Origin: Terriglobia bacterium | GTDB taxonomy: Bacteria; Acidobacteriota; Terriglobia; 2-12-FULL-54-10 | Assembly (NCBI GenBank): GCA_965222345.1 | Contig: CBDCTS010000004.1 | Coordinates: 641,625 to 705,624 of the forward strand | Reading direction: 5' to 3' | DNA: 64,000 nt | Part shown: positions 1 through 64,000 of the stretch, in pieces | Layout of the letters: every line of letters begins with the position of its first letter | How positions within the stretch are numbered: the first letter of the stretch is position 1 | Made by a program: the position numbers and the translations under genes | Notes under the pieces: model-generated | The model's database searches: none | Seen by the model: the letters and a program-made list of their open reading frames with translations, nothing else | What the model was told of the DNA's origin: nothing

Positions 1-621
1 TGGCGCGAACTGGCGCACCTGATGGCGACGACGGACCGTGGTGTCGACTTCATCACGATCGACGGAGGTGAAGGGGGTACGGGCGCTGGACCGCTGGTCT
101 TTACCGATCACGTTGCATTGCCATTCAAGCAGGGTTTTACTCGCGTCTACCGGGAGTTTGCCGAGGCCGGTATTCAAAACGACCTGCTGTTCATCGGCTC
201 AGGAAGGCTCGGTTTTCCGGAGCACGCGATTCTGGCATTTTCCTTGGGCTGCGACATGATCGCGGTCGGGCGGGAAGCGATGATGGCTGTTGGATGCATC
301 CAGGCCCAGCGGTGTCATACGGGGCATTGCCCGACCGGTGTGGCCACTCAGAATCGTTGGTTGATGCGGGGACTGGATCCCACCCTGAAATCCGATCGCC
401 TTGCGAACTATATCGCAACGCTCCGCAAAGAACTCCTGTCTGTGGCGTCCGCCTGCGGGGTGAGTCATCCTGCTCTGCTGACCGACGAGCACATTGAAAT
501 CCTGGACGGCCGTTTTGGCAGCGCCCCTCTTTTCGGCGTTTTTAATTATCAGACGGGCTGGGGCCTGCCCTCGTCCGCGGAGCGTGAGAAGATCGAGCAG
601 ATCATGGGAGGCCAGTCCTGA
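1..621 (+). CDS. Glutamate synthase family protein (GltS FMN-binding domain), 5' partial; upstream part lies outside the window
   Basis: ORF 22..621 is in frame back to position 1. Contains DGGEGGTGAGP and the C-terminal GltS-domain motif CHTGHCPTG. Confidence 0.8.
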   Translation, partial: WRELAHLMATTDRGVDFITIDGGEGGTGAGPLVFTDHVALPFKQGFTRVYREFAEAGIQNDLLFIGSGRLGFPEHAILAFSLGCDMIAVGREAMMAVGCIQAQRCHTGHCPTGVATQNRWLMRGLDPTLKSDRLANYIATLRKELLSVASACGVSHPALLTDEHIEILDGRFGSAPLFGVFNYQTGWGLPSSAEREKIEQIMGGQS

Positions 622-650
622 GTGCCCAAAACCGTGGAAAAGGGCGCTCA

Positions 651-678
651 TATACTTGACGACCTGTCGTCAAGTATA
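651..678. repeat. Perfect inverted repeat (13-bp arms, 2-bp spacer) 30 bp after the gltS-like stop
   Basis: Read directly: tatacttgacgac-ct-gtcgtcaagtata. AT-rich stem with no following T-run, so not a classic terminator. May be a protein-binding site or an IS110 target palindrome. Confidence 0.6.
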
Positions 679-680
679 TA

Positions 681-1033
681 AGCGCGGATTCATCTGAACG
701 CGAACCGGTCCGTGGGTTCCAGGCCTTGACGCATATTCTGATCGAGCTTGCCGATTGGTTCCGGTCCTGTGGTATCGAAACCGTCGCCATGGAATCGACA
801 GGCGTTTAGTGGGTTCTGCTATACGCGATTCGCCTGGTTAATGCCCGCCATGTTCAAGAGGTCCCTGGGCGGAAGAGGGTTCTGGTACAGACAGCCAACG
901 GGGATTGGCAATAATGGGATATGGCGCATCGCAAAACTAAACGGAATCCTCTATTTGCTGGACGTTAGTTCGAAGACGACATCATTCTCCTCTGCCTTCG
1001 CTGGTATTTTCGCTTCAAACTGAGCTGCCGAGA
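681..1033 (+). pseudogene. IS110-family transposase remnant (5'-truncated, in-frame stop and frameshifts), cut off by the IS3 element at 1034
   Basis: Translation ..REPVRGFQALTHILIELADWFRSCGIETVAMESTGV*WVLLYAIRLVNARHVQEVPGRK carries the IS110 N-terminal motifs VAMESTGxYW (broken by TAG) and NARHVKxxPGRK. A later frame gives GIWRIAKLNGILYLL. Confidence 0.5.
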
Positions 1034-1074
1034 CTGACCAGGCCGATTTTTTGTACCAGTTGTTGTGAGAGAGT

Positions 1075-1917
1075 TTACATGACAGCCTGTGGTTGTGAAA
1101 CTAGCTTTGGGGGAGGGAATGGATTACAGGCCCCCGGCGCCGGGGGCCTGTAATCCAGCGCCGAGTGCGGCCGCACCGTGTTGTACTGAACTCTCCACCC
1201 CTCGATTACGATCTGGGCCTCCTTCAACGAGTAGAAGATTTCTCCGTTCAGGCATTCATCCCGCAACTTCCCGTTAAAACTTTCGCAGTATCCGTTCTCC
1301 CAGGGGCTGCCTGGCTCGATGTACAGGGTTCCCGTCCCCAGATTCCCCAGCCACTGGCGCAACTTCTGGGCGACGAACTCCGGACCGTTGTCGGATCGAA
1401 TGTGTTCCGGGATGCCTCGCCATAGCATCACCTCCGACAACGTCTCGCTCACCTCTAGGCTGCCCATCCTTCGCTCCACTCGGATCGCCAGGCATTCCCG
1501 CGTGTACTCGTCCAGCAACGTCAGCAGCCGCAGCGTTCTTCCGTCATGGGTCCTGGCGCTGACAAAGTCGTAACTCCATACCTGGTTGGGCCGCTCCGGC
1601 CTTAGCCGCACGCAGGAACCGTCGTTGAACCACAACCGTCTTCTTGGCCTTTGTTTTTGCGGCACTTTCAGCCCTTCCCGCCGCCAGATCCGCTGTACCC
1701 GGTCCTTGCCTACTTGCCAGCCGCCATTCCGCAGCAGCGCTGTGATTCGCCGATAGCCATACCGCCCGTACTGCATCGCCAGTTCAATCACCGCTCGGGT
1801 CAGTTCATCCTCGTCTGGCCGATCCATCGGCTCGTACCGTTGTGTCCCTCGCCATTGCCCCAGCAGCCGGCAGGCGTGCCGTTCCGATATTCCATACTGT
1901 TCCCGTGCACGCCCCAC
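1075..1917 (-). CDS. IS3-family transposase OrfB (DDE integrase core). Probably expressed as an OrfAB fusion by a -1 frameshift
   Basis: rve-domain motifs: WSYDFV, LDEYTRECLA, RSDNGPEF, WENGYCESFNG. Confidence 0.85.
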   Translation of the reverse strand: MGRAREQYGISERHACRLLGQWRGTQRYEPMDRPDEDELTRAVIELAMQYGRYGYRRITALLRNGGWQVGKDRVQRIWRREGLKVPQKQRPRRRLWFNDGSCVRLRPERPNQVWSYDFVSARTHDGRTLRLLTLLDEYTRECLAIRVERRMGSLEVSETLSEVMLWRGIPEHIRSDNGPEFVAQKLRQWLGNLGTGTLYIEPGSPWENGYCESFNGKLRDECLNGEIFYSLKEAQIVIEGWRVQYNTVRPHSALDYRPPAPGACNPFPPPKLVSQPQAVM

Positions 1918-1940
1918 CGCACAACGCCGCCGCTCAGGGC

Positions 1941-2219
1941 TTAGAAGTTTCCTTCCGCTACGTCCTTCAAAACTTGCTTCTCCAGCGATAGCTCGGCTAC
2001 CAGCCGCTTCAGCCGCCCGTTCTCCTTCTCCAACTCCTTCAGCCGTTTCGCTTGCTCCCGTTTCAACCCGCCGTATTCCTTCCGCCAGCGGTAGTAGGTC
2101 TGCGTGTGTATCTCTGCTTCCTTGCAGGCCTGCGGCGCCGTCTTCCCGTTCGCCATCTGCACCTCAATCTGCCGTAGGATCGTTACGATCTGCTCTGGTT
2201 TGTAATTCCGGATTGGCAT
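1941..2219 (-). CDS. IS3-family transposase OrfA (HTH)
   Basis: 92 aa with YYRWRKEYGGL and a leucine zipper, typical of IS3/IS911 OrfA. Confidence 0.85.
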   Translation of the reverse strand: MPIRNYKPEQIVTILRQIEVQMANGKTAPQACKEAEIHTQTYYRWRKEYGGLKREQAKRLKELEKENGRLKRLVAELSLEKQVLKDVAEGNF

Positions 2220-2502
2220 GACCTGACTTCCTCCTCAAGTGGATTCTCTCTCTTTCCACTTGGTACAAAAAGGGCCGGTCAGGTCAGTATGAGTTCGCCC
2301 ATCAGATCGCGGCTCGCCGCGATCCGATGGACCTGCAAAGCCCGCAAGACTCACCCTGACCTTGGTACAGTAATCCGGGGCCCCTCATGATTCCGGTCTA
2401 CGTAGACTAGGAGGAGAGCGCCTACAAGGGGCACTTCGAGTCTACTTACTATCACCCCCTGCTACTGTTCAACTGACCTGCCCCCGGTTGTTGGTCCACT
2501 TT

Positions 2503-3357
2503 TTATGTTAGTCCATAAGCCGTTGCAGCCGGGTGGAGCGGAGCGGAACCCGGCCGTAACGGCAGGATCGCTTCCGGGGCTGGCGGCCGGTAGCCTAACG
2601 CGCTGTGCGGGCGAACTTTGTTATACTCCCGCCGCCATCCCTCAATCAACACCTTCGCTTCCTGCAAGGTGTAGAAGATCTCCCCATTGAGAAACTCGTC
2701 TCGAAACTTCCCGTTCAACGATTCTACATACCCGTTTTCCCATGGGCTCCCCGGCTCGATGAACAAGGTCTTTACCCCTACCCGCTCCAGCCAGTTCCGA
2801 ACCAACCGTGCTGTGAACTCGGACCCGTTATCCGAGCGAATGTAATCGGGAACTCCTCGCTCCACAAACAAGGCTGCCAGCCGTTCCAAGACACTCATCG
2901 AATCAGCTCGCCGTTCTACGTCGATTGCCAAACATTCTCGCGTGTACTCATCCACCACCGTCAACATCTTCAGGGGACGACCATCCTGGGTTCGATCTGC
3001 CACAAAATCGTACGCCCAGACATGATCCCGCCAGCACGGTCTTAACCGAAGACACGACCCATCGTTCAACCACAGGCGGCTTTTCCGGGGTTGTTTCTTC
3101 GGCACTTTCAGTCCCTCCTGCCTCCAGATTCTCTCCACCCGCTTATGGTTCACCCTCCACCCCTCCCGTCGCAACAGCGCCGTGATTCGCCGGTAGCCGT
3201 ATCGACCGTACTCGCCGGCTAACTGCAGCGTCCGGGTCACCAGTCGCGGTTCATCCTGTGGTGTCAAGGTTCGATGCCGCTGGGTGGATCGGTACTGCCT
3301 CAGCACTCGACACGCCCGCCGCTCCGACACTCCCAAGGTCTGACAGACACGCTCCAC
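2503..3357 (-). CDS. IS3-family transposase OrfB (element B copy 1)
   Basis: 284 aa rve-domain protein: WAYDFV, RSDNGSEF, WENGYVESLNG. Confidence 0.85.
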   Translation of the reverse strand: MERVCQTLGVSERRACRVLRQYRSTQRHRTLTPQDEPRLVTRTLQLAGEYGRYGYRRITALLRREGWRVNHKRVERIWRQEGLKVPKKQPRKSRLWLNDGSCLRLRPCWRDHVWAYDFVADRTQDGRPLKMLTVVDEYTRECLAIDVERRADSMSVLERLAALFVERGVPDYIRSDNGSEFTARLVRNWLERVGVKTLFIEPGSPWENGYVESLNGKFRDEFLNGEIFYTLQEAKVLIEGWRREYNKVRPHSALGYRPPAPEAILPLRPGSAPLHPAATAYGLT

Positions 3358-3380
3358 TGCCTGCCTCCGTCGGCACGGGC

Positions 3381-3659
3381 TTAGAAGTTTCCCGAGGATG
3401 CCTCCTTCAGAATCGCAAGGTCCAACGCCTGATCCGCTACCAACTTCTTCAGTCGGCCATTCTCCCGTTCCAGTTCCTTCAAACGCCTCACCTGATCAAC
3501 CCGCAAGCTCCCATACTCCTTCCGCCATCGATAATATGTCTGCTCCGTGATTCCCAACTTCCGACAGACCACTCCCGTTGTCTGGCCCTTAGCCAGTTCC
3601 ACTTCTGCCTCTCGTAGATGTCGGATGATCTGTTCGACCGTATACCGCTTCTTAGCCAT
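3381..3659 (-). CDS. IS3-family transposase OrfA (element B copy 1)
   Basis: 92 aa: YTVEQIIRHL..YYRWRKEYGSL, leucine zipper. Confidence 0.85.
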   Translation of the reverse strand: MAKKRYTVEQIIRHLREAEVELAKGQTTGVVCRKLGITEQTYYRWRKEYGSLRVDQVRRLKELERENGRLKKLVADQALDLAILKEASSGNF

Positions 3660-3737
3660 CCTTCCCCCTTTTTCAAGTCCAGTTGAAACCCTTTACTCTA
3701 ACTTATCAACTGGACCGTTTTTGGGGGGGCAGGTCAC

Positions 3738-4196
3738 ATAGGGTGCGCCTGAAACTACCTGCATTGCCTCATCGCTCCTGCGATAACGTCCAGGGTCTTT
3801 CAGATCCTTGCGGCCTTTGAGCAACATCTGATGCCACCGGAACAACTTTTCGTCGGAAAGAGGTTCCGCGAACGATCGGTAGAGATCCACCATCATCTCT
3901 GCGATGCCTTGCTCCGCCGCTCCCACCGGCCGGTCATCGGTAGCCACGCCAAGCTCTTTTCGAACCGATGATTGAACGCTGGCCCTGTCCAGAATCTCCC
4001 CTTCGATTTCTGAAGTGGTCAGCGCTTCCAGGCTGATAGCCTCAATGGTGAGCCGCTCTTGATCTATCGCGTCGAGGTGCTTGATCGTACCTACGAACAT
4101 GCCGCTTCCTATCAGGAAGTGCTCTTCCGCCTTTCTCAGGAGGGAGTGATCCCAGGAGAAGACGGGCCAGTCCGGTTTTTGCCAGTTCCACGGCAT
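3738..4196 (-). pseudogene. Fic-family protein N-terminal fragment (DUF4172-like MPWNWQKPDWPVFSWD), truncated by the IS3 insertion at 3737
   Basis: ORF 3693..4196 starts with the typical Fic N-terminus but its last 15 codons read into the IS end. No Fic motif before the break. Confidence 0.6.
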
Positions 4197-4226
4197 GAGC
4201 GATAGAAGTTTCTTCTATCGCTCATG
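4194..4226. promoter_or_regulatory. Perfect 15-bp-arm palindrome overlapping the start codon of the Fic fragment; candidate operator
   Basis: catgagcgatagaag-ttt-cttctatcgctcatg read directly. AT-rich putative promoter region follows at 4227..4330. Confidence 0.5.
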
Positions 4227-4472
4227 ATAATTTATATTTATGATCTATAGCAAGGGTTTCTATCGATCATCAGGCCTGGATTGCGTCTCATCTTTCACGT
4301 CCCGTTTCACACGCACTTTTGCTCATGGCGATGCGCAGCTTTCCAGGTCCGATCATGATGTCTAGGGGCAGATACTCGATCCGCCGCGCCCCCACATCAA
4401 GAGCCGTCAGGATCTGGATACGGCGTGCTGACCGGGCCCGAAACTGGGTCTCGAAGGGGGGGTAGCTCCCAT

Positions 4473-5366
4473 CTACCTCGCAGAACCCTGCGCGGCAGCA
4501 TCCACTTCCCCCGGAGGCAAGGAAGAGAATACGGGAGCGGCTTCGTTATTGAGCGACAGACTGACGATGGGCGCCGTGGAGGTGACCTCGAGCGATCCGC
4601 TAAAGCTCGTGAGATCAAACAGGTCCACCATATTCTGCGCATCATGCCCTGCGGGCAACAGGGTCCGAACGACGCTGGCCAGCATCCGCCCATCCGCGTC
4701 CTTGGCGGTAAAGGTGACGAGGGCTGATGTGGCGGATGGGTTGGCATAGGCAACTCCGGTCCCAAGCTGATCCTCTCCCTGTTCGGCAAAGGTGACGAAG
4801 CGAGTGGCCGGAACGGTTGCCGCATTGACTCCGGCTTCTCCCGTGGGCAACCCTTCGCTGTTGCGCCGACGATAAAGCAGGCTGGCCTTCACCGGCCCCG
4901 AGCAGGTAGCCCGTGCCCAGCCGGGCGAAAGCGGAGCGTTCAGCTCCACGTTGGTCTCCTCGTGAATCGACCAGCCGGGCGGCAGATCGTCGGTCCGGTC
5001 GACCACCGTTCCCCGTTCCGGAAACGAAACCATCAGCGGAGCTCCGTCATCGGAAAGGAACTCGGTCCCGCAGCTCACCTCCTGTGCGGAGTAGTTGATA
5101 TAGGTGATGGTGGTTTGCCAGCCCGCTCCCACGGCCAGATGCGGGAAGTAATAGGTCGTCGTTCCCTGCGCGTCAGCATCCACCTCACCCGGAGGCAAGG
5201 AGGAGAATACCGGAGCGGCTTCGAAGTTCAGCGACAGAGTGACGATGGGCTCCGTGGAGGTGGTTTCGATCGATCCAGTAAAACTGGGAAGACCAAACAG
5301 GGGCGCCATCTCGCGCACCATGCCAGGCCGCAGTTGCCGCCCCGCAAATTGGGCCTCGAAGCCCAC
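4473..5366 (-). CDS. Hypothetical internally repeated protein, probably truncated or frameshifted at its 3' end
   Basis: Two about 45-aa repeats (LPSFTGSIETTSTEPIVTLSLNFEAAPVFSSLPPGEVDA / LTSFSGSLEVTSTAPIVSLSLNNEAAPVFSSLPPGEVDA). The ORF stops early in repeat 2, and an N-terminus-like FETQFRA motif continues in another frame past a G7 tract at 4455..4461. Confidence 0.45.
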   Translation of the reverse strand: MGFEAQFAGRQLRPGMVREMAPLFGLPSFTGSIETTSTEPIVTLSLNFEAAPVFSSLPPGEVDADAQGTTTYYFPHLAVGAGWQTTITYINYSAQEVSCGTEFLSDDGAPLMVSFPERGTVVDRTDDLPPGWSIHEETNVELNAPLSPGWARATCSGPVKASLLYRRRNSEGLPTGEAGVNAATVPATRFVTFAEQGEDQLGTGVAYANPSATSALVTFTAKDADGRMLASVVRTLLPAGHDAQNMVDLFDLTSFSGSLEVTSTAPIVSLSLNNEAAPVFSSLPPGEVDAAAQGSAR

Positions 5367-5470
5367 CTTGCAGCGGCGGAGCGGTCAGGACGGGCTGCGG
5401 CCGCGCGGTTCACTTGGGGAATTTCTGCTGCAGCCAGTAGTGGTCTGGCGCTTGGTGTCGGGAAAGAAGC

Positions 5471-6043
5471 CTAATTTACTGTAATGTCGACAATGTCGTA
5501 TTCAGAAGATCCCCTATCCTCCCAGTTGTTTAGCCGAGATAAAGGGATTGCAATCAATTGATCTGTTGACTCCTCGCGCGGCGTGAGAAAGGCTGGTATA
5601 TTTAACGTGTCGACTCGCTCCGGGTTCTGCAATTGTGGTAGAGAGATTTCGTCCACGTAGACAAGCACAAAGACTTTCCCCTCTCTCGTCTTGTGAATTT
5701 CTGTGTCAGCGGTTCCAACCTTCGCTCCGAGGGTGACATCGCCAGCGGCTTGCTCGGACGGGTCGCTCAGTGACCAGGGCGTTGTGAATCCGAATACACC
5801 ATTGGGCAGTTGGGAGATTCTCATATTTTCTTCCAACGGACTTAACACCCGAACTCCATGTGTTTCCCTGAGACTCTCCCGATTCGCCCCAATGACAATG
5901 GCCTCGGGAGTCCGAGGCGGTCCGATGAGGAGTGAAATAAACGTAACGATGGTGATGATCGATGCTAGAAGCCCGAGGGCTAAAACCAGGTGATTCCTAA
6001 CCCAAAGCGTCCACTCATAAAACCATTGCATTGTTGCCTCCAT
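5471..6043 (-). CDS. Hypothetical membrane-anchored protein (N-terminal TM helix)
   Basis: 190 aa; hydrophobic segment LVLALGLLASIITIVTFISLLIG. No recognisable domain. Confidence 0.5.
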   Translation of the reverse strand: MEATMQWFYEWTLWVRNHLVLALGLLASIITIVTFISLLIGPPRTPEAIVIGANRESLRETHGVRVLSPLEENMRISQLPNGVFGFTTPWSLSDPSEQAAGDVTLGAKVGTADTEIHKTREGKVFVLVYVDEISLPQLQNPERVDTLNIPAFLTPREESTDQLIAIPLSRLNNWEDRGSSEYDIVDITVN

Positions 6044-6418
6044 TAAAAACGGAATATCCTGCTAGTGTGTCGATCTTGGCCCCAAGAATCTCGATCACGT
6101 CGTCAGAAGTGATGGGGTTATCTGGGGTTGCCATGCGGAGCCTCCTTGGGGGGCAGGTCGAACAGTTGGCGGTCGCGATCCCGCTCCAGGAAGGCATCGA
6201 GGATTTCTTTGAGATGCTTCGCGGAGACGGGGTCTTTGGCGGCGCGGTCGAGCACACAGGCACCGGCGAGGATCTTGCGCCTGGTGCCGCGCGCGCGGTC
6301 GCCTTCGTCCACGGATGGTCGCCGAGGGGATTCGCCGGTCACGATCGGTCACCCGATACGAACCAGATCCCGCCAGGGGGCGGAGCCCCCTGGACCCCCG
6401 AGGTAAGGAGGTGAGGAC

Positions 6419-7714
6419 TCACGGGGTGAGCGTCCGGGCCACACGGAACCCGTAGTTGCTGTCGCGTTCGCCGGTGGAGTACCCTCTGCGGTCGGCCGAA
6501 TTGTGGCCCCTAAAGCTGTTCCAGGAACCGCCGCGCAGGACGCGATCCCCGCAGTCCCCGCCGCTGATCCACGCCGTCCCGTCGGTCGGCGCCCCCGCGT
6601 AGTTCTCATGCCAACAGTCTTCCACCCACTCACTCACGTTGCCCACCATGTCGTGCAACCCGAAATCGTTGGGGACATACGAGCCCACAGGCGCCGTCCA
6701 TGCCACGCCGTCCCCACAATCGTTGTACCAAAAATCAAACATGGCGGCCTGCATCATCACCCCCGCCGCCGCCCTAAGACTGTGGTCGGGGCCATTCGCA
6801 TATCTACACATCTCATCGTCGTCGTTCCCCCAGGTATAATCCGTCGTCGTCCCCGCTCGCGCCGCATACTCCCACTCCGCTTCGCTCGGCAGCCGGTAGT
6901 CCTGGCCCGTCTGCTCACTCAGCCACCGCGCATACGCTTGCGCATCCTCCCAGATCACGCACACCACCGGATGGCCGTCCCCCTGCTCGAAGCCTGGATC
7001 GCTCCACGACCCGTCATCGGTAACCTGTAACACACGCTCATCAGGGTCAAGTGCGTAGCCCCCCCCCCCGATACAATCCGCACTCATCGTGTGCCGCGTC
7101 GCCACCACGAACGCCGCATACTCCTCTCGCGTCACCTCATACTTCGACAACGCGAACGACGCCACCCTCACCTCGTGTACCGGCAGTTCGTCGTCTTTAC
7201 AATACCGCCCCGACACGCAGCCCATCCGGAACCGCCCCGCCGGTATCACCACCATCTCCGGCGCGCCAGCGCGGGCGGCTTGGCCCAGCAAGTCCTCTAG
7301 CGATTCCCTGGATTCGATCAGCATTGTCAATGCCGTCTGGTAATGCTCGCCCTCCTGCCCCGCCAGTGTCAGGTACCGCGTCAGCTCTTCGACCGCGGCC
7401 TCATACAGTCCGAGCTGTTGCAACACTTCCGCGTATTGAAAATAAAAAACATCCGGGATCTCCAGGCCGTGGTCCTGCCTCAGCATCCGGATCTGATCCA
7501 GCGTTTCCTGCGCCCCTTCAAAGTCTCTTTCTTCAAGCCGTTGTTCCAATTGCTCCTCGTAGAGATCCGCTTGAATCTCCGGAGGAAGCTGCACAGCCAA
7601 GGCTTGATCGGAAGGCGCCGCCAAAAGCGCCCAAGCTAGCAATACAGCGACCGGCAAATACGTCCGGTTCACCCGCCAGGAACCGTGTAATCGCTCCGCA
7701 ACAGTTCGTTCCAT
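6419..7714 (-). CDS. Secreted formylglycine-generating-enzyme (FGE-sulfatase/SUMF1) domain protein with an N-terminal helical module
   Basis: Start set at MERTVAE (GGAGG RBS upstream; signal peptide LPVAVLLAWALLAAPS). C-terminus carries RVLRGGSWNSF and GFRVAR, hallmarks of the FGE-sulfatase fold. Confidence 0.85.
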   Translation of the reverse strand: MERTVAERLHGSWRVNRTYLPVAVLLAWALLAAPSDQALAVQLPPEIQADLYEEQLEQRLEERDFEGAQETLDQIRMLRQDHGLEIPDVFYFQYAEVLQQLGLYEAAVEELTRYLTLAGQEGEHYQTALTMLIESRESLEDLLGQAARAGAPEMVVIPAGRFRMGCVSGRYCKDDELPVHEVRVASFALSKYEVTREEYAAFVVATRHTMSADCIGGGGYALDPDERVLQVTDDGSWSDPGFEQGDGHPVVCVIWEDAQAYARWLSEQTGQDYRLPSEAEWEYAARAGTTTDYTWGNDDDEMCRYANGPDHSLRAAAGVMMQAAMFDFWYNDCGDGVAWTAPVGSYVPNDFGLHDMVGNVSEWVEDCWHENYAGAPTDGTAWISGGDCGDRVLRGGSWNSFRGHNSADRRGYSTGERDSNYGFRVARTLTP

Positions 7715-7752
7715 TTGTCTGCCTCCAGGTGGACAATATCGTTGGAAAGCCT

Positions 7753-8529
7753 TCATCGTGCAGTCACGATAATTTCCGCACTTGAACCAGCCCCGCCGCG
7801 GTGCCGCCAGCTCTGTGTCTCGACGTTTTCGCCTTCGACGCGAATCTCGCCTGTGTTCGCATCGGCGTAGGAACAGTTTCCCTTGCGTCCCGTGCCGTTG
7901 ATGGCCTGCAACTCTACGGAATAGCGCTGGCCCGCCCTGACGTCAATCACATTGCAGGCCCAGTCGTTGTCGATCTCGCCCGAAAAAACCATGCGGCCGT
8001 CAACGGTAACGCTAATCCTGTCGCCGTCCTCGCATTCATGGTCCCGGACGCAAATCTGCAGGTCAGCGGAATCGCCGCTGATCCGCAAGTTGAAGTCCTG
8101 AATGTCCGTGTTCGAAAAGTCGTCTGGCGCCCAGTGCGTCTCGATGAGACCTCTACCATAGATCTGGCGGTCAAGATCCATATCCCTATCAAGCTGGCGT
8201 GAAGCGGCCTGCGGAGTCCCTTCGAAATAACAGAACTGATCGAAAAATAAATCAAATTCAGAATCGCTACCGTATTGGTCCCTGAGGAAATCGCGGAACG
8301 CGTTCTCATATCCAAGGGTGAAGGAGTAGTCTCCCAAAAACACCGCCGTGTAAAACGCGCGTATGCCACCGGGATCGACCGGCAATGTCTCCTTAAAGAC
8401 GCACCAAATATGGTCGTCGTCATTGGCGAGGGCAGCGGGCTGCAGGGCAACGGGCTGCGCAATCAGAAGGACCAGTAGTGTGGTAAGGATAGTGGCAAGC
8501 AGTGCAACATTCAGCTGTTTTACAGACAT
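7753..8529 (-). CDS. Secreted hypothetical protein (signal peptide)
   Basis: 258 aa; N-terminus MSVKQLNVALLATILTTLLVLLIAQPVA. No recognised domain. Confidence 0.55.
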   Translation of the reverse strand: MSVKQLNVALLATILTTLLVLLIAQPVALQPAALANDDDHIWCVFKETLPVDPGGIRAFYTAVFLGDYSFTLGYENAFRDFLRDQYGSDSEFDLFFDQFCYFEGTPQAASRQLDRDMDLDRQIYGRGLIETHWAPDDFSNTDIQDFNLRISGDSADLQICVRDHECEDGDRISVTVDGRMVFSGEIDNDWACNVIDVRAGQRYSVELQAINGTGRKGNCSYADANTGEIRVEGENVETQSWRHRGGAGSSAEIIVTAR

Positions 8530-8730
8530 GGCAATTCCCTTCTTTGTTGTTGTATTGACGTATGGGTTGAAAAGGACAGAATTAATCGTAGCTTGATCCT
8601 CTCGAGCGCCGAACCGGTGTCGCGGTCGCCGGAGGTGTACAAGCTGCGGCTGGCCGAACGGAGGACCCGCGGAATTGTTGCCCCAGGCACCGCCTCGCTT
8701 GCGGCAAGATATGCTGGTAGGTGCGGGGCG

Positions 8731-17254: not shown

Positions 17255-18001
17255 TCAGATGCTAAGACTTGCCCGGTGCACTTCCAGGCGCATTTCAGTC
17301 TCACGATCTACCCTACGCAGGCACATTTCGGGATGGAGATGTAGAGCGGCGCGGTCAGTCTCGGCAATGAGTGGGGAGAACATGATGTGACCCCCGCTGT
17401 CAAAAGAGATCAGATGCGCGTCGAATGCAGCATCGAGATGCACGGCCAGCAACAGGCCGTTGTGCACGTCCAGCCGCTCGGCATCACTCTTGCATTCTGC
17501 CCATGGGATGATGTGGCTGGCGCGGAGAAGTCGCGGGTGGCTGACCCCTGTTACCGCGCAAGCACGGTCCCAAAACAGCATCAGCGCCTCGCGGAACACA
17601 TCCTGGCCGATACGTTCCTTGCGGAGCCGTTCTACCTCGGTGACTGCTGGAGGTTCGGTCAGACGCAGTCGGTATTGGCGAAGGGGTTCATCCGGTAGGC
17701 TGCGGGCAAGTCGCCAGATCGCGCCAGCAACGACGTTCAGCACACCGCTATCAGACACCTGCACTGCCAGAAAGCCGGGGGGCGCGTCGGGCAGCCGCGG
17801 CAGATCGGACTCCAAATCACGCACAGCGCCAAGGTGATCGCTGCCGATCCCATAGCCGCTATCGGTCACCGTCAGACACAGGCGGGCAGGAGCGGCGTGG
17901 GCCTGCCAGATCAGCCATTTACCCAAGGTGACTTGATTGATGCTGAATCCGTTGTCTACGGCGGCTTTTTCAAGGATTGTGCGAACTGCCATCGACAGCA
18001 T
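17255..18001 (-). CDS. HNH endonuclease (HNH_2-type, restriction-endonuclease-like)
   Basis: SHIIPWAE..DVHNGLLL..HLDAAFD motif set; 3 bp downstream of the preceding gene. Confidence 0.75.
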   Translation of the reverse strand: MLSMAVRTILEKAAVDNGFSINQVTLGKWLIWQAHAAPARLCLTVTDSGYGIGSDHLGAVRDLESDLPRLPDAPPGFLAVQVSDSGVLNVVAGAIWRLARSLPDEPLRQYRLRLTEPPAVTEVERLRKERIGQDVFREALMLFWDRACAVTGVSHPRLLRASHIIPWAECKSDAERLDVHNGLLLAVHLDAAFDAHLISFDSGGHIMFSPLIAETDRAALHLHPEMCLRRVDRETEMRLEVHRASLSI

Positions 18002-18003
18002 AG

Positions 18004-19275
18004 TTAATCCTCCAGAAATGAGTCTTTGGCCGCAGCAGCATCTCCGGATTGGAAGAGTCTCTTGACTGTCGCTGGATCGACTCCTGCACTTTCCATGAGC
18101 CTTCGAAGACTGGCCATCAATTCATTATTTTTCAGGTCCTCAATCGAAATGTCTTTGTAGACAACCTTGGCCTCAGTTGTGCCGAGAGTCACAGCCTTGT
18201 CGAACATACCGTCGGCGGCGCTTTCTATGTCTTTGCGACAGGATTTCTCGTCTGCTTTCCCGCGTCGCTTCAAATGGTCGGGTTGCGATATCTGCCACAG
18301 CTCCAGGAATTCTCCAACAAGCCGCTCGCGAAAGGTCTCCCTGCTGTTCTCAAACTTCATCTTCAGCGCTTTGTGGTATTCCGTGATGATTGCAACCAGA
18401 CGGTTCAGCTCGTTGGTCAATTGCTCCTTATCTTTTCGCAGGATGACCTTTCCGCGCCCCTTCCAGTCGTGAAAGAACGCGCGCTCGATACCGTCGCGCT
18501 CGCGCTTGATAGCGGCCTCGTTCACCTTGCACGTTTCATCACCACGATAGGATTTGATCGAGATGTCGAGTTCTGTCTTCAAGTCGATGGGGATTTTGAG
18601 ACTGGAGTCGATGTCACGTCGAAAAACCTCGTCCTCGAACTTCTGGAAACTTGGCGGCAGCTTGATCTTGCGGGAGCTGAAGGTAGCATTCGGCACACGG
18701 AGCTCAATGAACTGAACCTCGGTCATAAAAACGGTCAGCTTCCGCGTCAGATCGAAGGGATGTGGCGGACTAGCCTTCAGGTCTGCTTCCATTTGTGTAA
18801 CGCGTTCGGGCTCCATGCCTGTCACGCCAACTTCAATCTCGCCCTCGGTCGCGCCCGTTGCCTCGGCCAGCTTCTCGGTGACTCTGCCATCCAGCATGAT
18901 CGCGTTTGGTTTTTCCTCGGTGGTCGAACCTGCCTCGACATTGCGCGAGACAGGGGCGTAAACCATCGTACGGTCGTCCGAGATCACCACGCCGATGCGA
19001 ACACCGGGTTGTTCGCGCAGGTCGAACATTTGGTTTTGGCTCGCCTCACGGATGATCTCCAGCGCCTCTGGGTCTCCATAGCCCATGCGGTAGACCTCGG
19101 CATCGGCGTCGAGAATGACAGTCAACGACAGAGTTGGCATTTCATTCATGCGGGCGGCGAGCGCTTTGGCTACCGGGGTTGTTAGACCGGGGGCGATGAC
19201 GGCGATCCGGTCTTTCGCCCCTTCAATCAGGGCGATCAGGCTGTCGTCGGTGGCGGTGGTAAAGGTGCGGCTCAT
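18004..19275 (-). CDS. Uncharacterised 423-aa protein co-transcribed with the methyltransferase and HNH genes
   Basis: No recognisable catalytic motif and no HxK PLD motif. Lower GC than surrounding sequence, judged by eye. Confidence 0.55.
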   Translation of the reverse strand: MSRTFTTATDDSLIALIEGAKDRIAVIAPGLTTPVAKALAARMNEMPTLSLTVILDADAEVYRMGYGDPEALEIIREASQNQMFDLREQPGVRIGVVISDDRTMVYAPVSRNVEAGSTTEEKPNAIMLDGRVTEKLAEATGATEGEIEVGVTGMEPERVTQMEADLKASPPHPFDLTRKLTVFMTEVQFIELRVPNATFSSRKIKLPPSFQKFEDEVFRRDIDSSLKIPIDLKTELDISIKSYRGDETCKVNEAAIKRERDGIERAFFHDWKGRGKVILRKDKEQLTNELNRLVAIITEYHKALKMKFENSRETFRERLVGEFLELWQISQPDHLKRRGKADEKSCRKDIESAADGMFDKAVTLGTTEAKVVYKDISIEDLKNNELMASLRRLMESAGVDPATVKRLFQSGDAAAAKDSFLED

Positions 19276-19440
19276 CTCAAGCCCCCGTCAGCCGGTCGAA
19301 GGCGGCCAGAACAAGGCGTCGAGTGCGGTATTCGCCGTAGCGCTCGATCTCATTGCGTTTGAGGCCGCGGAAGGTTTCCGAGGGGTAACTATCCCCGTGA
19401 GTATCGGCGGGGTCGAGGATATAGCGCAACTCGTCGCGGC

Positions 19441-23655
<4,215 letters not shown>

Positions 23656-23666
23656 GTAGAATTTCC

Positions 23667-26459
23667 TTAGAGCGCGGGCATCAATACATAGAAACCAATG
23701 ACATCGACAGGCGTAATCGCGTCGACGCGGACTTGAGCCCGCGATCCCAGCGCCTGACGGACACGGGTGTGATCTTCAGCCAGTTTTTCCGCGCGCTCTT
23801 CGGCGTAGGAATTCAGCTTTGCCTCCAGCAACGGCAGCGCCGCGAGCCCGCGTTCTATCTCTGATTGCCGGAATGCCTCAGGCAGGTTGCCGCTGTCGTG
23901 CTCAAGTAGGCCGAATGCATTGTCACCGGCCATCGAGCGTGCTTGGCCCGAAGCAGAGAAGGCGATTGCCGCTGCCTCTTCCGCCATGCTGAACCTGGGT
24001 CCGAGCTTGCTCCGCGCATTGAGCTTGTGGCGGATGCGAAGGATCGCAAGCCACGTTACCTCGTCAACGCCAGCGCACTCCCAGGCACCCGTTCGGGGCA
24101 GAGCGGCAAGGTCATCTTTGGGTGCGAACGTGTCCAGCGCCTGCTCGAGAAAAGTCTCGGCCAGCACGCCGGGCAAAGGGTGGGCGCGGTGTATGGAAAT
24201 GCAGCCTGCAGGTGGCCGCGTAGAAAACCCGATCCTGATTGGCTTATCGCTCGCGTCCTCGATGAGGCTTTCGGCGACGAACCGTTCACGGAACGTCTCG
24301 GGCGTCAAGTGAACAGGCGCCCGGTATGCACCTGATGGAAGCGGGGTGAGCGCCGCGTTCAGCCGCTTCATCGCATGGATCACAAATCGTTCGGTGTCTT
24401 CATATCCACCGAGGGCAGACTGTGTCGCATCCCACTCCACCGCAACCTCTTCGGGCTTCAGAGCGTTTTGCGCAAAGATGGTGCGTGATTTCTTCTCGTT
24501 TTCGGAAGCATTCAGCCATGCCAGTTCGATTTGGTTAACCTCTTCGGAACCGCCTGAATCGAGGTCGAGGGTCATCTGCCGGGTTTCCTGCGCCCGCAGC
24601 AGCACCGCCGACATCAGGGCCTTTGTCAGGCTGCCATTGTCATCAGGTATCGGGACGCGAACCCCGGTTCGTTTTTCGATGGCGCGCGCCTTGCGAAGGA
24701 TCACGTTGAGAACGGCCCCGTCGACAGGATTGTTCTCCCCATAGATGAGCACGCTGCGCACGGTGGTGCTTTTCTGGCCGAACCGGTCTATGCGGCCCTC
24801 GCGCTGCTGGTGGCGCGTGGGGTTCCAGGACAGATCATAATGGATGACGGCATCGAACCAGCCCTGCAGGTTGATACCCTCCGAAAGGCAATCGGTGGCG
24901 ACCAGGATCCGGTTCTCGTGACCGCCGAGCTCTTCGACACGGACTTCGCGCTCGTCGGATGGCAGCATCCCGGTAACCACTTCGATCGTGTGGCTCCTGA
25001 AGGCCTTCATGAGAGCCGTAGCGACCTGTTCGGCCGTCGCGATGTACCGGCAGAAGACGACGGGTGAGAAGCCCTCACGGGTCAGCTCCTTGAGGGTTTT
25101 GACAAGAGCACGATACTTAGGGTCTTCGCCTATTTTTCCCGAGAGCGCTTCGGCCTGGCCGATCAGTGCGGCAAGGCGGGGATCGTCAATACCGGCGCCC
25201 GGTTCGAGATCGTCTTCCAGAAGTTCCTCGTCATCCAGGGTCTGCGCCGCGATGTGGGTTTCCGATATTTCCAAAGGATCAAGCTGCGCCCGGGTCTTCA
25301 AGGCTCTCGCACCTGCCGCGGGGCTCGAACCCACGCAGCGCATCAATGCTAGCGTGCCCCAGAATGCAAGGCGTTGCCGGGCATCGCCCTCGGCCGACGA
25401 GACGACCTCGGCGCAATAATCGAGAACCTGAATGTAGAAGTCTTCATAATCGCCCGTAAGTCGGTATTTGAGCTCAGTGGTTTCGTGCTGCGGGAATAGT
25501 CCGGGCTCATGCCATGCATCGATGTCGCGGCGTCTTCTCTGAATGAAGTGTGCGGCGAGTTTCTCGCGCAGGCTGCGTTGCGCTTCACCAGCGAGGTCCG
25601 GCAGGTTTGCAAACTCCTTGTCGATCAAACCAAGGAGATTGTGGAAAGCGGCCTCATTGCCGGAATGCGGGGTCGCAGTCAGCAGGATCAGGTGACGTTC
25701 GCGGTCGTCGGCCAGAGAGCGAACTAATTCGTATCGACGCTGCCGGCCACGGCCGCCGCTCACGGCGGAATGCGCTTCATCGACAACGACCATCTCGGGA
25801 CAGGCGCGCTTGAAGTCGAAAAAGCGCCTCTCGCTCTTGATGAAGTCGAGGCTCACGACCGTATAGGGGTAAGCTTCGAAAATGCTCGTCGTGTTGGGCA
25901 GATCCCTCTCAAGTCTCGCCGCCGCCGCCGTCAACGCTGTTGCCGGAATGGAGAATTTCGTCTCCAACTCCTGGGTCCATTGATCGACGAGGTGCGGCGG
26001 GCACAGAACCGTGAACCGGTCGATCTCGCCACGGTCCAGCATTTCGCGGAGGATCAACCCGGTCTCAATTGTCTTGCCGACGCCTACGTCATCGGCATTG
26101 AGGAGCCTGACCGTATCCTGGCGCAGCGCCAGCATGAGCGGTGCGAGCTGATAGGCTCGGGGTTCGAAGTTTATGCGGCCAGCGCTTCGGAACGGCCCTG
26201 CACCTCGACGCAAGGAGAGGCGAAGCGCATCCCTCAAGAGATGGGCCGCCTCTCGTCCACCCGACCGGGCTGCATCGGGGGCATCGAAGGTTGTGTAAAC
26301 GACCGGCTCAACCTCAAGGTCAGGCAGGATTGTCTCGATTTCTGCTTCAGAGCCTGTAAGGGGACGGAGCGAGAGCGCCGCATGAGCCTCGACAACAACC
26401 CATTCCCGTCCTCGAGCCCTGACAAGTTCACCTGGTGAAAACTGCTCGGCAACGCCCAT
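23667..26459 (-). CDS. SNF2-family helicase (DrmD-like)
   Basis: LNADDVGVGKT (motif I), VVVDEAH, LLTATPHSGN and QREGRIDRFGQ (motif VI). Confidence 0.9.
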   Translation of the reverse strand: MGVAEQFSPGELVRARGREWVVVEAHAALSLRPLTGSEAEIETILPDLEVEPVVYTTFDAPDAARSGGREAAHLLRDALRLSLRRGAGPFRSAGRINFEPRAYQLAPLMLALRQDTVRLLNADDVGVGKTIETGLILREMLDRGEIDRFTVLCPPHLVDQWTQELETKFSIPATALTAAAARLERDLPNTTSIFEAYPYTVVSLDFIKSERRFFDFKRACPEMVVVDEAHSAVSGGRGRQRRYELVRSLADDRERHLILLTATPHSGNEAAFHNLLGLIDKEFANLPDLAGEAQRSLREKLAAHFIQRRRRDIDAWHEPGLFPQHETTELKYRLTGDYEDFYIQVLDYCAEVVSSAEGDARQRLAFWGTLALMRCVGSSPAAGARALKTRAQLDPLEISETHIAAQTLDDEELLEDDLEPGAGIDDPRLAALIGQAEALSGKIGEDPKYRALVKTLKELTREGFSPVVFCRYIATAEQVATALMKAFRSHTIEVVTGMLPSDEREVRVEELGGHENRILVATDCLSEGINLQGWFDAVIHYDLSWNPTRHQQREGRIDRFGQKSTTVRSVLIYGENNPVDGAVLNVILRKARAIEKRTGVRVPIPDDNGSLTKALMSAVLLRAQETRQMTLDLDSGGSEEVNQIELAWLNASENEKKSRTIFAQNALKPEEVAVEWDATQSALGGYEDTERFVIHAMKRLNAALTPLPSGAYRAPVHLTPETFRERFVAESLIEDASDKPIRIGFSTRPPAGCISIHRAHPLPGVLAETFLEQALDTFAPKDDLAALPRTGAWECAGVDEVTWLAILRIRHKLNARSKLGPRFSMAEEAAAIAFSASGQARSMAGDNAFGLLEHDSGNLPEAFRQSEIERGLAALPLLEAKLNSYAEERAEKLAEDHTRVRQALGSRAQVRVDAITPVDVIGFYVLMPAL

Positions 26460-26463
26460 CGCC

Positions 26464-29400
26464 CTATCCCTTCAACACTTCATGGAGTTCTTCGTCGAAT
26501 GCAGCGCGGCGGCCGGGATCGGCTGGACGCTCCATTACCCTGACGCCCTTTGAAACCAGCTTCTCAAGGATGCCCTCATTGCCTTCACCCTCTTCCACAA
26601 CAACGAGCCGTGCACTGCGCCAGATATTCCGGAAGACCATGCCCTCGATCACCAGCGGTTTTTCATCCGGGGCCGGCGTATGGTCCGATGTCCCGCTTTT
26701 CTGTGCTTGATCAGCATCAGAGTGATCCGCATGCGCAAGCCGCAGCAGGAACGAAAGAGCGGCAGGGTCGCGCCGATCGATCAGCTCGTGATCGGGCTGA
26801 TTGAAATAAGAGAGTACGCAGCGGTAGCATCCGGCGACACACGCCGGCTCTCCTGTTTCGGACAGACGCTCCGGATTGCCTTTCGCTTCGCCAAAGCTGG
26901 CCGAATCGTAGTGCATGATCTCGAGTGCGCATTGGGCGACCTGCATCAAACCGTCATTCCAACTGACAAGTTGCGCTAATGCGCCCGCGCCGCCCTCTGC
27001 GGACTCATAAAACAGAAGTGCGTTTCTTTCGTCGGAGCTGGGTGCCGGCTCGACGAGGATTTCCCCTTCTTCCAATTGGAAAACAGATTCAATACCGCGT
27101 ACCAGTGCATGCTGAATTGTGGCGAGCGAGCGGCGTCTTTCCGATCCGAGTTCGGCAAGCCAAAGCTGGGGGAAACGAAGAAGCAGCGCATTCTTGCGGT
27201 CTTCAACCAGTGGAACGATAAGCTGCTGTAGCGTGTCGGGCCGGTTCTCGTCCTCGACGTTTTCTTTCTTCTCACCAACCCACACGCCGGATTTAGGATT
27301 GATGAAGAAGCCGACCTTCTCTTTGTCCTTGCGGCGGCGCAGTCCCTTGTTGATCCGGCTTATCTGCGCAGCCTGTGCGAAATCCAGCGTTACGATTGCA
27401 CCTGCAGGATCACGAATGACCTGTTGAGACGTGAAACTGGCGCTCTCGAACGAAAAGGTTGTCTGAAGTTCGAAACCTTGACGCTTCCGGTCCTCATTAT
27501 TCGATGTGATCCGCTCAACTGGCCGTGTGCCGACATTCTCGATCCGGTAGAGGTTGTGAACTAGGATCGCTCCATCCAGCTTCAAGCCGCAGACATGGCA
27601 CTTCTCGGGGTGTTCTCCGGGGTGTCCCGCGCCGCAGGTTTTGCAAATTGCGCGGCTTTGCGTTGTCAGCATGCCATCGGGGCGGTCGCCGGCTTCTTTC
27701 AGAAGCGCTCGGTCCACGCGGAACGCGCGGCCTTCATGGTAGACGAGGCTCTGCGGGCCAAACTCGGAAATCGCGAGAAACCTGGCGCGCTGGATATAGC
27801 GCTGGTTCTTGCCGTCAGAACCGCCCTGGACGTAGGCCATGAGTGGCAGGCGGGGGAAATTATACCCGGGAAGGAAGCCCTCCGTCGCGAGATACCGGTA
27901 CAGATAGAAGTCGTTATTCTGGGTTGATGTAGACTGCAGCAGTGTTTTCCGCTGCCAGTTTCCCATGGCGAGGCGGCTTTCGGACGCTTTCCGCTCCCGC
28001 GGAGAAATCGAGTAATCGTTGAGCGTCCGCGTCGCCAGTTCCACCGTCCGTTCGGCAGCGGCAAGCAGGTCGCGCCAACGATCAAATGCCCGACCGAAGT
28101 CGGCAGGCGCACGCTCGATCAAGGTGCGGACGAATGCCTCGCGGCCGGAGTACCAATGTGGAGAATCTCCGGCATAGTCCTCCTCGAGTGATGCGAGGAC
28201 CGTTTCGATGCGCGCGGCCGCCCGGTTCGAAGCTTCTGTGGAATTGATGACCTCGGAAATGTGGGAATGGAGCGGGCGCCCCGCATCTGACATGTCGAGG
28301 TTCTCGGGGATTCGAGGCAGCATCTCGGCCCCGCTCGCAGCAAGCCACTCCGCATGAAGGTGGCTCTCGACCAGATCCCGGTTGCCCAGATCGATTGAAG
28401 GCGGAACGACAACGCCATCGACCAGATCCTGCTTGCGGTCGAAGAAATATTGATCGTGCGGGCTCTGGGCGGCGCAGTAGGTCATGATCAGGGCGGCTTG
28501 GCCGCTGCGCCCAGCGCGCCCGCTGCGTTGGGCATAGTTCGCTGCCGTTGGTGGAGCGTTCCGGAGATAGACGACGTTCATCGAGGATATGTCGACGCCT
28601 AGCTCCATGGTTGGTGAGCAAAACAGTGTGGGCAGGAAGCGCCCGCTTTCGCGGTGTTCCTTGAGTTGATCCTTCTTTTCGTCAAGCTTTTCCTGATCAT
28701 CCTCTCCGTACCGAAAGCGAAACTCGCGCAGCTCGCGAAGTTCGCTCTCTACCTGCGCCGTATGCTCGCGCCCCTCGATCCCGAAGAGAGGGGCCGCATC
28801 AACTTCAAGGGCTTCAAATACGGATTTGTAGAGATTGGCAAAGAAACGGTTCGTCACTTCCGGATCCTGTGGGTCGGTCTGCAGATGGTAGTGGATGGTC
28901 TTGGCAATGAGCCGCCAACCGATACCACCTACTGGCGCCGAAACTTCTTCGACAATGCCGTAATTCTTTGCCGCCTGCAGCAAAGTCTCCAGGACCTCGG
29001 GAACGTCACTGGCACTCAGTTTCCTGGTGCCGAATCGGATTGCGCGGATTTTTCTTGCGAGAGCGCTTGTGGGCGTGCCGCGCAGGAGGCGCTCCTCGTC
29101 CCGTGGGCCGATCTTTGCACGTTTCGGCGGATCGAGCATCAATACTGACGCGCCTACCGTGGTTTCTTCCTCGAGCGACCAGGGTGCCTTGATCTGACCT
29201 CGCATCGTTTGAGTGATCGCGTCGAGCTTCTGTCGCCCGAGGACGGAGGTGTTTACCGCCAGGCCTTTTCTCATGTGGTCGAAAAGCTCCTGAAGCGCGG
29301 ATTGCCGTTCACCGGCGGACGCCGACTGCAGGATGGGTGATGCGGTGAACTCTTCATCATCTCGAGACAGATCGCCGATGTACTGGTATTCAGCGCGAAC

Positions 29401-31707
29401 GAGACCGAGCTGTTCGAGGTTCGGATTGGTGAACCGCCATCCCCGGCGCTGATCGATCCAGAAACGATGCTGGAGACCTTCGCGGAGTACAGCTTCCGCA
29501 TCCTCTCGCGCCTGTCCTTTCAGGCCGGGATTTTCCAGCCATTCTTCGGCGCGATGGGCAAATGCCCTGTCTGCAAGGAAGCCAAGGGCCGCCTGGATTC
29601 TCGCGCCGATTTCAGGTTCTGGAATTGAGCTGCCAGGTGCCGACTTGAGGGCGCACAGGATAGCTGCCCTCAGGAGAGTAACGAATATGAAATCGTTGAA
29701 ATATCCGGCTTGAAGGGCTGCATCCTGACGGTTGTCCGTGAAGGCCAGCAGCTTGCGCGTGTGTTCGGGCAGGTCCGATGCAGCGCTATTCATCCAGTGC
29801 AGGATGCTGGAAATCAGGATCGTTGTCGCCGAGCTTCGGCCTTCACCGCTCAGAGACGCAAGTTTGTTGATATCGCGGGCGGAAGTGTTGGAAACATCCA
29901 AGCAAGCCGGACAGAAACGGAATTTCCCCGGCATGAACCAGCATCGATTCCCCATCCCGCAATAGCCGCTTGGTGCGACTTCATGTAGACGGGCTCTGCG
30001 TTTGCGGTAGGTGGATTTCAGGCGTCTTTCGCCGCTCTTCGTATCCTCCAGCCATGCCTCCGGGTAATCATCGTTGTCTCCCTTGAAGGCGAACTCAGGG
30101 TCGGCGGGCTCGGGCATCAAAAATCCCCACTCGGCCCCTTCATCTTCCTCGTCTGCCTCGACGGGGATATCGTCAATCTCCCGTTTCTCGAAATACTCGC
30201 GCCCCTGATCGGTTCGCAAAGTAACAGGGTGAAATTCCTGACCGCAGTTCCGGCAGAAATGGACCGGATACAGACGCTCTTCTTTGTTTTGCGGGTTGAA
30301 TATCTGACCGGAGAACGTTGCATCGCGCTCGCCTTCCGGACGAAGAGTCGCATACAAGCGTCCCGCTCCGGCGATGAATTGATGGAGCTTGAAGGCGAAC
30401 AGCGGATCGCCGCTCCCATCGGTTACTCCGCGCTGGTTCTCCGGAGTACTGAATCCAATCAGGGAGTTCCGAAGAGCCGTCACGCAGTCATTTTCGGAAA
30501 ACCCGCAGTCGACAGCCAGCGCCTTAGCGGCCCACTGCAGCGAAACAGGTCTCGCCCGCTCAGGCTTGTGATCAACGTTCTTCAATCCGATCCGTGTCTC
30601 GATCCAGACGGCTAGATCGTCCTGTGCGAGATCGCCATTCGTGAGCCCCTGGCCAACATTGCCCTTCAGGGCGGCCTCGACCGCCGCCACAAGTCCAGGC
30701 AGTTTACGTTCGCCACTCCTGGACGTGTCAGTTACGCGGCAGAGCGTTTCCGTAACGACCGCATCCGCTCCGATTTTGGCGCTAAAGATTTTTGAAGCAA
30801 TTCGGGCCACAGCTGCATTTTTTTCTTCCGCAGCGCCTTCGCTAGCCATAGTCGCGGACGTGCCTACGCAAATCGGTGGATGCTTCTGATCGCCAATCCG
30901 CGCCTTGAGACGGCGCATCAGCATCGCCACATCTGCGCCCTGACGACCGCGGTAGGTGTGCAACTCATCCAGCACGACAAACTGTAAGCCGCGGCAATTA
31001 TCAATGACCTTCCGGTCCAGATCGTTCTGCCGCGTCATGAGCAACTCAAGCATCATGAAATTCGTGAGTAGGATGTCTGGCGGGTTGTCCTTAATACGCC
31101 CTCGTTCCTCGTTGCCTTCCTGACCGGTATATCGTGCGAAGGTTGGGGTATGCGGGTGTCCTGCGCCGAGATAGCACCTCAGCTCTTCTGCCTGGCTGTT
31201 TGCCAACGCGTTCATCGGGTAAATGATGATCGCGCGGGTTATCGGGGGTTGGCCCGCTTTCCGCGCCTTGATCGCGGCATCGATGATCGGGATGAAGAAA
31301 CACAGCGACTTCCCCGAGCCAGTTCCGGTCGTGACGACATAACTCTGATTGTTCAGGGCATAACCGACGGCCTGCTGCTGGTGCTTGCGAAGCTTGAGGG
31401 TTCGATCTTTTTCAGCTACGGAGGCGGAGAGGTCTCGAAACACGTCGGCACATTCCGGTTCCAGATCACCGGCATTGATGAAATCCTGGATCGATCTACC
31501 TGCAGCGTAGTGCGGGTTGAGTTGGATCAACGGATCGGGCCAGAAGCGCTTGGTAGCATACAGTTCATCAACCTTCGCTTTAAGTTTTTGCGAGCGGATA
31601 TTGGTAAATGAGCGGGCGAAAGCCTTGTAATGATTGATGACGGTTTCATCAAGATTGAATGCGTCCATTACAAACTCCCGTCCGGAGCGATCTGGGTTCT
31701 GCCGCAA
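26464..31707 (-). CDS. Giant DEAH-box helicase with a C-terminal DUF1998-type zinc-binding domain (DrmA-DrmB fusion-like, or DruE-like)
   Basis: VTTGTGSGKS, VLDELH, GTSAT and QRSGRAGRSGQ, plus an internal Zn-ribbon HFCRNCGQEFH/CPAC and a C-terminal ACVAGCYRCVLSYFNQPDHELIDRRDP (MrfA/DUF1998-like). The stop is 5 bp from the SNF2 start. Confidence 0.85.
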   Translation of the reverse strand: MRQNPDRSGREFVMDAFNLDETVINHYKAFARSFTNIRSQKLKAKVDELYATKRFWPDPLIQLNPHYAAGRSIQDFINAGDLEPECADVFRDLSASVAEKDRTLKLRKHQQQAVGYALNNQSYVVTTGTGSGKSLCFFIPIIDAAIKARKAGQPPITRAIIIYPMNALANSQAEELRCYLGAGHPHTPTFARYTGQEGNEERGRIKDNPPDILLTNFMMLELLMTRQNDLDRKVIDNCRGLQFVVLDELHTYRGRQGADVAMLMRRLKARIGDQKHPPICVGTSATMASEGAAEEKNAAVARIASKIFSAKIGADAVVTETLCRVTDTSRSGERKLPGLVAAVEAALKGNVGQGLTNGDLAQDDLAVWIETRIGLKNVDHKPERARPVSLQWAAKALAVDCGFSENDCVTALRNSLIGFSTPENQRGVTDGSGDPLFAFKLHQFIAGAGRLYATLRPEGERDATFSGQIFNPQNKEERLYPVHFCRNCGQEFHPVTLRTDQGREYFEKREIDDIPVEADEEDEGAEWGFLMPEPADPEFAFKGDNDDYPEAWLEDTKSGERRLKSTYRKRRARLHEVAPSGYCGMGNRCWFMPGKFRFCPACLDVSNTSARDINKLASLSGEGRSSATTILISSILHWMNSAASDLPEHTRKLLAFTDNRQDAALQAGYFNDFIFVTLLRAAILCALKSAPGSSIPEPEIGARIQAALGFLADRAFAHRAEEWLENPGLKGQAREDAEAVLREGLQHRFWIDQRRGWRFTNPNLEQLGLVRAEYQYIGDLSRDDEEFTASPILQSASAGERQSALQELFDHMRKGLAVNTSVLGRQKLDAITQTMRGQIKAPWSLEEETTVGASVLMLDPPKRAKIGPRDEERLLRGTPTSALARKIRAIRFGTRKLSASDVPEVLETLLQAAKNYGIVEEVSAPVGGIGWRLIAKTIHYHLQTDPQDPEVTNRFFANLYKSVFEALEVDAAPLFGIEGREHTAQVESELRELREFRFRYGEDDQEKLDEKKDQLKEHRESGRFLPTLFCSPTMELGVDISSMNVVYLRNAPPTAANYAQRSGRAGRSGQAALIMTYCAAQSPHDQYFFDRKQDLVDGVVVPPSIDLGNRDLVESHLHAEWLAASGAEMLPRIPENLDMSDAGRPLHSHISEVINSTEASNRAAARIETVLASLEEDYAGDSPHWYSGREAFVRTLIERAPADFGRAFDRWRDLLAAAERTVELATRTLNDYSISPRERKASESRLAMGNWQRKTLLQSTSTQNNDFYLYRYLATEGFLPGYNFPRLPLMAYVQGGSDGKNQRYIQRARFLAISEFGPQSLVYHEGRAFRVDRALLKEAGDRPDGMLTTQSRAICKTCGAGHPGEHPEKCHVCGLKLDGAILVHNLYRIENVGTRPVERITSNNEDRKRQGFELQTTFSFESASFTSQQVIRDPAGAIVTLDFAQAAQISRINKGLRRRKDKEKVGFFINPKSGVWVGEKKENVEDENRPDTLQQLIVPLVEDRKNALLLRFPQLWLAELGSERRRSLATIQHALVRGIESVFQLEEGEILVEPAPSSDERNALLFYESAEGGAGALAQLVSWNDGLMQVAQCALEIMHYDSASFGEAKGNPERLSETGEPACVAGCYRCVLSYFNQPDHELIDRRDPAALSFLLRLAHADHSDADQAQKSGTSDHTPAPDEKPLVIEGMVFRNIWRSARLVVVEEGEGNEGILEKLVSKGVRVMERPADPGRRAAFDEELHEVLKG

Positions 31708-31992
31708 ATTCTGCGACGAGCAAACTAACTGGATGTGTCAGCCACAGCTATTCTGTTACCGGCCAGAGCATAAAATTGCTTCCACGCTGGCAAGGGCGCT
31801 ATTTTTACGACAGAACCGCCTGAAGCCCGGTGTGACCGACAAATTCAACCAAGCCGAAACAACTTGACGGTACCTCTCAAACACCTGCGCAGGGACCTCG
31901 TCGGAGGCATGCGTGCCGGAATGTTTCAGTGAAACCATGCGCCGCTCTCTGTGATGCGAGGCCTAGCAATTAGGCCGATCTGGCTGTGCCTT

Positions 31993-33393
31993 TCACTTGC
32001 TCCAAGCCTCCTGCCATGCTGTAAACTCAGAAGGCCTGATCTGGTAGCGCGCGAAATTTCCCTCGTGCAGACCCAGAAGTTCCCTCTCGGCTACCTCGCA
32101 AAACCGCTCGCGCTCCTGCTGTTCAATAAGCTCCTGTGCCCATGCGTTGACGTGGACGGTGGCCTGCTTCTTGTCCATGCGTCCGCGAACGACCGCGCCG
32201 ACAACCTTGCGCAGCGCCATTCGGTGTCGCATCCGAAATGGATCTGGCTCGCCCAGCGACTGCTTTACTGCAGCATAGCGGGCGGCGGATCGCTTATAGG
32301 CCCAGATGAACACATCGCGAAGCAATTCGATGCGGTTCAGCTCGTAGACACCGAGCACGGCTTCGGTATAAACGCCCCGAGGCACGCTCTCGAAGGACAA
32401 CGGCGATAGATTCGCCTTGATCAGTGGAATGTTCGCTGAGAGTCGCGACACCCGCTTGTTGACATCATCGAACGGCTGCAAATAGGGAAGCTGCACCATT
32501 ACGAAGAAGGCCTGCTCGAACGGATCAATGATCGCTGAGGCGGTGGCGAGAATCTGATCGAAGCACTCTTCGATGAGTTGCGGGACCTCCAGCGGATGAA
32601 AGACCGAGCCTTCGATACCGACGCCGATATGCCGGAGCCGGCCCGCCGCATTCGGATCGGCAAGCAGGTTGCCCGCCAGCAGCGCATGAAGGTTGAGAAT
32701 GGTGTAGCGATTGAAGCCGATCTCCTCTGCTGCGTCGACCAGAAACTCGATCGCGTCCTTGTGGTTAAGGATCATCTGCGCCTCGGATCGTTCCTTCCCT
32801 TCCGCTTCTTTGCCAAGATCGATCAAACGCGCTGTATCGAGCAGCGAATAGGTGTTGCCCTCAAGACGGCTGGAGTTCCAGGATAGATCGATCAGCAGCC
32901 TGTTCAAAATCTGTTTGGCATAAGTCCCGGCGGTCTGGTTGGCGATATTAGGCCTGCCGAACTCCTGCAGGTGTGCTCGCTCCGCTTGCGAGAGATAGAA
33001 GGTATCGTTGGGCCGGTACGAATCGAGGAACGCGCGGGTATAGCCAACCGGCTTACGTGCCTCGGGCGGCCGGCAGACATACTCCTGAATCTCGGTGCCG
33101 GCCTCGGAGAACGGGGGCAGGACTTGGGCCCGCGCACTGGCTGTGGGGGATCCTGTGACTGCGTGGCCTGCCGCTGAGACCTGTCGCGGCCCGCGGTAGC
33201 GCGCCCCGCGGCCCGCGCCCTCCATAACCAAGCGCTTGCTATCGACGAGGTACTTGAGGCGGTATTGCAGGGTTCTGCGCGGCGGCGCGGACTCCAGCGC
33301 ATCGTTGATCTGCTGCGCGGTCACGCCTTCCGGATGGCGCCGTGCAGCCTGCTCGATCACCTGCAAATACTCTTCTCGAATGCGCCTTGCCAC
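31993..33393 (-). CDS. Fic/Doc-family protein with a degenerate motif (QPFDDVNKR) and an N-terminal winged-helix region
   Basis: S-SRL-EG inhibitory-helix-like motif and the core LQPFDDVNKRVSRL in place of HPFx(D/E)GNGR. A Doc-like NKR is present but the His is Gln. Confidence 0.75.
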   Translation of the reverse strand: MARRIREEYLQVIEQAARRHPEGVTAQQINDALESAPPRRTLQYRLKYLVDSKRLVMEGAGRGARYRGPRQVSAAGHAVTGSPTASARAQVLPPFSEAGTEIQEYVCRPPEARKPVGYTRAFLDSYRPNDTFYLSQAERAHLQEFGRPNIANQTAGTYAKQILNRLLIDLSWNSSRLEGNTYSLLDTARLIDLGKEAEGKERSEAQMILNHKDAIEFLVDAAEEIGFNRYTILNLHALLAGNLLADPNAAGRLRHIGVGIEGSVFHPLEVPQLIEECFDQILATASAIIDPFEQAFFVMVQLPYLQPFDDVNKRVSRLSANIPLIKANLSPLSFESVPRGVYTEAVLGVYELNRIELLRDVFIWAYKRSAARYAAVKQSLGEPDPFRMRHRMALRKVVGAVVRGRMDKKQATVHVNAWAQELIEQQERERFCEVAERELLGLHEGNFARYQIRPSEFTAWQEAWSK

Positions 33394-33524
33394 TATATTT
33401 CCCTTTATTGCGTGTAAGTTTATTCGCGTAGCTTAGACTACCTACGCGCAACTATCAATAATATACGCAAAATATAACTGCTCCTAGTCCTCCAATGACC
33501 TGCCCCCGGTTGTTGGTCCACTTT

Positions 33525-34379
33525 TTATGTTAGTCCATAAGCCGTTGCAGCCGGGTGGAGCGGAGCGGAACCCGGCCGTAACGGCAGGATCGCTTCCGGG
33601 GCTGGCGGCCGGTAGCCTAACGCGCTGTGCGGGCGAACTTTGTTATACTCCCGCCGCCATCCCTCAATCAACACCTTCGCTTCCTGCAAGGTGTAGAAGA
33701 TCTCCCCATTGAGAAACTCGTCTCGAAACTTCCCGTTCAACGATTCTACATACCCGTTTTCCCATGGGCTCCCCGGCTCGATGAACAAGGTCTTTACCCC
33801 TACCCGCTCCAGCCAGTTCCGAACCAACCGTGCTGTGAACTCGGACCCGTTATCCGAGCGAATGTAATCGGGAACTCCTCGCTCCACAAACAAGGCTGCC
33901 AGCCGTTCCAAGACACTCATCGAATCAGCTCGCCGTTCTACGTCGATTGCCAAACATTCTCGCGTGTACTCATCCACCACCGTCAACATCTTCAGGGGAC
34001 GACCATCCTGGGTTCGATCTGCCACAAAATCGTACGCCCAGACATGATCCCGCCAGCACGGTCTTAACCGAAGACACGACCCATCGTTCAACCACAGGCG
34101 GCTTTTCCGGGGTTGTTTCTTCGGCACTTTCAGTCCCTCCTGCCTCCAGATTCTCTCCACCCGCTTATGGTTCACCCTCCACCCCTCCCGTCGCAACAGC
34201 GCCGTGATTCGCCGGTAGCCGTATCGACCGTACTCGCCGGCTAACTGCAGCGTCCGGGTCACCAGTCGCGGTTCATCCTGTGGTGTCAAGGTTCGATGCC
34301 GCTGGGTGGATCGGTACTGCCTCAGCACTCGACACGCCCGCCGCTCCGACACTCCCAAGGTCTGACAGACACGCTCCAC
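33525..34379 (-). CDS. IS3-family transposase OrfB (element B copy 2)
   Basis: Identical to 2503..3357. Confidence 0.85.
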   Translation of the reverse strand: MERVCQTLGVSERRACRVLRQYRSTQRHRTLTPQDEPRLVTRTLQLAGEYGRYGYRRITALLRREGWRVNHKRVERIWRQEGLKVPKKQPRKSRLWLNDGSCLRLRPCWRDHVWAYDFVADRTQDGRPLKMLTVVDEYTRECLAIDVERRADSMSVLERLAALFVERGVPDYIRSDNGSEFTARLVRNWLERVGVKTLFIEPGSPWENGYVESLNGKFRDEFLNGEIFYTLQEAKVLIEGWRREYNKVRPHSALGYRPPAPEAILPLRPGSAPLHPAATAYGLT

Positions 34380-34402
34380 TGCCTGCCTCCGTCGGCACGG
34401 GC

Positions 34403-34681
34403 TTAGAAGTTTCCCGAGGATGCCTCCTTCAGAATCGCAAGGTCCAACGCCTGATCCGCTACCAACTTCTTCAGTCGGCCATTCTCCCGTTCCAGTTCCT
34501 TCAAACGCCTCACCTGATCAACCCGCAAGCTCCCATACTCCTTCCGCCATCGATAATATGTCTGCTCCGTGATTCCCAACTTCCGACAGACCACTCCCGT
34601 TGTCTGGCCCTTAGCCAGTTCCACTTCTGCCTCTCGTAGATGTCGGATGATCTGTTCGACCGTATACCGCTTCTTAGCCAT
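34403..34681 (-). CDS. IS3-family transposase OrfA (element B copy 2)
   Basis: Identical to 3381..3659. Confidence 0.85.
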   Translation of the reverse strand: MAKKRYTVEQIIRHLREAEVELAKGQTTGVVCRKLGITEQTYYRWRKEYGSLRVDQVRRLKELERENGRLKKLVADQALDLAILKEASSGNF

Positions 34682-34837
34682 CCTTCCCCCTTTTTCAAGT
34701 CCAGTTGAAACCCTTTACTCTAACTTATCAACTGGACCGTTTTTGGGGGGGCAGGTCACTTATCAGAGGGGCCGGAACGGAGAAGCTGCAAGCAATACTT
34801 GCATTATACATGTATTCCATATGTCAAGAAAAATCTT

Positions 34838-35626
34838 ATGGATATTTCCGAGCGGCTAAAAAATCTCCGTAAGCGATTAAATATCAACCAATTGGAATTG
34901 GCTGGCCGGACCGGATATTCCACCTCGGCTATCAGTCACTATGAACTCGGCAGAAGAAAACCGAGCCGCCGCTTTTTAGAAAAACTCGAGGAGGTGGAAG
35001 CTGCGGCGGCAAAGCCCGGCGGCAAAGCCTCCGCTGGAAAGCGGACCGACCTGCAAACCATCGGGGAGCAGATCAAATCTTTACAAAAAGAGATCGAAGG
35101 CCTGACGGCGCAGTTGAACCGGTTTCGGACGCAGGCGGAAAAGCCGGAATTCAGCCTGCCGGAGATTCGCATCTATACTAAGGAGGAATGGAAGCAGGGG
35201 ACCCAGGACCGGTTGCGCTTTCAAACCCAGATTCCTGTCCTAAGGGACGAGGCGGCGGCGGGCTCTCCGCGCGAAATCGACGGACGGGACATTGACAGCT
35301 TCATCGCCGTGCCGTCCAAGTTCGTGCCCAGGGGGCCGACGGCTTATACGGGGATTTACATCCAGGGAGACTCGATGGAGCCGGTTCTGGGCAACCGCTT
35401 CATAGTGGTGGTTGATCACACCCGCCGCGACCCGGTCCGCCTGCGGGGCAGGATGGTGGCGGCGCTGCTACAGGACGGCGTGGTGGTCAAGTGGTTGGCG
35501 CGCGAGACCCGCCGCGACCGCATCGTGTTGCGCTCCCAAAATCCGGACTACGAAGACATCGTGCTGGAGTCGCCGGAGACCGATCCGATTATCGGCAACG
35601 TGGTGTTCTGGTGGGGAGTACAATAA
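34838..35626 (+). CDS. LexA/cI-like transcriptional repressor (XRE HTH + S24 peptidase)
   Basis: N-terminal LNINQLELAGRTGYSTSAISHYELGRRKP HTH and C-terminal GDSMEP..VVKWL (Ser/Lys dyad of S24). Start set at MDISERL. Confidence 0.8.
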   Translation: MDISERLKNLRKRLNINQLELAGRTGYSTSAISHYELGRRKPSRRFLEKLEEVEAAAAKPGGKASAGKRTDLQTIGEQIKSLQKEIEGLTAQLNRFRTQAEKPEFSLPEIRIYTKEEWKQGTQDRLRFQTQIPVLRDEAAAGSPREIDGRDIDSFIAVPSKFVPRGPTAYTGIYIQGDSMEPVLGNRFIVVVDHTRRDPVRLRGRMVAALLQDGVVVKWLARETRRDRIVLRSQNPDYEDIVLESPETDPIIGNVVFWWGVQ

Positions 35627-35858
35627 AGGGCAAGCCCCGAGCCGCGCAGAGGGCCTAAAACGATTCAGAGTGCCGTGCAGCAGGTCACTTTATGGCCGCG
35701 AACGATTCAATACAGGTTCGACAGATGAGGTGCAAATCGAGCATAAATAATCATCCGGCTACCTGCGTCTCATTCCGCATTTCCATTTTCAAATCCCCAG
35801 CTCCAGAGCTAACCCTACACTGACCTCGGACGCCAATCTTCCGGCCCTTTCCAGCGGC

Positions 35859-37676
35859 TTGCCCGATCAGCCTGTTGCCGTGATGAACACGACCGGATAC
35901 AATTCTTGGCGTTCCCCTAGCCACATACATTCGGAGGATGAGTTGACACAAACACTGATGCAGGTCGATCCGCGCCATCCGTTTGACAGGAAGTTCGTTC
36001 CCAAAGAAGCCGTCATGGGCGAGTGGGCCCAGATCGAGCCGCTGTTCGCCGAACTGCTTCACCGCAGCCCTTCTTCCACGGAAGAACTGGAGAAGTGGCT
36101 CCTGGATTTCTCCGAACTCAGCGGGGCGATCAACGAGGAAATGGCCCTACGGTACATCGCGATGACGACGCAGACCGACGATCCGGTCCGGGAAACCGCC
36201 TACCAGGAGTTTGTGGAGCAGATCGTTCCCAAGTTCAAGCCGCTCGTCCAGACTCTGGAGACGGCCTATCTGCAAAACCCGCACCGCAAGTTTCTGCCCC
36301 AGGAGCGGTACGCGGTGATGGACCGGATGATTGAAAGCAACGTGGCCCTGTTCCGGGAAAAGAACGTGCCGCTGGAAACGCAGCAGGCGTTGCTGAGCAA
36401 GCAATACCAGAAGCTCATCGGCGCGATGACGGTGACGGTTGACGGAGCGGAACTCCCGATGCCAAGGGCCGCCAAGTATCTGGAAGAACCGCACCGAGGC
36501 ATCCGCCAGCAGATGTGGGAGAGCATGGCAGGCCGCCGCCTGCAGGACAAGGAAGCACTGGAAGAACTCTATGACCAACTGCTGGCGGTCCGCACGCAGA
36601 TCGCCGCAAATGCAGAATTCGCCGACTACCGGGCATACGCCTTCCAGCAGCGTCAGCGGTTCGACTACACCCCGGAAGACTGCTTCCGGTTCCATGAAGG
36701 CGTGGAGCAAACCGTCCTGCCGCTTGTCGGCAAGATCCATGCAGAGCGGCGGAGACTGTTACAGGTGGAGACGCTGCGGCCCTGGGACCTGCTTGTCGAT
36801 CCGCTGAATCGCCCTCCCCTGCGGCCGTTTTCCACAACCGGCGAACTCGTGCAAGGCACGCGGGAAATTTTCACCCGGATCGATCCGAACTTGGGCGAGC
36901 AGTTTAACTTTATGGCCGAAGAGAATCTTCTGGAACTGGAAAGCCGCAAGGGGAAAGCCCCTGGCGGCTACCAGGAGACGCTGCAGGAACGGCGCTGGCC
37001 GTTCATCTTCATGAACGCCGCGGGCCGAGACGCTGACATCCGCACGTTGGTCCACGAAGGCGGACATGCCTTCCACATGCTTGCCGCCCGCGAGGAGCCC
37101 ATCATTTACTACCGCCATGCCCCGATGGAGTTCTGCGAAGTGGCGTCAATGGGTATGGAAATGCTCGCGGCGCCCCATCTCAGCGTGTTCTACAAGAATC
37201 CGGAAGACTGCAACCGGGCCGTCCGGTCGAAGCTGGAAGATTTCGTCTTGCTCCTGCCCTGGGTGGCCACGATCGATGCATTCCAGCATTGGGTCTATAC
37301 ACACCCCAGCCACACTCGAGACGAACGCGCCCAGGCTTGGCGGCAAATCCACGGCCGGTTCTCTGCGGAAGTCGACTGGACCGGGTACGACGAGCAACGC
37401 ACCTTTCTGTGGCACCGCCAGCTCCACCTGTTTGAAGTTCCTTTCTACTACATCGAGTATGGGATTGCCCTGATCGGCGCGCTGCAAGTTTGGATGCGCA
37501 GCCGGTCCAACTACCGCGAAGCCGTAGAGCACTATTGGAAGGCGCTGTCGCTGGGAGGAACCCGCCCGTTGCCGGAATTGTTTGCAGCGGCAGGCGCGCG
37601 GTTCCGGTTTGACCGCGATACGCTGCAACCGCTGATGGACGCAGTGAGCGAGGAACTGGACCGCATCGGAAACTGA
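35859..37676 (+). CDS. pepF: Oligoendopeptidase F (M3 family)
   Basis: HEGGHAFH zinc motif and M3B architecture. The exact start is uncertain. Confidence 0.85.
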   Translation: MPDQPVAVMNTTGYNSWRSPSHIHSEDELTQTLMQVDPRHPFDRKFVPKEAVMGEWAQIEPLFAELLHRSPSSTEELEKWLLDFSELSGAINEEMALRYIAMTTQTDDPVRETAYQEFVEQIVPKFKPLVQTLETAYLQNPHRKFLPQERYAVMDRMIESNVALFREKNVPLETQQALLSKQYQKLIGAMTVTVDGAELPMPRAAKYLEEPHRGIRQQMWESMAGRRLQDKEALEELYDQLLAVRTQIAANAEFADYRAYAFQQRQRFDYTPEDCFRFHEGVEQTVLPLVGKIHAERRRLLQVETLRPWDLLVDPLNRPPLRPFSTTGELVQGTREIFTRIDPNLGEQFNFMAEENLLELESRKGKAPGGYQETLQERRWPFIFMNAAGRDADIRTLVHEGGHAFHMLAAREEPIIYYRHAPMEFCEVASMGMEMLAAPHLSVFYKNPEDCNRAVRSKLEDFVLLLPWVATIDAFQHWVYTHPSHTRDERAQAWRQIHGRFSAEVDWTGYDEQRTFLWHRQLHLFEVPFYYIEYGIALIGALQVWMRSRSNYREAVEHYWKALSLGGTRPLPELFAAAGARFRFDRDTLQPLMDAVSEELDRIGN

Positions 37677-37868
37677 GCCGGCGGCGTCCCGCCATAGTTC
37701 ATCTCACGCGGGTTTTTCCATCTTGGCGATTCCTCCCGGTTTTTCCCGATGACCGGCCCCGGAATTCGGGGCCGGCAGCAAACCACTCCGGATTCGCCTA
37801 ACCTTACCAAGAGAAAATCCACAGGGGAAGCACCGGTATCCACTCCGCTAAAACCGGAAGCTGTCCCA

Positions 37869-38798
37869 TCAGGAATAGACTAGTGGGGCAACTTGCTCTT
37901 GAAAGATTTCGAGCTGCCGGGGTTGGTCAAAAACAGGCCACAGGAAGACGCGCTGAGCCCCTGCGGATTGGTAGGCTCTGAGTTTCTCGGCGCATTCCTC
38001 GGCTGGTCCAACCAGAAAACGTTGGCTGAGTTGGTCCTCGGGACGGTTGAAGGTGGGGCCAATGAACTCCCGGATCACGCGCTTTGCTTTACCCGTATCG
38101 GTGATATAAAGAAGCATGGTGGAGATTGCATTGGGGAACCGGTCTGCGTCTTTACCGCCGTGAAGGAGGTTTTCCCGGAGCCGGCTCCAGGCCCCCTTGA
38201 ATAATTCAGGAGTGGTGTTATAAGCAGATGCCAGCCAGCCGTCGCCAAGACGGGCCGTGCGACGAAGACCAGCATCCGAACCCCAACTGCCGATCCATAC
38301 GGGCGGCCCGGTTTGCCGCACCGGATACGGCTCGAGGGCCATCCCCTCAGCAGCGTAGAACTTTCCTCGAAATGACGCTCCTTCCTTACTCCAAAGAGTC
38401 CGCAACGCCTGAATGGCTTCGTCCAGTCGCTTCCAGCGCTCTTCAAAGGGAAGCCCAACCAGAGCGTAGTCGCTGGCGGAGGAACCCGACCCAACGCCCA
38501 CTACAAGACGTCCGCCGGAAAGGATGTCAATTGCGGCCAGCGTCTTAGCTGTTGTGACAGGACCCCGCACGACAGGGAGCACGACCGTCGTCATCAGGCT
38601 CATCCGCCCGGTGCACGAAAGCACTGCGGCCAGCGCCGTGGGTCCATCCAGCCATGGACGGGGAAAAATGAGATGGTCATTCGCAGCGAGAGCCTGAAAG
38701 TCCAGGCTCTCGGCTGTCCTGGCATACTCCATTAAAAGGTCGCGGGAGAAACCTTTTCCATCAAAATCAATCAGCGGGAGATGAACTCCGTAATCCAT
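37869..38798 (-). CDS. LLM-class (luciferase-like) flavin-dependent oxidoreductase
   Basis: TIM-barrel LLM-family sequence features (ANDHL, LSGGRLVVGVGSG). Confidence 0.8.
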   Translation of the reverse strand: MDYGVHLPLIDFDGKGFSRDLLMEYARTAESLDFQALAANDHLIFPRPWLDGPTALAAVLSCTGRMSLMTTVVLPVVRGPVTTAKTLAAIDILSGGRLVVGVGSGSSASDYALVGLPFEERWKRLDEAIQALRTLWSKEGASFRGKFYAAEGMALEPYPVRQTGPPVWIGSWGSDAGLRRTARLGDGWLASAYNTTPELFKGAWSRLRENLLHGGKDADRFPNAISTMLLYITDTGKAKRVIREFIGPTFNRPEDQLSQRFLVGPAEECAEKLRAYQSAGAQRVFLWPVFDQPRQLEIFQEQVAPLVYS

Positions 38799-39000
38799 AT
38801 CACGTCCTTTTTCACTTTTCAGGCAGGGTAGAGCAGCTTCATAGTCGGTGCAATGCGCGTTGCGGGTGAATCCATCCGAGCCGCGACTGCCCCGAGCTTG
38901 CCGAAGGGCGAGCGGCCCTGACTACATACAAACTGCGAAAGCTCCAAAAGCAATATTCGGCAAGAGGAAGCAACTGGAAAAATAGACGTCTCGGGCAGAT

Positions 39001-40968
39001 TCACAAAGCCCGGACAATCTCTTCCACGGCCAGAGGATTTTCCAGAGCCGAGAGATCGCCCATCGGCTCTCCCAAATAGGCGGCGCGTACAACGCGGCGC
39101 ATGAGCTTGGCGTTGCGCGTCCTGGGCAGGTCGCCAACAAACTTCACCGTCCGGGGTTTCAGCGGCTTGCCTAGAGCTTGCGCCACGCACTCGCGCAGTT
39201 CCTGGCGCAGCGATTCACTGTCCGCGCGGCCCGGCCGCAGCACACAGAAACACGCCAGCTCCTGGCCTTTCACGGGGTCGGGAACGCCTACGCAAGCGGC
39301 CTCGGCCACTGCTTCATGCCTCACCAGAACGGACTCCACCTCCGCCGGGCCCAGGCGTTTGCCGGCCACTTTGATCGTGTCATCCGAGCGCCCCAGGACG
39401 TACCACATTCCATCGGCGTCCACCGCCGCCCAGTCGCCATGAGTCCACAGTCCCGGGAAACGCGCCCAATAGGTTTCCCGATATCGCTCCGGGGCCTTCC
39501 AGAAGCCGCGCGTCATGCCGATCCAGGGACGGCGGATCACCAGCTCGCCCACCTGCCCGCGGAGCGGCCGGCCCTTCCCGTCCACTACGTCGGCGGCCAT
39601 GCCGGGAACCGGTCCGACAAAAGCCGTTGGCTTGAGCGGCAGCAGAAGATTCCCTCCCAGGATGCCTCCCGAAATTTCCGTCCCGCCCGAATAGTTGATG
39701 ATGGGTAGCCGCCCGCCGCCGACCGTCTGAAAAAACCAGAGCCAGGGGGCCGGATTCCACGGTTCGCCCGTGGAGCCGAGAATGCGCAGCGAAGACAGGT
39801 CGTGCCGCTTGACCGGCTCTTCGCCGTGCTGCATCAAGGAGCGCACCAACGTGGGAGAGATTCCCAGGACCGACACGCGGTGCCGCGCGATGAGGCTCCA
39901 CAAACGGTCCGGGGCCGGGTGGTCGGGAGCGCCGTCATAGAGCAACAGTGTCGCTCCCAGCAGCGTGCCGCCCAAAACCAGCCAGGGCCCCATCATCCAG
40001 CCCATGTCGGTCATCCAGTAAACCGTATCGTCCGCATGCACGTCCATGCAGTGGGCCATGTCTTGCACCGCCTTGATGGGAAACCCGCAGTGGGTGTGCA
40101 CTGCGCCTTTGGGCTCGCCCGAGGTGCCTGAAGTATAGATGAGCATCAGGGGGTCTTCCGCCTCGGTCGTTTCGGTTGCCGCTTCGGCTTCAGCCGGGGA
40201 GGAATCAGAGGCAAGCAGCTCGTGCAACCAACGGTCCCGTCCTTTTGTCCAGGCTACTTTCATTCCAATGCGCCGGAGGACGATCATGTGTTCCAGCGAG
40301 GGGGTGAGCGCGGCTGCCCGATCGGCCACTTCCTTCATCGCAACCGTGTGGCCGCGCCGGTAGAAACCGTCGGCGGTGAACAACGCCCTGGCCCCGGCGG
40401 AGGTCAGGCGGGAGGCAACCGCTTTGGCGCCGTAGCCGGAAAACAGCGGCAAAAAGATGGCTCCTATCTTGGCAATGGCGAACAAGGCGACAACGACCTC
40501 CGGCGTCATGGGCATAAACACGGCGATCACGTCGCCCTTCTTCAGCCCGAGTTGCCGCAGCACTGCGGCCAGCCGGTTGACCTCCCGGCAGAGAGCTCCG
40601 TAGGTCAACGCGCGCTCGCAGCCCTCCTCGCCTTCCCAGCGGAGCGCGAGACGGTTCTCAACCGGCGTGCCCATCCACTTGTCCAGGCAGCTTTCCACAA
40701 TGTTGAGCCGGCCTCCCACGCACCAGCGCGACCAGGGCTCTCCTGCCGATGTGTCCAGGATTGTCCGGTAGGGCGTAGAGAAACGAACGCCGAGGTCTTG
40801 AATCACTGCATCCCAAAACCACTCGATGTCATCGGTGGAACGCCGCAGGAGTTCTTCAAAGGAGGAGATGTGGTGCGCCTTCATGAAAGCCGCCAGACGG
40901 CTGCGGCCCGCCTGCTCCGGGGTTGGCCGCCAGACGATTTTGCCTCCGAAGTCTCCTTGCGGCTCCAT
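39001..40968 (-). CDS. Acetoacetate-CoA ligase (acetoacetyl-CoA synthetase, AMP-forming)
   Basis: Start set at MEPQGD. AMP-binding motifs YTSGTSGEPKG and the acetoacetyl-CoA synthetase-type N-terminus (WFWDAV..LNIVESCLD). Confidence 0.85.
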   Translation of the reverse strand: MEPQGDFGGKIVWRPTPEQAGRSRLAAFMKAHHISSFEELLRRSTDDIEWFWDAVIQDLGVRFSTPYRTILDTSAGEPWSRWCVGGRLNIVESCLDKWMGTPVENRLALRWEGEEGCERALTYGALCREVNRLAAVLRQLGLKKGDVIAVFMPMTPEVVVALFAIAKIGAIFLPLFSGYGAKAVASRLTSAGARALFTADGFYRRGHTVAMKEVADRAAALTPSLEHMIVLRRIGMKVAWTKGRDRWLHELLASDSSPAEAEAATETTEAEDPLMLIYTSGTSGEPKGAVHTHCGFPIKAVQDMAHCMDVHADDTVYWMTDMGWMMGPWLVLGGTLLGATLLLYDGAPDHPAPDRLWSLIARHRVSVLGISPTLVRSLMQHGEEPVKRHDLSSLRILGSTGEPWNPAPWLWFFQTVGGGRLPIINYSGGTEISGGILGGNLLLPLKPTAFVGPVPGMAADVVDGKGRPLRGQVGELVIRRPWIGMTRGFWKAPERYRETYWARFPGLWTHGDWAAVDADGMWYVLGRSDDTIKVAGKRLGPAEVESVLVRHEAVAEAACVGVPDPVKGQELACFCVLRPGRADSESLRQELRECVAQALGKPLKPRTVKFVGDLPRTRNAKLMRRVVRAAYLGEPMGDLSALENPLAVEEIVRAL

Positions 40969-41149
40969 GCTCCGACACCTCGCTGTACATCTTTCCAGAA
41001 ATTGTCTTTTAGCACGCTGCGAAACACGCAAGGTTTCGCACGGGTTCCCTCGTGCTAAACCAACTCGCATGCCAGCCAAAACAGCAACCCCAAACCAGAG
41101 CGTCACCATACTCCGGGAATTGCATGCAATCAAGGCACAACTCGACAAG

Positions 41150-42564
41150 TGTCGTTAGCACATGATATGTCCGGTCTAATTAACATGTGAAATGTCCGCT
41201 TTGAGCGGCGTAGGGTAGGGCTTTTTGCCAGGAGGTGGCATGAAGTTCTACTCGGAAGCTGCGATGGAGCGGGCGATGAAGATACAAGAAGTAATTTTGC
41301 GAGCGATAGGGAAGCGGATCAACTGGTGGCAGGCAGCCGAGATCATCGGGATCAGCGACCGGCAGATGAGGCGGTGGCGCAGCCGGTACGAGCAGTACGG
41401 CTACGACGGGCTGTTTGACCGGCGGCGGGGAAAGCCGAGTCCGCGGCGGGTACCCCTGGGGACGGTGGAGAAGGTGTTGGGGCTGTATCAGGAGAAGTAC
41501 TTTGACTTCAACGTGCGGCACTTTCACGAAAAGCTGCGGGAAGAGCACGGCCTCCGGCTGAGCTACACCTGGGTGAAGCTGGCATTGCAAGGGGCGGGGC
41601 TAGTGAACAGGAGGCGGAAGCGGGGCCTGCACCGCCAGAGGCGGCCCCGGCGGCCGTTGCCGGGAATGCTGCTGCATCTGGATGGGAGCCAGCATCGGTG
41701 GTTTGTCGATGATCGCTGGTATGACCTGCTGGTGGTCCTGGATGATGCCAGCAGCGAGATTTACTATGCGCAACTGGTAGAGCAGGAATCGACGCGGACG
41801 GTGCTGGCTGCCCTGCGGGAGGTGGTCGAGCAGCAGGGGATCTTTTGCGCCCTTTATAGCGACCGGGCCAGTCATTTCTTCCTGACCCGGAAGGCGGGCG
41901 AGCCGGTGGATCGGCAACGGCTGACCCAGGTGGGCCGCGCCCTGCGGGAGCTGGGCATTCAGATGATTCCGGCCTATTCGCCGCAGGCGCGGGGACGCAG
42001 CGAGCGGAACTTCGGGACCTGGCAAGGGCGGCTGCCGCAGGAACTGCGCCTGCGGGGAATCATCACGCTAGAGGCAGCGAATCGGTTCCTGCGGGAGGGC
42101 TATATCGGGGAGTTCAACCGGCGCTTTGCCGTGCCGGCCACCCAACCAGGCAGCGCCTTTTTGCCGTCAGCCAGGCGGGAGTTAGAGCGAATCTTCTCGA
42201 TCCAGCACCAGCGGATAGTGAATCGGGACAATACGGTCAGTCTGGAGAACCGCCTCCTCCAGATCGAGAAAACTCCTTGGCGCGGGACTCTGGCGGGCTG
42301 CCGGGTGACCGTCTATGAACACCTGGATGGGACGTTAAGCATTGGCTATGGGCCGCACACGGTGGGCCGCTACTCCTCCGAGGGGGTGGCGATCCGGTGC
42401 GGCGGTCGGCGGCGGAGCCCTGTGGCTTCCCGACAACACCATTTGGCGCTCACCTCCGTCGCCCTACGGGCTCCTTCGGTCAGCGCCAAATCACTTTCGG
42501 TAGAATCATGAAAGCGGACATTTCACTTGCTACATATACCGGACATTTTAACTTGCTAACAACA
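41150..42564 (+). mobile_element. ISNCY-family (IS1202-group-like) insertion sequence with about 40-bp imperfect IRs and a 16-bp target-site duplication
   Basis: IRs tgtcgttagcacatgatatgtccggt...tgaaatgtccgcttt / reverse complement of ..aaagcggacatttca...accggacattttaacttgctaacaaca. Direct repeat ggcacaactcgacaag at 41134..41149 and 42565..42580. Confidence 0.8.
41225..42511 (+). CDS. ISNCY-family transposase (DDE)
   Basis: MKFYSEAAMERAMKIQEVI..WWQAAEIIGISDRQMRRWR N-terminus is typical of ISNCY/IS1202. The true start may be 41240. Confidence 0.85.
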   Translation: MPGGGMKFYSEAAMERAMKIQEVILRAIGKRINWWQAAEIIGISDRQMRRWRSRYEQYGYDGLFDRRRGKPSPRRVPLGTVEKVLGLYQEKYFDFNVRHFHEKLREEHGLRLSYTWVKLALQGAGLVNRRRKRGLHRQRRPRRPLPGMLLHLDGSQHRWFVDDRWYDLLVVLDDASSEIYYAQLVEQESTRTVLAALREVVEQQGIFCALYSDRASHFFLTRKAGEPVDRQRLTQVGRALRELGIQMIPAYSPQARGRSERNFGTWQGRLPQELRLRGIITLEAANRFLREGYIGEFNRRFAVPATQPGSAFLPSARRELERIFSIQHQRIVNRDNTVSLENRLLQIEKTPWRGTLAGCRVTVYEHLDGTLSIGYGPHTVGRYSSEGVAIRCGGRRRSPVASRQHHLALTSVALRAPSVSAKSLSVES

Positions 42565-42594
42565 GGCACAACTCGACAAGCTCTGGCTCTTGGC

Positions 42595-42815
42595 GTCGGC
42601 AGATTCGGTTCCCTCGGTTGATTCGGTTTCTTCGGTTCTCTCGGAATGTTCGGTAGATTCGGGATGTTCGGTTCCTTCGGAAGAATCAGCCTATCTGTTT
42701 CCTTCGGTTCCCTCGGTTCCCTCGGCAGATTCGGCATCCTCGGTAGATTCGGTTTCCTCGGTTCTCTCGGAATGTTCGGTTCCTTCGGTAGATTCGGAAT
42801 CCTCGGAAGAATTTT
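42595..42815. repeat. Tandem array of about 24 nonamer repeats (consensus CGGNNNNTT), itself duplicated as two about 100-bp higher-order units
   Basis: Read directly: cggcagatt cggttccct cggttgatt cggtttctt ... repeated twice. Period is a multiple of 3 and lies inside overlapping low-confidence ORFs. Confidence 0.7.
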
Positions 42816-43256
42816 ATTGTCCCCGGAATTTGCGCCAGGGAGAATCGGGGCGGAGGGCGTTTGGGAGGTTTCAGGCTCCTTCTTTCGCCCCTTCCGGGGC
42901 TGATGCAGGGCTGCCTTTGCCACCCACGGCTGGCGTCGTGGGCTGGACTCTGGCGCCCCTCTGGGGCTACACAGGCGTTGCGGAAAGCTATAGACCGACT
43001 GTGAAAACCTTGCCGGGGGAAGGAGCAAGAAGAAAAAGCTTTTTTTGCAAAACGAACCCATTGCAAAACTTCAGAAATCCAGCCTAACTATTGCATATAA
43101 AAGAGATATAAAATATGCAGAAGATCGGGGCAATGGCTTCGTTATTGGCTTTGATTTGGCTTTGATTGGGGTTTGATTGGCCAAGAAAGCCAATGATTGG
43201 GGGGTAACAGGAAAGTCAGGGTGTTGATTTCCGGAGTCTCGCTTTGGCTGGAGGGT

Positions 43257-44402
43257 TTAGTTCCTCTTCTTCTGGCGCAAAAAGGCGGGCACGTCAAGGT
43301 CTTCTTTCTCAAAAGAACCGGTTAGGACGCCGGGCGCGTTGGAAGATGAGGAAACGCTCCAACCACGGGAAGGCCCGTCCGCCGCACCGACTTGCGAGCC
43401 GGCTGCCACCATCTCGGATTTGAAGCCGGTGGCGATCACGGTAACCTTGATCTGATCTTCCATCTTCTCATCCATGACCGCTCCAAACAGGATGTTGGCG
43501 TCTTCGTGGGCTGCCTGCTGGATCAGCGTGGCGGCTCCTTGCACCTCCTGCAAACGCAGGTTGCTGGAGCCGGTGATGTTGATCAGCACCCCGCGCGCGC
43601 CGTCAATGGAAGCATCCTCCAGCAAGGGGCTGGAGATAGCATTGCCGGCGGCTTCCAGGGCACGGTTGGGCCCGCTGGCTGTGGCCGTCCCCATTACTGC
43701 GTAACCCATCCTCTGCATGACGGTTTTCACGTCGGCGAAGTCGCGGTTGACGATTCCCGGAATAACGATGGTGTCGCTGATGCCCTGGACCGCCTGGCGC
43801 AAGACGTCATCGGCCAGTCGAAATGCCTCAAAGAAGCCCGTGTCCTGTTCCATTTGCAGGAGACGGTCGTTAGGGATCGTGATCATGGTATCCACGCTCT
43901 CGGACAGCTCCGTCAGGCCTATGTTAGCTTGCTGCTTCCGCCGCTTTCCCTCGAAGGTGAACGGCATGGTGACCACAGCCACCGTCAAGGCTTCCAATTC
44001 ATTGGCGAGACTGGCGACAATGGGCGCGGCTCCCGTACCGGTGCCTCCGCCCAAGCCTGCCGTCACGAAGACCATGTCGGCCCCTTCGAGCATTTCAATC
44101 AGCTTGTCGGTGTCCTCCAAGGCGGATTTGCGTCCCAGTTCCGGATCGGCTCCCGCACCGAGCCCCTTGGTCAGCTTGGCGCCGATTTGGATTTTGACTG
44201 GAGCATGGGACAGCTTCAAAGCTTGCAAGTCGGTGTTGGCCACCATGAATTCGACCCCCTGCAGCCGTGCGTCGATCATGCGGTTGACTGCGTTGCTGCC
44301 GCCCCCGCCCACGCCAATCACTTTGATCTTGGCCCCGTTTTGCAGGCCTTCCTGAAACGAAAAGCGGATGGAATCTTCCATGGTTGCATTCTCCGTTGGC
44401 AT
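43257..44402 (-). CDS. ftsZ: Cell division GTPase FtsZ
   Basis: [13 protein letters not shown] tubulin signature. Confidence 0.95.
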
Positions 44403-44589
44403 GGCACCTTCATCAATAGAGAGATTTTGCCATGCAGGCTATGACACGCCCCAGCCTGCGATAGCCTCAAGCCAATCCCGCAAACTACGATACGATAAAG
44501 GCGCCTCGGGCGACAGCCTATTTCTGCCGCCGAATCGTTTTGTTTCTTATTGGATACTCTTTCGGTTCCCCAGAATAAAGACGCCGGAG

Positions 44590-45912
44590 CTACTTTTCCC
44601 CCACAAACATGCTTCTGAAGCGGCTTCCCCAGTTTTGGTTCTGAACCTCGCGCAGTCTCCGGACCTTCTGTCCGTAGAGCAGCAGTCCCACGAGAGTGGT
44701 GTAATCCAATTGATCGAGCGACGCGGGCCAGTCCGCGATCTTCGGCGGCAACCCGAGACGCGCCGGGCAGCCGAAAACCTGCTCGGCCAGATCGCACATT
44801 CCGTTCAGGCGTGCTCCTCCACCGGAAAGGACGACGCCTGCACCAAGATGCTGATCCAAATCGCACCGGCGCAATTGATACACCACAAAGCCCAGCAGTT
44901 CCTGTGCTCGCGGTTCCAAGATTTCAGACAGCCTGCGGTGAGCCACGAACCGGGAAGGCCGACCGCCCAGGCTGGGAACCTCGATGGAGGTGCCTTCGCG
45001 GCTCCAGTCCGACAGCACCGACCCAAACACCTTCTTGATTTTTTCCGCTTCCGGCAAGGGAGTATGGAGGCCCACCGCCACGTCACTAGTGAAATGATCG
45101 CCTCCGATGGCGATGGCGCCGGACATCCTCATATTTCCATGATGGTAGGCAGCCAGCTCACAACTGCCTCCGCCGAGATCCGCCACCAGCACTCCCAACT
45201 CCCGTTCCTGCGAGGTCAGGAGTCCTTCACTCGCCGCAAAAGCTTCGAGCACTACCGCCTCCACCAAGAGCCCGGCGCGATTTGCAGCCGTGACCACGTT
45301 CTGGTTTGCGGTCACTGAAGCGGTAACAATATGGGCCTGGACCTCCAGATTCAATCCCTGCATTCCCACCGGGTTATGAATCCCCGGCTCGGAATCCAAG
45401 ATGAATTCCAGCGGAACCACCTGCAGGATTTCCCGGTCGTCGGGGAGGTTCATGGGCCGCACCGTTTGCATGACCCGCCACACGTCTTCCCGCGTGACAT
45501 CGCGTGCACGGGAAGAAAGCATCAGGCTGCCCCTCCCGTCCGCTCCCTGAATGCTAGGTCCTCCGACCCCTACTACGGTTGACTCCACCTGGACGCCCGC
45601 CGTGTGCTCGGCTTGCGCCACGGCAGTTTGAATCGAGCCTACTACCTGGTCCAGGCTTGCGACCGTTCCCCGGTTCCACCCTTGGGAATCAGCCTCGCCA
45701 AAACCGAGAAAGCGCAATTGTGACGCCTCCTGGAGGGGTTTGCCGCCAGCAGCCGGAGACTCGGCTCCCGCCGGGACAGCGGTACGACTATTTTGCGTGG
45801 CGCTGGTGCGGGCAGCGGCATCCTCGCCGGGCGAGAGCAACTCGGCCACCAGGACCCGCGTCTTGGTGCTGCCCAAATCCAGGGATGCCAGATACCGGCC
45901 TTTTTCACTCAT
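44590..45912 (-). CDS. ftsA: Cell division protein FtsA
   Basis: Actin-like ATPase motifs (LDLGSTKTRVLVAE, ADLGGGS). Start set at MSEKGRY, overlapping the ftsQ stop by 4 bp. Confidence 0.9.
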   Translation of the reverse strand: MSEKGRYLASLDLGSTKTRVLVAELLSPGEDAAARTSATQNSRTAVPAGAESPAAGGKPLQEASQLRFLGFGEADSQGWNRGTVASLDQVVGSIQTAVAQAEHTAGVQVESTVVGVGGPSIQGADGRGSLMLSSRARDVTREDVWRVMQTVRPMNLPDDREILQVVPLEFILDSEPGIHNPVGMQGLNLEVQAHIVTASVTANQNVVTAANRAGLLVEAVVLEAFAASEGLLTSQERELGVLVADLGGGSCELAAYHHGNMRMSGAIAIGGDHFTSDVAVGLHTPLPEAEKIKKVFGSVLSDWSREGTSIEVPSLGGRPSRFVAHRRLSEILEPRAQELLGFVVYQLRRCDLDQHLGAGVVLSGGGARLNGMCDLAEQVFGCPARLGLPPKIADWPASLDQLDYTTLVGLLLYGQKVRRLREVQNQNWGSRFRSMFVGEK

Positions 45913-46859
45913 AAGGCTGCTTCGGGGCGGAAAGCTTGGGAGGGAAAAGATTCCCCGGACGCATTGATATCCGCCGGGGGGATGGGCTCTGTGGCCGGAC
46001 TTGAATTGATGATTACCTGTCCTCCGTACCGGAGGTCGATTGATTGAATGCTGGGGAACTTTTGTTTCCACTCCTGGATGTGGCCGAGGTAAATCCGGTA
46101 GCGGGCTAAAAAATCCTCTCTCCCCAAATGAAGCAGAATGGCTCCAGCCGAATCAGCGACCACCACCCGAACATCGCCAGGGTCCTGGAGGTCTACCTCA
46201 GAGATTGTTTCGCTGTAAGGCGGGTCGCCGCTATTCAACTCTTCCATCAGCGTCTGAAACAACTGCATTTTGGAACGTCGCGTTTCGAGAGAATCCTCGC
46301 TCGAAACTCCCCGGATCACGTGAAACTTGAAGGAGGCTTTCTGGGGAGCATCCAGAATCACTCCCTCCTCATCCACCAACGCCACCCCGTCGGGACCCCA
46401 CAGAAATGCAATGGGCACTCTCTCCCGGACCTCCACCCAGAGCCGATTGGGAAAGATGCGGCCCACGGCGGCGGATCGCACCCAGGGAATCTGCTCGATC
46501 TCCCGGCCCCGGCGGCGAAGGGGAACCCGCAGAATGCTCTTTCCTTTGTCGGCCAAGAACTTCTCCTCCAGTTGGCTTTGGGCGGCAAACTCAGCGCCAT
46601 GGATCTTCACCGAAGCCAGATGAAAGCGGGGATTGGAAAGACCATAATCCACCGCCGACCATCCCGCCCAGACAGCGGCGCTCAGCAGCAGAAGCACAAG
46701 CAAAATCTTCGCAATGGGGCTGGCCAGCCCCCGGCGGTGACGTTGCTTGCCGACTTTCGCCGGACGCTGGCGGCGGAGAGAGGCGGACTCTTCCACCTTG
46801 CCGTAAACGCGGGGAGCCCCAGAAAATCCTTCAGCCATCCTTGTACCCGTCCGTCCCAT
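45909..46859 (-). CDS. ftsQ: Cell division protein FtsQ/DivIB
   Basis: TM helix plus POTRA-like region; position between murB and ftsA. Confidence 0.8.
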   Translation of the reverse strand: MGRTGTRMAEGFSGAPRVYGKVEESASLRRQRPAKVGKQRHRRGLASPIAKILLVLLLLSAAVWAGWSAVDYGLSNPRFHLASVKIHGAEFAAQSQLEEKFLADKGKSILRVPLRRRGREIEQIPWVRSAAVGRIFPNRLWVEVRERVPIAFLWGPDGVALVDEEGVILDAPQKASFKFHVIRGVSSEDSLETRRSKMQLFQTLMEELNSGDPPYSETISEVDLQDPGDVRVVVADSAGAILLHLGREDFLARYRIYLGHIQEWKQKFPSIQSIDLRYGGQVIINSSPATEPIPPADINASGESFPSQAFRPEAAL

Positions 46860-46922
46860 GCCAGAGAGCCTGCGCCGCTGGTCGACAATCCAGCAACAGC
46901 AGCGGTCAATTTCTCCAGTCTG

Positions 46923-47831
46923 CTAATTCCTCCAAACGACGACTTCCTCTTCCAGCTCCACTCCGTAAGCCTGGAGCACCCGCCCTCGTATCTTCTCCAT
47001 CAGGCGAAAAATGTCGGCGGCGGTAGCCTGATAACGATTCACGATGAAGTTGGCATGGCGCTCGCTGACGACCGCCCCTCCCTGGCGCAATCCCTTCATT
47101 CCCAACTGGTCGATCATCTTGCCGGTCGAGAGGCCCGGCGGGTTCTTAAAGATGCATCCCGCGCTCTTTTCCTTGAGGGGCTGCGAACTGAGCCGTCGCC
47201 GGTTCAGCGCCTTCACCTCCGCGAGAATTCCGGCGTAAGGCTTCTCGGGCAACTCCAGCGTGACCGACAGCATGATGTCGTCGGGGGCAAAGCCGCTTTG
47301 CCGGTACTTGAAGCCGACCGCGGCTGCCGGTAAATCTTCCCGAACTCCTGCCGCCCCCCGGAAGACGGAGACGGACCGGACCAGCGGTCCAATCTCGATC
47401 CCGTAGGCTCCGGCGTTCATCCGCAAGGCCCCGCCCACCGAACCCGGAACGCCCACCAAGCCCTCCATGCCGCCGAGATTCCGCTTGGCGCACTCCATCA
47501 CGGAGCGGCCCAGGGTGGCTGCCGCAGCAATCCGGACGGTGTGGCCGTCAAAAACAAGATCGCGCGGGTCGGGAACCAACCGCAGCACTACTTTCCGCAG
47601 CGGCTCGTCCGGAACGAGCACGTTGGTTCCTCCGCCCAGCAGGGTCCAGGGAACTCCGCGCTTCCGGAGCCCTTCCACCAGAGGCTCCAATGCCTCCGCC
47701 CGGTGGAGGAGAAAGAAATCGGCCTCTCCTCCCACAGCAAGCGAGGTGTAGCGCCCCAGCCGTTGACGGGGCAGAAAGCGGGCCCCCCAGCCCTCCGCTT
47801 GCTTTACGAATTCTGCGTCATTAAGAACCAT
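46923..47831 (-). CDS. murB: UDP-N-acetylenolpyruvoylglucosamine reductase
   Basis: FAD-binding MurB features (GGGTNVLV; C-terminal MurB domain). Confidence 0.9.
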   Translation of the reverse strand: MVLNDAEFVKQAEGWGARFLPRQRLGRYTSLAVGGEADFFLLHRAEALEPLVEGLRKRGVPWTLLGGGTNVLVPDEPLRKVVLRLVPDPRDLVFDGHTVRIAAAATLGRSVMECAKRNLGGMEGLVGVPGSVGGALRMNAGAYGIEIGPLVRSVSVFRGAAGVREDLPAAAVGFKYRQSGFAPDDIMLSVTLELPEKPYAGILAEVKALNRRRLSSQPLKEKSAGCIFKNPPGLSTGKMIDQLGMKGLRQGGAVVSERHANFIVNRYQATAADIFRLMEKIRGRVLQAYGVELEEEVVVWRN

Positions 47832-48029
47832 CAGCCTGCACGAACAAACTAAAGGTCAGTCACCAAGGTTAATGTCCAGTATCTGAAAAAGTGTTCGTCA
47901 CAGAGCCACAGAGCAGCAATACCGCTGAATAAACCAAACGAAAACAGCTTTTTCCTGCTATCCAGACCCGGCAGCTTCTCCGGGGGCATTTGCTACCTTC
48001 CTCTCTGTGCCTCCGTGTCTCGGCGGCTA

Positions 48030-49469
48030 TCAGAGCCTTCCACGAACAAGCGGATTTGCCAGCGATTTACTGCTGTCCTTCCGCAGGCGCTCCAGAAACT
48101 TTTCACCAATCTGGCTCACGCTGCCCGCTCCGAGCGTCAGCAGCAGATCGCCGGGCTGGACGGTTTCAGCAAGCCGCTTCAGCAGATCTTCGACAACAGG
48201 CAGATACTCCGCCCGGGAGTAACCCCCTTGGCGTATCCGGTTAACCAGCGCTTTTGCCGAAACGCCTTTGATCGGAGGCTCGCCTGCCGGATAGATATCC
48301 ACGACGAACAGATCATCAGAGCGAGCAAAGCAGCCGGCAAAATCGTCGAGCAGCAGCGCCGTCCGTGAATACCGGTGAGGCTCAAAAACGACGATAACCC
48401 GGCGATAACGGCAATCACGGGCGGCATCGAGGGTGGCACGAATCTCGGTGGGATGATGTCCGTAGTCATCGACCACCGTAATGTCGTTCACCCTTCCCCG
48501 CACCTGGAAGCGGCGCTCCACGCCGCCAAAGGCGGCCAGCCCCTGGCGAATGTTCTCCAGGTCCAGCTTCAGTTCGAGCCCTACGGCGACGGCGGCCATG
48601 GCGTTCAGTACGTTGTGCCGTCCGGGCATCTGCAGGGCAAAGGTTCCCAGGTCCACTCCCCGGAATCGCAACCGGAACTGAGAACGGAAATGCCCGCAGA
48701 GAATTTCCTCGGCTATCAAATCCGGCGCTGGCGAATCCGCCTCACCCTCCCGGGCGCTGGTTCCGTAGGTCACCACCCGGCGAGTTGTGTAAGGCAGGAT
48801 AGCCCGGACATTTTCCTCCTCCAGGCATAAGATGGAAGCCCCGTAGAAAGGAACCCCATTGGCAAACTGCACGTACGCCCGGCGAAGCTCTTCGAGCGAT
48901 CCGTAGCAATCCAGATGCTCGCGGTCGATGGAGGTGATGACGCAGAGGATCGGAGCCAGGTGCAAAAACGAGCGGTCACTTTCATCCGACTCCACCACCA
49001 TGAAATCCCCATTGCCGAGCCTCGCGTTGCTGCCCATGCTGTTCAGACGGCCGCCCACCACCAGGGTAGGGTCCAGGCCCGCCGCCGCCAGCACGGCGGA
49101 CACCATGGATGTGGTGGTGGTCTTGCCGTGGCTGCCCGCAATGGCGATACCGTACTTCAGGCGCATCAACTCCGCCAGCATTTCTCCCCGCGGGATGATG
49201 GGAATTTGCAAACGCCGCGCCTCGACGACTTCCGGATTGTCGGTCCTGACGGCCGAACTGGTCACCACGGCCTCGGCGCCTTCGACGTGGCTGGGATGAT
49301 GGCCCTCGTGGATGCAGGCGCCGAGCCGTTCGAGCCGTTCCGTAATCGGAGTGAGCCTCCAGTCCGAGCCGGAGACCTCGTAGCCGAGGTTCAGCAGCAC
49401 CTCCGCGATGCCGCTCATGCCGCTGCCTCCGATGCCTACAAAGTGAACACGCCGGGCCGTAAAAAACAT
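48030..49469 (-). CDS. murC: UDP-N-acetylmuramate-L-alanine ligase
   Basis: Start set at MFFTARRVHFVGIGGSGMSGIAE. Mur ligase motifs. Confidence 0.9.
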   Translation of the reverse strand: MFFTARRVHFVGIGGSGMSGIAEVLLNLGYEVSGSDWRLTPITERLERLGACIHEGHHPSHVEGAEAVVTSSAVRTDNPEVVEARRLQIPIIPRGEMLAELMRLKYGIAIAGSHGKTTTTSMVSAVLAAAGLDPTLVVGGRLNSMGSNARLGNGDFMVVESDESDRSFLHLAPILCVITSIDREHLDCYGSLEELRRAYVQFANGVPFYGASILCLEEENVRAILPYTTRRVVTYGTSAREGEADSPAPDLIAEEILCGHFRSQFRLRFRGVDLGTFALQMPGRHNVLNAMAAVAVGLELKLDLENIRQGLAAFGGVERRFQVRGRVNDITVVDDYGHHPTEIRATLDAARDCRYRRVIVVFEPHRYSRTALLLDDFAGCFARSDDLFVVDIYPAGEPPIKGVSAKALVNRIRQGGYSRAEYLPVVEDLLKRLAETVQPGDLLLTLGAGSVSQIGEKFLERLRKDSSKSLANPLVRGRL

Positions 49470-49477
49470 TTCGTTCC

Positions 49478-49963
49478 TTAGGAGGAAGCCTCCCATTCTT
49501 GGAATGCGTTCTGCCCGCGTTTCTGTAGCTCCTCCGGGGAAAGGTCCTCTTTGTGCGATGCCAGAGACCATCGATGGCCGAAGGGGTCTTCCAACTGTCC
49601 ATAGCGGTCACCCCAGAAGGCGTCCATCAGGGGCATGGTTTCGGTAGCACCGGCGGATACTGCCTGCTGAAATAGCGCATCTACATCCTCGACGTAGACG
49701 TGGATCGTAGTACCCGTGCCGCCGATCGACTGTGGGGAGAGCACCTTGTTGGATGGAAACTCATCATTCAACATCAGGAATGAGTCGCCGATCTTGAGCA
49801 GCGCGTGCATCACGGTCTTGCCGTCTGGCATGTGGTGGAGGCCGCACACCTCGGCGCTGAACGCCCGCTGGTAAAACTCGCTTGCCTGCACCGCATTCTG
49901 CACCACTAAGTGCGGCGTGAGCGTGTGGAAACCCTCGGGTATCGCCTTTACCTTCCCTGTCAT
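49478..49963 (-). CDS. VOC-family (glyoxalase/bleomycin-resistance-like, PhnB-type) protein inserted within the dcw cluster
   Basis: 161 aa with VOC-like fold features. 9 bp from the murC start. Confidence 0.75.
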   Translation of the reverse strand: MTGKVKAIPEGFHTLTPHLVVQNAVQASEFYQRAFSAEVCGLHHMPDGKTVMHALLKIGDSFLMLNDEFPSNKVLSPQSIGGTGTTIHVYVEDVDALFQQAVSAGATETMPLMDAFWGDRYGQLEDPFGHRWSLASHKEDLSPEELQKRGQNAFQEWEASS

Positions 49964-50035
49964 CTCCTCTCCTTCTTGGAACCTTTCAATAGGTCAGACT
50001 CAAGGACAACTCTGATTTCGGATAACCGACAGTCT

Positions 50036-51139
50036 CTAGCCAACAAACCCCTTTGCAGTCCCGCCACGCCGGCGGACCATCCGTTCCAGTTCATCCACGA
50101 TGCGCGAGGCCGCTTCCGGATGAGCCATGGAGCGGATTGCGGACTCCATTTGCTCTAGCCGCTGGGGTTCTCCGAGCAATTCCTGGAGCACTGCGAAAAG
50201 CCTCTCCCCGGTCAGTTCCCGGTCCGGAATCAGCCGCGCCGCGCCGGATTCGGCCAGGGCCTGGGCGTTGCGCAACTGATGCTGGTTGGCCGCGCTGGGA
50301 AAGGGCACCAGAACGGCGGCCCTGCCTGCCGCCGCCAATTCCGCCAGGGTGTTGGCTCCAGCGCGGCAAACCACCACATCCGCCCTGGCAAATGCCTCCG
50401 GCATTCCCTCGATGTAGGGGAGAACCTCGGCGCGGAGCGAATGTTTTTCGTACGCTTGCTTCACTGCATTATATTCACTTTGCCCAGACTGATGCACGAG
50501 GAATAGATTCTCCCAGTGGCGGGCCAGTAGCGGCAAAGCTTCCACCGCCGCCCGGTTCAATGTTCGAGCCCCCTGGCTGCCCCCGAAGATGAGCACCCTA
50601 AAAGGAGGCTGATACCGCCGCGGCTCAGCCGCAAAGAACTCCCGCCGCACAGGGACGCCCACCACCGACGTCTTCCCCAAACCGAAGTGATCAACCGCCT
50701 GGGGAAAAGCCAGGAAAGCTCTCGTCACGTAGGGAGCGACCCAGCGGTTTGACAGGCCGGGAAACGCGTTCGGCTCGAGCACCGCCAGAGGAATGCCCGC
50801 GAAGGCGCTGGCCAGCATTACAGGCCCGGCCGCGTATCCTCCGACTCCCAACACCACATCGGGCTGAAATTTATCCTGGAGCCGGGATGCTTGCCACAAA
50901 GCGCGCGGCAACCGGAGAAGATTTCGCAAACGGGTCGCAGGCGATTGCCCCTGCAATGCCCGCACTTCCACCAGTTCCAATGGAAAACCGGCTGCGGGCA
51001 CCAGTCTGTTTTCCACTCCGCGGGCTGTGCCCACAAAAAGCACCCGGTGCTCCGGGCTGCGCTCGGAAAGCTCCCTGGCTACTACCAGGGCGGGTATTAC
51101 ATGACCTCCCGTTCCGCCCGCCGCCAAAAGGAGTCTCAT
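50036..51139 (-). CDS. murG: Undecaprenyldiphospho-muramoylpentapeptide beta-N-acetylglucosaminyltransferase
   Basis: LLAAGGTGGHVIPAL N-terminus; GT28 architecture. Confidence 0.9.
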   Translation of the reverse strand: MRLLLAAGGTGGHVIPALVVARELSERSPEHRVLFVGTARGVENRLVPAAGFPLELVEVRALQGQSPATRLRNLLRLPRALWQASRLQDKFQPDVVLGVGGYAAGPVMLASAFAGIPLAVLEPNAFPGLSNRWVAPYVTRAFLAFPQAVDHFGLGKTSVVGVPVRREFFAAEPRRYQPPFRVLIFGGSQGARTLNRAAVEALPLLARHWENLFLVHQSGQSEYNAVKQAYEKHSLRAEVLPYIEGMPEAFARADVVVCRAGANTLAELAAAGRAAVLVPFPSAANQHQLRNAQALAESGAARLIPDRELTGERLFAVLQELLGEPQRLEQMESAIRSMAHPEAASRIVDELERMVRRRGGTAKGFVG

Positions 51140-51164
51140 CGGTCTATTTCCATCCGGGCAACCC

Positions 51165-52256
51165 TTACTCTGTGTGCTGGGTGATGTTCAGCAAGATTCC
51201 GGCGGCGGCCATGCTACAAACCAGGGAACTTCCTCCATAGCTGATGAACGGCAACGGGATGCCTTTCGGGGGGATCAAGCCCAGCACCACGCTGATATTG
51301 ACCAGTGCCTGGCCCACAATCATGATCGTCAAGCCAGCGGCCAAGTAACGCCCAAAGTCATCTGGAGCCAGCAGGCTGGCACGCCATCCACGCCAAAAAT
51401 AGAGGCCGAAAAGCCCGATCAGCAGCGCGACTCCCGCCAAGCCTAGCTCTTCGGCTATCACCGAGAAAATAAAATCGGTATGGGGCGTCGGCAAGAAGAA
51501 CAGTTTTTGCTTTCCGTTCATCAATCCCAGCCCGGTGAGTCCACCGGTTCCGATGGCAATAAAAGATTGGATAATTTGAAACCCACTCCCTTGGGGATCT
51601 GCATAAGGATCGAGAAAGGCCAGAATGCGGGAGCGCCGGTAGCCGACGCGAAAAATTAAAAGGTAGAGCGCGGGAAGGCTGCCCAGTAACAAGTAGAAGA
51701 AGTACCGTAAGCGCAGCCCGGCCAGGAAAAACATCATGGAGGCGATCAGCACAATCACGATGGGTGTTCCCAGGTCTGGTTCCCGCAGAATCAATCCCAC
51801 CACCAAGCCAATCATCACCAGGGCTGGCAGCAGTGTGCGGAAAAAATCATTGACGCGCTGGCGGCGCTTCTCCAAAAAATAAGCCAAAAACAAAACCAGC
51901 ATGAGTTTGGCGAACTCCGATGGCTGCACCGAAAAAGGGCCCCAGCGGAGCCACCGGTTTGTATGTTGGTGGGCGTCGGTCATCAGCACGATCACCAACA
52001 ACACGAAGGCGAGAAAAATGCCGGGGAAAAGGACAGTCGGATGCCGCAGGCGGCGGTAATCGAGGCGCATCAGAAACAGCATCGCCACAATTCCCGTCGC
52101 GGTCCAAGCCAGTTGCTTCCAAAAGAAAGCATATGGACTCCCGTATTGGTCAGTGGCCAGGAGAGCAGAGCTGCTGAAGATCATCAGCAATCCAAAAAAG
52201 ACCAGCGCGAGGGTCACGGTAAACAGAATGCGGTCGAATGAAAAACGTTTAGCCAT
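51165..52256 (-). CDS. ftsW: Peptidoglycan glycosyltransferase FtsW (SEDS family)
   Basis: Multi-TM FtsW/RodA-like sequence; position within the dcw cluster. Confidence 0.9.
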   Translation of the reverse strand: MAKRFSFDRILFTVTLALVFFGLLMIFSSSALLATDQYGSPYAFFWKQLAWTATGIVAMLFLMRLDYRRLRHPTVLFPGIFLAFVLLVIVLMTDAHQHTNRWLRWGPFSVQPSEFAKLMLVLFLAYFLEKRRQRVNDFFRTLLPALVMIGLVVGLILREPDLGTPIVIVLIASMMFFLAGLRLRYFFYLLLGSLPALYLLIFRVGYRRSRILAFLDPYADPQGSGFQIIQSFIAIGTGGLTGLGLMNGKQKLFFLPTPHTDFIFSVIAEELGLAGVALLIGLFGLYFWRGWRASLLAPDDFGRYLAAGLTIMIVGQALVNISVVLGLIPPKGIPLPFISYGGSSLVCSMAAAGILLNITQHTE

Positions 52257-52312
52257 CCACTTTCCTTTTTCCTCGCCCCGTCCAAAGCCTCACGGCACGA
52301 GCGGCCCGGCTT

Positions 52313-53446
52313 CTAGCGCAACTTCAGCGTGGAAAGCGAGAACAGGGCCAGCACCAAAGCCGCGATCCAGAATCGGATGATGACCTTGGATTCGCTCCAG
52401 CCTTTCATTTCAAAGTGATGATGTAGAGGCGCCATCTGGAACAGCCGCCGTCCCCATAATTGAAACGAAGCCACCTGCAAGATCACCGACAACGCTTCGG
52501 CCACAAAGACGCCCGCGATCAGAAACAGCAAAATCTCCTGTTTGATGATGACGGCAACCGTGCCGATCGCGCCACCCAGCGCCAGAGAGCCCACGTCGCC
52601 CATGAAGATCTCCGCCGGATGGGAGTTGTACCACAGGAACCCCATACAGGCCCCGACCATGGCGCCGCAGAAGATGGTCACCTCCGCCACCTGCGGGATA
52701 TATTGCAACTCCAGATAGCGGGCAAAGACAGCGTGTCCGGTGACGTAACTCAGCACGGTTAGGGCTCCGGCAGCGACGATGCTGCAGCCGGCCGCCAATC
52801 CATCGAGGCCATCGGTGAGGTTAACGGCGTTACTGGCTCCCACGACGACCAGCACCACAAACAGGAGAAAGAAGCCGAAAGCCAGGGGATAGAAATATGG
52901 GTTGTCCATCAGGCTGTGGATGATCAGGTCCGGCGTGAATGTTTTGAAGAATGGCACGCTCAGGTTCGTTGAGTAGTTCCCTCGAATGGTCAAAAAGACC
53001 AGCCCCATCCCCACCAGCAAGCTGATCAGGATTTGCAGATAGAGCTTGGTCCTTCCGGAAAGACCCTTGCTGCGCTGACGGCGAATCTTATAGTAGTCGT
53101 CCAGGAACCCGACCACTGCGAACCCGAGCGTGGCCAGGATCACCATCCACACCAGTACATTCGACAGGTTCGCCCAGAGGAGCGTCGGCACCAGGATGGC
53201 TACGTTGATCAGAACCCCTCCCATGGTCGGAGTCCCGGCCTTGTCCTGATGCGAGCGGGGACCTTCTTCCCGAATATATTGCCCGATCTGAAATTCTCTC
53301 AGACGCGCGATGAGCCAGGGGCCCACCACCAGACAAATCAGCAAGGCCGTCAGGGTGGCGAAGGCAGTTCGGAAGGTCACGTACTGAAAGACCCGGAACG
53401 GGGTGAAATAAGGAAAAAGCTGTTCGAAAAGAAGATAGTACAGCAT
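52313..53446 (-). CDS. mraY: Phospho-N-acetylmuramoyl-pentapeptide transferase
   Basis: MraY motifs (GFLDDY; multi-TM). Confidence 0.9.
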   Translation of the reverse strand: MLYYLLFEQLFPYFTPFRVFQYVTFRTAFATLTALLICLVVGPWLIARLREFQIGQYIREEGPRSHQDKAGTPTMGGVLINVAILVPTLLWANLSNVLVWMVILATLGFAVVGFLDDYYKIRRQRSKGLSGRTKLYLQILISLLVGMGLVFLTIRGNYSTNLSVPFFKTFTPDLIIHSLMDNPYFYPLAFGFFLLFVVLVVVGASNAVNLTDGLDGLAAGCSIVAAGALTVLSYVTGHAVFARYLELQYIPQVAEVTIFCGAMVGACMGFLWYNSHPAEIFMGDVGSLALGGAIGTVAVIIKQEILLFLIAGVFVAEALSVILQVASFQLWGRRLFQMAPLHHHFEMKGWSESKVIIRFWIAALVLALFSLSTLKLR

Positions 53447-53456
53447 GGAATCGCAC

Positions 53457-54932
53457 CTATCGCTCAGGCCGTGACAAAACGTTCTGTTGCCAGACTTCCC
53501 AGACTCTTTCCAGATGCACCGCCCGCGAAGCCTTCAGCAACACCACATCTCCCTCTTGCAACGTGTTCTGCAACCCGCGGGCCGCCTCTTCAGCCGAATC
53601 AAAGTGGGCCAGAGCTTCCGGCCGCAGCCCCGCTGCGCGCGCGCCGCCGACAAAAGACCGCGCCTCCTCACCGACCGTAAAGAGACCGTCAAAGGACAAC
53701 TCGCCCAGCCGGTAGCCGCACCGATAATGCAGCATCTCAGAGGACGGACCCAACTCCCGCATCTCCCCCAGAACCGCAAAGCGCCGCCGGGCACTCAGCG
53801 AGGCAACTGAGACTAGCATGGCTTCCAGCGCCTCCGGGTTGGAGTTGTAGCAATCGTTCACAACCAACGCCCCGTTCGCCAGCCGGATCAACTCGCCCCG
53901 CATGGGAGCAGGCCGCAGGCCTTTTACGGCTTCGCGCAAGCCAGCCGGCGGAAGGCCGAAGCAATAGCAGGCAGCAAGAGCAGCCAGCAGGTTGAGTACA
54001 TTATGCCGCCCAACCAGAGGCAGATGAAAGAACTCGTCGGAAGGCGTCTCCGGAGGCGGGACGCGAGATGGCGCTTTTGCTTTCCACACCGAACCCGGCG
54101 GGACAGCCTGGAACGGTTCAGCCGGAACCGTGAACCGAAACTCACCGCTCCCGTTTCGTTCCAGACCTTGCGCACGGAAATGGGCGGGACCCGAAACTCC
54201 GAAATAGAGAGCGCGGCCAGGAAGCCGTTCGCCGAAGGAGCGAACCTTAGGATCGTCAGCATTCAGCACGGCCCAGGCCTGGGACCCGAGTGATTCAATC
54301 AGCTCGAACTTGGCGCGAGCGATCGCCTCCACGTCCGGGAAAAATTCCAAATGAACGGCGCTGACGTTGGTTACAACACCTACGTCGGGAGCCGCTAAAT
54401 TTGCCAGCGAGCGGATTTCGCCGGGACCGGACATCCCTAACTCAAATACACCTGCCTCTGTTTCCGGTTGCAGACGCAGCAGCGAAAGCGGCAGCCCCAA
54501 ATGATTGTTGAGGTTCCCCTCGCTGGCCAGCACCCGAAACCGCGTGCCGAGAAGCGCTGCGATCATCTGCTTGGTAATGGTCTTCCCGGCGCTGCCCGTC
54601 ACCGCCACCAACGGCCCTCCCCAACGGCGGCGCACCGCCGCTGCCAGTTTTTGCATCGCTTCCAGAGTGTCCCGCACCCCGATCAGTTTCGGCTGGCTGC
54701 AGGATACGAAACTCTCTCGGCAGGAGGAGCTGACCACCGCGCCCGCGGCTCCAGCAGCCAGGGCTGCCGGAACAAAATCGTGGCCGTCGAAGTTCTGTCC
54801 TCGAACGGCAAAAAACAGCTCCCCAGGCAGAATCGTCCGCGAATCGATGGAATAACCCGCTGCCCGCAAGTTCGGCAGCGAGGGCGGAGATGTCTCCATC
54901 ATCCGGGCGATTTCACCGAAGCTGAGTTCCAT
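53457..54932 (-). CDS. murF: UDP-N-acetylmuramoyl-tripeptide-D-alanyl-D-alanine ligase
   Basis: Mur ligase motifs (VAVTGSAGKT); sits 10 bp downstream of the mraY stop. Confidence 0.9.
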   Translation of the reverse strand: MELSFGEIARMMETSPPSLPNLRAAGYSIDSRTILPGELFFAVRGQNFDGHDFVPAALAAGAAGAVVSSSCRESFVSCSQPKLIGVRDTLEAMQKLAAAVRRRWGGPLVAVTGSAGKTITKQMIAALLGTRFRVLASEGNLNNHLGLPLSLLRLQPETEAGVFELGMSGPGEIRSLANLAAPDVGVVTNVSAVHLEFFPDVEAIARAKFELIESLGSQAWAVLNADDPKVRSFGERLPGRALYFGVSGPAHFRAQGLERNGSGEFRFTVPAEPFQAVPPGSVWKAKAPSRVPPPETPSDEFFHLPLVGRHNVLNLLAALAACYCFGLPPAGLREAVKGLRPAPMRGELIRLANGALVVNDCYNSNPEALEAMLVSVASLSARRRFAVLGEMRELGPSSEMLHYRCGYRLGELSFDGLFTVGEEARSFVGGARAAGLRPEALAHFDSAEEAARGLQNTLQEGDVVLLKASRAVHLERVWEVWQQNVLSRPER

Positions 54933-55213
54933 GGGCGTGGTAATGCCTTTCTAGCCGTTCCCGTCGGTAACGAAAATCAATTGATGAACTCCAATTCTTC
55001 GGCCAACCAGTCGCGGGCAAGATCGTCGGATGAGAAAATGGCCGCGTCCACAAGACATGGGAGAATGCCAGCAGTTTCACACAATGCCAGAACCCCATCC
55101 TCTACAAACTCGTAGTAATTCCAATCGGCTAGGGCGGTCGGGCTAAGTTGGGGGAATTATGCAGCAAAATACGCAGGGGCAAGATCATCTCGCCACAATA
55201 GATCCGACTCGTT

Positions 55214-55480
55214 TCATAGACTGCGTTTCCACTTAATCTCGGTAACATGGGAAAGGCCCAGGAGCCTTCCCGCTAGTTCCGTATGGAGATTCCAATCTTC
55301 ATCGTCGAATGGAACACCGACTATCCTTCCATGAGTGTCATCATCAATAATGAACTCGAGGTCCAAATCAAGAATGGCCGAACGCTCCAGTGCGGCCACT
55401 CCGTTTCCTCGCATGATTGTTTGTTGGGCAAGTTCGAGACTTGAAGCAGTTGATAACCCATCATCATCCCTGCCGCGCAC
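55214..55480 (-). CDS. Hypothetical protein (low confidence)
   Basis: 88-aa ORF in a lower-GC insertion. No motif. Confidence 0.3.
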   Translation of the reverse strand: MRGRDDDGLSTASSLELAQQTIMRGNGVAALERSAILDLDLEFIIDDDTHGRIVGVPFDDEDWNLHTELAGRLLGLSHVTEIKWKRSL

Positions 55481-55551
55481 AGGTCGATATGCCTTGTCGG
55501 TTAGAACTCCATCCTCGAACCAGCTTGGCTTCAGCGCCCGATAAGCATGTT

Positions 55552-56172
55552 CTAGCCAGGGAATAGCTGCCCCTCCGGATCGTGCTCGTTTTGGGCTAGA
55601 GAGATTTCCTGGGCTATGCGTTTAGGATCAGGGTTGGATTTGGTGCTAAAGGAGCCGACGGGCATCATTATGGAACCCGTTTGCAAAAGGCTTGGCCTAT
55701 TAGGAAAGGTCGCCAATCTAACTATCCGATCGCCATCTCTCCAAGTGGCGCTTAGCTCTCCATAGAAGCTGGAGACTTGTGCGTAAGGCATCTCTGGTAA
55801 AGCCTCAACTACACTACGGATTAGCCGAATCATTTCATCTACTACTTTCTGGGGCGGCGCTTCTTCATCCTCGTCGCGCATCGCCTCGTCCTCCGATAAT
55901 CTGATGATGCGCTGTATAATCCTTTCCGCAACGTTCCGTTGCTCACATACCAAAGCTGCAATGTTCCCCTCCGCTGAAAAGGCTCCATCCATGCTAGCGT
56001 TTACTAGGTACGGAGGCATCGCTGTCGAAAATGCAAAAACCAGCGGAGCTAGGAATCTAGCACTGTGAGAAGATCGTTGATCTTCCTGGATCTCATTATT
56101 ATAACTAAGCATTCCCTGTTTGCTCCCCCGGTTTTCTGTCGCGAATTTTCTCCAATTCGCCGATCTTATCAC
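55552..56172 (-). CDS. Hypothetical protein
   Basis: 206-aa ORF in the lower-GC insertion. Confidence 0.4.
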   Translation of the reverse strand: MIRSANWRKFATENRGSKQGMLSYNNEIQEDQRSSHSARFLAPLVFAFSTAMPPYLVNASMDGAFSAEGNIAALVCEQRNVAERIIQRIIRLSEDEAMRDEDEEAPPQKVVDEMIRLIRSVVEALPEMPYAQVSSFYGELSATWRDGDRIVRLATFPNRPSLLQTGSIMMPVGSFSTKSNPDPKRIAQEISLAQNEHDPEGQLFPG

Positions 56173-56713
56173 CCAACCACTTATGAAGTGCCGTTGCGGT
56201 GTTCACATCCATCACGATGCCGACTTCTACTTCCCTCACAAATCCCTCCTTCTCTATGCGCTCTTCACGGAGTTCTGTACTGAGAGAATCACCCTTAACG
56301 GCATGTACAGTGCGCTGCGGGATGGGTGCTCGCTCATTGTAAAACGCCGCGAAAATGGTTCCTCTTGGCGTGACCCCACCGTGTGCTCCGTCTGCGTGGA
56401 TAACGCGGTAGCAACTGCTTTTTATAAAAGAGAACTTGATTTTTTTCGGTGGTTCCATCTCGCGTGCAATTGCTCGGCCCAGCCCTTTTAAGGGGGTGTG
56501 GCAACATGTTAAATTTATCGGCGCTCCAGCCTGTAACGCTCGCAGCTCTTTTCTCGTTGGCGTCCGGTTTTCGCTGTGCTGGCCCTCGGGTCGGTCGGCC
56601 AGTAGCACCTGCTTTAGCGCATCGGTCAGGTCTTTCTTGGAAACCGGCATCCGTTCTTTCCGGTCGGAAGACGACTTGGCTTGATTCCTCCCCATTGAGG
56701 AAACCCTCCTCAA
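56105..56713 (-). CDS. Hypothetical protein
   Basis: 202-aa ORF. Overlaps the previous ORF by 68 bp, so the true start may be internal. Confidence 0.4.
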   Translation of the reverse strand: MRRVSSMGRNQAKSSSDRKERMPVSKKDLTDALKQVLLADRPEGQHSENRTPTRKELRALQAGAPINLTCCHTPLKGLGRAIAREMEPPKKIKFSFIKSSCYRVIHADGAHGGVTPRGTIFAAFYNERAPIPQRTVHAVKGDSLSTELREERIEKEGFVREVEVGIVMDVNTATALHKWLGDKIGELEKIRDRKPGEQTGNA

Positions 56714-56817
56714 TCCATCCGCTGAGGCATTCTCCCACGGGAACCAAGAATCGTCAAGGCTCGGGCCGTGATAGAGCCGTCACTCGGGCGGTTTTGATTT
56801 TCCACACGATATCACAG

Positions 56818-57792
56818 TCACGCCTGAATTGGGATGGAAGAAAGCCCGTTCTTCGCCACGAGCTCGGCGTAGGGGATGCGGGAATCGGTGAGTTGACGCG
56901 CCAGGGCTTCCATGCGGTCCAGGGTGTCAATCTCGCAGTTTCCATCGTTCAGCCGGAACGTAGCCTCATTTACATACTTGGCAAGATGCTTCGGAGAAAC
57001 GTGATGCCAAGTCCCGTGCACGGACCTCTTGAATAGCGCCCACACGGATTCAATCGAGTTGGTTGAGACGGCCCCGCGAACGTATTCCCTAGCTCCATGA
57101 TTGATGATCCTGTGCCGGAACTGCCTGTTGGAGAGGCGGTCATAGGCCAGGGCTTCGTCGGTGTATACGGTTGCTCCGGGCTTGACTGAATCTGCCACAA
57201 AATCGGTCAGCGTGTCTGCATTGGCATGCTCAACGGGCTTGGCAATGACTTTCCCGCCACGCTCGCGGATGCCAGCCACGATTGCCTTTCCCACTCCGCC
57301 ACGTCCAGCATGTAGGCGCTTGTTGGAATGTTTGCTGGATTCCTTCCCGCCGACATAGCACCCATCGGCTTCCACGACATTCTTCAGGATGAAGTCGGTT
57401 CGGCCGCAAGCCTCTCGCACACGATGGAGCATGTACCAGGCCGTCCGATATTGCACTCCCAGTTCCTTGTGAAGCTGCATGGCGCTCACGCCCTTTCGGG
57501 CCGTCATGACGCAATAGATCGCGTAAATCCAATTCTGCAAGGGGGTCTTGCTGGCGTGCATACAGGTTCCCGTGGTGACGGTGAAATACCGTCGGCAGTC
57601 TTTGTGCCAGTAGTGGTATGGCTTACTCTCCGATGGTGAGATATTCTCCGTGTTCTTGCAGCGCGGGCAAACCGGCTTTCCATTCCACCGGGCTTGCTCG
57701 AACCACTTGTAGCAGGCATCCTCGGTCGGAAACATCCGTTGCAGTTCGGCAACGCTGATCGTTTTGGCCTTGCGCTTCGCTTGCTTCATCAT
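56818..57792 (-). CDS. IS1595-family transposase (Zn-ribbon + DDE_Tnp_IS1595)
   Basis: N-terminal CPRCKNTENISPSE zinc ribbon and ISXO2-like DDE core (YRTAWYMLHR, VYTDEALAY). Confidence 0.85.
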   Translation of the reverse strand: MMKQAKRKAKTISVAELQRMFPTEDACYKWFEQARWNGKPVCPRCKNTENISPSESKPYHYWHKDCRRYFTVTTGTCMHASKTPLQNWIYAIYCVMTARKGVSAMQLHKELGVQYRTAWYMLHRVREACGRTDFILKNVVEADGCYVGGKESSKHSNKRLHAGRGGVGKAIVAGIRERGGKVIAKPVEHANADTLTDFVADSVKPGATVYTDEALAYDRLSNRQFRHRIINHGAREYVRGAVSTNSIESVWALFKRSVHGTWHHVSPKHLAKYVNEATFRLNDGNCEIDTLDRMEALARQLTDSRIPYAELVAKNGLSSIPIQA

Positions 57793-57895
57793 ATCCCCCT
57801 ATCTGCGTATTATTATATCTACCAGTTCCAGGACTGTCAAGGGGATTGTGTATTTTTAGGGAATTTTCTAGAATTTCATCGGAAGAGGAATTCTG

Positions 57896-58162
57896 ATGAG
57901 AATATTTGTCATCCTGACCGATCCAGCAAACGAGAATCTGGAAAAGGCCATCAAAAGCGAGTTTCCAGAAAAATACTACGACTTCGGAGACGGCCAATGG
58001 TTCGTGGCTGGCGAAGGAACTGCTAGTTTTGTATACGGCAAGCTAGACAATGCCAAAGCGTATGGAGACATTGGCTCGATGGTAGTTCTTTCCACACTGG
58101 GATATGACGGTTACGCCAGCACCAAATTATGGGATTGGTTGATTGCGATGAAGGAACAATGA
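57896..58162 (+). CDS. Hypothetical small protein
   Basis: 88-aa ORF in the AT-rich insertion. Confidence 0.35.
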   Translation: MRIFVILTDPANENLEKAIKSEFPEKYYDFGDGQWFVAGEGTASFVYGKLDNAKAYGDIGSMVVLSTLGYDGYASTKLWDWLIAMKEQ

Positions 58163-58503
58163 ACGGCCAAGACAGCGAATCTGAATCCCGCCAATCCGCT
58201 AAAGAGCGAGGTCCGTATACCCAGGATCTCGAGCCTCGATTAAGGGTGGTCGAGGGTGAGATACGAGAACTGAAAGTCGAATTGAAGCACACGGCAACCA
58301 AGGAATATATTTCAGAGCGGGAAACATCGATGTTTCGCTGGTTGGTTGGGATTTTGCTCGCAGCGGGAGCTGCTATTCTTGCCGCGCTCATCAGGACATT
58401 CGTAGACTACCCCCCCCCCCGCTGCGTATTTTGCTGCATAATTCCCAAAGTTGGTTGCACCTGCGTCGCCAACCTTTTTGCCCCTTCTCAGCCCATGCTC
58501 TGA
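58156..58503 (+). CDS. Small coiled-coil/TM protein (possibly XhlA/holin-like). Overlaps the antisense ORF 58312..58806
   Basis: LRVVEGEIRELKVELKHTATKEYI followed by the TM helix LVGILLAAGAAILAALI. A C11 tract lies at 58410..58420. Confidence 0.3.
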   Translation, partial: TMNGQDSESESRQSAKERGPYTQDLEPRLRVVEGEIRELKVELKHTATKEYISERETSMFRWLVGILLAAGAAILAALIRTFVDYPPPRCVFCCIIPKVGCTCVANLFAPSQPML

Positions 58504-58806
58504 CGCCTTTGCTTCTACAAAATCGGAGAGGCTTTTGATTTCCCGCTCGCATTCCGAAAGCCTGAGAGGAAATGGGGTTGACTTTAGAAAATTAGCCAGC
58601 CGGCTACCAGGACCAGACCTCTGCTGTGTGCTCAACAAACACGCCACCATGACATACCAGAACCTGTCCCGAGAAAACTTGGGGAGTTTTTCTAAAACGA
58701 TATTCCTCTCTTGCCGATTTTTTACAAAAGGGCGATCCTTCATCATGTCCATCAACTTACATACCCTTTCCACATCGGCATCTTCAATATTCCATGCAAC
58801 ATTCAT
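58312..58806 (-). CDS. Hypothetical protein. Overlaps 58156..58503 on the opposite strand, so only one is likely to be real
   Basis: 164-aa ORF; protein-like for the first about 100 aa. Confidence 0.3.
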   Translation of the reverse strand: MNVAWNIEDADVERVCKLMDMMKDRPFVKNRQERNIVLEKLPKFSRDRFWYVMVACLLSTQQRSGPGSRLANFLKSTPFPLRLSECEREIKSLSDFVEAKASEHGLRRGKKVGDAGATNFGNYAAKYAAGGGVVYECPDERGKNSSSRCEQNPNQPAKHRCFPL

Positions 58807-58849
58807 TGCACCATCTTCCTAGCCCAGAAGGGCGGCAGAATCTCGTCCA

Positions 58850-58990
58850 GGGTGCTAGCCCTGGGATGCGAGAATTCCCAAACGAGCCGAGCCCCGTAGG
58901 GGCGTCATCCTCTGGCCCACGGTGAAAACCGTGGGAACAGAGGTGACCAAACAGGCCAGCCCCGTCAGGGGCGACATACTTCGGTCTTCA
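58850..58990. repeat. REP-like GC-rich hairpins flanking the RAYT (left cluster)
   Basis: gccccgtaggggc, cccacggtgaaaaccgtggg and gccccgtcaggggc. Confidence 0.5.
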
Positions 58991-59440
58991 GTCCAAAACA
59001 AATCGTGGATAATACGCGATTCCGTGTTGCTTCAGAAAACTCACCAACTCCTCCTGAAAGCTCCTCTTCCGATGATGCTCTTCCTGGTTTCGAATATACG
59101 TTTTCACCGCCTCCACTTGCGACCGGCTGACACTGAAAGCAGCATACCCGGTTTGCCACGCGAAGCGTGCCCGCTGCGGCCACTACTGGTGCACCCAGCG
59201 CGATGAATTTGCCTTAACCTTTTTCATCAACTCGGCGACTCCCAGGGCGGCCGGCTGAACGAACAATAGGTGAACATGGTCGCTCGGACCGTTAATCAGC
59301 AGGGGCTTGCCCTTCAGCTTGGCGATGATCCCACCCATGTAGGGAAACAGTTCCGACTTCAGCTCTGCGTCTAGATGAGATCGGCGGTGCTTGGTGCTGA
59401 ACAGGGCATGGATCACGATCTGGCTGAAGGTATGGGCCAT
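58988..59440 (-). pseudogene. IS200/IS605-family Y1 (HUH) transposase/RAYT-like gene interrupted by an in-frame amber codon (59183..59185)
   Basis: N-terminal part HVHLLF..SSRWVHQ, then TAG, then WPQRARFAWQTGYAAFSVSRSQVEAVKTYIRNQEEHHRKRSFQEELVSFLKQHGI. Together these form a complete TnpA-like sequence. Confidence 0.7.
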
Positions 59441-59600
59441 GGATGTCGCCCCTGCCGGGGCTTCGCGCTCCCTTTGGTCTGTCTTCCCACGGCTACCGCC
59501 GTGGGCTACAATCTTGCGCCCCTGCCGGGGCTGGCTGTGAACTCCTCCGCTAGCCCCATGCGCAACTGACTCCCCTCGGCTGCACTCGGGGCAGGCCTGG
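59440..59600. repeat. REP-like GC-rich hairpins flanking the RAYT (right cluster)
   Basis: gcccctgccggggc twice, cccacggctaccgccgtggg and ccccatgcg...cgggg. Confidence 0.5.
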
Positions 59601-61127
59601 CTACTGACTCCCGACTACCGATTCCTCCCTAAACCCCAACTTGCCGAGCACCCTCCGGGCTACCTCCCGGTCGTCAAAGGGAACCCTCTGGTCTCCAACA
59701 ATCTGGCAGGTCTCGTGCCCTTTGCCCGCCAGCCACACAGTGTCTCCCGAGCGGGCCTCCCGCAGGGCCATCTCAATGGCCAGCGCGCGGTCCGGCTCCA
59801 CCGTGTAGTTCGCCTTGACTTTCTGCAAGCCGACGGAGATGTCGTTCAGAATCCGGATCGGGTCCTCAGAGCGAGGATTGTCGGAAGTGAGCACAACCCA
59901 ATCGCTCTCTGCAGCCGCCATGCCCATCAAAGGCCGTTTGGCGCGGTCCCGGTCTCCCCCACAGCCGAAAACCAAAATAACCCGGCCCTGGTTTGTCAAT
60001 CTCCGGGCAGAAGAAAGCAGGTTACGCAGGGCGTCTTCGGTGTGGGCATAATCGACAAAGACTCGAAATGGCTGGCCTTCATCGACAGCCTCGAAGCGGC
60101 CGGGAACCAGCACCGGCAGGATACCCCGCGCGATGGCCTCCGGGGCGATATCCAATGTAAGCGCCGCAGCGATAGTGGCGAGCAGGTTATAGACATTGTG
60201 GCGGCCCTGCAAAGGCGAGCAAACCTCTACCGGACCCGCCGGCGTCGTCGCCGTGAATTCCAGCCGTTCCCGGCTCCCTTTCCATTTTCGGACGGTGACG
60301 TCGGCCGGCGATTGCATTCCGTAGGTAATCACCCGGCTACCCGTCCTGGCTCGCAGCGCGGCAGCGTGAGGGTCATCTTTGTTGAGCACCGCGAAGGCCG
60401 GCTCGGCGCCCTCCGGGGCAGGGAGAAAAAGCTTCTCCTTGGCCGCGAAATATTTCTGCTCATCCAAGTGGAAATCCAGGTGGTCACGGGAGAAATTGGT
60501 AAAAACGGCGGCATGAAACGAGCAGCCCGCAACACGGCTGAGCGCCAGCGCGTGCGAGGAAACCTCCATAACCGTGGACCGTCCTCCCTCCTCGGCCACC
60601 TCTCGCAGCATTTTTTGAAGCTCCAAAGACTCCGGGGTCGTGTTTGCAGATGACCAGCGTCTGCGATTCTCTCCAGGACACAGGCGAGACTCAATTGTTC
60701 CGAGCAAGCCGGGTCTCCATCCGGCAACCTCCAGAACAGAGGCCAGCAGGAAGGCCACAGTGGTTTTACCGTTGGTCCCGGTGATGCCCACCAGTTTGAT
60801 CCGCCGGGACGGATGTCCATAGAATTGGCTCGCCGCCAGGGCCAGCGCCCTTCGTACATCGGTGACCTGAACCCAGACAGAGGAGCCTGCAGCCAACTCC
60901 TCACCCGGCAAGGACGCGGGGGGATTTTCGCTGACAACGGCAAGGGCGCCATGCAAAAGCGCTTCCGGAATGAATCGGTTTCCGTCTTGCTGAAAGCCGT
61001 GAATGGCAAAAAAAACCTCTCCAGCCGAAACCCGCCGGGAGTGGTATGCCAAGCCGGCGACCGGCAGACTGCGATCTCCGAAAATCTGGGCCTCGGGGAC
61101 TTGCTCGAAAAGTTCCTGAAGGTTCAT
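59601..61127 (-). CDS. murE: UDP-N-acetylmuramoyl-L-alanyl-D-glutamate-2,6-diaminopimelate ligase
   Basis: Mur ligase motifs (GITGTNGKTT, DNPRSE). Confidence 0.9.
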   Translation of the reverse strand: MNLQELFEQVPEAQIFGDRSLPVAGLAYHSRRVSAGEVFFAIHGFQQDGNRFIPEALLHGALAVVSENPPASLPGEELAAGSSVWVQVTDVRRALALAASQFYGHPSRRIKLVGITGTNGKTTVAFLLASVLEVAGWRPGLLGTIESRLCPGENRRRWSSANTTPESLELQKMLREVAEEGGRSTVMEVSSHALALSRVAGCSFHAAVFTNFSRDHLDFHLDEQKYFAAKEKLFLPAPEGAEPAFAVLNKDDPHAAALRARTGSRVITYGMQSPADVTVRKWKGSRERLEFTATTPAGPVEVCSPLQGRHNVYNLLATIAAALTLDIAPEAIARGILPVLVPGRFEAVDEGQPFRVFVDYAHTEDALRNLLSSARRLTNQGRVILVFGCGGDRDRAKRPLMGMAAAESDWVVLTSDNPRSEDPIRILNDISVGLQKVKANYTVEPDRALAIEMALREARSGDTVWLAGKGHETCQIVGDQRVPFDDREVARRVLGKLGFREESVVGSQ

Positions 61128-61274
61128 TCCGTTTGAGCCACTTGAACAGTATGAGCCGCTGCATCGGATATGCGGGGCGAACTGGAAAAGCCAACTCCCT
61201 GCAACCGGCGCGCTCCTAGCGGGCGGAAAAGGGAAATCAACACTTTCAATTATACCTCCAGCCTCTATTCCCAG

Positions 61275-64000: not shown

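Follow-up and report, generated by a model that had tools for sequence, protein, structure and literature searches.

The reshuffling of bacterial genomes by repeated mobile elements is a well known phenomenon and an ordinary route of genome change. Deletions and inversions mediated by insertion sequences (IS) are described for IS407A in Burkholderia mallei and for IS481 in Bordetella pertussis, and IS26-type translocatable units are known to integrate at a resident IS. IS-mediated deletions and inversions were also reported in the long-term evolution lines of Escherichia coli (PMC11708052). The locus presented here, in which two copies of an IS3-family element (named IS3-A in this study) flank 29.8 kb of accessory genes, resembles such deletions and inversions: a single IS lies at each junction, the flanks are not adjacent in relatives, target-site duplications (TSDs) are missing, one gene has been cut short and its remainder is gone, and several IS scars are found nearby. 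Unlike the cases in Escherichia, Burkholderia and Bordetella, the host belongs to an uncultured soil-type lineage, probably of the Acidobacteriota, represented by metagenome contigs only, and neither the partners nor the reciprocal products have been observed. With Tn10, Tn5 and Tn9 the locus shares that two copies of one IS bracket a cargo and that the difference is bounded by their outer ends; in contrast to these transposons, it has no outer TSD, no single target site, a mosaic cargo and no second occurrence. IS26-type translocatable units and circles of IS plus cargo give the same direct-orientation order of IS, cargo and IS without matching TSDs. However, IS3-A belongs to another family with another chemistry, host homologous recombination would be needed, and no circle was observed. 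We consider it likely that each IS3-A copy lies at a rearrangement breakpoint, with flanks that are not neighbours in relatives, and that no clean composite transposition took place.

The window, i.e. the whole stretch of 64,000 nucleotides that was analysed, belongs to a 900,418-bp contig, apparently from a metagenome-assembled genome (MAG). A previous sequence-only reading had reported two identical 1264-bp copies in direct orientation. Base-by-base alignment of 2474..3737 with 33496..34759 revealed no difference (1,264 of 1,264 positions), the identity drops off sharply on both sides, and the orientation is the same. The element proper, however, comprises 1,263 bp; the 1,264th common base (C) is flanking DNA outside IS3-A, since the alignments with IS-free homologues begin exactly at 3737 (L129, L139, L140) and at 34759 (L132). 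The two copies, with plus-strand flanks, are:

2474..3736, minus strand: IS3-A copy 1, with orfA at 3381..3659 and orfB at 2503..3357; flanks CAAC and CATA, without TSD
33496..34758, minus strand: IS3-A copy 2, identical to copy 1; flanks CCAA and CTTA, without TSD

IS3-A is a typical IS3-family element with orfA and orfB and a predicted -1 frameshift. The product of orfB matches the NCBIfam equivalog NF033516 with 227 bits (cut-off 160) and carries the Pfam domains rve, rve_3 and HTH_21, while orfA encodes an HTH protein. In element coordinates orfA occupies 78-356 and the -1 frame of orfB is open from 242; the slippery heptamer G_GGA_AAC at 344-350 has the correct register for the frameshift, as predicted from the sequence. 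Its ends, TG...CA, belong to perfect terminal inverted repeats of 12 bp (TGACCTGCCCCC). A DDE transposase, ORFs in the 0 and -1 frames, TG...CA inverted repeats and a size within 1.2-1.55 kb, the marks of the IS3 family, are thus all present, and the size, repeats, ORF layout, heptamer and 4-bp TSD are those of IS3/IS407/IS150-type elements (copy-out-paste-in). Many identical copies (ten or more) occur per genome, and both window repeats are recent copies of this multi-copy element. A scan of a genome collection with a terminal-repeat motif (TGACCTGCCCCCN{7,8}GGTCCA) delivered at least 119 stretches, the motif being common to IS3-type elements of many phyla; among the matches listed, only L096, a Terriglobia MAG, has a related IS3-A copy (96.6% over 538 bp). 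Scans of JGI metagenomes for the right flank of copy 2 and for the IS end gave 0 matches each.

The TSD rule was drawn from nine other IS3-A copies (L001-L009) on long-read metagenome contigs, each with 0-1 mismatch. A perfect 4-bp TSD was detected at three of them (L002 GTGC, L004 GTTG, L006 TAGT) and an imperfect one at L005 (TAGTTG/TAGTTT); the remaining five have none. In L006 the insertion splits an epimerase gene. Normally, IS3-A makes a 4-bp target duplication. At the window copies no 3- or 4-bp match was found, whether the two sides of one copy, the two outer flanks (as stated in the sequence-only reading) or the two inner flanks were compared, and in this respect they are unlike simple IS3-family insertions. 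The pair is nevertheless not exceptional, since the majority of all IS3-A copies (7 of 11, counting the nine others and the two of the window) are without TSD. Such copies predominate in several metagenome contigs; one 2.0-Mb contig has duplications at 3 of 3 copies, two perfect and one imperfect. Cross-matching of 4-bp flank swaps among all 11 copies, a weak test with copies from several genomes, gave no convincing pair.

As closest available genome we used contig ctg495713 of ENA assembly ERZ26167216, which is 99-99.6% identical to the window flanks; L139 and L132 are 'reversed' pieces of this contig (records 178993-200048 and 2453670-2474458). To the left of copy 1 and at its inner side the following features were found:

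22..621, plus strand: 3' end of an FMN-binding glutamate-synthase-family gene (Pfam PF01645, E=2e-36), the last conserved gene on the left
about 650..900 (approximate), plus strand: degenerate N-terminal remnant of an IS110-family transposase with an in-frame stop (frame +3, ...IETVAMESTGV-stop-WVLLYAIRLVNARHVQEVPGRKR)
1035..2286, minus strand: IS3-B, a second IS3-family element of 1,252 bp with TG...CA ends, without TSD (AGAC and GTAT)
2287..2473, no strand given: other IS debris of 187 bp, the left flank of copy 1 (weak DDE_Tnp_1_4 match, E=0.16)
3737..4196, minus strand: truncated Fic/DUF4172 pseudogene (PF13776, E=7e-26), its ORF (3693..4196) running into the IS

The neighbour previously named gltS is the glutamate-synthase-family gene. 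Positions 1..630 are 95.6% identical to L138 and the homology stops at 630; an IS-rich zone left of copy 1, as described before, does exist, but this variable zone begins at about 631 and not at copy 1. Of the two elements placed there, the second IS3 element stands: IS3-B is 65% identical to IS3-A and 94% to L002 18173..19424, its OrfB (1075..1917) matches NF033516 with 235 bits and its OrfA (1941..2219) HTH_Tnp_1. The IS110 assignment is doubtful, with an NF033542 match (E=1e-3, 18 bits) far under the cut-off and no match in a Pfam search.

The end of IS3-B together with the debris (1939..2473) is 99.6% identical to L139 21056..20522, where the sequence runs on without IS (...CTGTTCAAC/CGGGAAGG). 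On the inner side, 3737..4278 is 95.9% identical to L139 10364..9824, which is likewise IS-free (...TTAGGCG/CATAGGGTG). On this one contig the two flanks of copy 1 are co-oriented and separated by 10,157 bp. The Fic gene of ctg495713 is full length, and intact 383-aa Fic proteins are also encoded in L140 and by cluster members, whereas the window fragment comprises residues 1-153 of this family (P0316, P0327) and has lost the HPFEDGNGRIGR motif. The earlier observation that copy 1 truncates a Fic gene whose remainder is missing was borne out, as blastn and tblastx comparisons of the C-terminal part from L129 with the window gave no match. A 170-aa truncated Fic protein (P0326) was considered as an independent case of the same junction and rejected, because its truncation point differs. 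Copy 1 joins IS debris to the middle of the Fic gene, and this is most simply read as the result of an IS-associated deletion, which would have removed the 3' half of Fic and neighbouring genes. The ancestral arrangement is uncertain, since the Fic fragment has its nearer match in L140 (98.9%) and not in the otherwise closest genome (95.9%; both alignments start at 3737), and the '10.2-kb deletion' holds relative to one comparator, L139. L139 itself has independent IS scars around Fic, namely a solo IS end of 51 bp and truncated pieces of IS3-B.

At the other end of the accessory DNA, the right flank of copy 2 opens with its first conserved gene:

34838..35626, plus strand: repressor-like gene with HTH and S24 peptidase domains (Pfam)

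It is followed by genes for an M3 peptidase, a luciferase-like protein and an acetyl-CoA synthetase and by the dcw cluster. Positions 34759..41149 are 99.0% identical to L132 9922..16311, and the homology begins exactly at 34759. There, L132 is uninterrupted and without IS (...GGCTGCC/CTTATCAG), with a Mu Gam-like gene to the left. A second contig (P0242) is also IS-free at this site, and in the more distant L133 and L134 Gam likewise adjoins the repressor-like gene, which in relatives is divergent beside Mu Gam/GemA-like genes. The repressor-like protein differs in one residue from P0241, encoded on a 2.89-Mb contig of a relative. In ctg495713 both outer flanks occur without IS, one at record ~179.5 kb and the other at ~2,464.5 kb. 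They are separated by about 2.27 Mb and inverted relative to each other; L132 runs parallel to the window, L139 antiparallel. Copy 2 connects the accessory DNA, at its end, with the sequence upstream of the repressor-like gene beside the dcw cluster; the distance and the opposite orientation of this point relative to the copy-1 locus imply an inversion-type or translocation-type event. The reciprocal junction was not found: homologues of at least 90% identity to the far-side Gam-like and HbpS-like genes include no NCBI-labelled member, in a comparison in which the window's own contig is labelled NCBI+ENA. For this reason a purely reciprocal inversion cannot be taken as proven; it would require additional loss or incomplete binning. 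GC skew does not change sign at either copy and is uninformative on an inversion.

The enclosed DNA, which the closest genome lacks at either flanking locus, had been described as a 29.7-kb accessory island. Accessory genes are indeed bracketed, over 29.8 kb, but instead of a single island they make up two or more blocks whose relatives differ:

3737..11657, minus strand: block 1 (left 7.9 kb), collinear with L140 14517..6483 at 92-97% identity
11533..11816, plus strand: boundary between block 1 and block 2, with a 125-bp segment and a 59-codon serine-recombinase stub
11929..33393, no strand given: block 2 cargo (Pfam and PADLOC)

L140 (ERZ25071132 ctg817516) represents another strain, in which Fic is intact and block 1 is found without IS copies. 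According to Pfam, block 1 encodes the truncated Fic, hypothetical proteins, an FGE-sulfatase-domain protein, a 258-aa protein and an ankyrin-repeat M48 peptidase. The 125-bp segment (11533..11657) contains four TTAGAC/GTCTAA motifs, is res-like and is common to L140 and L141; the recombinase stub (11637..11816) matches a resolvase N-terminus with E=1.7e-4. Across this junction the match changes from L140 (11100..11657, 92%) to L141 (11533..12710, 100%), whose left context differs from that of the window. Block 2 (right 22 kb) starts at the res-like site and is nearly unique in the protein collection searched. Its cargo comprises SRAP, an IS3 orfA scrap (12739..12804), a Y-family polymerase, a TIR protein, an HTH and an HNH protein, a 423-aa protein, a DrmMI-like methylase, an SNF2 helicase, a DruE-like helicase and a 466-aa Fic protein. 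Among about 15 billion proteins, no other member of a 90%-identity cluster was found for SRAP, HTH-175, the 423-aa protein, SNF2-930 or Fic-466, and the methylase cluster has only fragments of 46-57 aa as further members. A tRNA or att boundary and an integrase gene, the marks of an integrase-type island, were looked for and not found: there is only the 59-codon resolvase stub, the window contains no tRNA, and no att-like repeat of 10-mer length or more is shared by 11400-11950 and 33250-33495. The GC content of the enclosed DNA (58.8%) does not deviate from that of the flanks (57.8% and 58.5%).

The present arrangement requires two or more IS-associated rearrangements. What we observe directly is that the copies are identical and lack TSDs, where exactly the breakpoints lie, and that the homologous sites are free of IS. 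Each copy would then be the single IS remaining at the junction of a rearrangement with another partner or target. The sequence-only reading had preferred IS-mediated rearrangement over one clean transposition and had proposed a search of other genomes for an empty site or an intact Fic gene. The outer flanks in ctg495713, IS-free and 2.27 Mb apart in inverted order, and the intact Fic in L140 speak for this preference; the proposed rearrangement between these two copies themselves is abandoned in favour of separate events at each. The other variant offered in that reading, a composite-transposon-like unit with later recombination, is conceivable. RecA-type recombination between IS copies, with partners since lost or elsewhere, and transposase-mediated adjacent deletion or inversion may serve equally well as the mechanism, and the two are inseparable from sequence alone. 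Both this mechanism and the order of events are what we infer.

A clean composite transposon, in which IS, cargo and IS moved as a unit into one target via the outer IS ends, would account for the identical direct copies around the cargo and for homology to the relative stopping at the outer ends. We regard it as very improbable: the bracketing copies are present, but an outer TSD, a contiguous empty site and a second occurrence are not, given that the outer flanks CAAC and CTTA show no duplication and are separated in the relative by 2.27 Mb, with opposite orientation, that nothing left of copy 1 corresponds to the L132 empty site, and that the unit was found nowhere else at the level of 90% protein clusters. 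Alternatively, a circle of one IS and the 29.8-kb cargo could have been excised from a donor by recombination between direct copies. Homologous recombination would then have inserted it into an IS copy that already lay between the debris on the left and the repressor-like gene, resulting in IS-cargo-IS with four unrelated flanks. This would fit a segment that is non-homologous to the closest genome exactly between the outer ends 2474 and 34758, the identical, directly oriented copies, and an essentially unique block 2 beside a Fic/block 1 allele nearest to another strain. Yet such a unit is unlikely here, because a prior inversion-type event is still required for the resident junction, so that the explanation is not simpler, and because the cargo is a mosaic of blocks 1 and 2 joined at the res-like site. 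Moreover, the Fic locus lies 10 kb from the left flank in the relative, which favours a local origin of the copy-1 junction, and no circular or second-site copy was found in protein clusters or the JGI scan.

A wrong assembly path through a collapsed 1.26-kb repeat could have produced one or two chimeric joins, and the real copies might then have normal TSDs. The window lies on a MAG contig, the element is present in many identical copies per genome, the contrast between the 2.0-Mb contig with its duplications and the several contigs with predominantly TSD-less copies would fit, and neither junction is confirmed by an independent assembly in protein clusters, related contigs or JGI scans. We nevertheless judge an artefact decidedly unlikely: in the relative the copy-1 flanks have the same orientation and 10 kb between them, which a random mis-join among at least 10 copies would not produce, the sign of the GC skew is constant across both junctions, long reads should normally span a repeat of this size, and the independent IS scars of relatives in the same region point to real IS-driven turnover. 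A further explanation is that IS3-A often inserts with a break, deletion or inversion, leaving no duplication and no second copy. Events of this kind have been proposed for IS5 and IS481. They were directly observed by Ngan et al. 2024 (PMC11708052). The high share of TSD-less IS3-A copies would agree with it, but the clean 4-bp duplications and the split gene in L006 indicate canonical transposition, and ordinary recombination suffices as an explanation where a genome has at least ten identical copies; we therefore consider it improbable. There is likewise only a slight chance that the TSD-less excess is intrinsic, caused by deletions and inversions during transposition without a second copy, and that IS-cargo-IS is then a translocatable unit for a rare Druantia/DISARM-like defence cassette.

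With a rearrangement breakpoint at each IS3-A copy as the preferred reading, the value of these findings is mainly for annotation. The 29.8 kb should be labelled neither a composite transposon nor a single island, and the Fic fragment is a pseudogene. A high-copy IS3 element would be changing the order of genes near the dcw cluster in this lineage. This implies no new mechanism, and for users of the MAG the two contig positions are worth checking against raw reads. The two identical direct copies now predict a 31-kb segment prone to recombinational loss, which is a prediction and not an observation.

Further to the right, where the 99.0% alignment with L132 ends, another element is located:

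41150..42564 (41134..42580 with TSDs), plus strand: ISNCY-family element (NF033594, 372 bits)

A perfect 16-bp TSD (GGCACAACTCGACAAG) is found on both sides of it, and L132 has a single copy of these 16 bp at the empty site. The ISNCY element is a clean simple insertion and an internal control for comparison with the same relative.

The sequence-only reading described two identical IS3-family copies, and this was confirmed: 1,264 of 1,264 positions agree between 2474..3737 and 33496..34759, with an abrupt end of identity on both sides. The element proper, IS3-A, has 1,263 bp, starts with TG, ends with CA and carries perfect 12-bp terminal inverted repeats (TGACCTGCCCCC). The 1,264th common base, a C, lies outside IS3-A and was assigned to the flanks; IS-free homologous loci align from exactly 3737 (L129, L139, L140) and 34759 (L132). 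Both copies encode the transposase on the minus strand.

IS3-A in the window
2474..3736, IS3-A copy 1
3381..3659, minus strand, orfA, HTH_Tnp_1
2503..3357, minus strand, orfB, rve/rve_3; NCBIfam IS3 equivalog, 227 bits (cut-off 160)
33496..34758, IS3-A copy 2

IS3-A is an ordinary IS3-family element; orfB overlaps orfA in the -1 frame, with a G_GGA_AAC heptamer in the right register. A terminal-repeat scan of genome contigs returned TGACCTGCCCCC(N7-8)GGTCCA in at least 119 stretches (L010-L128) from MAGs of many phyla, among the matches listed Chloroflexota, Acidobacteriota, Alphaproteobacteria, Planctomycetota and others, so this type of end is widespread and not particular to IS3-A.

Among the genomes available, ENA ERZ26167216 ctg495713 (2.89 Mb) is the closest; the loci L139 and L132 are reversed excerpts of it (records 178993-200048 and 2453670-2474458). 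The window has the opposite orientation to L139 and the same orientation as L132; its left part thus follows the direction of the record (about 179.5 kb and 189.7 kb) and its right part goes against it (from 2,464,537 downwards). In this genome the two outer flanks are IS-free, 2.27 Mb apart and inverted, and the segment without homology to it is limited by the exact outer ends of the two IS3-A copies. A clean composite-transposon insertion is excluded by this geometry, and a single deletion is insufficient as a full account. At least two IS-associated events, one of inversion or translocation type, are needed, which supports and sharpens the earlier proposal of IS-mediated rearrangement in place of one clean transposition.

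At copy 1, the ORF at 3693..4196 (minus strand, DUF4172 domain) corresponds to residues 1-153 of a 383-aa Fic family and then continues into the IS, whereas the catalytic HPFEDGNGRIGR motif of this family (protein P0316) lies beyond residue 153. Searched with the 3′ part as found in L129, the whole window gave no match by blastn or tblastx, in agreement with the earlier observation that copy 1 cuts a Fic gene whose C-terminal remainder does not appear on its other side. L139 matches 1939..2473 (L139 21056..20522, 99.6% identity) and 3737..4278 (10364..9824, 95.9%) and is IS-free at both breakpoints (CTGTTCAAC / CGGGAAGG and TTAGGCG / CATAGGGTG). Here the two flanks are co-oriented and separated by 10,157 bp, comprising a small ORF, a TonB-dependent receptor, two amidohydrolases, IS fragments and the Fic 3′ half. 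From this arrangement, the simplest reading of the copy-1 junction would be an IS-associated deletion. However, the Fic fragment is closer to L140, a different strain (98.9%), than to L139 (only 95.9%), so that the exact ancestor of this site is uncertain.

The same Fic gene is repeatedly struck by IS elements: in L130 and L131, from two other samples, it is cut at a different point, equivalent to window 3810, by a different transposase (DDE_Tnp_1_5). Its neighbours there are a type IV secretion/integrase cluster and also a DUF4007/PAPS-reductase/helicase set. In L139, truncated IS3-B pieces (IS3-B being a different IS3-family element) lie on both sides of Fic. L139 also holds a 51-bp solo end of IS3-A (12297..12347), joined to 101 bp of the debris flanking copy 1 in inverted orientation; together (12196..12347) they are an older IS3-A scar at the locus missing from the window.

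At copy 2, L132 matches the window at 34759..41149 (99.0%) and 43157..47056 (99.1%) and is IS-free at the breakpoint (CCGGCTGCC / CTTATCAGAGG). Its genes to the left of this point include a Mu Gam-like one and a CoA-transferase, and the window left of copy 2 has no match in L132. In the more distant L133 and L134 (repressor protein 89% identical, DNA about 87%), Gam and GemA also adjoin the HTH-S24 repressor-like gene, so the uninterrupted state is ancestral; in the window, the Gam-side neighbours of this gene (34838..35626) are replaced by copy 2. P0242, an N-terminally extended protein of a further small contig, reads through IS-free sequence. In L132-L134 the repressor-like gene is divergent from the Mu Gam and GemA-like genes, and the group looks like a small transposable-phage remnant. 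A simple insertion, which behaves differently in the same comparison, served as control:

41150..42564 (with TSD, 41134..42580), ISNCY-family element, 1,415 bp, perfect 16-bp target-site duplication (TSD) GGCACAACTCGACAAG

L132 has the empty site with one copy of the 16-bp target, so the comparison is able to recognise a simple insertion. An identical copy (100%) lies in L009, also with a 16-bp duplication.

Matching outer flanks are the signature of a composite transposon, matching inner flanks that of circle integration. On the plus strand, copy 1 is flanked by CAAC and CATA and copy 2 by CCAA and CTTA; there is no TSD-type match within either copy, nor between the inner flanks, nor, as read before, between the outer flanks. 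Long-read metagenome assemblies contain the identical OrfB protein on at least 16 contigs, and we compared nine further loci (L001-L009), all with a 1,263-bp IS3-A copy with 0-1 mismatch. Three have a perfect 4-bp TSD (GTGC in L002, GTTG in L004, and TAGT in L006, where an epimerase gene is visibly split), L005 has an imperfect one (TAGTTG/TAGTTT) and five have none. Including the two window copies, TSD-less copies are the majority (7 of 11).

Missing TSDs are conventionally ascribed to recombination between IS copies or to adjacent deletion, both of which are documented (PMC11708052). With ten or more identical IS3-A copies per genome either would suffice here, and sequence alone does not separate them. 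Integration of an IS-plus-cargo circle into a resident IS would fit the exact outer-end boundaries of the non-homologous segment, but requires an earlier inversion too. An assembly chimera at the IS3-A repeat is unlikely at copy 1, given the co-oriented flanks 10 kb apart in L139; it is conceivable at copy 2, as no independent assembly with this junction was found. The reciprocal junction was not found either: Gam-like and HbpS-like homologues (at least 90% identity) are without any NCBI-labelled member, whereas the window proteins bear an NCBI+ENA label and lie on a 900,418-bp contig, so further loss or incomplete binning must be assumed for the rearrangement. The sign of the GC skew does not change from one side to the other, which is weak evidence, compatible with a real, replichore-preserving rearrangement. 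Biologically, this amounts to routine genome plasticity driven by IS elements, in a lineage that is rich in them and probably acidobacterial, judging from L096, a Terriglobia MAG, and from source names.

The enclosed 29,759 bp are more than one unit, and no tRNA, att-like repeat or GC deviation was found as island marker for them.

3737..~11657, block 1: Fic fragment, hypotheticals, FGE-sulfatase-domain protein, 258-aa protein, ankyrin-M48 peptidase
from 11533, block 2: SRAP, IS3 orfA scrap, Y-family polymerase, TIR protein, HNH protein, DrmMI-like methylase, SNF2 helicase, DruE-like helicase, 466-aa Fic protein

Block 1 is collinear with L140 from another sample (92-97% identity), where Fic is intact and ammonium-transporter/P-II genes lie on one side and sigma-factor/kinase genes on the other. 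Ten tandem 102-bp units at 9512..10610 (64-100% identical) correspond to the ankyrin repeats in the gene of the 798-aa peptidase. L141 is 100% identical to 11533..12710 with a different left context. The 125 bp common to the L140 and L141 contexts contain four TTAGAC/GTCTAA motifs, abut a 59-codon serine-recombinase stub (together 11533..11816) and resemble a res-type crossover site where the two blocks meet. In a collection of about 15 billion proteins, five from block 2 (SRAP, HTH-175, the 423-aa protein, SNF2-930 and Fic-466) have no other member in their 90%-identity clusters; in that of the methylase, the other members are only 46-57-aa fragments. The three large adjacent genes at 19441..31707 (minus strand) are a mixed Druantia/DISARM-like set, consisting of the methylase (1,404 aa), the SNF2 helicase (930 aa, best match DpdE/DrmD) and the DruE-like helicase (1,747 aa, MZB/DUF1998 domain). 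The TIR (14526..15929) and HNH (17255..18001) proteins adjoin it.

The variable zone begins at about 631 and not at copy 1, homology to the glutamate-synthase-family locus L138 (95.6% identity) stopping at 630. There follow an IS110 remnant, IS3-B (1035..2286) and 187 bp of further IS debris; of the two neighbours named before, the second IS3 element stood and the IS110 remnant was weakly supported. IS3-B has no TSD (flanks AGAC and GTAT), and a 94%-identical relative in L002 is also without one. To speak of an insertion hotspot is fair, with several IS pieces left of copy 1 and L139 bearing its own IS scars there. L138 is the best match to the end of the glutamate-synthase-family gene in the window. 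Its contig (ERZ25074053 ctg451572_39x_c, 54,431 bp), whose suffix '_c' possibly denotes a circular form, has MmeI-like, UmuD/Y-polymerase and toxin-antitoxin genes as well, so it may be a plasmid-like replicon.

Follow-up and report, generated by a model that had tools for sequence, protein, structure and literature searches.

A probable ARMADA Type I anti-phage operon with a terminal HNH_2 gene and a variable gene slot in a Terriglobia bacterium

In the stretch of DNA analysed here (64,000 nucleotides of contig CBDCTS010000004.1 from a Terriglobia bacterium, hereafter the window), a group of genes for two helicases, a DNA methylase and an endonuclease raises the question to which anti-phage system it belongs and which of its products would cut DNA. 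An ORF check of the window found five minus-strand ORFs within positions 17255-31707, all reading in the same direction and nearly abutting, with gaps along the operon of 4, 11, 165 and 2 nt as called. The gene order is YprA-family helicase, SNF2 helicase, methylase, a gene for a 423-aa protein, and an HNH_2 gene. The initial annotation had described five co-directional, tightly spaced genes, and this layout was found again; profile searches also bore out its domain calls for the DUF1998 helicase, the SNF2 helicase, the NPPW methylase and the HNH_2 endonuclease. With regard to the system as a whole, we consider the locus to be probably an ARMADA Type I anti-phage operon of a sub-clade with a fourth conserved gene, HNH_2, at the 3' end, its working being proposed by analogy.

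The first gene (26464..31707, minus strand; Pfam DEAD, Helicase_C and MZB) encodes an ArmC-like DExH helicase of the YprA family with fused OB-CON-DUF1998. The ORF has 1747 aa and begins with TTG; the deposited protein, an exact match on record, starts at Met14 and has 1734 aa, and the ATG at 31668 is the probable start. Of its previous description as a 1747-aa DEAH helicase with DUF1998, the DUF1998 part stood, whereas motif II reads DELH and is thus DExH. The MrfA-type Cys4 zinc-binding domain (DUF1998, PF09369) covers residues 1532-1631 (26815..27114, minus strand) and matched at 36-41 bits against a Pfam cut-off of 24.2, and CxxC clusters were read from the sequence at about residues 495, 600-625 and 1365-1390. 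In PADLOC the protein matched DruE1 (294 bits, 6e-88) and DruE3 (275 bits, 4.5e-82), with which it is collinear, and DrmA with 54 bits (1e-15). By these profile scores it is much nearer to DruE than to DrmA. The DruE1, DruE3 and MZB matches agreed with the earlier call of a DruE-like helicase with fused DUF1998; DUF1998 and DrmA/DruE profiles were both matched, where a failure to match them had been named as grounds against that annotation.

The second gene (23667..26459, minus strand; Pfam SNF2-rel_dom and Helicase_C) encodes an ArmA-like SNF2 helicase of 930 aa and BrxHII/RapA type, which scored 271 bits to NCBIfam DrmD, a sign of relationship but below the equivalog cut-off of 610, 201 bits to PADLOC BrxHI/BrxHII and 115 bits to RapA. 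The third (19441..23655, minus strand; Pfam Eco57I/N6_Mtase) encodes an ArmB-like, PglX-type N6-adenine DNA methyltransferase of 1404 aa as called, in which the SAM-binding DPACGSGHF and the GNPPW motifs could be read. It matched PADLOC DrmMI with 240 bits over residues 464-784 only, in a collection without curated cut-off, and NCBIfam BREX-2 PglX with 62 bits. With regard to Type IIG restriction-modification enzymes, in which a nuclease domain precedes the methylase in one polypeptide, residues 1-485 matched nothing in Pfam even at E = 10, and PADLOC IIG models matched the methylase core only.

With DrmD and DrmMI as the best named defence matches of SNF2 helicase and methylase, DruE models matching the helicase and, as had been noticed before, no gene for an H-x-K PLD protein in the operon, the locus could be taken for a variant of DISARM class 1 not described before, or for a hybrid of DISARM with Druantia, the HNH and the 423-aa protein standing in for the PLD nuclease DrmC. 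This was the proposal of the initial annotation, and the relationship to DISARM class 1 (DrmD, DrmMI, DrmA, DrmB, DrmC) that it implies was borne out: SNF2, large adenine methylase, SF2 helicase and DUF1998 are common to both, as is a presumed methylation-linked defence. However, in DISARM class 1 helicase and DUF1998 are two genes and an H-x-K PLD protein with a four-helix bundle serves as nuclease, whereas the window encodes one fused protein, whose helicase comes from another YprA branch, and none of the five operon proteins matched a DrmC or PLD model in Pfam or PADLOC. As with DrmD, the curated NCBIfam cut-off for DISARM DrmA-L was missed (14 vs 999 bits). Membership in DISARM class 1 was rejected because helicase and DUF1998 are fused, DrmD and DrmA-L stay below cut-off and an H-x-K DrmC is absent. 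Druantia (types I-III) has a large YprA-family helicase, DruE, with the same collinear domain order, and DruE models are the best PADLOC matches of gene 1; but Druantia pairs DruE with DruA-D, DruM/F/G or DruH and has no SNF2 plus PglX-like pair. PADLOC models for these partner genes matched neither genes 2-5 nor nine flanking proteins, and membership was rejected here too, since DruE-like similarity stands alone.

The architecture taken to be undescribed already has a name. ARMADA Type I was described in 2025 (Bell et al., bioRxiv 10.1101/2025.09.15.676423 / PMC12458937) as a 'missing link' that joins DISARM to Druantia. Type I is defined by the order YprA, BrxHII-like helicase, PglX-like methylase, and ARMADA helicases are nearer DruE than DrmA (PMC12458937). 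They are further characterised by BrxA-like, zinc beta-barrel and MarR-like inserts and by one zinc module in the OB region; on this point the helicase of the window showed the CxxC clusters and the collinearity with DruE models given above. The window showed the corresponding core features, namely a YprA helicase with OB-CON-DUF1998, likeness to DruE, SNF2 and PglX-like neighbours, the gene order, a Vsr-type domain after DUF1998 and a catalogued orthologue. The latter is from Tistrella mobilis CP121049.1, which is given in Table S1 of PMC12458937 as a carrier of an ARMADA Type I helicase; the two operons are orthologous, with identities of 82% (SNF2), 70% (methylase) and 70% (HNH). Among 80 SNF2-anchored metagenomic loci, a YprA homologue was present upstream of SNF2 in 76/76 loci reaching that far, and a methylase downstream in 76/76 loci likewise. 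This named architecture with its catalogued orthologue, the missed cut-offs, the lack of separate DrmA and DrmB genes and of Druantia partners, and the finding (below) that HNH and 423-aa gene are no conserved pair largely refute the variant or hybrid reading, which we regard as very improbable.

The phage defence experiments reported in the text and supplements of PMC12458937 concern ARMADA Type II (ArmA-D), which was validated in E. coli and whose defence is direct and non-abortive. Type II has in common with the window operon an SNF2 helicase, a PglX-like methylase whose NPPW motif is essential, and a YprA-like helicase, but its order is reversed (SNF2, methylase, YprA), its fourth gene encodes a RelE-GajB/UvrD helicase and not an HNH protein, and its helicase has additional EEP and Vsr domains.

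From Type I as described, the window differs in two respects, the first of which lies at the C-terminus of the helicase. The paper predicts an active Vsr-type PD-(D/E)xK nuclease there ('active?', Table S2 of PMC12458937); in the window the homologous domain remains (26467..26730, minus strand, from alignment with the tails of relatives), but the catalytic motif D-F...(I/V)DGPHH is gone and about nine residues are deleted. Pfam found no Vsr or DUF559 match in this tail, whereas intact tails of relatives exceeded the DUF559 cut-off of 20.6 bits with scores of 21.6-28.9. Besides the window itself, six further genome loci combine a degenerate motif with the presence of an HNH gene; the loss is a conserved state across the clade and no private lesion of this copy.

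The second difference is the presence of an HNH_2 gene and, before it, a variable slot which in the window holds the 423-aa gene. The HNH_2 gene (17255..18001, minus strand; HNH_2 1.9e-14) encodes an endonuclease of 248 aa, whose N-terminal alpha/beta domain is conserved. A same-strand HNH gene was found 0.2-4.9 kb downstream in 40 of 56 metagenomic loci with complete methylase, and its position at the 3' end of the operon held down to an SNF2 identity of 42%. Four of five independent look-ups of the full-length HNH family fell in ARMADA-I operons. Judged by this gene neighbourhood, HNH_2 is the conserved fourth and terminal gene of this ARMADA-I clade. Its presence went along with the state of the Vsr motif: loci with degenerate motif had the HNH in 31 cases and lacked it in one, those with intact motif had it in seven and lacked it in nine (Fisher p = 5.7e-5, a value that overstates the association because it goes back to few independent events in evolution, maybe between one and three). 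On the tree the HNH was kept in all scorable degenerate-motif loci but one and lost only inside the intact-motif clade. Most likely, the HNH protein supplies the nuclease of the system in place of the decayed Vsr domain of the helicase, and not in place of DrmC; as it also stands beside an intact Vsr in seven loci, it is not a strict substitute.

Homologues of the HNH protein are named 'restriction endonuclease' in their source records, and its best structural match was the Type IV enzyme VcaM4I. Both would fit a stand-alone restriction enzyme, for example a modification-dependent one of Type IV, that merely tends to adjoin ARMADA-I, the helicase needing no partner nuclease; so would the occurrence of HNH with intact Vsr in seven loci and its absence from nine others, and the independent defence genes carried in the slot before it. 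We find this doubtful in view of the fixed same-strand 3' place across such SNF2 divergence, the retention in 31 of 32 loci with degenerate motif and the look-ups, in which a full-length family with conserved N-terminal domain fell mostly in ARMADA-I operons. This N-terminal domain further showed no likeness to modified-base readers such as EVE and SRA.

A possible working can be drawn by analogy to ARMADA II, DISARM and BREX. The methylase would mark N6-adenine in the DNA of the host. Invading or unmodified DNA would be engaged by the two ATP-driven translocases and then cut without killing of the host cell. In other members of the clade cutting is predicted to reside in the C-terminal Vsr/DUF559 domain of the helicase; in the window the HNH, encoded in trans, would most likely supply the nuclease.

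The interval between methylase and HNH is a slot for variable defence genes. In relatives its cargo comprised defence modules unrelated to one another, namely an LmuB-like ATPase, an AAA_15/21 ATPase with RNA ligase, GmrSD, AbiD and UvrD; in the window it is the 423-aa PLD-fold protein of a widespread family. Co-oriented extra genes nested in Hma, BREX, DISARM and Type I R-M operons have been used for 'guilt by embedding' (Payne et al. 2024, 10.1101/2024.01.29.577857). The 423-aa gene resembles these in being co-oriented and nested, here between methylase and conserved HNH, and cargo in relatives matched the HEC-03 and HEC-05 models, although the host systems analysed in that study did not include ARMADA-I. 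The 423-aa family itself matched none of the HEC/PDC models of PADLOC v2.

The 423-aa protein (18004..19275, minus strand) had been called unrecognisable and had no family match in Pfam, PADLOC, NCBIfam or PHROGs, but its N-terminus (about residues 1-130, 18886-19275) has a PLD-superfamily fold. In place of H-x-K-x4-D it carries R93-x-G95-x4-D100, and R93-I-G95-x4-D100 is invariant in the family down to 24% identity, with D56, D58, R63, E114 and N124 as further conserved residues. The initial annotation had held that a clear PLD fold in this protein would make the operon a canonical DISARM; the fold was found, with R-x-G instead of H-x-K, and the clause is therefore inapplicable. Identities to PLD-fold proteins that are catalytically altered (FAM83 DUF1669, TrmB C-terminal domain) and to PLD nucleases (Nuc, NucT, Zucchini) were 9-18%, and the protein differs from them in the R-x-G-x4-D motif and in an additional C-terminal part of about 290 residues, alpha/beta with a long helix, for which no clear match was found. 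The suggestion that HNH and 423-aa protein act as a pair in the PLD position did not hold, as this HNH was absent from 25 of the 31 loci with the 423-aa family, and 40 related loci had the HNH but no 423-aa gene.

The contexts of the 423-aa family were BREX, Type I R-M, Hma and ARMADA-I, all of them methylation-based. As in the window, the gene directly follows a PglX-like methylase, with overlapping stop/start codons, in the BREX-1 operon of an A. towneri plasmid, where it lies between pglX and pglZ, and DISARM DrmC likewise has a PLD fold. This might suggest a true subunit of methylation-based systems, such as a DrmC-like accessory or regulator working with PglX-like methylases. Such a role appears unlikely to us, as its place varies (after the methylase, after BrxL, between hsdS and hsdR as in loci L011 and L018, or after HsdR), about half of the genome loci have no identified R-M-like neighbour, and the protein has neither an H-x-K motif nor a match to a DrmC model. 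Moreover, no homologue was detectable in the other 79 ARMADA-I metagenomic loci, L080 having a relative of 23% identity. The preferred reading is that the 423-aa gene is an independent defence or accessory gene embedded in the operon, which is transcribed along with the system but is not specific to it.

While the three-gene core and its order are already known under the name ARMADA Type I, the text of PMC12458937 and the supplements consulted make no mention of the HNH_2 fourth gene, of the cargo slot between methylase and HNH or of the loss of the helicase Vsr/DUF559 motif, although the figures may yet show an HNH gene; relative to text and supplements consulted, the fourth gene, the Vsr loss along with HNH presence and the slot are new. 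Tentatively, and with somewhat less than even confidence, we suggest that nucleases were swapped in a large part of ARMADA Type I, that the methylase-HNH junction is a cassette slot which gathers unrelated defence modules and that the 423-aa protein founds a new, widespread R-x-G PLD-fold family. If so, the helicase Vsr domain would have decayed to a structural remnant, perhaps an HNH docking site, after a dedicated HNH_2 protein was acquired that has an N-terminal domain of its own. The R-x-G family, which counts about 1000 clusters or more at 50% identity, would consist of defence or sensor proteins carried in operons of BREX, Type I R-M, Hma and ARMADA.

The state of the copy in the window depends in part on the methylase gene. 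Direct DNA comparison revealed a -1 frameshift in a run of seven C (19517-19523), after which the conserved C-terminus continues in another frame (19277..19523, minus strand); its 80 aa were 90% identical to the orthologue of locus L008 (tblastn). The out-of-frame tail runs to about 19277-19280 and adjoins the start of the 423-aa gene at 19275, so that the 165-nt gap is not genuine but results from the frameshift; unshifted, the methylase would have about 1461 aa. The copy may therefore be inactive, or a base was miscalled.

The surroundings are those of a composite-transposon-like defence island of about 30 kb. Self-BLAST found two copies of an IS element with rve-family transposase (Pfam rve, rve_3 and HTH_21), 1268 bp long, 99.9% identical and in direct orientation, at the left (2470..3737, minus strand) and right boundary (33493..34759, minus strand), in agreement with the IS-bounded island proposed earlier. 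Together with the frameshift and the degenerate nuclease motif of the helicase, these flanks might indicate a decaying, non-functional operon that is carried passively on the island. We judge this to be rather unlikely: the methylase tail is still 90% identical out of frame, so that the shift either arose very recently or reflects a sequencing error in the homopolymer; the Vsr motif is dead throughout the clade; and the remaining ORFs are intact over 14 kb.

Five tightly spaced genes on the minus strand form an operon at 17255-31707, with intergenic gaps of 4, 11, 165 and 2 nt, and both the open reading frames and the Pfam domains bore out the genes and coordinates of the initial annotation. 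The first gene (26464-31707) encodes a helicase with DEAD/DExH and Helicase_C domains and an MrfA zinc-binding domain (DUF1998, residues 1532-1631); the deposited protein has Met14 as its start and a length of 1734 aa. This gene is followed by an SNF2 helicase (23667-26459; SNF2-rel_dom and Helicase_C), a methylase (19441-23655; Eco57I/N6_Mtase, with DPACGSGHF and GNPPW seen in the translation), a 423-aa protein (18004-19275) that matched no Pfam family, and a 248-aa protein with an HNH_2 domain (17255-18001). At E = 10 Pfam yielded nothing useful in the helicase tail, the N- and C-terminal parts of the methylase or the HNH N-terminus. Promoter and terminator scans within the operon gave no signals on the minus strand, and the composition of the region was unremarkable (56-63% G+C).

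The operon had been interpreted as a variant or hybrid of DISARM class 1 with a Druantia-like helicase, which was a good structural guess but was superseded once ARMADA Type I had been described. Among PADLOC models the helicase matched Druantia DruE best (294 and 275 bits) and DrmA weakly (54 bits), while the SNF2 protein matched DrmD with 242 bits and the methylase DrmMI with 240 bits. The NCBI curated DISARM models stayed below their cut-offs (DrmD 271 vs 610, DrmA-L 14 vs 999), and membership of DISARM or Druantia was rejected because the defining features of both were missing. The reading as a canonical DISARM in which the PLD nuclease is hidden was likewise discarded: the 423-aa protein has a PLD-superfamily fold at its N-terminus without the catalytic H-x-K, which is replaced by R-x-G, and the DISARM equivalog cut-offs were missed. 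According to the text of the 2025 preprint on the ARMADA anti-phage systems (PMC12458937), these are YprA-family operons that have a BrxHII/RapA-like helicase and a PglX-like methylase in common with DISARM class 1, and their own helicase is nearest to that of Druantia. The arrangement of our operon agrees with this definition. Type I itself is so far only predicted by bioinformatics. A metagenome scan anchored on the SNF2 protein returned 80 loci (SNF2 identity 42-68%) and, counting contigs that were long enough, a YprA homologue lay upstream in 76/76 and a methylase downstream in 76/76. Table S1 of the preprint covers roughly 2000 ARMADA Type I helicases. Tistrella mobilis CP121049.1, entered there as a carrier of one, has an operon with 82% (SNF2), 70% (methylase) and 70% (HNH) identity to that in the window. 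Based on arrangement, synteny and this orthology, genes 1-3 are assigned to ARMADA Type I. New within this type is a variant in which a conserved HNH partner goes with decay of the in-cis nuclease; the cargo slot and the PLD-fold passenger family are new as well, with functions deduced from architecture and comparative genomics. Automated annotation would misfile such loci, as PADLOC v2 names the helicase DruE and the SNF2 protein DpdE or DrmD. Its 'DpdE' model PDLC02853 covers the ARMADA SNF2 helicase end to end with 617 bits, so that this gene would probably be mislabelled as part of a Dpd system by automated tools.

ARMADA helicases are described in the preprint text as ending in a Vsr-type nuclease that is predicted to be active, with Type I marked 'active?' in Table S2 (PMC12458937). 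From 75 related helicases we extracted the C-terminal tail, and the full-length tails were aligned. A clear D-F...(I/V)DGPHH...D...G-x-x-V-x-R-F signature was found in a minority of them, and five tails with the intact signature matched Pfam DUF559 at 21.6-28.9 bits (cut-off 20.6). The helicase tail in the window aligns to the same domain, its motif is gone (FRN...VVVEEGE) and a deletion of about 9 residues is present. Since the signature is missing and no nuclease model matched this tail, the Vsr domain is present but, judged by its sequence, inactive.

The methylase is complete in 56 loci, and in 40 of these an HNH homologue is encoded 0.2-4.9 kb downstream of it, without exception on the same strand; in five of the 16 loci lacking HNH, the downstream sequence is shorter than about 3.1 kb. 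When five HNH homologues (49-70% identity) were used as starting points for look-ups, four proved to lie in ARMADA-I operons and the fifth at a contig edge. Loci with a degenerate Vsr motif carried the HNH gene in 31 cases and lacked it in one, and those with an intact motif carried it in seven and lacked it in nine (Fisher's exact p = 5.7e-5). Seven further cases combine a degenerate motif with HNH, namely the window, the Tistrella locus L112 and loci L008, L012, L028, L029 and L115. In a neighbour-joining tree of the SNF2 proteins the intact-motif loci formed a single clade that splits in two: the deeper sub-clade had no HNH, and a small group in the other lacked it too. HNH was kept in all but one scorable degenerate-motif locus. 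The HNH gene might thus have been gained first, after which the Vsr domain would have decayed and HNH would no longer have been lost; as there are few independent transitions, the statistic is suggestive rather than proof. We count the HNH gene among the components of the ARMADA-I system, its function being deduced from operon architecture and comparison between genomes. The text and supplements of the ARMADA paper, figures aside, do not mention an HNH partner (PMC12458937), and present three-gene definitions of Type I would, as the HNH finding suggests, miss a component. As to the site of nuclease activity in Type I, a conserved HNH that acts in trans and whose presence goes along with a lost Vsr motif offers a directly testable hypothesis.

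The initial annotation had further paired the HNH gene with the 423-aa gene, and a conserved two-gene module was rejected on co-occurrence counts. In the 40 HNH-bearing loci the stretch from methylase to HNH proved to be a variable slot, which was empty in about six loci and held an LmuB-like/DUF2326 SMC-type ATPase in 16, an AAA_15/21 ATPase matching HEC-03B in seven (often together with a HEC-03A-like protein and an RNA ligase), a GmrSD protein matching HEC-05 in three, AbiD in two, a UvrD/GajB-like helicase in one, and other ORFs without assigned identity in the rest. 'Embedded' defence genes have been reported with this pattern inside Hma, BREX, DISARM and Type I R-M systems (10.1101/2024.01.29.577857), and the slot extends that idea to ARMADA. 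An apparent gene of about 270 aa located 3' of the methylase in relatives was in fact the C-terminal region of the methylase itself. The window methylase itself ends early due to a 1-nt deficit in a C run (-1 frameshift): 19517-19523 holds 7 C, and an eighth would bring back the frame. The following approximately 80 residues (19277-19523) lie in another frame, are 90% identical to the orthologue in L008 and reach the start codon of the 423-aa gene. Behind this lies either an error in sequencing the homopolymer or an inactivation that is very recent and possibly slippage-prone. If intact, the methylase would comprise about 1461 aa. Methylases are longer (1478-1645 aa), with an extra C-terminal segment, in the LmuB-like-carrying loci L012 (3174-8003), L112 (3092-8029) and L121 (3617-8053).

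The 423-aa protein is a member of a family that is well conserved. Its homologues numbered 277-335 by word-indexed search, and an exhaustive profile search returned 1449 clusters (50% identity), of which 1002 had E <= 1e-10. Source names, where given, were all 'hypothetical', and the family members listed carried no precomputed Pfam domain. The window protein matched no PADLOC, NCBIfam or PHROGs model and nothing in a phage collection, and the family profile gave only chance matches to PDB sequences. Among 31 loci with homologues (29 from the genome scan, two from protein look-ups), ARMADA-I genes adjoined the homologue in six, five of which also carried the HNH gene (L008, L012, L021, L028, L029) and the sixth, L010, only a distant SNF2 and methylase pair. 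Elsewhere the homologue was found after BrxL of a BREX operon (L009), between HsdS and HsdR (L011, L018), after HsdR (L016), next to Hma genes (L001, L004, L023), before a DUF559-helicase (L026) or with no recognised neighbour. A pooled PADLOC scan of 59 neighbours merely bore out HmaC, Type I REase and specificity subunits, and mad5. Another family member, WP_039048211.1 (25% identical), is located between pglX and pglZ of BREX-1 on the Acinetobacter towneri plasmid NZ_CP090385.1 (L118, 8986-10242); its gene boundaries overlap the neighbours, and a CBASS cyclase locus follows a few kb downstream. Two distant family representatives lay on contigs that are too short to show their surroundings. 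Of the 80 ARMADA-I metagenomic loci, one (L080) encoded a relative, at 23% identity. We read the 423-aa protein as promiscuous embedded cargo, neither an ARMADA component nor a partner of HNH. As a guess, binding of a ligand or nucleic acid via the altered PLD pocket would be its most economical role. Through the variable slot, attention falls on one large PLD-fold family that has no annotation and is a candidate for a new type of defence or accessory gene.

The proposed IS-bounded island was confirmed, as two copies of an element with an rve-family transposase (2470-3737 and 33493-34759; 1268 bp, 99.9% identical, direct orientation) bracket about 30 kb in the manner of a composite transposon. 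Directly upstream of the helicase, a 466-aa Fic-domain protein (31993-33393, minus strand; PADLOC PDC-S04/SoFic-like) is encoded, and a 467-aa protein with an N-terminal TIR domain (14526-15929, minus strand) matched PADLOC PDC-S66 (3.9e-59) and ThsB1 (1.6e-33). All 80 related ARMADA-I loci lacked homologues of either protein, so both were rejected as operon members and regarded as neighbouring island genes, the TIR gene likely being a separate defence gene downstream of the operon. The island further encodes a 798-aa ankyrin-M48 peptidase fusion (8731-11127, minus strand; PADLOC PDC-M72A, 8e-54) with about ten ankyrin repeats and a DNA periodicity of 102 bp, and a mutagenesis-type cassette of an SOS-response-associated peptidase (SRAP) followed by a Y-family (impB/mucB) DNA polymerase (11929-14143, plus strand). 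In the Tistrella locus, genes directly 3' of HNH (L112, 10759-20762) encode a HEPN_Swt1-SNF2 fusion (1194 aa), a SACS-domain protein (1043 aa) and a large AAA_19/30-UvrD_C helicase, which together look like another multi-gene defence candidate. At 42596-42830 in the window, a dense 9/18-bp tandem repeat array of TCGGTTCCC-like units lies within overlapping ORFs and presumably encodes a repetitive peptide.

What the first reader, a model, noticed from the sequence alone, without database searches (positions are those of the whole stretch)
31993..33393. Fic/Doc-like protein with catalytic His replaced (QPFDDVNKR) immediately upstream of the defence operon
The core motif reads L-Q-P-F-D-D-V-N-K-R-V-S-R instead of HPFx(D/E)GNGRxxR. 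The N-K-R resembles the Doc kinase variant, but the invariant His is Gln and the Gly is Val.

An S-SRL-EG inhibitory-helix-like motif and an N-terminal winged-helix-like region (RTLQYRLKYLVDSKRL) are present.

It may be a pseudo-enzyme or sensor/regulator of the adjacent DISARM-like operon, or a non-canonical Fic. A second Fic gene (a different type, MPWNWQKPDWP N-terminus) at 3738..4196 was destroyed by the IS.
Basis: partly seen in the sequence, partly recalled or inferred. Interest (0 to 1): 0.55.

Follow-up and report, generated by a model that had tools for sequence, protein, structure and literature searches.

The report
Self-repressing mobile Fic gene lacking histidine
The gene is an intact member of a very large, horizontally mobile family of Fic-fold proteins that all carry glutamine instead of the catalytic histidine and appear to repress their own promoter, and its position next to the DISARM-like defence operon is coincidental.

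Summary
ORF 31993-33393 (-) encodes a 466-aa Fic-fold protein whose active-site loop reads QPFDDVNKRVSR where FICD has HPFIDGNGRTSR. It also has an N-terminal winged helix and an SSRLEGN inhibitory-helix motif.

This is not a one-off decay. More than 8000 homologues exist. Gln is present in 114 of 118 diverse members and His in none, while D, N, K, R, R, the inhibitory Glu and the flap G/R stay conserved. dN/dS is 0.17-0.34. The motif class was already noted in silico in 2015 (Khater & Mohanty, "clade D2") with no function assigned.

New here:
- The gene is a solo cassette of about 1.6 kb, found in many phyla with unsaturated synonymous divergence (dS 0.25-0.74).
- It always carries an array of TTGCGC(A/G)TA operators that overlaps its own promoter.
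- Operator sequence co-varies with the winged-helix wing, and divergent subfamilies pair a different recognition helix with a different repeat. Autorepression is therefore the best-supported function.

The DISARM link is not supported. None of 85 homologous loci has that operon, no neighbour recurs, and no operator lies before the helicase gene. An IS3 copy has cut the distal operators at -103.

Whether the Gln site still catalyses anything is unresolved.

The parts
31993..33393 (-). wHTH-Fic(Gln) gene, 466 aa, GTG start, intact
   Evidence: ORF. Pfam Fic above the gathering score. AF2 model pLDDT 92. Foldseek top hits are FICD/Fic-1. dN/dS 0.17-0.34 against homologues.
33193..33375 (-). N-terminal winged helix-turn-helix (residues 7-67). 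Recognition helix RTLQYRLKYLV; wing GAGRGARYR.
   Evidence: DSSP topology H7-18, H26-32, H39-51, E56-58, E65-67. Sub-threshold profile matches to the wHTH repressors BlaI and ArsR. The helix is nearly invariant across loci. Wing residue 63 co-varies with the operator flank.
33133..33180 (-). Disordered linker (residues 72-87)
   Evidence: pLDDT below 50.
32854..32874 (-). Inhibitory-helix motif SSRLEGN, matching (S/T)xxxE(G/N), with Glu178
   Evidence: Translation. Aligns to FICD TVAIEGN. E178 in 111/118 and G179 in 112/118 members.
32632..32643 (-). Flap (target-docking hairpin) signature GRLR (G251, R254)
   Evidence: Aligns to FICD aGRFR. G251 and R254 each in 117/118 members.
32443..32478 (-). 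Active-site loop QPFDDVNKRVSR in place of HPFx(D/E)GNGRxxR
   Evidence: Translation. Alignment to FICD. Counts out of 118: Q306 114 (His 0), F308 118, D310 105, V311 87 (G 12), N312 115, K313 102, R314 106, R317 118.
31999..32328 (-). C-terminal all-helical domain (residues 356-465), no known family
   Evidence: AF2 helices 356-465 with pLDDT of about 90 or more. No Pfam or NCBIfam match.
33394..33495 (-). Residual promoter and operator array. Operators: TTGCGTATA (33462-33470, position -77), TTGCGCGTA (33443-33451, -58), degenerate CTACGCGAA (33423-33431, -38), inverted TACACGCAA (33408-33416, -23). -35-like TTGATA (33453-33458), 17-nt spacer, -10-like TAAGCT (33430-33435).
   Evidence: Sequence. 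The pattern is enriched: 3 clustered hits here out of 4 in the window, against 0.98 expected. The same architecture is conserved in 80 independent upstream regions.
33496..34758 (-). IS3-family element, copy 2 (1263 bp, TG...CA ends, orfA 34403-34681, orfB 33525-34379). It is inserted at -103 of the Fic(Gln) gene, removing the distal operators, and is transcribed toward the gene.
   Evidence: 99.9% identical to copy 1 at 2474-3736. Pfam HTH_Tnp_1 and rve. No TTGCGC sites on its far side.
17255..31707 (-). Context only, not part of the cassette: DISARM-like operon. It comprises a DEAD helicase + MZB/DUF1998 fusion (26464-31707), an SNF2 helicase (23667-26459), a DrmMI-like N6-MTase (19441-23655), an unknown 423-aa protein (18004-19275) and an HNH nuclease (17255-18001).
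   Evidence: Pfam and PADLOC. Absent next to all 85 homologues.

Best explanation
The gene is a typical, intact member of a very large family of class II-type Fic proteins whose active-site loop is QPFxD(V/G)NKRxxR. It behaves as a self-contained single-gene cassette of about 1.6 kb that moves between phyla, partly on plasmids.

How it most likely works:
1. The N-terminal winged helix binds an array of TTGCGC(A/G)TA operators. These lie at about -78, -58 and -38 in forward orientation, spaced 19-21 bp apart, and at about -20, -92 and -110 in inverted orientation.
2. The array overlaps the gene's own -35, spacer, -10 and 5'UTR, so the protein represses its own synthesis. This step is inferred from comparative data and has not been shown experimentally.
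3. The Fic domain keeps the metal and phosphate ligands (D310, N312, R314, R317), the target-docking flap (G251, R254) and a cis inhibitory Glu (E178). It has Gln for the general-base His and a Doc-like Lys.
4. I therefore infer that it still binds a nucleotide and a protein target and acts as the effector. That would make it a restrained toxin-like or defence-like module with altered or attenuated chemistry, rather than a scaffold.

It is not a component or dedicated regulator of the neighbouring DISARM-like operon. The two merely share an IS-rich variable island. In this window an IS3 copy has removed the distal operators at -103 and can read through into the gene.
For: Fold and motif placement.

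Family size and motif conservation:
- More than 8000 hits; the top 120 are at least 76% identical, and 111 of the 120 carry exactly QPFDDVNKRVSR.
- 4351 representatives of 50%-identity clusters match; the Q-motif holds down to about 40% identity.
- Column counts give Q in 114/118 and His in 0.

Selection and mobility:
- dN/dS is 0.17-0.34, and dS is only 0.25-0.74 to copies in Acidobacteriota, Gemmatimonadota and Nitrospinota.
- Nucleotide homology is confined to about -80 through stop +76.
- 32 plasmids carry the gene.

Solo gene:
- No conserved neighbour and no conserved small ORF.

Autoregulation:
- 349 TTGCGC/GCGCAA cores lie in -200..0 of 85 loci, against about 4 per strand per 100 bp elsewhere, and none occur downstream.
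- Site positions and the 19-21 bp spacing are fixed.
- The best sigma70-like match clusters with its -35 at about -65 and its -10 ending at -40 to -35, so the operators fill the spacer and the TSS region.
- With Trp63 in the wing, 75% of sites are TTGCGCnTA; without it, 23% (Fisher 2e-20; per-locus Mann-Whitney 1.5e-6).
- Four divergent plasmid members pair a different recognition helix with a different 3-4-copy upstream repeat.

Precedent: CccR, a Fic toxin that represses its own promoter through palindromes near -35 and -10 (PMC9755527).

Independence from DISARM.
Against: - No experiment exists for any family member. DNA binding, nucleotide binding and catalysis are all inferred.
- The covariation statistics are not corrected for phylogeny.
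- The general-base His, which is essential in all characterised Fic and Doc enzymes, is absent. The domain could therefore be catalytically dead.
- In this window the -10 element is weak (TAAGCT), one proximal operator is degenerate and the distal ones are lost, so regulation here may be abnormal.
- No terminator-like site was found by the simple scan in the 285-bp gap between the gene and the helicase gene. Co-transcription with the DISARM-like operon cannot be excluded.
- Roughly 15-20 of 140 immediate neighbours of homologues are defence genes, so some functional tie to defence islands in general remains possible.
Confidence: 0.6

Rival explanations
1. Pseudo-enzyme. The Fic domain has lost catalysis and serves only as a ligand- or target-binding module, either as a nucleotide sensor that tunes the winged-helix repressor or as a stoichiometric binder or trap of a target protein.
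For: The catalytic His is replaced in every member (Q in 114/118, His in 0). The Gly-to-Val and Gly-to-Lys changes alter the anion hole. The phosphate ligands and the flap are kept, which is what a binding-only module would still need.
Against: - A solo, cross-phylum mobile gene whose only identifiable DNA target is its own promoter needs an output. A pure sensor would have none.
- The inhibitory Glu is strictly retained. Its known role is to restrain or steer catalysis, which is hard to explain for a dead site.
- Khater & Mohanty argue from His-to-Gln precedents that residual activity is plausible (PMC4454073).
Confidence: 0.3
2. Dedicated sensor or regulator of the adjacent DISARM-like operon.
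For: The gene is on the same strand, 285 bp upstream, with no terminator-like site found by the simple scan in between. It carries a DNA-binding domain.
Against: None of the 85 homologous loci has the operon, and no neighbour recurs. The operator motif is absent from the gap before the helicase gene and occurs only once elsewhere in the 64 kb, which is chance level. Homology between loci ends at the cassette borders. The region is an IS-bracketed mosaic.
Confidence: 0.05
3. Doc-type kinase toxin: a Doc relative that phosphorylates a translation factor using inverted ATP.
For: The NKR Lys is as in Doc. A 2015 phylogeny placed the Q-motif clade inside the Doc branch (PMC4454073).
Against: - No Doc structure is matched by sequence, profile or fold, whereas FICD is (E 6e-11, 5e-16 and 8.5e-9).
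- The protein has the flap signature, the cis inhibitory helix and the final motif Arg. The final Arg is absent from the Doc-type motifs listed in PMC4454073.
- No Phd-like or other small partner ORF is present.
- The His that Doc needs is missing.
Confidence: 0.08
4. Decaying pseudogene or chance motif.
For: The gene sits in an IS-ridden region where another Fic gene has been destroyed.
Against: The ORF is full-length. dN/dS is 0.17-0.34. The motif is identical in 111 of the 120 closest homologues. The model has pLDDT 92.
Confidence: 0.01

Closest known systems
Khater & Mohanty 2015 'clade D2' (consensus Qx[F|Y]x[D|E][G|V]NKR), PMC4454073
   Same: Exactly the same motif class, His to Gln with NKR. 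It is bacterial only, and its function is unknown. The authors also argued that it is maintained by selection.
   Different: That paper described 45 sequences, 'usually single-domain', placed in the Doc branch. Here the family has thousands of members with three modules (wHTH, class II Fic, C-terminal helical domain). It is closest to FICD rather than Doc, and it has a conserved operator array and cross-phylum mobility, which that paper does not mention in the passages read.
CccR of Yersinia pseudotuberculosis (PDB 7XUX), PMC9755527
   Same: A Fic protein fused to a DNA-binding domain that represses its own promoter through repeats near -35 and -10. It is a Foldseek hit.
   Different: CccR has a canonical His motif and AMPylates FtsZ. 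Its HTH is C-terminal, its operator is one inverted repeat pair with a 26-bp spacer, and it is a T6SS effector.
FICD/HYPE and C. elegans Fic-1 (class II Fic; PDB 6i7k, 5jj6)
   Same: Best sequence and fold match. The inhibitory helix (S/T)xxxE(G/N) lies N-terminal to the core, and the flap and motif loop are in the same register.
   Different: FICD has HPFIDGNGRTSR, TPR domains and a membrane anchor, and performs bifunctional AMPylation and deAMPylation that needs the His.
CbFic2 (PDB 8cil) and SoFic (PDB 3eqx/3zcn; PADLOC SoFic defence gene)
   Same: Bacterial Fic proteins with an attached wHTH. DNA binding regulates CbFic2 activity (PMC10628234), and SoFic is a single-gene abortive-infection toxin (PMC12249575). 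Both give weak PADLOC or Foldseek matches.
   Different: Both have a canonical His motif and a C-terminal HTH. SoFic has a small downstream antitoxin (AS1), and no such ORF is conserved here.
Doc (phage P1 Phd/Doc)
   Same: Lys in the GN(K)R position.
   Different: Doc is about 126 aa (from prior knowledge), keeps the His, is paired with Phd, and its motif type lacks the final Arg (PMC4454073). No similarity to Doc was detectable here.

Membership tests
Fic/Fido fold (Pfam PF02661) | HMM match above the gathering score, and the Fic fold | tested here: met
   37.8 bits against 24. Foldseek probability 1.00 to FICD, Fic-1, CdFic and SoFic.
Canonical AMPylating Fic | Motif HxFx(D/E)GNGRxxR with the catalytic His | tested here: not met
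   The loop reads QPFDDVNKRVSR: His to Gln, Gly to Val, Gly to Lys. No His at this column in 118 members.
Canonical AMPylating Fic | AMP transfer to a target hydroxyl | not testable with these tools
   Requires a biochemical assay.
Class II Fic (cis N-terminal inhibitory helix) | (S/T)xxxE(G/N) motif N-terminal to the core in the same chain | tested here: met
   SSRLEGN aligns to FICD TVAIEGN. E178 in 111/118 members.
Doc kinase toxins | HxFx(D/N)(A/G)NKR with the His, no final Arg, a small single domain, and a Phd partner | tested here: not met
   Only the Lys matches. His is absent and the final Arg is invariant. The protein is 466 aa with three modules. No partner ORF. No Doc hit at E<=10.
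Gln-variant clade 'D2' (PMC4454073) | Motif Qx[F|Y]x[D|E][G|V]NKR | tested here: met
   QPFDDVNKR fits the consensus.
Gln-variant clade 'D2' (PMC4454073) | 'Usually single-domain' and placed in the Doc branch | tested here: not met
   The architecture is wHTH + Fic + C-terminal domain, and the nearest relatives are FICD-type. I could not compare directly with their 45 sequences.
DISARM (class 1) | Is one of drmA, drmB, drmC, drmD or drmMI, or recurs with them | tested here: not met
   No PADLOC Drm hit for this protein. None of the 85 homologous loci has the operon.
SoFic single-gene defence | Full-length match to the SoFic model, a canonical motif, and phage protection | tested here: not met
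   Only a partial, weak match (E 1.6e-10, residues 137-329 to profile positions 32-217 of 361). The motif is non-canonical. Phage protection is not testable here.
Autorepressing Fic-HTH proteins (CccR-like), judged by function | A DNA-binding domain that recognises repeats overlapping its own promoter | tested here: inconclusive
   There is strong comparative support: a conserved array, promoter overlap, and wing/helix-operator covariation. There is no binding experiment.

The most novel reading that the evidence does not exclude
The Gln-Fic family is a single-polypeptide, self-repressing toxin-immunity or defence module that spreads between phyla as a bare promoter-plus-gene cassette. Its Fic active site, with Gln plus a Doc-like Lys while keeping the final Arg and the inhibitory Glu, would perform a chemistry not yet described for Fic domains. 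That could be a His-independent transfer or a hydrolysis in which Gln positions the nucleophile. Activity would be released when repression or the inhibitory helix is relieved.
Probability: 0.25. Interest if true: 0.75.

Novelty: new variant of a known kind. Interest (0 to 1): 0.5.

Why it matters
Fic enzymology rests on an invariant catalytic His. This family has thousands of members in many phyla, is under purifying selection and is recently mobile. It has swapped that His for Gln while conserving every other active-site element and the inhibitory Glu, so it is either a new Fic chemistry or a widespread Fic pseudo-enzyme with a real job.

It was flagged in silico in 2015 and apparently never followed up. 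The analysis here makes it experimentally tractable. It gives a defined 1.6-kb cassette, a predicted operator (TTGCGC(A/G)TA, 20-bp phased), a predicted specificity determinant (wing Trp63 and the recognition helix) and clear mutants to test (E178G, Q306H/A).

For annotating this window, it also removes a tempting but unsupported link to the DISARM-like system.

Tried and rejected
- DISARM linkage: tblastn of all operon proteins against the 85 loci found nothing beyond weak generic helicase similarity in L028, L029 and L007.
- Conserved partner gene: de novo clustering of flanking ORFs of at least 80 aa and of small ORFs of at least 30 aa found none. The apparent small-ORF clusters are antisense translations of the operator array.
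- Conserved 3' element, terminator or attC-like site: none. Homology fades within 30-76 nt of the stop.
- Continuation of the operator array beyond IS copy 2: absent. Neither IS copy has target-site duplications, so an IS-mediated rearrangement is more likely than a simple insertion.
- Remainder of the DUF4172-Fic gene beyond IS copy 1: not there. Another IS3-type element lies there instead.
- NCBIfam: no match.
- Phage carriage: one weak partial hit only.
- Exact-protein contig lookup and cluster naming for the window protein returned nothing, so the source organism was not identified.
- Literature searches for the literal motif strings found only irrelevant papers.
- The first dN/dS script timed out and was rewritten.
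- I could not measure distances in the model (for example N210/H211 to the active site), because the coordinates are not exposed.
Full report
**1.

The minus-strand ORF 31993-33393 (GTG start, 466 aa) is real.
- Pfam's Fic model matches residues 228-322 at 37.8 bits, above the gathering score of 24.
- A phmmer search of the PDB finds FICD and C. elegans Fic-1 (E 6e-11 to 1e-8). It aligns QPFDDVNKRVSR on HPFIDGNGRTSR and SSRLEGN on the TVAIEGN inhibitory motif (translations verified).
- The substitutions therefore sit at the true catalytic positions: H to Q, first G to V, second G to K. The Asp, the Asn and both Arg residues are kept.
- An AlphaFold2 model built on 118 diverse homologues is confident (mean pLDDT 92, pTM 0.70).
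- The model shows a winged helix (residues 7-67), a disordered linker (72-87), a conserved helical extension (97-146), the Fic core (about 157-352) and a C-terminal helical domain (356-465).
- Foldseek against the PDB returns FICD/Fic-1 first (E about 1e-8), then bacterial Fic proteins including CdFic, CccR (7xux), CbFic2 (8cil) and SoFic. No Doc appears in the top 50.
- A family profile hits FICD at 5e-16 and no Doc even at E<=10.

**2. The Gln motif defines a huge family; it is not local decay**

- The word-indexed search saturated at 8000 hits. The best 120 are full-length and at least 76% identical, and 111 of them carry exactly QPFDDVNKRVSR.
- Among representatives of 50%-identity clusters, 4351 match at E<=1e-3 and 842 at E<=1e-30. 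QPFxD(V/G)NKRxxR persists down to about 40% identity.
- Column counts in the 118-sequence alignment:

| Residue | Count out of 118 |
|---|---|
| Q306 | 114 (no His at all) |
| F308 | 118 |
| D310 | 105 |
| V311 | 87 (G 12, L 10) |
| N312 | 115 |
| K313 | 102 |
| R314 | 106 |
| R317 | 118 |
| E178 (inhibitory Glu) | 111 |
| G251, R254 (flap) | 117 each |
| N210 (family-specific) | 118 |
| H211 (family-specific) | 116 |

- dN/dS between the window gene and eight homologues is 0.17-0.34.
- The 'pseudogene' reading is excluded.

**3. Prior knowledge**

- Khater & Mohanty (Sci Rep 2015, PMC4454073) already listed a fifth Fic/Doc motif class, Qx[F|Y]x[D|E][G|V]NKR.
- They called it 'clade D2 of Doc subfamily': 45 sequences, 'usually single-domain', bacteria only. 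They argued that selection implies function.
- I found no later work on it.
- The motif variant itself is therefore known in silico. Its function is not.
- The present data disagree with the 'Doc' and 'single-domain' labels.

**4. A solo, mobile cassette**

- Eighty-five loci were fetched. They come from Acidobacteriota, Gemmatimonadota, Nitrospinota, Spirochaetia, Chloroflexota, Rhodothermales, and Alpha-, Beta-, Gamma- and Deltaproteobacteria, at 64-86% protein identity.
- Synonymous divergence to copies in other phyla is only 0.25-0.74, so transfer was recent.
- Nucleotide homology to the window runs from about -80 to at most 76 nt past the stop. The 3' flanks share no conserved structure.
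- No flanking gene recurs. The largest ORF cluster is generic ABC-type paralogues in 13 loci.
- The 140 nearest neighbours fall into 124 Pfam families, none in more than three proteins.
- No small ORF is conserved, unlike the SoFic/AS1 pair (PMC12249575).
- Thirty-two plasmids carry the gene, always annotated just 'Fic family protein'. Phages essentially do not carry it.
- Roughly 15-20 of the 140 immediate neighbours are strong PADLOC hits (AriA, type IIG RM, SIR2-pAgo partners, MADS, ZacC, DruF, AbiEi, GajA, CapP). Transposases are also among the neighbours (Pfam).
- The cassette therefore often lands in variable or defence islands, but with no fixed partner.

**5. Conserved operator array and autoregulation (inferred)**

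- Upstream of nearly every homologue lies an array of WWWnTTGCGC(A/G)TA(G) sites.
- The TTGCGC/GCGCAA core occurs 349 times in the 200 bp upstream of the 85 starts. Elsewhere it occurs about 4 times per strand per 100-bp bin, and there is no enrichment downstream.
- Forward sites sit at about -78, -58 and -38, with 19-21 bp spacing. Inverted sites sit at about -20, -92 and -110.
- The best sigma70-like match clusters at one register: the -35 starts near -65 in 27 of 80 loci, and the -10 ends at -40 to -35 in 31 of 80. The -58 site therefore fills the spacer and the -38 site covers the -10/TSS region.
- The recognition helix RTLQYRLK is nearly invariant, as is the TTGCGC core.
- The wing co-varies with the flank. 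In the 65 loci with Trp63, 246 of 328 sites read TTGCGCnTA. In the 17 loci without it, from diverse clades, only 22 of 97 do (Fisher 2e-20; per-locus Mann-Whitney 1.5e-6). This test is not phylogeny-corrected.
- Four divergent plasmid members (40-51% identity over the Fic and C-terminal part) have a different recognition helix, and each has a different 3-4-copy upstream repeat: GATCGYGACAT, TGCGCCA, AATCGTTTC and AATCTTGTCA. Three of them keep the QPFxD(V/I/G)NKRxSR loop. My pattern did not find the loop in the Sulfitobacter protein (L090), which still has SSRMEGN.
- This is the pattern expected if the winged helix binds its own promoter. That has been shown experimentally for the Fic toxin CccR (PMC9755527).

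**6. The window copy**

- The proximal sites are retained: TTGCGTATA (-77), TTGCGCGTA (-58), a degenerate CTACGCGAA (-38) and an inverted TACACGCAA (-23). They flank TTGATA-17 nt-TAAGCT.
- IS3 copy 2 (33496-34758) abuts the array at -103. The array does not continue on its far side.
- The IS transposase genes point toward the Fic gene, so read-through is possible (inference).
- IS copy 1 (2474-3736) is 99.9% identical, lies in direct orientation 31,022 bp away, and truncates the DUF4172-Fic gene. Neither copy has target-site duplications.

**7. Relation to the DISARM-like operon**

- The downstream genes are a DEAD helicase + MZB/DUF1998 fusion (best PADLOC hits DruE, also DrmA and DpdJ), an SNF2 helicase (DpdE 1e-185, DrmD 3e-72), a DrmMI-like methylase, an unknown 423-aa protein and an HNH nuclease.
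- None of these accompanies the Fic homologue elsewhere.
- The operator pattern has 4 hits in 64 kb: 3 in the Fic promoter and 1 isolated inside a distant ORF. None lies in 31708-31992.
- The adjacency is best read as co-residence in an IS-bracketed island.
- Co-transcription cannot be excluded, because the simple scan found no terminator-like site in the gap.

**8. Mechanism and uncertainty**

- Shown by sequence and comparison: the fold, the motif placement, family-wide conservation, solo mobility, the operator array and the covariation.
- Inferred: autorepression, nucleotide and target binding, and a toxin-like or defence-like effector role.
- Argument for a working site: every phosphate or metal ligand, the flap and the inhibitory Glu are conserved. 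In addition, a cross-phylum solo gene whose only evident DNA target is its own promoter needs an output.
- Argument against: no characterised Fic or Doc enzyme works without the His.
- My estimates are about 0.6 for the overall picture and about 0.3 for the pure pseudo-enzyme version. I put the DISARM-regulator and Doc-kinase readings each under 0.1.

**9. Verdict**

This is a correct and worthwhile observation of an under-studied Fic variant, but the window gene is an ordinary member of it and the proposed defence-operon link does not hold. Novelty: a new variant of a known kind. The motif class has been published. The autoregulated-cassette architecture and the cross-phylum mobility appear to be undescribed. 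Interest: 0.5.

Noticed in passing
window 33394-33495; loci L001-L085, -200..0 relative to the Fic start: A conserved array of TTGCGC(A/G)TA operators, phased at about 20 bp and overlapping the gene's own promoter, is present across phyla. The operator flank co-varies with wing residue 63.
   Followed up: yes
L088-L091 (plasmids of Cereibacter, Massilia, Sulfitobacter, Comamonas), about 200 bp upstream of the Fic gene: Divergent family members have a different N-terminal recognition helix and a different 3-4-copy upstream repeat each. This suggests orthogonal specificity classes, as in toxin-antitoxin or immunity systems.
   Followed up: partly
window 2474-3736 and 33496-34758: Two 99.9%-identical 1263-bp IS3-family copies lie in direct orientation and bracket about 29.7 kb. 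That stretch holds the truncated DUF4172-Fic gene, an Ank-M48 protein, a TIR protein, the DISARM-like operon and the Fic(Gln) gene. Neither copy has target-site duplications. This may be a composite transposon or the product of IS-mediated rearrangement.
   Followed up: partly
window ~1075-2250 (-): A third, different IS3-type element (orfA MPIRNYKPEQ..., orfB 1075-1917) lies directly beside IS copy 1. The C-terminal half of the DUF4172-Fic gene is therefore missing from the window.
   Followed up: partly
window 17255-31707 (-): The 'DISARM-like' operon is atypical. It has a single 1747-aa helicase + MZB/DUF1998 fusion that scores best on Druantia DruE models, and an SNF2 protein that scores far better on DpdE (1e-185) than on DrmD. 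It also has a DrmMI-like methylase, an unknown 423-aa protein and an HNH nuclease. No PLD (DrmC) was seen.
   Followed up: partly
window 14526-15929 (-) and 16310-16837 (-): A TIR-domain protein (ThsB-like; PADLOC PDC-S66, 4e-59) and a small HTH protein lie just downstream of the operon, so this is a multi-system defence island.
   Followed up: no
window 8731-11127 (-), repeats 9512-10610: A 798-aa protein combines a long ankyrin-repeat array (ten 102-nt tandem units at the DNA level) with a C-terminal M48 peptidase domain.
   Followed up: no
window 34799-35626 (+): An HTH + S24 peptidase (LexA/CI-like) gene starts 40 bp from the outer end of IS copy 2. It has no counterpart near any Fic(Gln) homologue.
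   Followed up: partly
L028 and L029 (same Rhodobacteraceae MAG): Two near-identical copies of the cassette each sit 372 bp from a contig end and are followed by different helicase-like genes. The cassette appears to lie in a repeated region of that genome.
   Followed up: no
residues N210/H211 (window ~32761-32766): An Asn-His pair is invariant in this family (ILNHK) but is not conserved in FICD. Its distance to the Gln site could not be measured. It is a candidate for a relocated catalytic residue.
   Followed up: no

Follow-up and report, generated by a model that had tools for sequence, protein, structure and literature searches.

A dcw junction in an acidobacterium with three probable acquisitions, one a Y1 transposase gene bracketed by hairpins that match RF01687

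REP sequences are as a rule confined to one species or genus. Transposons of the IS1595 family are reportedly able to carry genes unrelated to transposition, as the title of one paper on the family suggests (Siguier, Gagnevin and Chandler 2009, PMID 19286454). One member of this family, ISApl4, is reported to produce 8-bp duplications and to have repeats that start with GGGG (PMC12561309). Acidobacterial relatives of the Y1 transposase described below fall in a separate RAYT-like group, referred to as TIRYT (Di Nocera et al. 2013, PMC3733652). RF01687 (Acido-Lenti-1) is typed in Rfam as gene/sRNA with covariation (Weinberg et al. 2010, PMC2864571), and is listed there as an sRNA of unknown function from Acidobacteria and Lentisphaerae.

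The window analysed here is a 64-kb stretch of acidobacterial DNA that includes genes of the dcw cluster (Table 1). Its murE and murF genes, both of which score at or above the NCBIfam cut-offs, are separated by 4,668 bp (exactly positions 54933-59600), and this spacer is richer in AT than its surroundings, as the original prediction had proposed (53.1% GC, compared with 59.2% in the flanking dcw genes). No other 3.3-kb stretch of the window is as low in GC as a transposon that lies within the spacer (0.522, compared with a window mean of 0.586 and an sd of 0.019). That the junction is interrupted in comparison with relatives is also confirmed, as the spacer is no longer than 235 bp in 66 of 67 more distant metagenome loci (MurF 45-65% identical) and 566 bp in the other. 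The prediction that the spacer arose as a single insertion of about 4.6 kb has to be replaced by three nested layers which differ in age. With a probability of roughly 80%, these represent three independent acquisitions at one dcw junction, namely orfX (a putative glycosylase gene), an element with a Y1 transposase gene, and the transposon.

Table 1. Features of the murE-murF spacer, its flanking genes and the additional three-hairpin unit (positions in the window).
Feature	Coordinates	Strand	Evidence
Solitary third three-hairpin unit	42887..42967	+	RF01687 39.9 bits
murF, intact, first dcw gene downstream of spacer	53457..54932	-	Pfam Mur_ligase N/M/C; TIGR01143 384 bits
orfX 3' fragment, last 55 codons + stop, Ogg2-like HhH-GPD glycosylase (putative)	54977..55144	-	99.6-99.8% identical to L001/L003 downstream of breakpoint
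Target-site duplication, left copy, 7/8 nt (AAGTTGG)	55145..55151	.	junction comparison with L001/L003
IS1595-family transposon with passengers, 3,295 bp; IRL 55152-55179, IRR 58419-58446	55152..58446	-	inverted repeats, second copy
Passenger ORF, 88 aa	55214..55480	-	ORF list
Passenger gene, 186 aa, second of conserved two-gene cassette	55552..56112	-	homologues, L211
Passenger gene, 117 aa, first of two-gene cassette	56105..56458	-	homologue coverage; gene calls on L210, L211
IS1595-family DDE transposase (tnp), 324 aa, intact	56818..57792	-	PF12762 2.4e-42; PF12760 3.9e-08; NF033547 191 bits
Perfect match to the sigma-70 consensus (TTGACA-17-TATAAT), facing murF, 20 nt ahead of tnp	57812..57840	-	12/12 match
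Passenger ORF, 88 aa, stop overlaps next ORF's start (ATGA)	57896..58162	+	also called as gene on L210
Coiled-coil/TM ORF, 114 aa	58159..58503	+	ORF list
Target-site duplication, right copy, 8 bp (AAAGTTGG)	58447..58454	.	sequence, junction comparison
orfX 5' fragment, codons 1-120	58447..58806	-	aligns without a break to L001-L003 as far as 58447
Three-hairpin unit downstream of Y1: hp3 58891-58903, hp2 58916-58935, hp1 58959-58972	58891..58972	-	RF01687 38.4 bits at 58890-58935
Y1 (RAYT/TIRYT-type) transposase pseudogene; TAG 59183-59185 (codon 86) + D144Y	58988..59440	-	PF01797 5.6e-24
Three-hairpin unit upstream of Y1: hp1 59448-59461, hp2 59486-59505, hp3 59518-59531	59448..59531	+	RF01687 41.4 bits at 59486-59532
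murE, intact	59601..61127	-	NF001126 519 bits

Five contigs (L001-L005) encode a MurF protein identical to that of the window. Three of these (L001-L003) are metagenome contigs whose DNA is 98.8-99.9% identical to the window; they carry the Y1 gene and orfX at the murE-murF site without the transposon, and their alignment with the window breaks exactly at 58447 and 55150. In a metagenome-assembled genome with a MurF that is 66% identical (L006), the gene order is ftsI-murE-orfX-murF, the gaps measure 44 and 64 nt, and the Y1 gene is absent. Neither orfX nor Y1 was found in the 67 loci of more distant relatives, and among the relatives compared the transposon occupies the site in the window only. 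Relatives with the same gene content had been named in advance as a sign that the DNA is ancestral; this applies to orfX and Y1, which relatives share, and not to the transposon. A single event that placed one low-GC 4.6-kb island with all of its genes between murE and murF would fit the uniformly lower GC over most of the spacer and the short spacer of distant relatives, but this reading is in effect refuted because relatives show intermediate states. Only orfX is present in L006, L001-L003 have Y1 in addition but lack the transposon, and separate inverted repeats, a target duplication within orfX and a second copy elsewhere set the transposon apart. Three separate acquisitions would mean that a junction in an essential and highly syntenic operon has repeatedly taken up mobile DNA while its flanking genes were kept, and that intermediate states persist in the population, namely the empty site and both the intact and the dead allele of Y1. 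All three are of known kinds, and the locus amounts to ordinary mobile-element biology together with one modest annotation insight.

The full-length orfX product is 264 aa in L002 and belongs to a family with 927 homologues. The family profile matches the M. jannaschii Ogg (3FHF) with an E value of 1.1e-3, and PF22175 matches 15 of 39 family members (best E 3.7e-05); a Pfam search with the protein of the window's lineage gave no match. Two residues, K171 and D190, are invariant in the 39 sequences and lie within the segment that aligns to the HhH-GPD region of MjOgg, and from the motif we take them to be the equivalents of its catalytic residues. Judged from these comparisons, orfX encodes a putative HhH-GPD glycosylase/AP-lyase of the Ogg2-like type and appears to be older than the other two layers. 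It would have been taken up by an ancestor of the acidobacterial lineage, in which it fits closely between murE and murF and shares their orientation. The 164-aa ORF that had been described as an orphan is the 5' half of this conserved gene, which was broken by the transposon; upon removal of the transposon in silico, the 3' and 5' fragments rejoin in frame. A further 267 bp (89 codons) of orfX is missing beside the transposon. After the transposon had entered, a deletion of 268 nt bounded by 6-nt microhomologies (CAACTT) may have removed codons 121-209 and with them the presumed catalytic Lys and Asp, an order of events that is suggested by the microhomology.

The IS1595-family transposon probably entered orfX at AAAGTTGG by DDE transposition, which would have generated the 8-bp duplication. 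Its inverted repeats are 28 nt in length and complementary at 27 of 28 positions, and none would be expected by chance. One of the two endpoints of the 268-nt deletion coincides with the outer edge of the left target duplication, and the base that this copy lacks is at that endpoint. The transposase had been assigned correctly to the IS1595 family, as both the DDE_Tnp_IS1595 catalytic domain and the N-terminal zinc ribbon were found in it, and the NF033547 score compares with a cut-off of 75 bits. Contig L210 carries a second copy of the transposon, which shares 99.8% identity with the first over 2,962 bp and has a different flank from IRR outward; the transposon is mobile, with copies at different sites. 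An assembly artefact, in which a repeat was misplaced into the dcw region, is very unlikely. The window's own contig had no match in the assembly index searched, the sole other copy of the transposon is on a contig with 2x coverage (L210), and the left target duplication is imperfect with 267 bp gone beside it, all of which would fit such an error. A chimera, however, would not yield junctions exactly at the inverted repeats, a target duplication of 7/8 nt, and a deletion with microhomology at both ends. Both murF and the genes that follow it are intact. Transcription of these genes presumably continues by read-through, and the transposon's predicted promoter, a match to the consensus that faces murF, possibly aids it.

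The remaining ORFs that had been predicted as orphans are passengers within the 3.3-kb transposon, which is delimited by the 28-bp inverted repeats. Two of them form a conserved cassette, and in L211, which is without the insertion sequence, a 184-aa ORF follows a homologue of the 117-aa gene. For the 186-aa protein, 91 cluster representatives were found at E<=1e-3, their C-terminal domain is conserved, and no Pfam family matched. The 117-aa gene was contained in a mechanically called ORF of 202 aa that is over-extended at its 5' end, as 12 homologues with lengths of 115-156 aa align to no more than its C-terminal 58%; an AF2 model of the 117-aa protein (pLDDT 74.5) gave no structural match. 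Searches of Pfam, NCBIfam, PADLOC and PHROG gave no match for the 88-aa ORF at 55214, and the 88-aa ORF at 57896 had no family match. The coiled-coil/TM ORF does not have a stop codon inside the transposon and therefore runs through IRR into the flank, and on L210 it ends in a different flank at 107 aa. Its former label, XhlA-like, is unsupported, as there was no XhlA-family match at E<=10 and no match in Pfam, PHROG or PADLOC. For annotation, three likely errors can be put right: the half of a broken putative glycosylase gene that was called hypothetical, the over-extended 202-aa ORF, and the passenger ORFs, which are part of the transposon.

The gene for a HUH/Y1 transposase of 150 aa would have arrived between murE and orfX within the species, and its site is identical in the window and L001-L003 (four assemblies of one species). 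The residues H55-V-H57 and Y115-x3-Q119 align with the HIH and Y-x3-Q motifs of ISHp608 TnpA and are invariant in 19 homologues. The reading frame is complete save for one amber codon, just as predicted, and this TAG truncates the allele in the window. To the question raised earlier, whether the codon is read through or is a recent nonsense mutation, the answer is the latter, since codon 86 is CAG in L002. L003 differs from L002 by C256T only and the window adds G430T. Both CAG and TAG occur in the population, a polymorphism that favours a new mutation over programmed read-through. The gene in the window is probably dead as a result of the CAG-to-TAG change, followed by D144Y, which replaces a nearly invariant Asp.

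REP-like hairpins had been predicted on both sides of the transposase, and they turn out to belong to inverted units, of which there is an additional copy in the window and many in other genomes. Each unit is about 85 nt and consists of hp1 (GCCCC/GGGGC), which adjoins the gene, hp2 (CCCACGG/CCGTGGG) and hp3 (GCCCC/GGGGC). The unit downstream of Y1 aligns with the other two in inverted orientation and has a DNA fold z of -5.7, hp1 of the upstream unit is 7 nt from the Y1 start codon, and the solitary unit is in the gap between the converging long ORFs 41225-42511 (+) and 43257-44402 (-). The 64-kb window thus has three units, two adjoining Y1 and one extra. GCCCC-N4-GGGGC occurs four times in the window compared with an expected 0.37, a count reached in no shuffle, and CCCACGG-N6-CCGTGGG occurs at 58916 and 59486 with a one-mismatch copy at 42923. 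Inverted units surround Y1 genes in the window, L002, L039 and L110, the last two of which were found through the unit, as well as in L212, L215/L216 and L217, which were chosen by protein alone; the link between unit and Y1 is present in every Y1 locus examined. Among 119 loci selected by the unit pattern, a Y1 gene or remnant adjoins the unit in 7, and 25 have at least two units, mostly as inverted doublets without a gene. Several assemblies have at least 3-6 loci with the exact pattern, and the stem sequences recur in Acidobacteriota, Verrucomicrobiota, Planctomycetota and other phyla. The units also exist without a gene, singly or as inverted doublets, much as REP/REPIN elements do. If the Y1 protein works as IS200/IS605 and RAYT enzymes do, it would bind and cut the unit hairpins as single-stranded DNA.

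In all three units of the window, hp2 and hp3 match RF01687 above its gathering threshold of 37 bits. We are inclined, with some confidence, to regard RF01687 not as an sRNA gene but as part of a DNA module of about 85 nt with three hairpins, of which it would be the outer two. The module would bracket, in inverted orientation, a uniform clade of 150-aa Y1 transposases (RAYT/TIRYT-type) and would also spread without the gene, in single units and inverted doublets, through Acidobacteriota, Verrucomicrobiota, Planctomycetota and other phyla. Alternatively, the units might act as RNA (sRNAs, terminators or mRNA stabilisers), as the type and covariation of the Rfam entry imply, and the proximity of Y1 would be incidental. 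REPs located after genes or between converging genes can stabilise transcripts, and the unit at 59448-59531 is just after murE while that at 42887 is between converging long ORFs. This alternative is improbable, however, given that in six of six further displayed loci Y1 has units of both orientations on its flanks, whose distances to its start and stop codons are fixed, that units occur as inverted doublets, and that no T-run follows them. In addition, non-Watson-Crick pairs on the annotated strand of the Rfam seed are mostly A.C, with 38 cases against 8 of G.U, the reverse of what is expected for an RNA from that strand, with pairs counted by sequences and not by events and with most seed copies from one genome. 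The link between RF01687 and a Y1 transposase was not found in the papers searched.

For a DNA module of this type, it also has to be considered whether Y1 and its flanks are simply an insertion sequence of the IS200 type that was active until recently, and not a domesticated REP-associated transposase. The only NCBIfam match of the protein is transpos_IS200 (67 bits; cut-off 55), NCBI labels its homologues as IS200/IS605 family transposases, and its best solved relatives are the TnpA proteins of ISHp608, Sulfolobus and ISDra2. In sequence it is nearer to IS200/IS605 TnpA than to E. coli RAYT and falls outside the canonical RAYT group, and a comparison with the PDB gave no match to E. coli TnpA-REP at E<=1. 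The ends of IS200/IS605 elements, however, are asymmetric and in direct orientation, whereas the flanks of Y1 are inverted copies of one unit. The site is shared by the four assemblies of the species, and one Y1 homologue occupies a single site in 10 of 10 places among the matches listed (24 contigs read). The units, moreover, far outnumber the genes and form gene-less inverted doublets, JGI labels the homologues RayT, and the TIRYT group in which Di Nocera et al. placed the acidobacterial relatives is RAYT-like. An ordinary insertion sequence is thus an unlikely source of the arrangement.

If the three-hairpin DNA module is real, it would represent a REP/REPIN-like system that crosses phyla and has unusually conserved stems, RF01687 would move from the RNA genes to the DNA repeats, and the protein with its three hairpins would offer a tractable system for poorly known phyla. 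Relative to the Rfam entry, the motif is always accompanied here by a nearly invariant hp1, which is 22-24 nt away in the window and farther off in other loci, it flanks Y1 transposase genes in inverted pairs, and it is found in several more phyla. The transposon resembles other IS1595-family elements in its zinc ribbon and DDE_Tnp_IS1595 domain, inverted repeats that begin with GGG(G) and 8-bp target duplication, and differs from those with passengers in that it carries five uncharacterised ORFs, which include the two-gene cassette (117 + 186 aa) that is present in L211 without the insertion sequence and an ORF that lacks a stop codon within the transposon. The orfX family keeps the HhH-GPD Lys/Asp segment (GFGPK...PIDSR) of Ogg2-type 8-oxoguanine DNA glycosylase/AP lyases (MjOgg, PDB 3FHF/3KNT; PF22175), but the kinship is very distant (profile E 1e-3), and orfX lies within the dcw operon in the window's lineage only and is inactivated in the window. 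As in REP/RAYT systems and the acidobacterial TIRYT/TIRtron (PMC3733652), one Y1/HUH gene lies between inverted palindromic repeats, repeats of the same type are scattered in gene-less form (as single copies, dimers or clusters), and beside hp2 the complementary strand has an xTAG head, which reads GTAG in the unit at 59448-59531. Unlike REP/RAYT systems, the Y1 protein is closer to IS200/IS605 TnpA than to E. coli RAYT, the copy in the window is a pseudogene, the gene is flanked by a fixed three-hairpin unit in place of a single REP, and the stems of this unit are shared across phyla.

The 4.6-kb low-GC interruption that had been predicted for the dcw cluster is real: murE and murF are separated by exactly 4,668 bp, and this spacer is AT-richer (53.1% GC) than the dcw genes to both sides (59.2%). 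The lowest-GC 3.3-kb stretch within the 64-kb window lies at ~55600 (0.522; mean 0.586, sd 0.019). The observations of the original prediction stand, but its interpretation holds only in part, as the presumed orphan genes are the contents of a transposon and the interval consists of three layers distinguished by the order of events. The layers, all of known kinds, are well resolved and amount to ordinary mobile-element biology within a conserved operon. The first layer is orfX, a putative Ogg2-like glycosylase gene, the second a tyrosine transposase gene (Y1) bracketed by units of three hairpins (hp1, hp2 and hp3), and the third a 3,295-bp IS1595-family transposon located inside orfX.

Positions of features in the window
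Feature	Position	Strand	Remark
ftsL	63490-63915	minus	dcw cluster
ftsI	61275-63431	minus	dcw cluster
murE	59601-61127	minus	dcw cluster
murE-murF spacer	54933-59600
Y1 transposase gene	58988-59440	minus	TAG at codon 86
IS1595-family transposon	55152-58446		inside orfX
Right inverted repeat	58419-58446		28 nt
114-aa ORF	58159-58503	plus	coiled-coil/TM
IS1595 transposase gene	56818-57792	minus
Left inverted repeat	55152-55179		28 nt
murF	53457-54932	minus	dcw cluster
mraY	52313-53446	minus	dcw cluster
ftsW	51165-52256	minus	dcw cluster
murG	50036-51139	minus	dcw cluster
Glyoxalase-family gene	~49480-49960	minus	between murG and murC
Solitary three-hairpin unit	42887-42967
9-nt periodic array	42596-42806

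Elsewhere in the cluster (51165-53446), murD is not at its usual place and ftsW directly follows mraY (gap 56 nt); the next Mur ligase past murG is murC (TIGR01082, 519 bits). The mraY-ftsW gap is 42-172 nt in all relatives whose MurF is at least 60% identical (L130, L132-L134, L136) and at least 1.4 kb in those with MurF 45-49% identical (compared loci L142-L209); murD seems to have left the dcw cluster in the window's clade. The glyoxalase-family gene (PF00903, 161 aa), also present at 14970-15455 of the metagenome contig L001, is another non-canonical resident of the cluster. In a distant acidobacterial dcw region (L148), a group II intron domain (RF01999, 58.5 bits) occupies 13301-13396, a few kb 3' of murF.

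The order in which the layers arrived follows from their states in relatives. In three long, near-identical metagenome contigs (L001-L003), MurF is identical to that of the window and the DNA is 98.8-99.9% identical; their murE and murF are only 1.6-2.2 kb apart, a stretch which holds Y1 and a single ORF called at 246-284 aa (264 aa in L002, counted from the first ATG) and no transposon. In an Acidobacteria MAG with a MurF 66% identical (L006), orfX alone lies between murE and murF (order ftsI-murE-orfX-murF; gaps 44 and 64 nt), and Y1 is absent. Neither orfX nor Y1 occurs in any of 67 metagenome loci with MurF 45-65% identical, where the spacer is at most 235 bp in 66 and 566 bp in the remaining one. 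These states indicate that orfX came first, Y1 and its repeats second and the transposon last, such that orfX would have been acquired at the level of the lineage, and Y1 with its repeats at the level of the species; the transposon is seen in the window only. The 96-235 bp spacers of the closest metagenome relatives contain no three-hairpin unit, which argues that the murE-murF junction was not pre-seeded with hairpins. More distant homologues of orfX (at most 49% identity) are found in unrelated contexts. One strain carries a 285-bp segment consisting of a three-hairpin unit and the 5' end of orfX as three tandem copies (L002 8404-9258, corresponding to window 58994-58710), which yield additional 78-aa ORFs and additional Acido-Lenti-1 matches.

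The transposase of the third layer is an IS1595 transposase as predicted (PF12762, 2.4e-42; NF033547, 191 bits). The element is delimited by a pair of 28-nt inverted repeats (GGGAATTATGCAGCAAAATACGCAGGGG) that are complementary at 27 of 28 positions, where chance would produce no such pair, and the sequences flanking it to left and right are AAGTTGG and AAAGTTGG. For one IS1595-family element, an 8-bp duplication and repeats beginning with GGGG are reported (PMC12561309). Besides the transposase gene, the transposon holds three co-oriented ORFs 3' of it (117, 186 and 88 aa) and two divergent ORFs (88 and 114 aa); the genes described earlier as orphans sit within a 3.3-kb transposon with paired inverted repeats. 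A perfect TTGACA-17-TATAAT (57840-57812) lies 20 nt 5' of the transposase gene and points toward murF. A second copy on a separate contig (L210) is 99.8% identical across 2,962 bp and diverges from the window beginning at the right repeat, which indicates that the whole transposon moves as one unit. An exact-sequence search of the assembly index with the window's transposase and the truncated 164-aa ORF (5' part of orfX) gave no contig. The 114-aa ORF (counterpart at 375-698 in L210) lacks a stop codon within the transposon and runs across the right repeat into host DNA; its final residues are encoded by the repeat and the adjoining host DNA, and its C-terminus thus varies with the insertion site. 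An 8-nt overlap joins the 117-aa and 186-aa genes; on a 2.9-Mb contig (L211), with no IS nearby, a homologue of the former (59% identical) likewise precedes a 184-aa ORF, which argues that the pair forms a small cassette acquired by the transposon. The passenger proteins have no match in Pfam, NCBIfam, PADLOC or PHROGs, and an AF2 model of the 117-aa protein (pLDDT 74.5) has no PDB match by Foldseek (best E 1.1). A 202-aa version of the 117-aa ORF was rejected as over-extended, since 12 homologues of 115-156 aa cover only its C-terminal 58%. The family profile of the 186-aa protein matches no Pfam family, and its resemblance to designed 'Pizza' propeller proteins, a sum of short-repeat matches with no single significant stretch, was taken as an artefact.

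Removing the transposon does not simply restore orfX, as comparison with L001 and L003 shows 267 bp more to be missing. Alignment of L001-L003 to the window ends at 58447 and restarts at 55150, and between these breakpoints the three contigs have 261 further unaligned nt which the window lacks. The ancestral sequence reads ...ACCAACTTT|CGATGG...GCTTCAACTT|AGCCC..., and in the simplest history the transposon would have inserted at CCAACTTT, and a deletion of 268 nt between copies of CAACTT would have come later. Since the net loss is 267 nt (89 codons), excision in silico yields an ORF that is in frame yet shortened. The orfX family comprises proteins of ~250 aa (927 matches), some of which are called 8-oxoguanine DNA glycosylase or N-glycosylase/DNA lyase by some sources. 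A profile of 39 members matches M. jannaschii Ogg (3FHF, E 1.1e-3), 15 of the 39 match Pfam Ogg-HhH, and the family-invariant K171 and D190 fall inside the HhH-GPD segment aligned with 3FHF. Judged from these matches, orfX is a predicted distant Ogg2-type glycosylase. The deletion in the window removes residues 121-209, including K171 and D190.

The Y1 frame is, as had been noted, complete except for one TAG (PF01797, 5.6e-24). This codon is TAG in the window, L001 and L003 and CAG in L002, with a single C-to-T change between the Y1 genes of L003 and L002, so the TAG is a recent and polymorphic nonsense mutation; the alleles compared give no sign of read-through. The window gene also carries G430T (D144Y), which changes an Asp shared by at least 90% of 19 homologues. 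In a further allele of the population, the protein P0133 (99% identical to the Y1 of the window; encoded on a 433-kb ENA contig), HVR replaces the catalytic HUH motif (H57R), which is a second, independent inactivating change of the same gene. In the window (59441-59447) as well as in L212, L216, L217, L039 and L110, hp1 ends 4-8 nt 5' of the start codon of Y1, with its 3' arm (GGGGCGA) at the expected position of the ribosome-binding site. An mRNA hairpin that masks the ribosome-binding site has been described for IS200, and by analogy one could speculate that hp1 does the same for Y1.

The GC-rich hairpins around Y1 are genuine, with GCCCC-N4-GGGGC present four times in the window versus 0.37 expected. 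They form an inverted pair of ~85-nt units, each consisting of hp1 (TCGCCCCT-N2/3-GGGGCT), hp2 (CCCACGG-N6-CCGTGGG) and hp3 (CGCCCCT-N2/3-GGGGCT), with 22-24 nt between the first two and 12 nt between the last two. A third copy occupies the interval that separates two long, convergently oriented ORFs. Just 5' of this solitary unit is a 9-nt periodic array (TCGGNNNNN, ~23 copies; super-periods of 18, 27 and 45 nt), which may encode a repeated tripeptide or belong to a repeat family of its own. In all three window units, hp2 plus hp3 exceed the gathering threshold of Rfam RF01687, Acido-Lenti-1 (38.4-41.4 bits; GA 37). In 2010 this motif was put forward as a likely sRNA of unknown function; the published alignment has 89 representatives, with many per genome in Lentisphaera (PMC2864571). 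Non-Watson-Crick pairs in the RF01687 seed are A.C (38) and G.U (8), counted per sequence and not as events, with most copies from one genome. If one strand is selected to fold, there is a hint that it is the complement of the annotated one. No Acido-Lenti-1 occurs in 137 kb of dcw regions from more distant Acidobacteria, and the unit is thus not universal there.

The exact hp1+hp2 pattern occurs at more than 119 loci, with up to 6 per assembly among the matches listed, and those listed belong to Acidobacteriota, Verrucomicrobiota, Planctomycetota, Limnocylindrales, Dongiaceae, Hydrogenedentota and others. BLAST of the 119 listed loci against the window gave no overlap, so the source species is not among them. 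A Y1 homologue or remnant lies beside the unit in 7 of the 119, arranged as in the window in 6 of these. At the seventh, a Y1 locus of a Pirellulaceae MAG (L044 5135-6055), a unit doublet lies upstream and an oppositely oriented unit downstream, which may be a variant architecture. For the converse test, three Y1 homologues were picked by protein similarity only (60-68% identical; L212, L215/L216 and L217). All three have a unit at both sides of Y1 in inverted orientation, with hp1 at 4-8 nt before the start codon on one side and 12-22 nt past the stop on the other; the hp2 and hp3 stems show covariation. L216 differs from L215 by ~237 bp 3' of the gene (3453-3770), with an identical Y1 protein; it appears to have an extra partial unit copy, a hint of change in unit copy number. 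In all 10 places shown (24 contigs read), one Y1 homologue has the same position in the chromosome.

Taken with the known systems, the transposon is of the same kind as IS1595-family elements with passengers; such passenger genes are reportedly covered by Siguier, Gagnevin and Chandler (2009). Many Y1 homologues are annotated RayT by JGI. By sequence, the Y1 protein falls outside the canonical RAYTs; it matches NCBIfam transpos_IS200, and among solved structures it is closest to the TnpA proteins of ISHp608, Sulfolobus and ISDra2. Its architecture is like that of REP/RAYT, and Y1 is therefore filed as RAYT/TIRYT-like and not as a canonical RAYT. Acidobacterial RAYT-like 'TIRYT' genes were given a group of their own by Di Nocera et al. 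(2013, PMC3733652); long inverted repeats flank these genes, and some of the repeats have further copies in the genome. The literature searched on the Acido-Lenti-1 motif contains no link between RF01687 and a Y1 transposase, and one may be noted elsewhere. Acido-Lenti-1 is probably not an sRNA but the repeat module of a Y1 transposase clade, and this re-assignment is the only point of wider interest. By analogy, the Y1 module would work like a REP/RAYT system. At least two units are present in 25 of the 119 loci listed, mostly as gene-less inverted doublets of ~200 nt that are like REPINs, and on the complement strand of the unit an xTAG head adjoins hp2, as it does in GTAG-type REPs.
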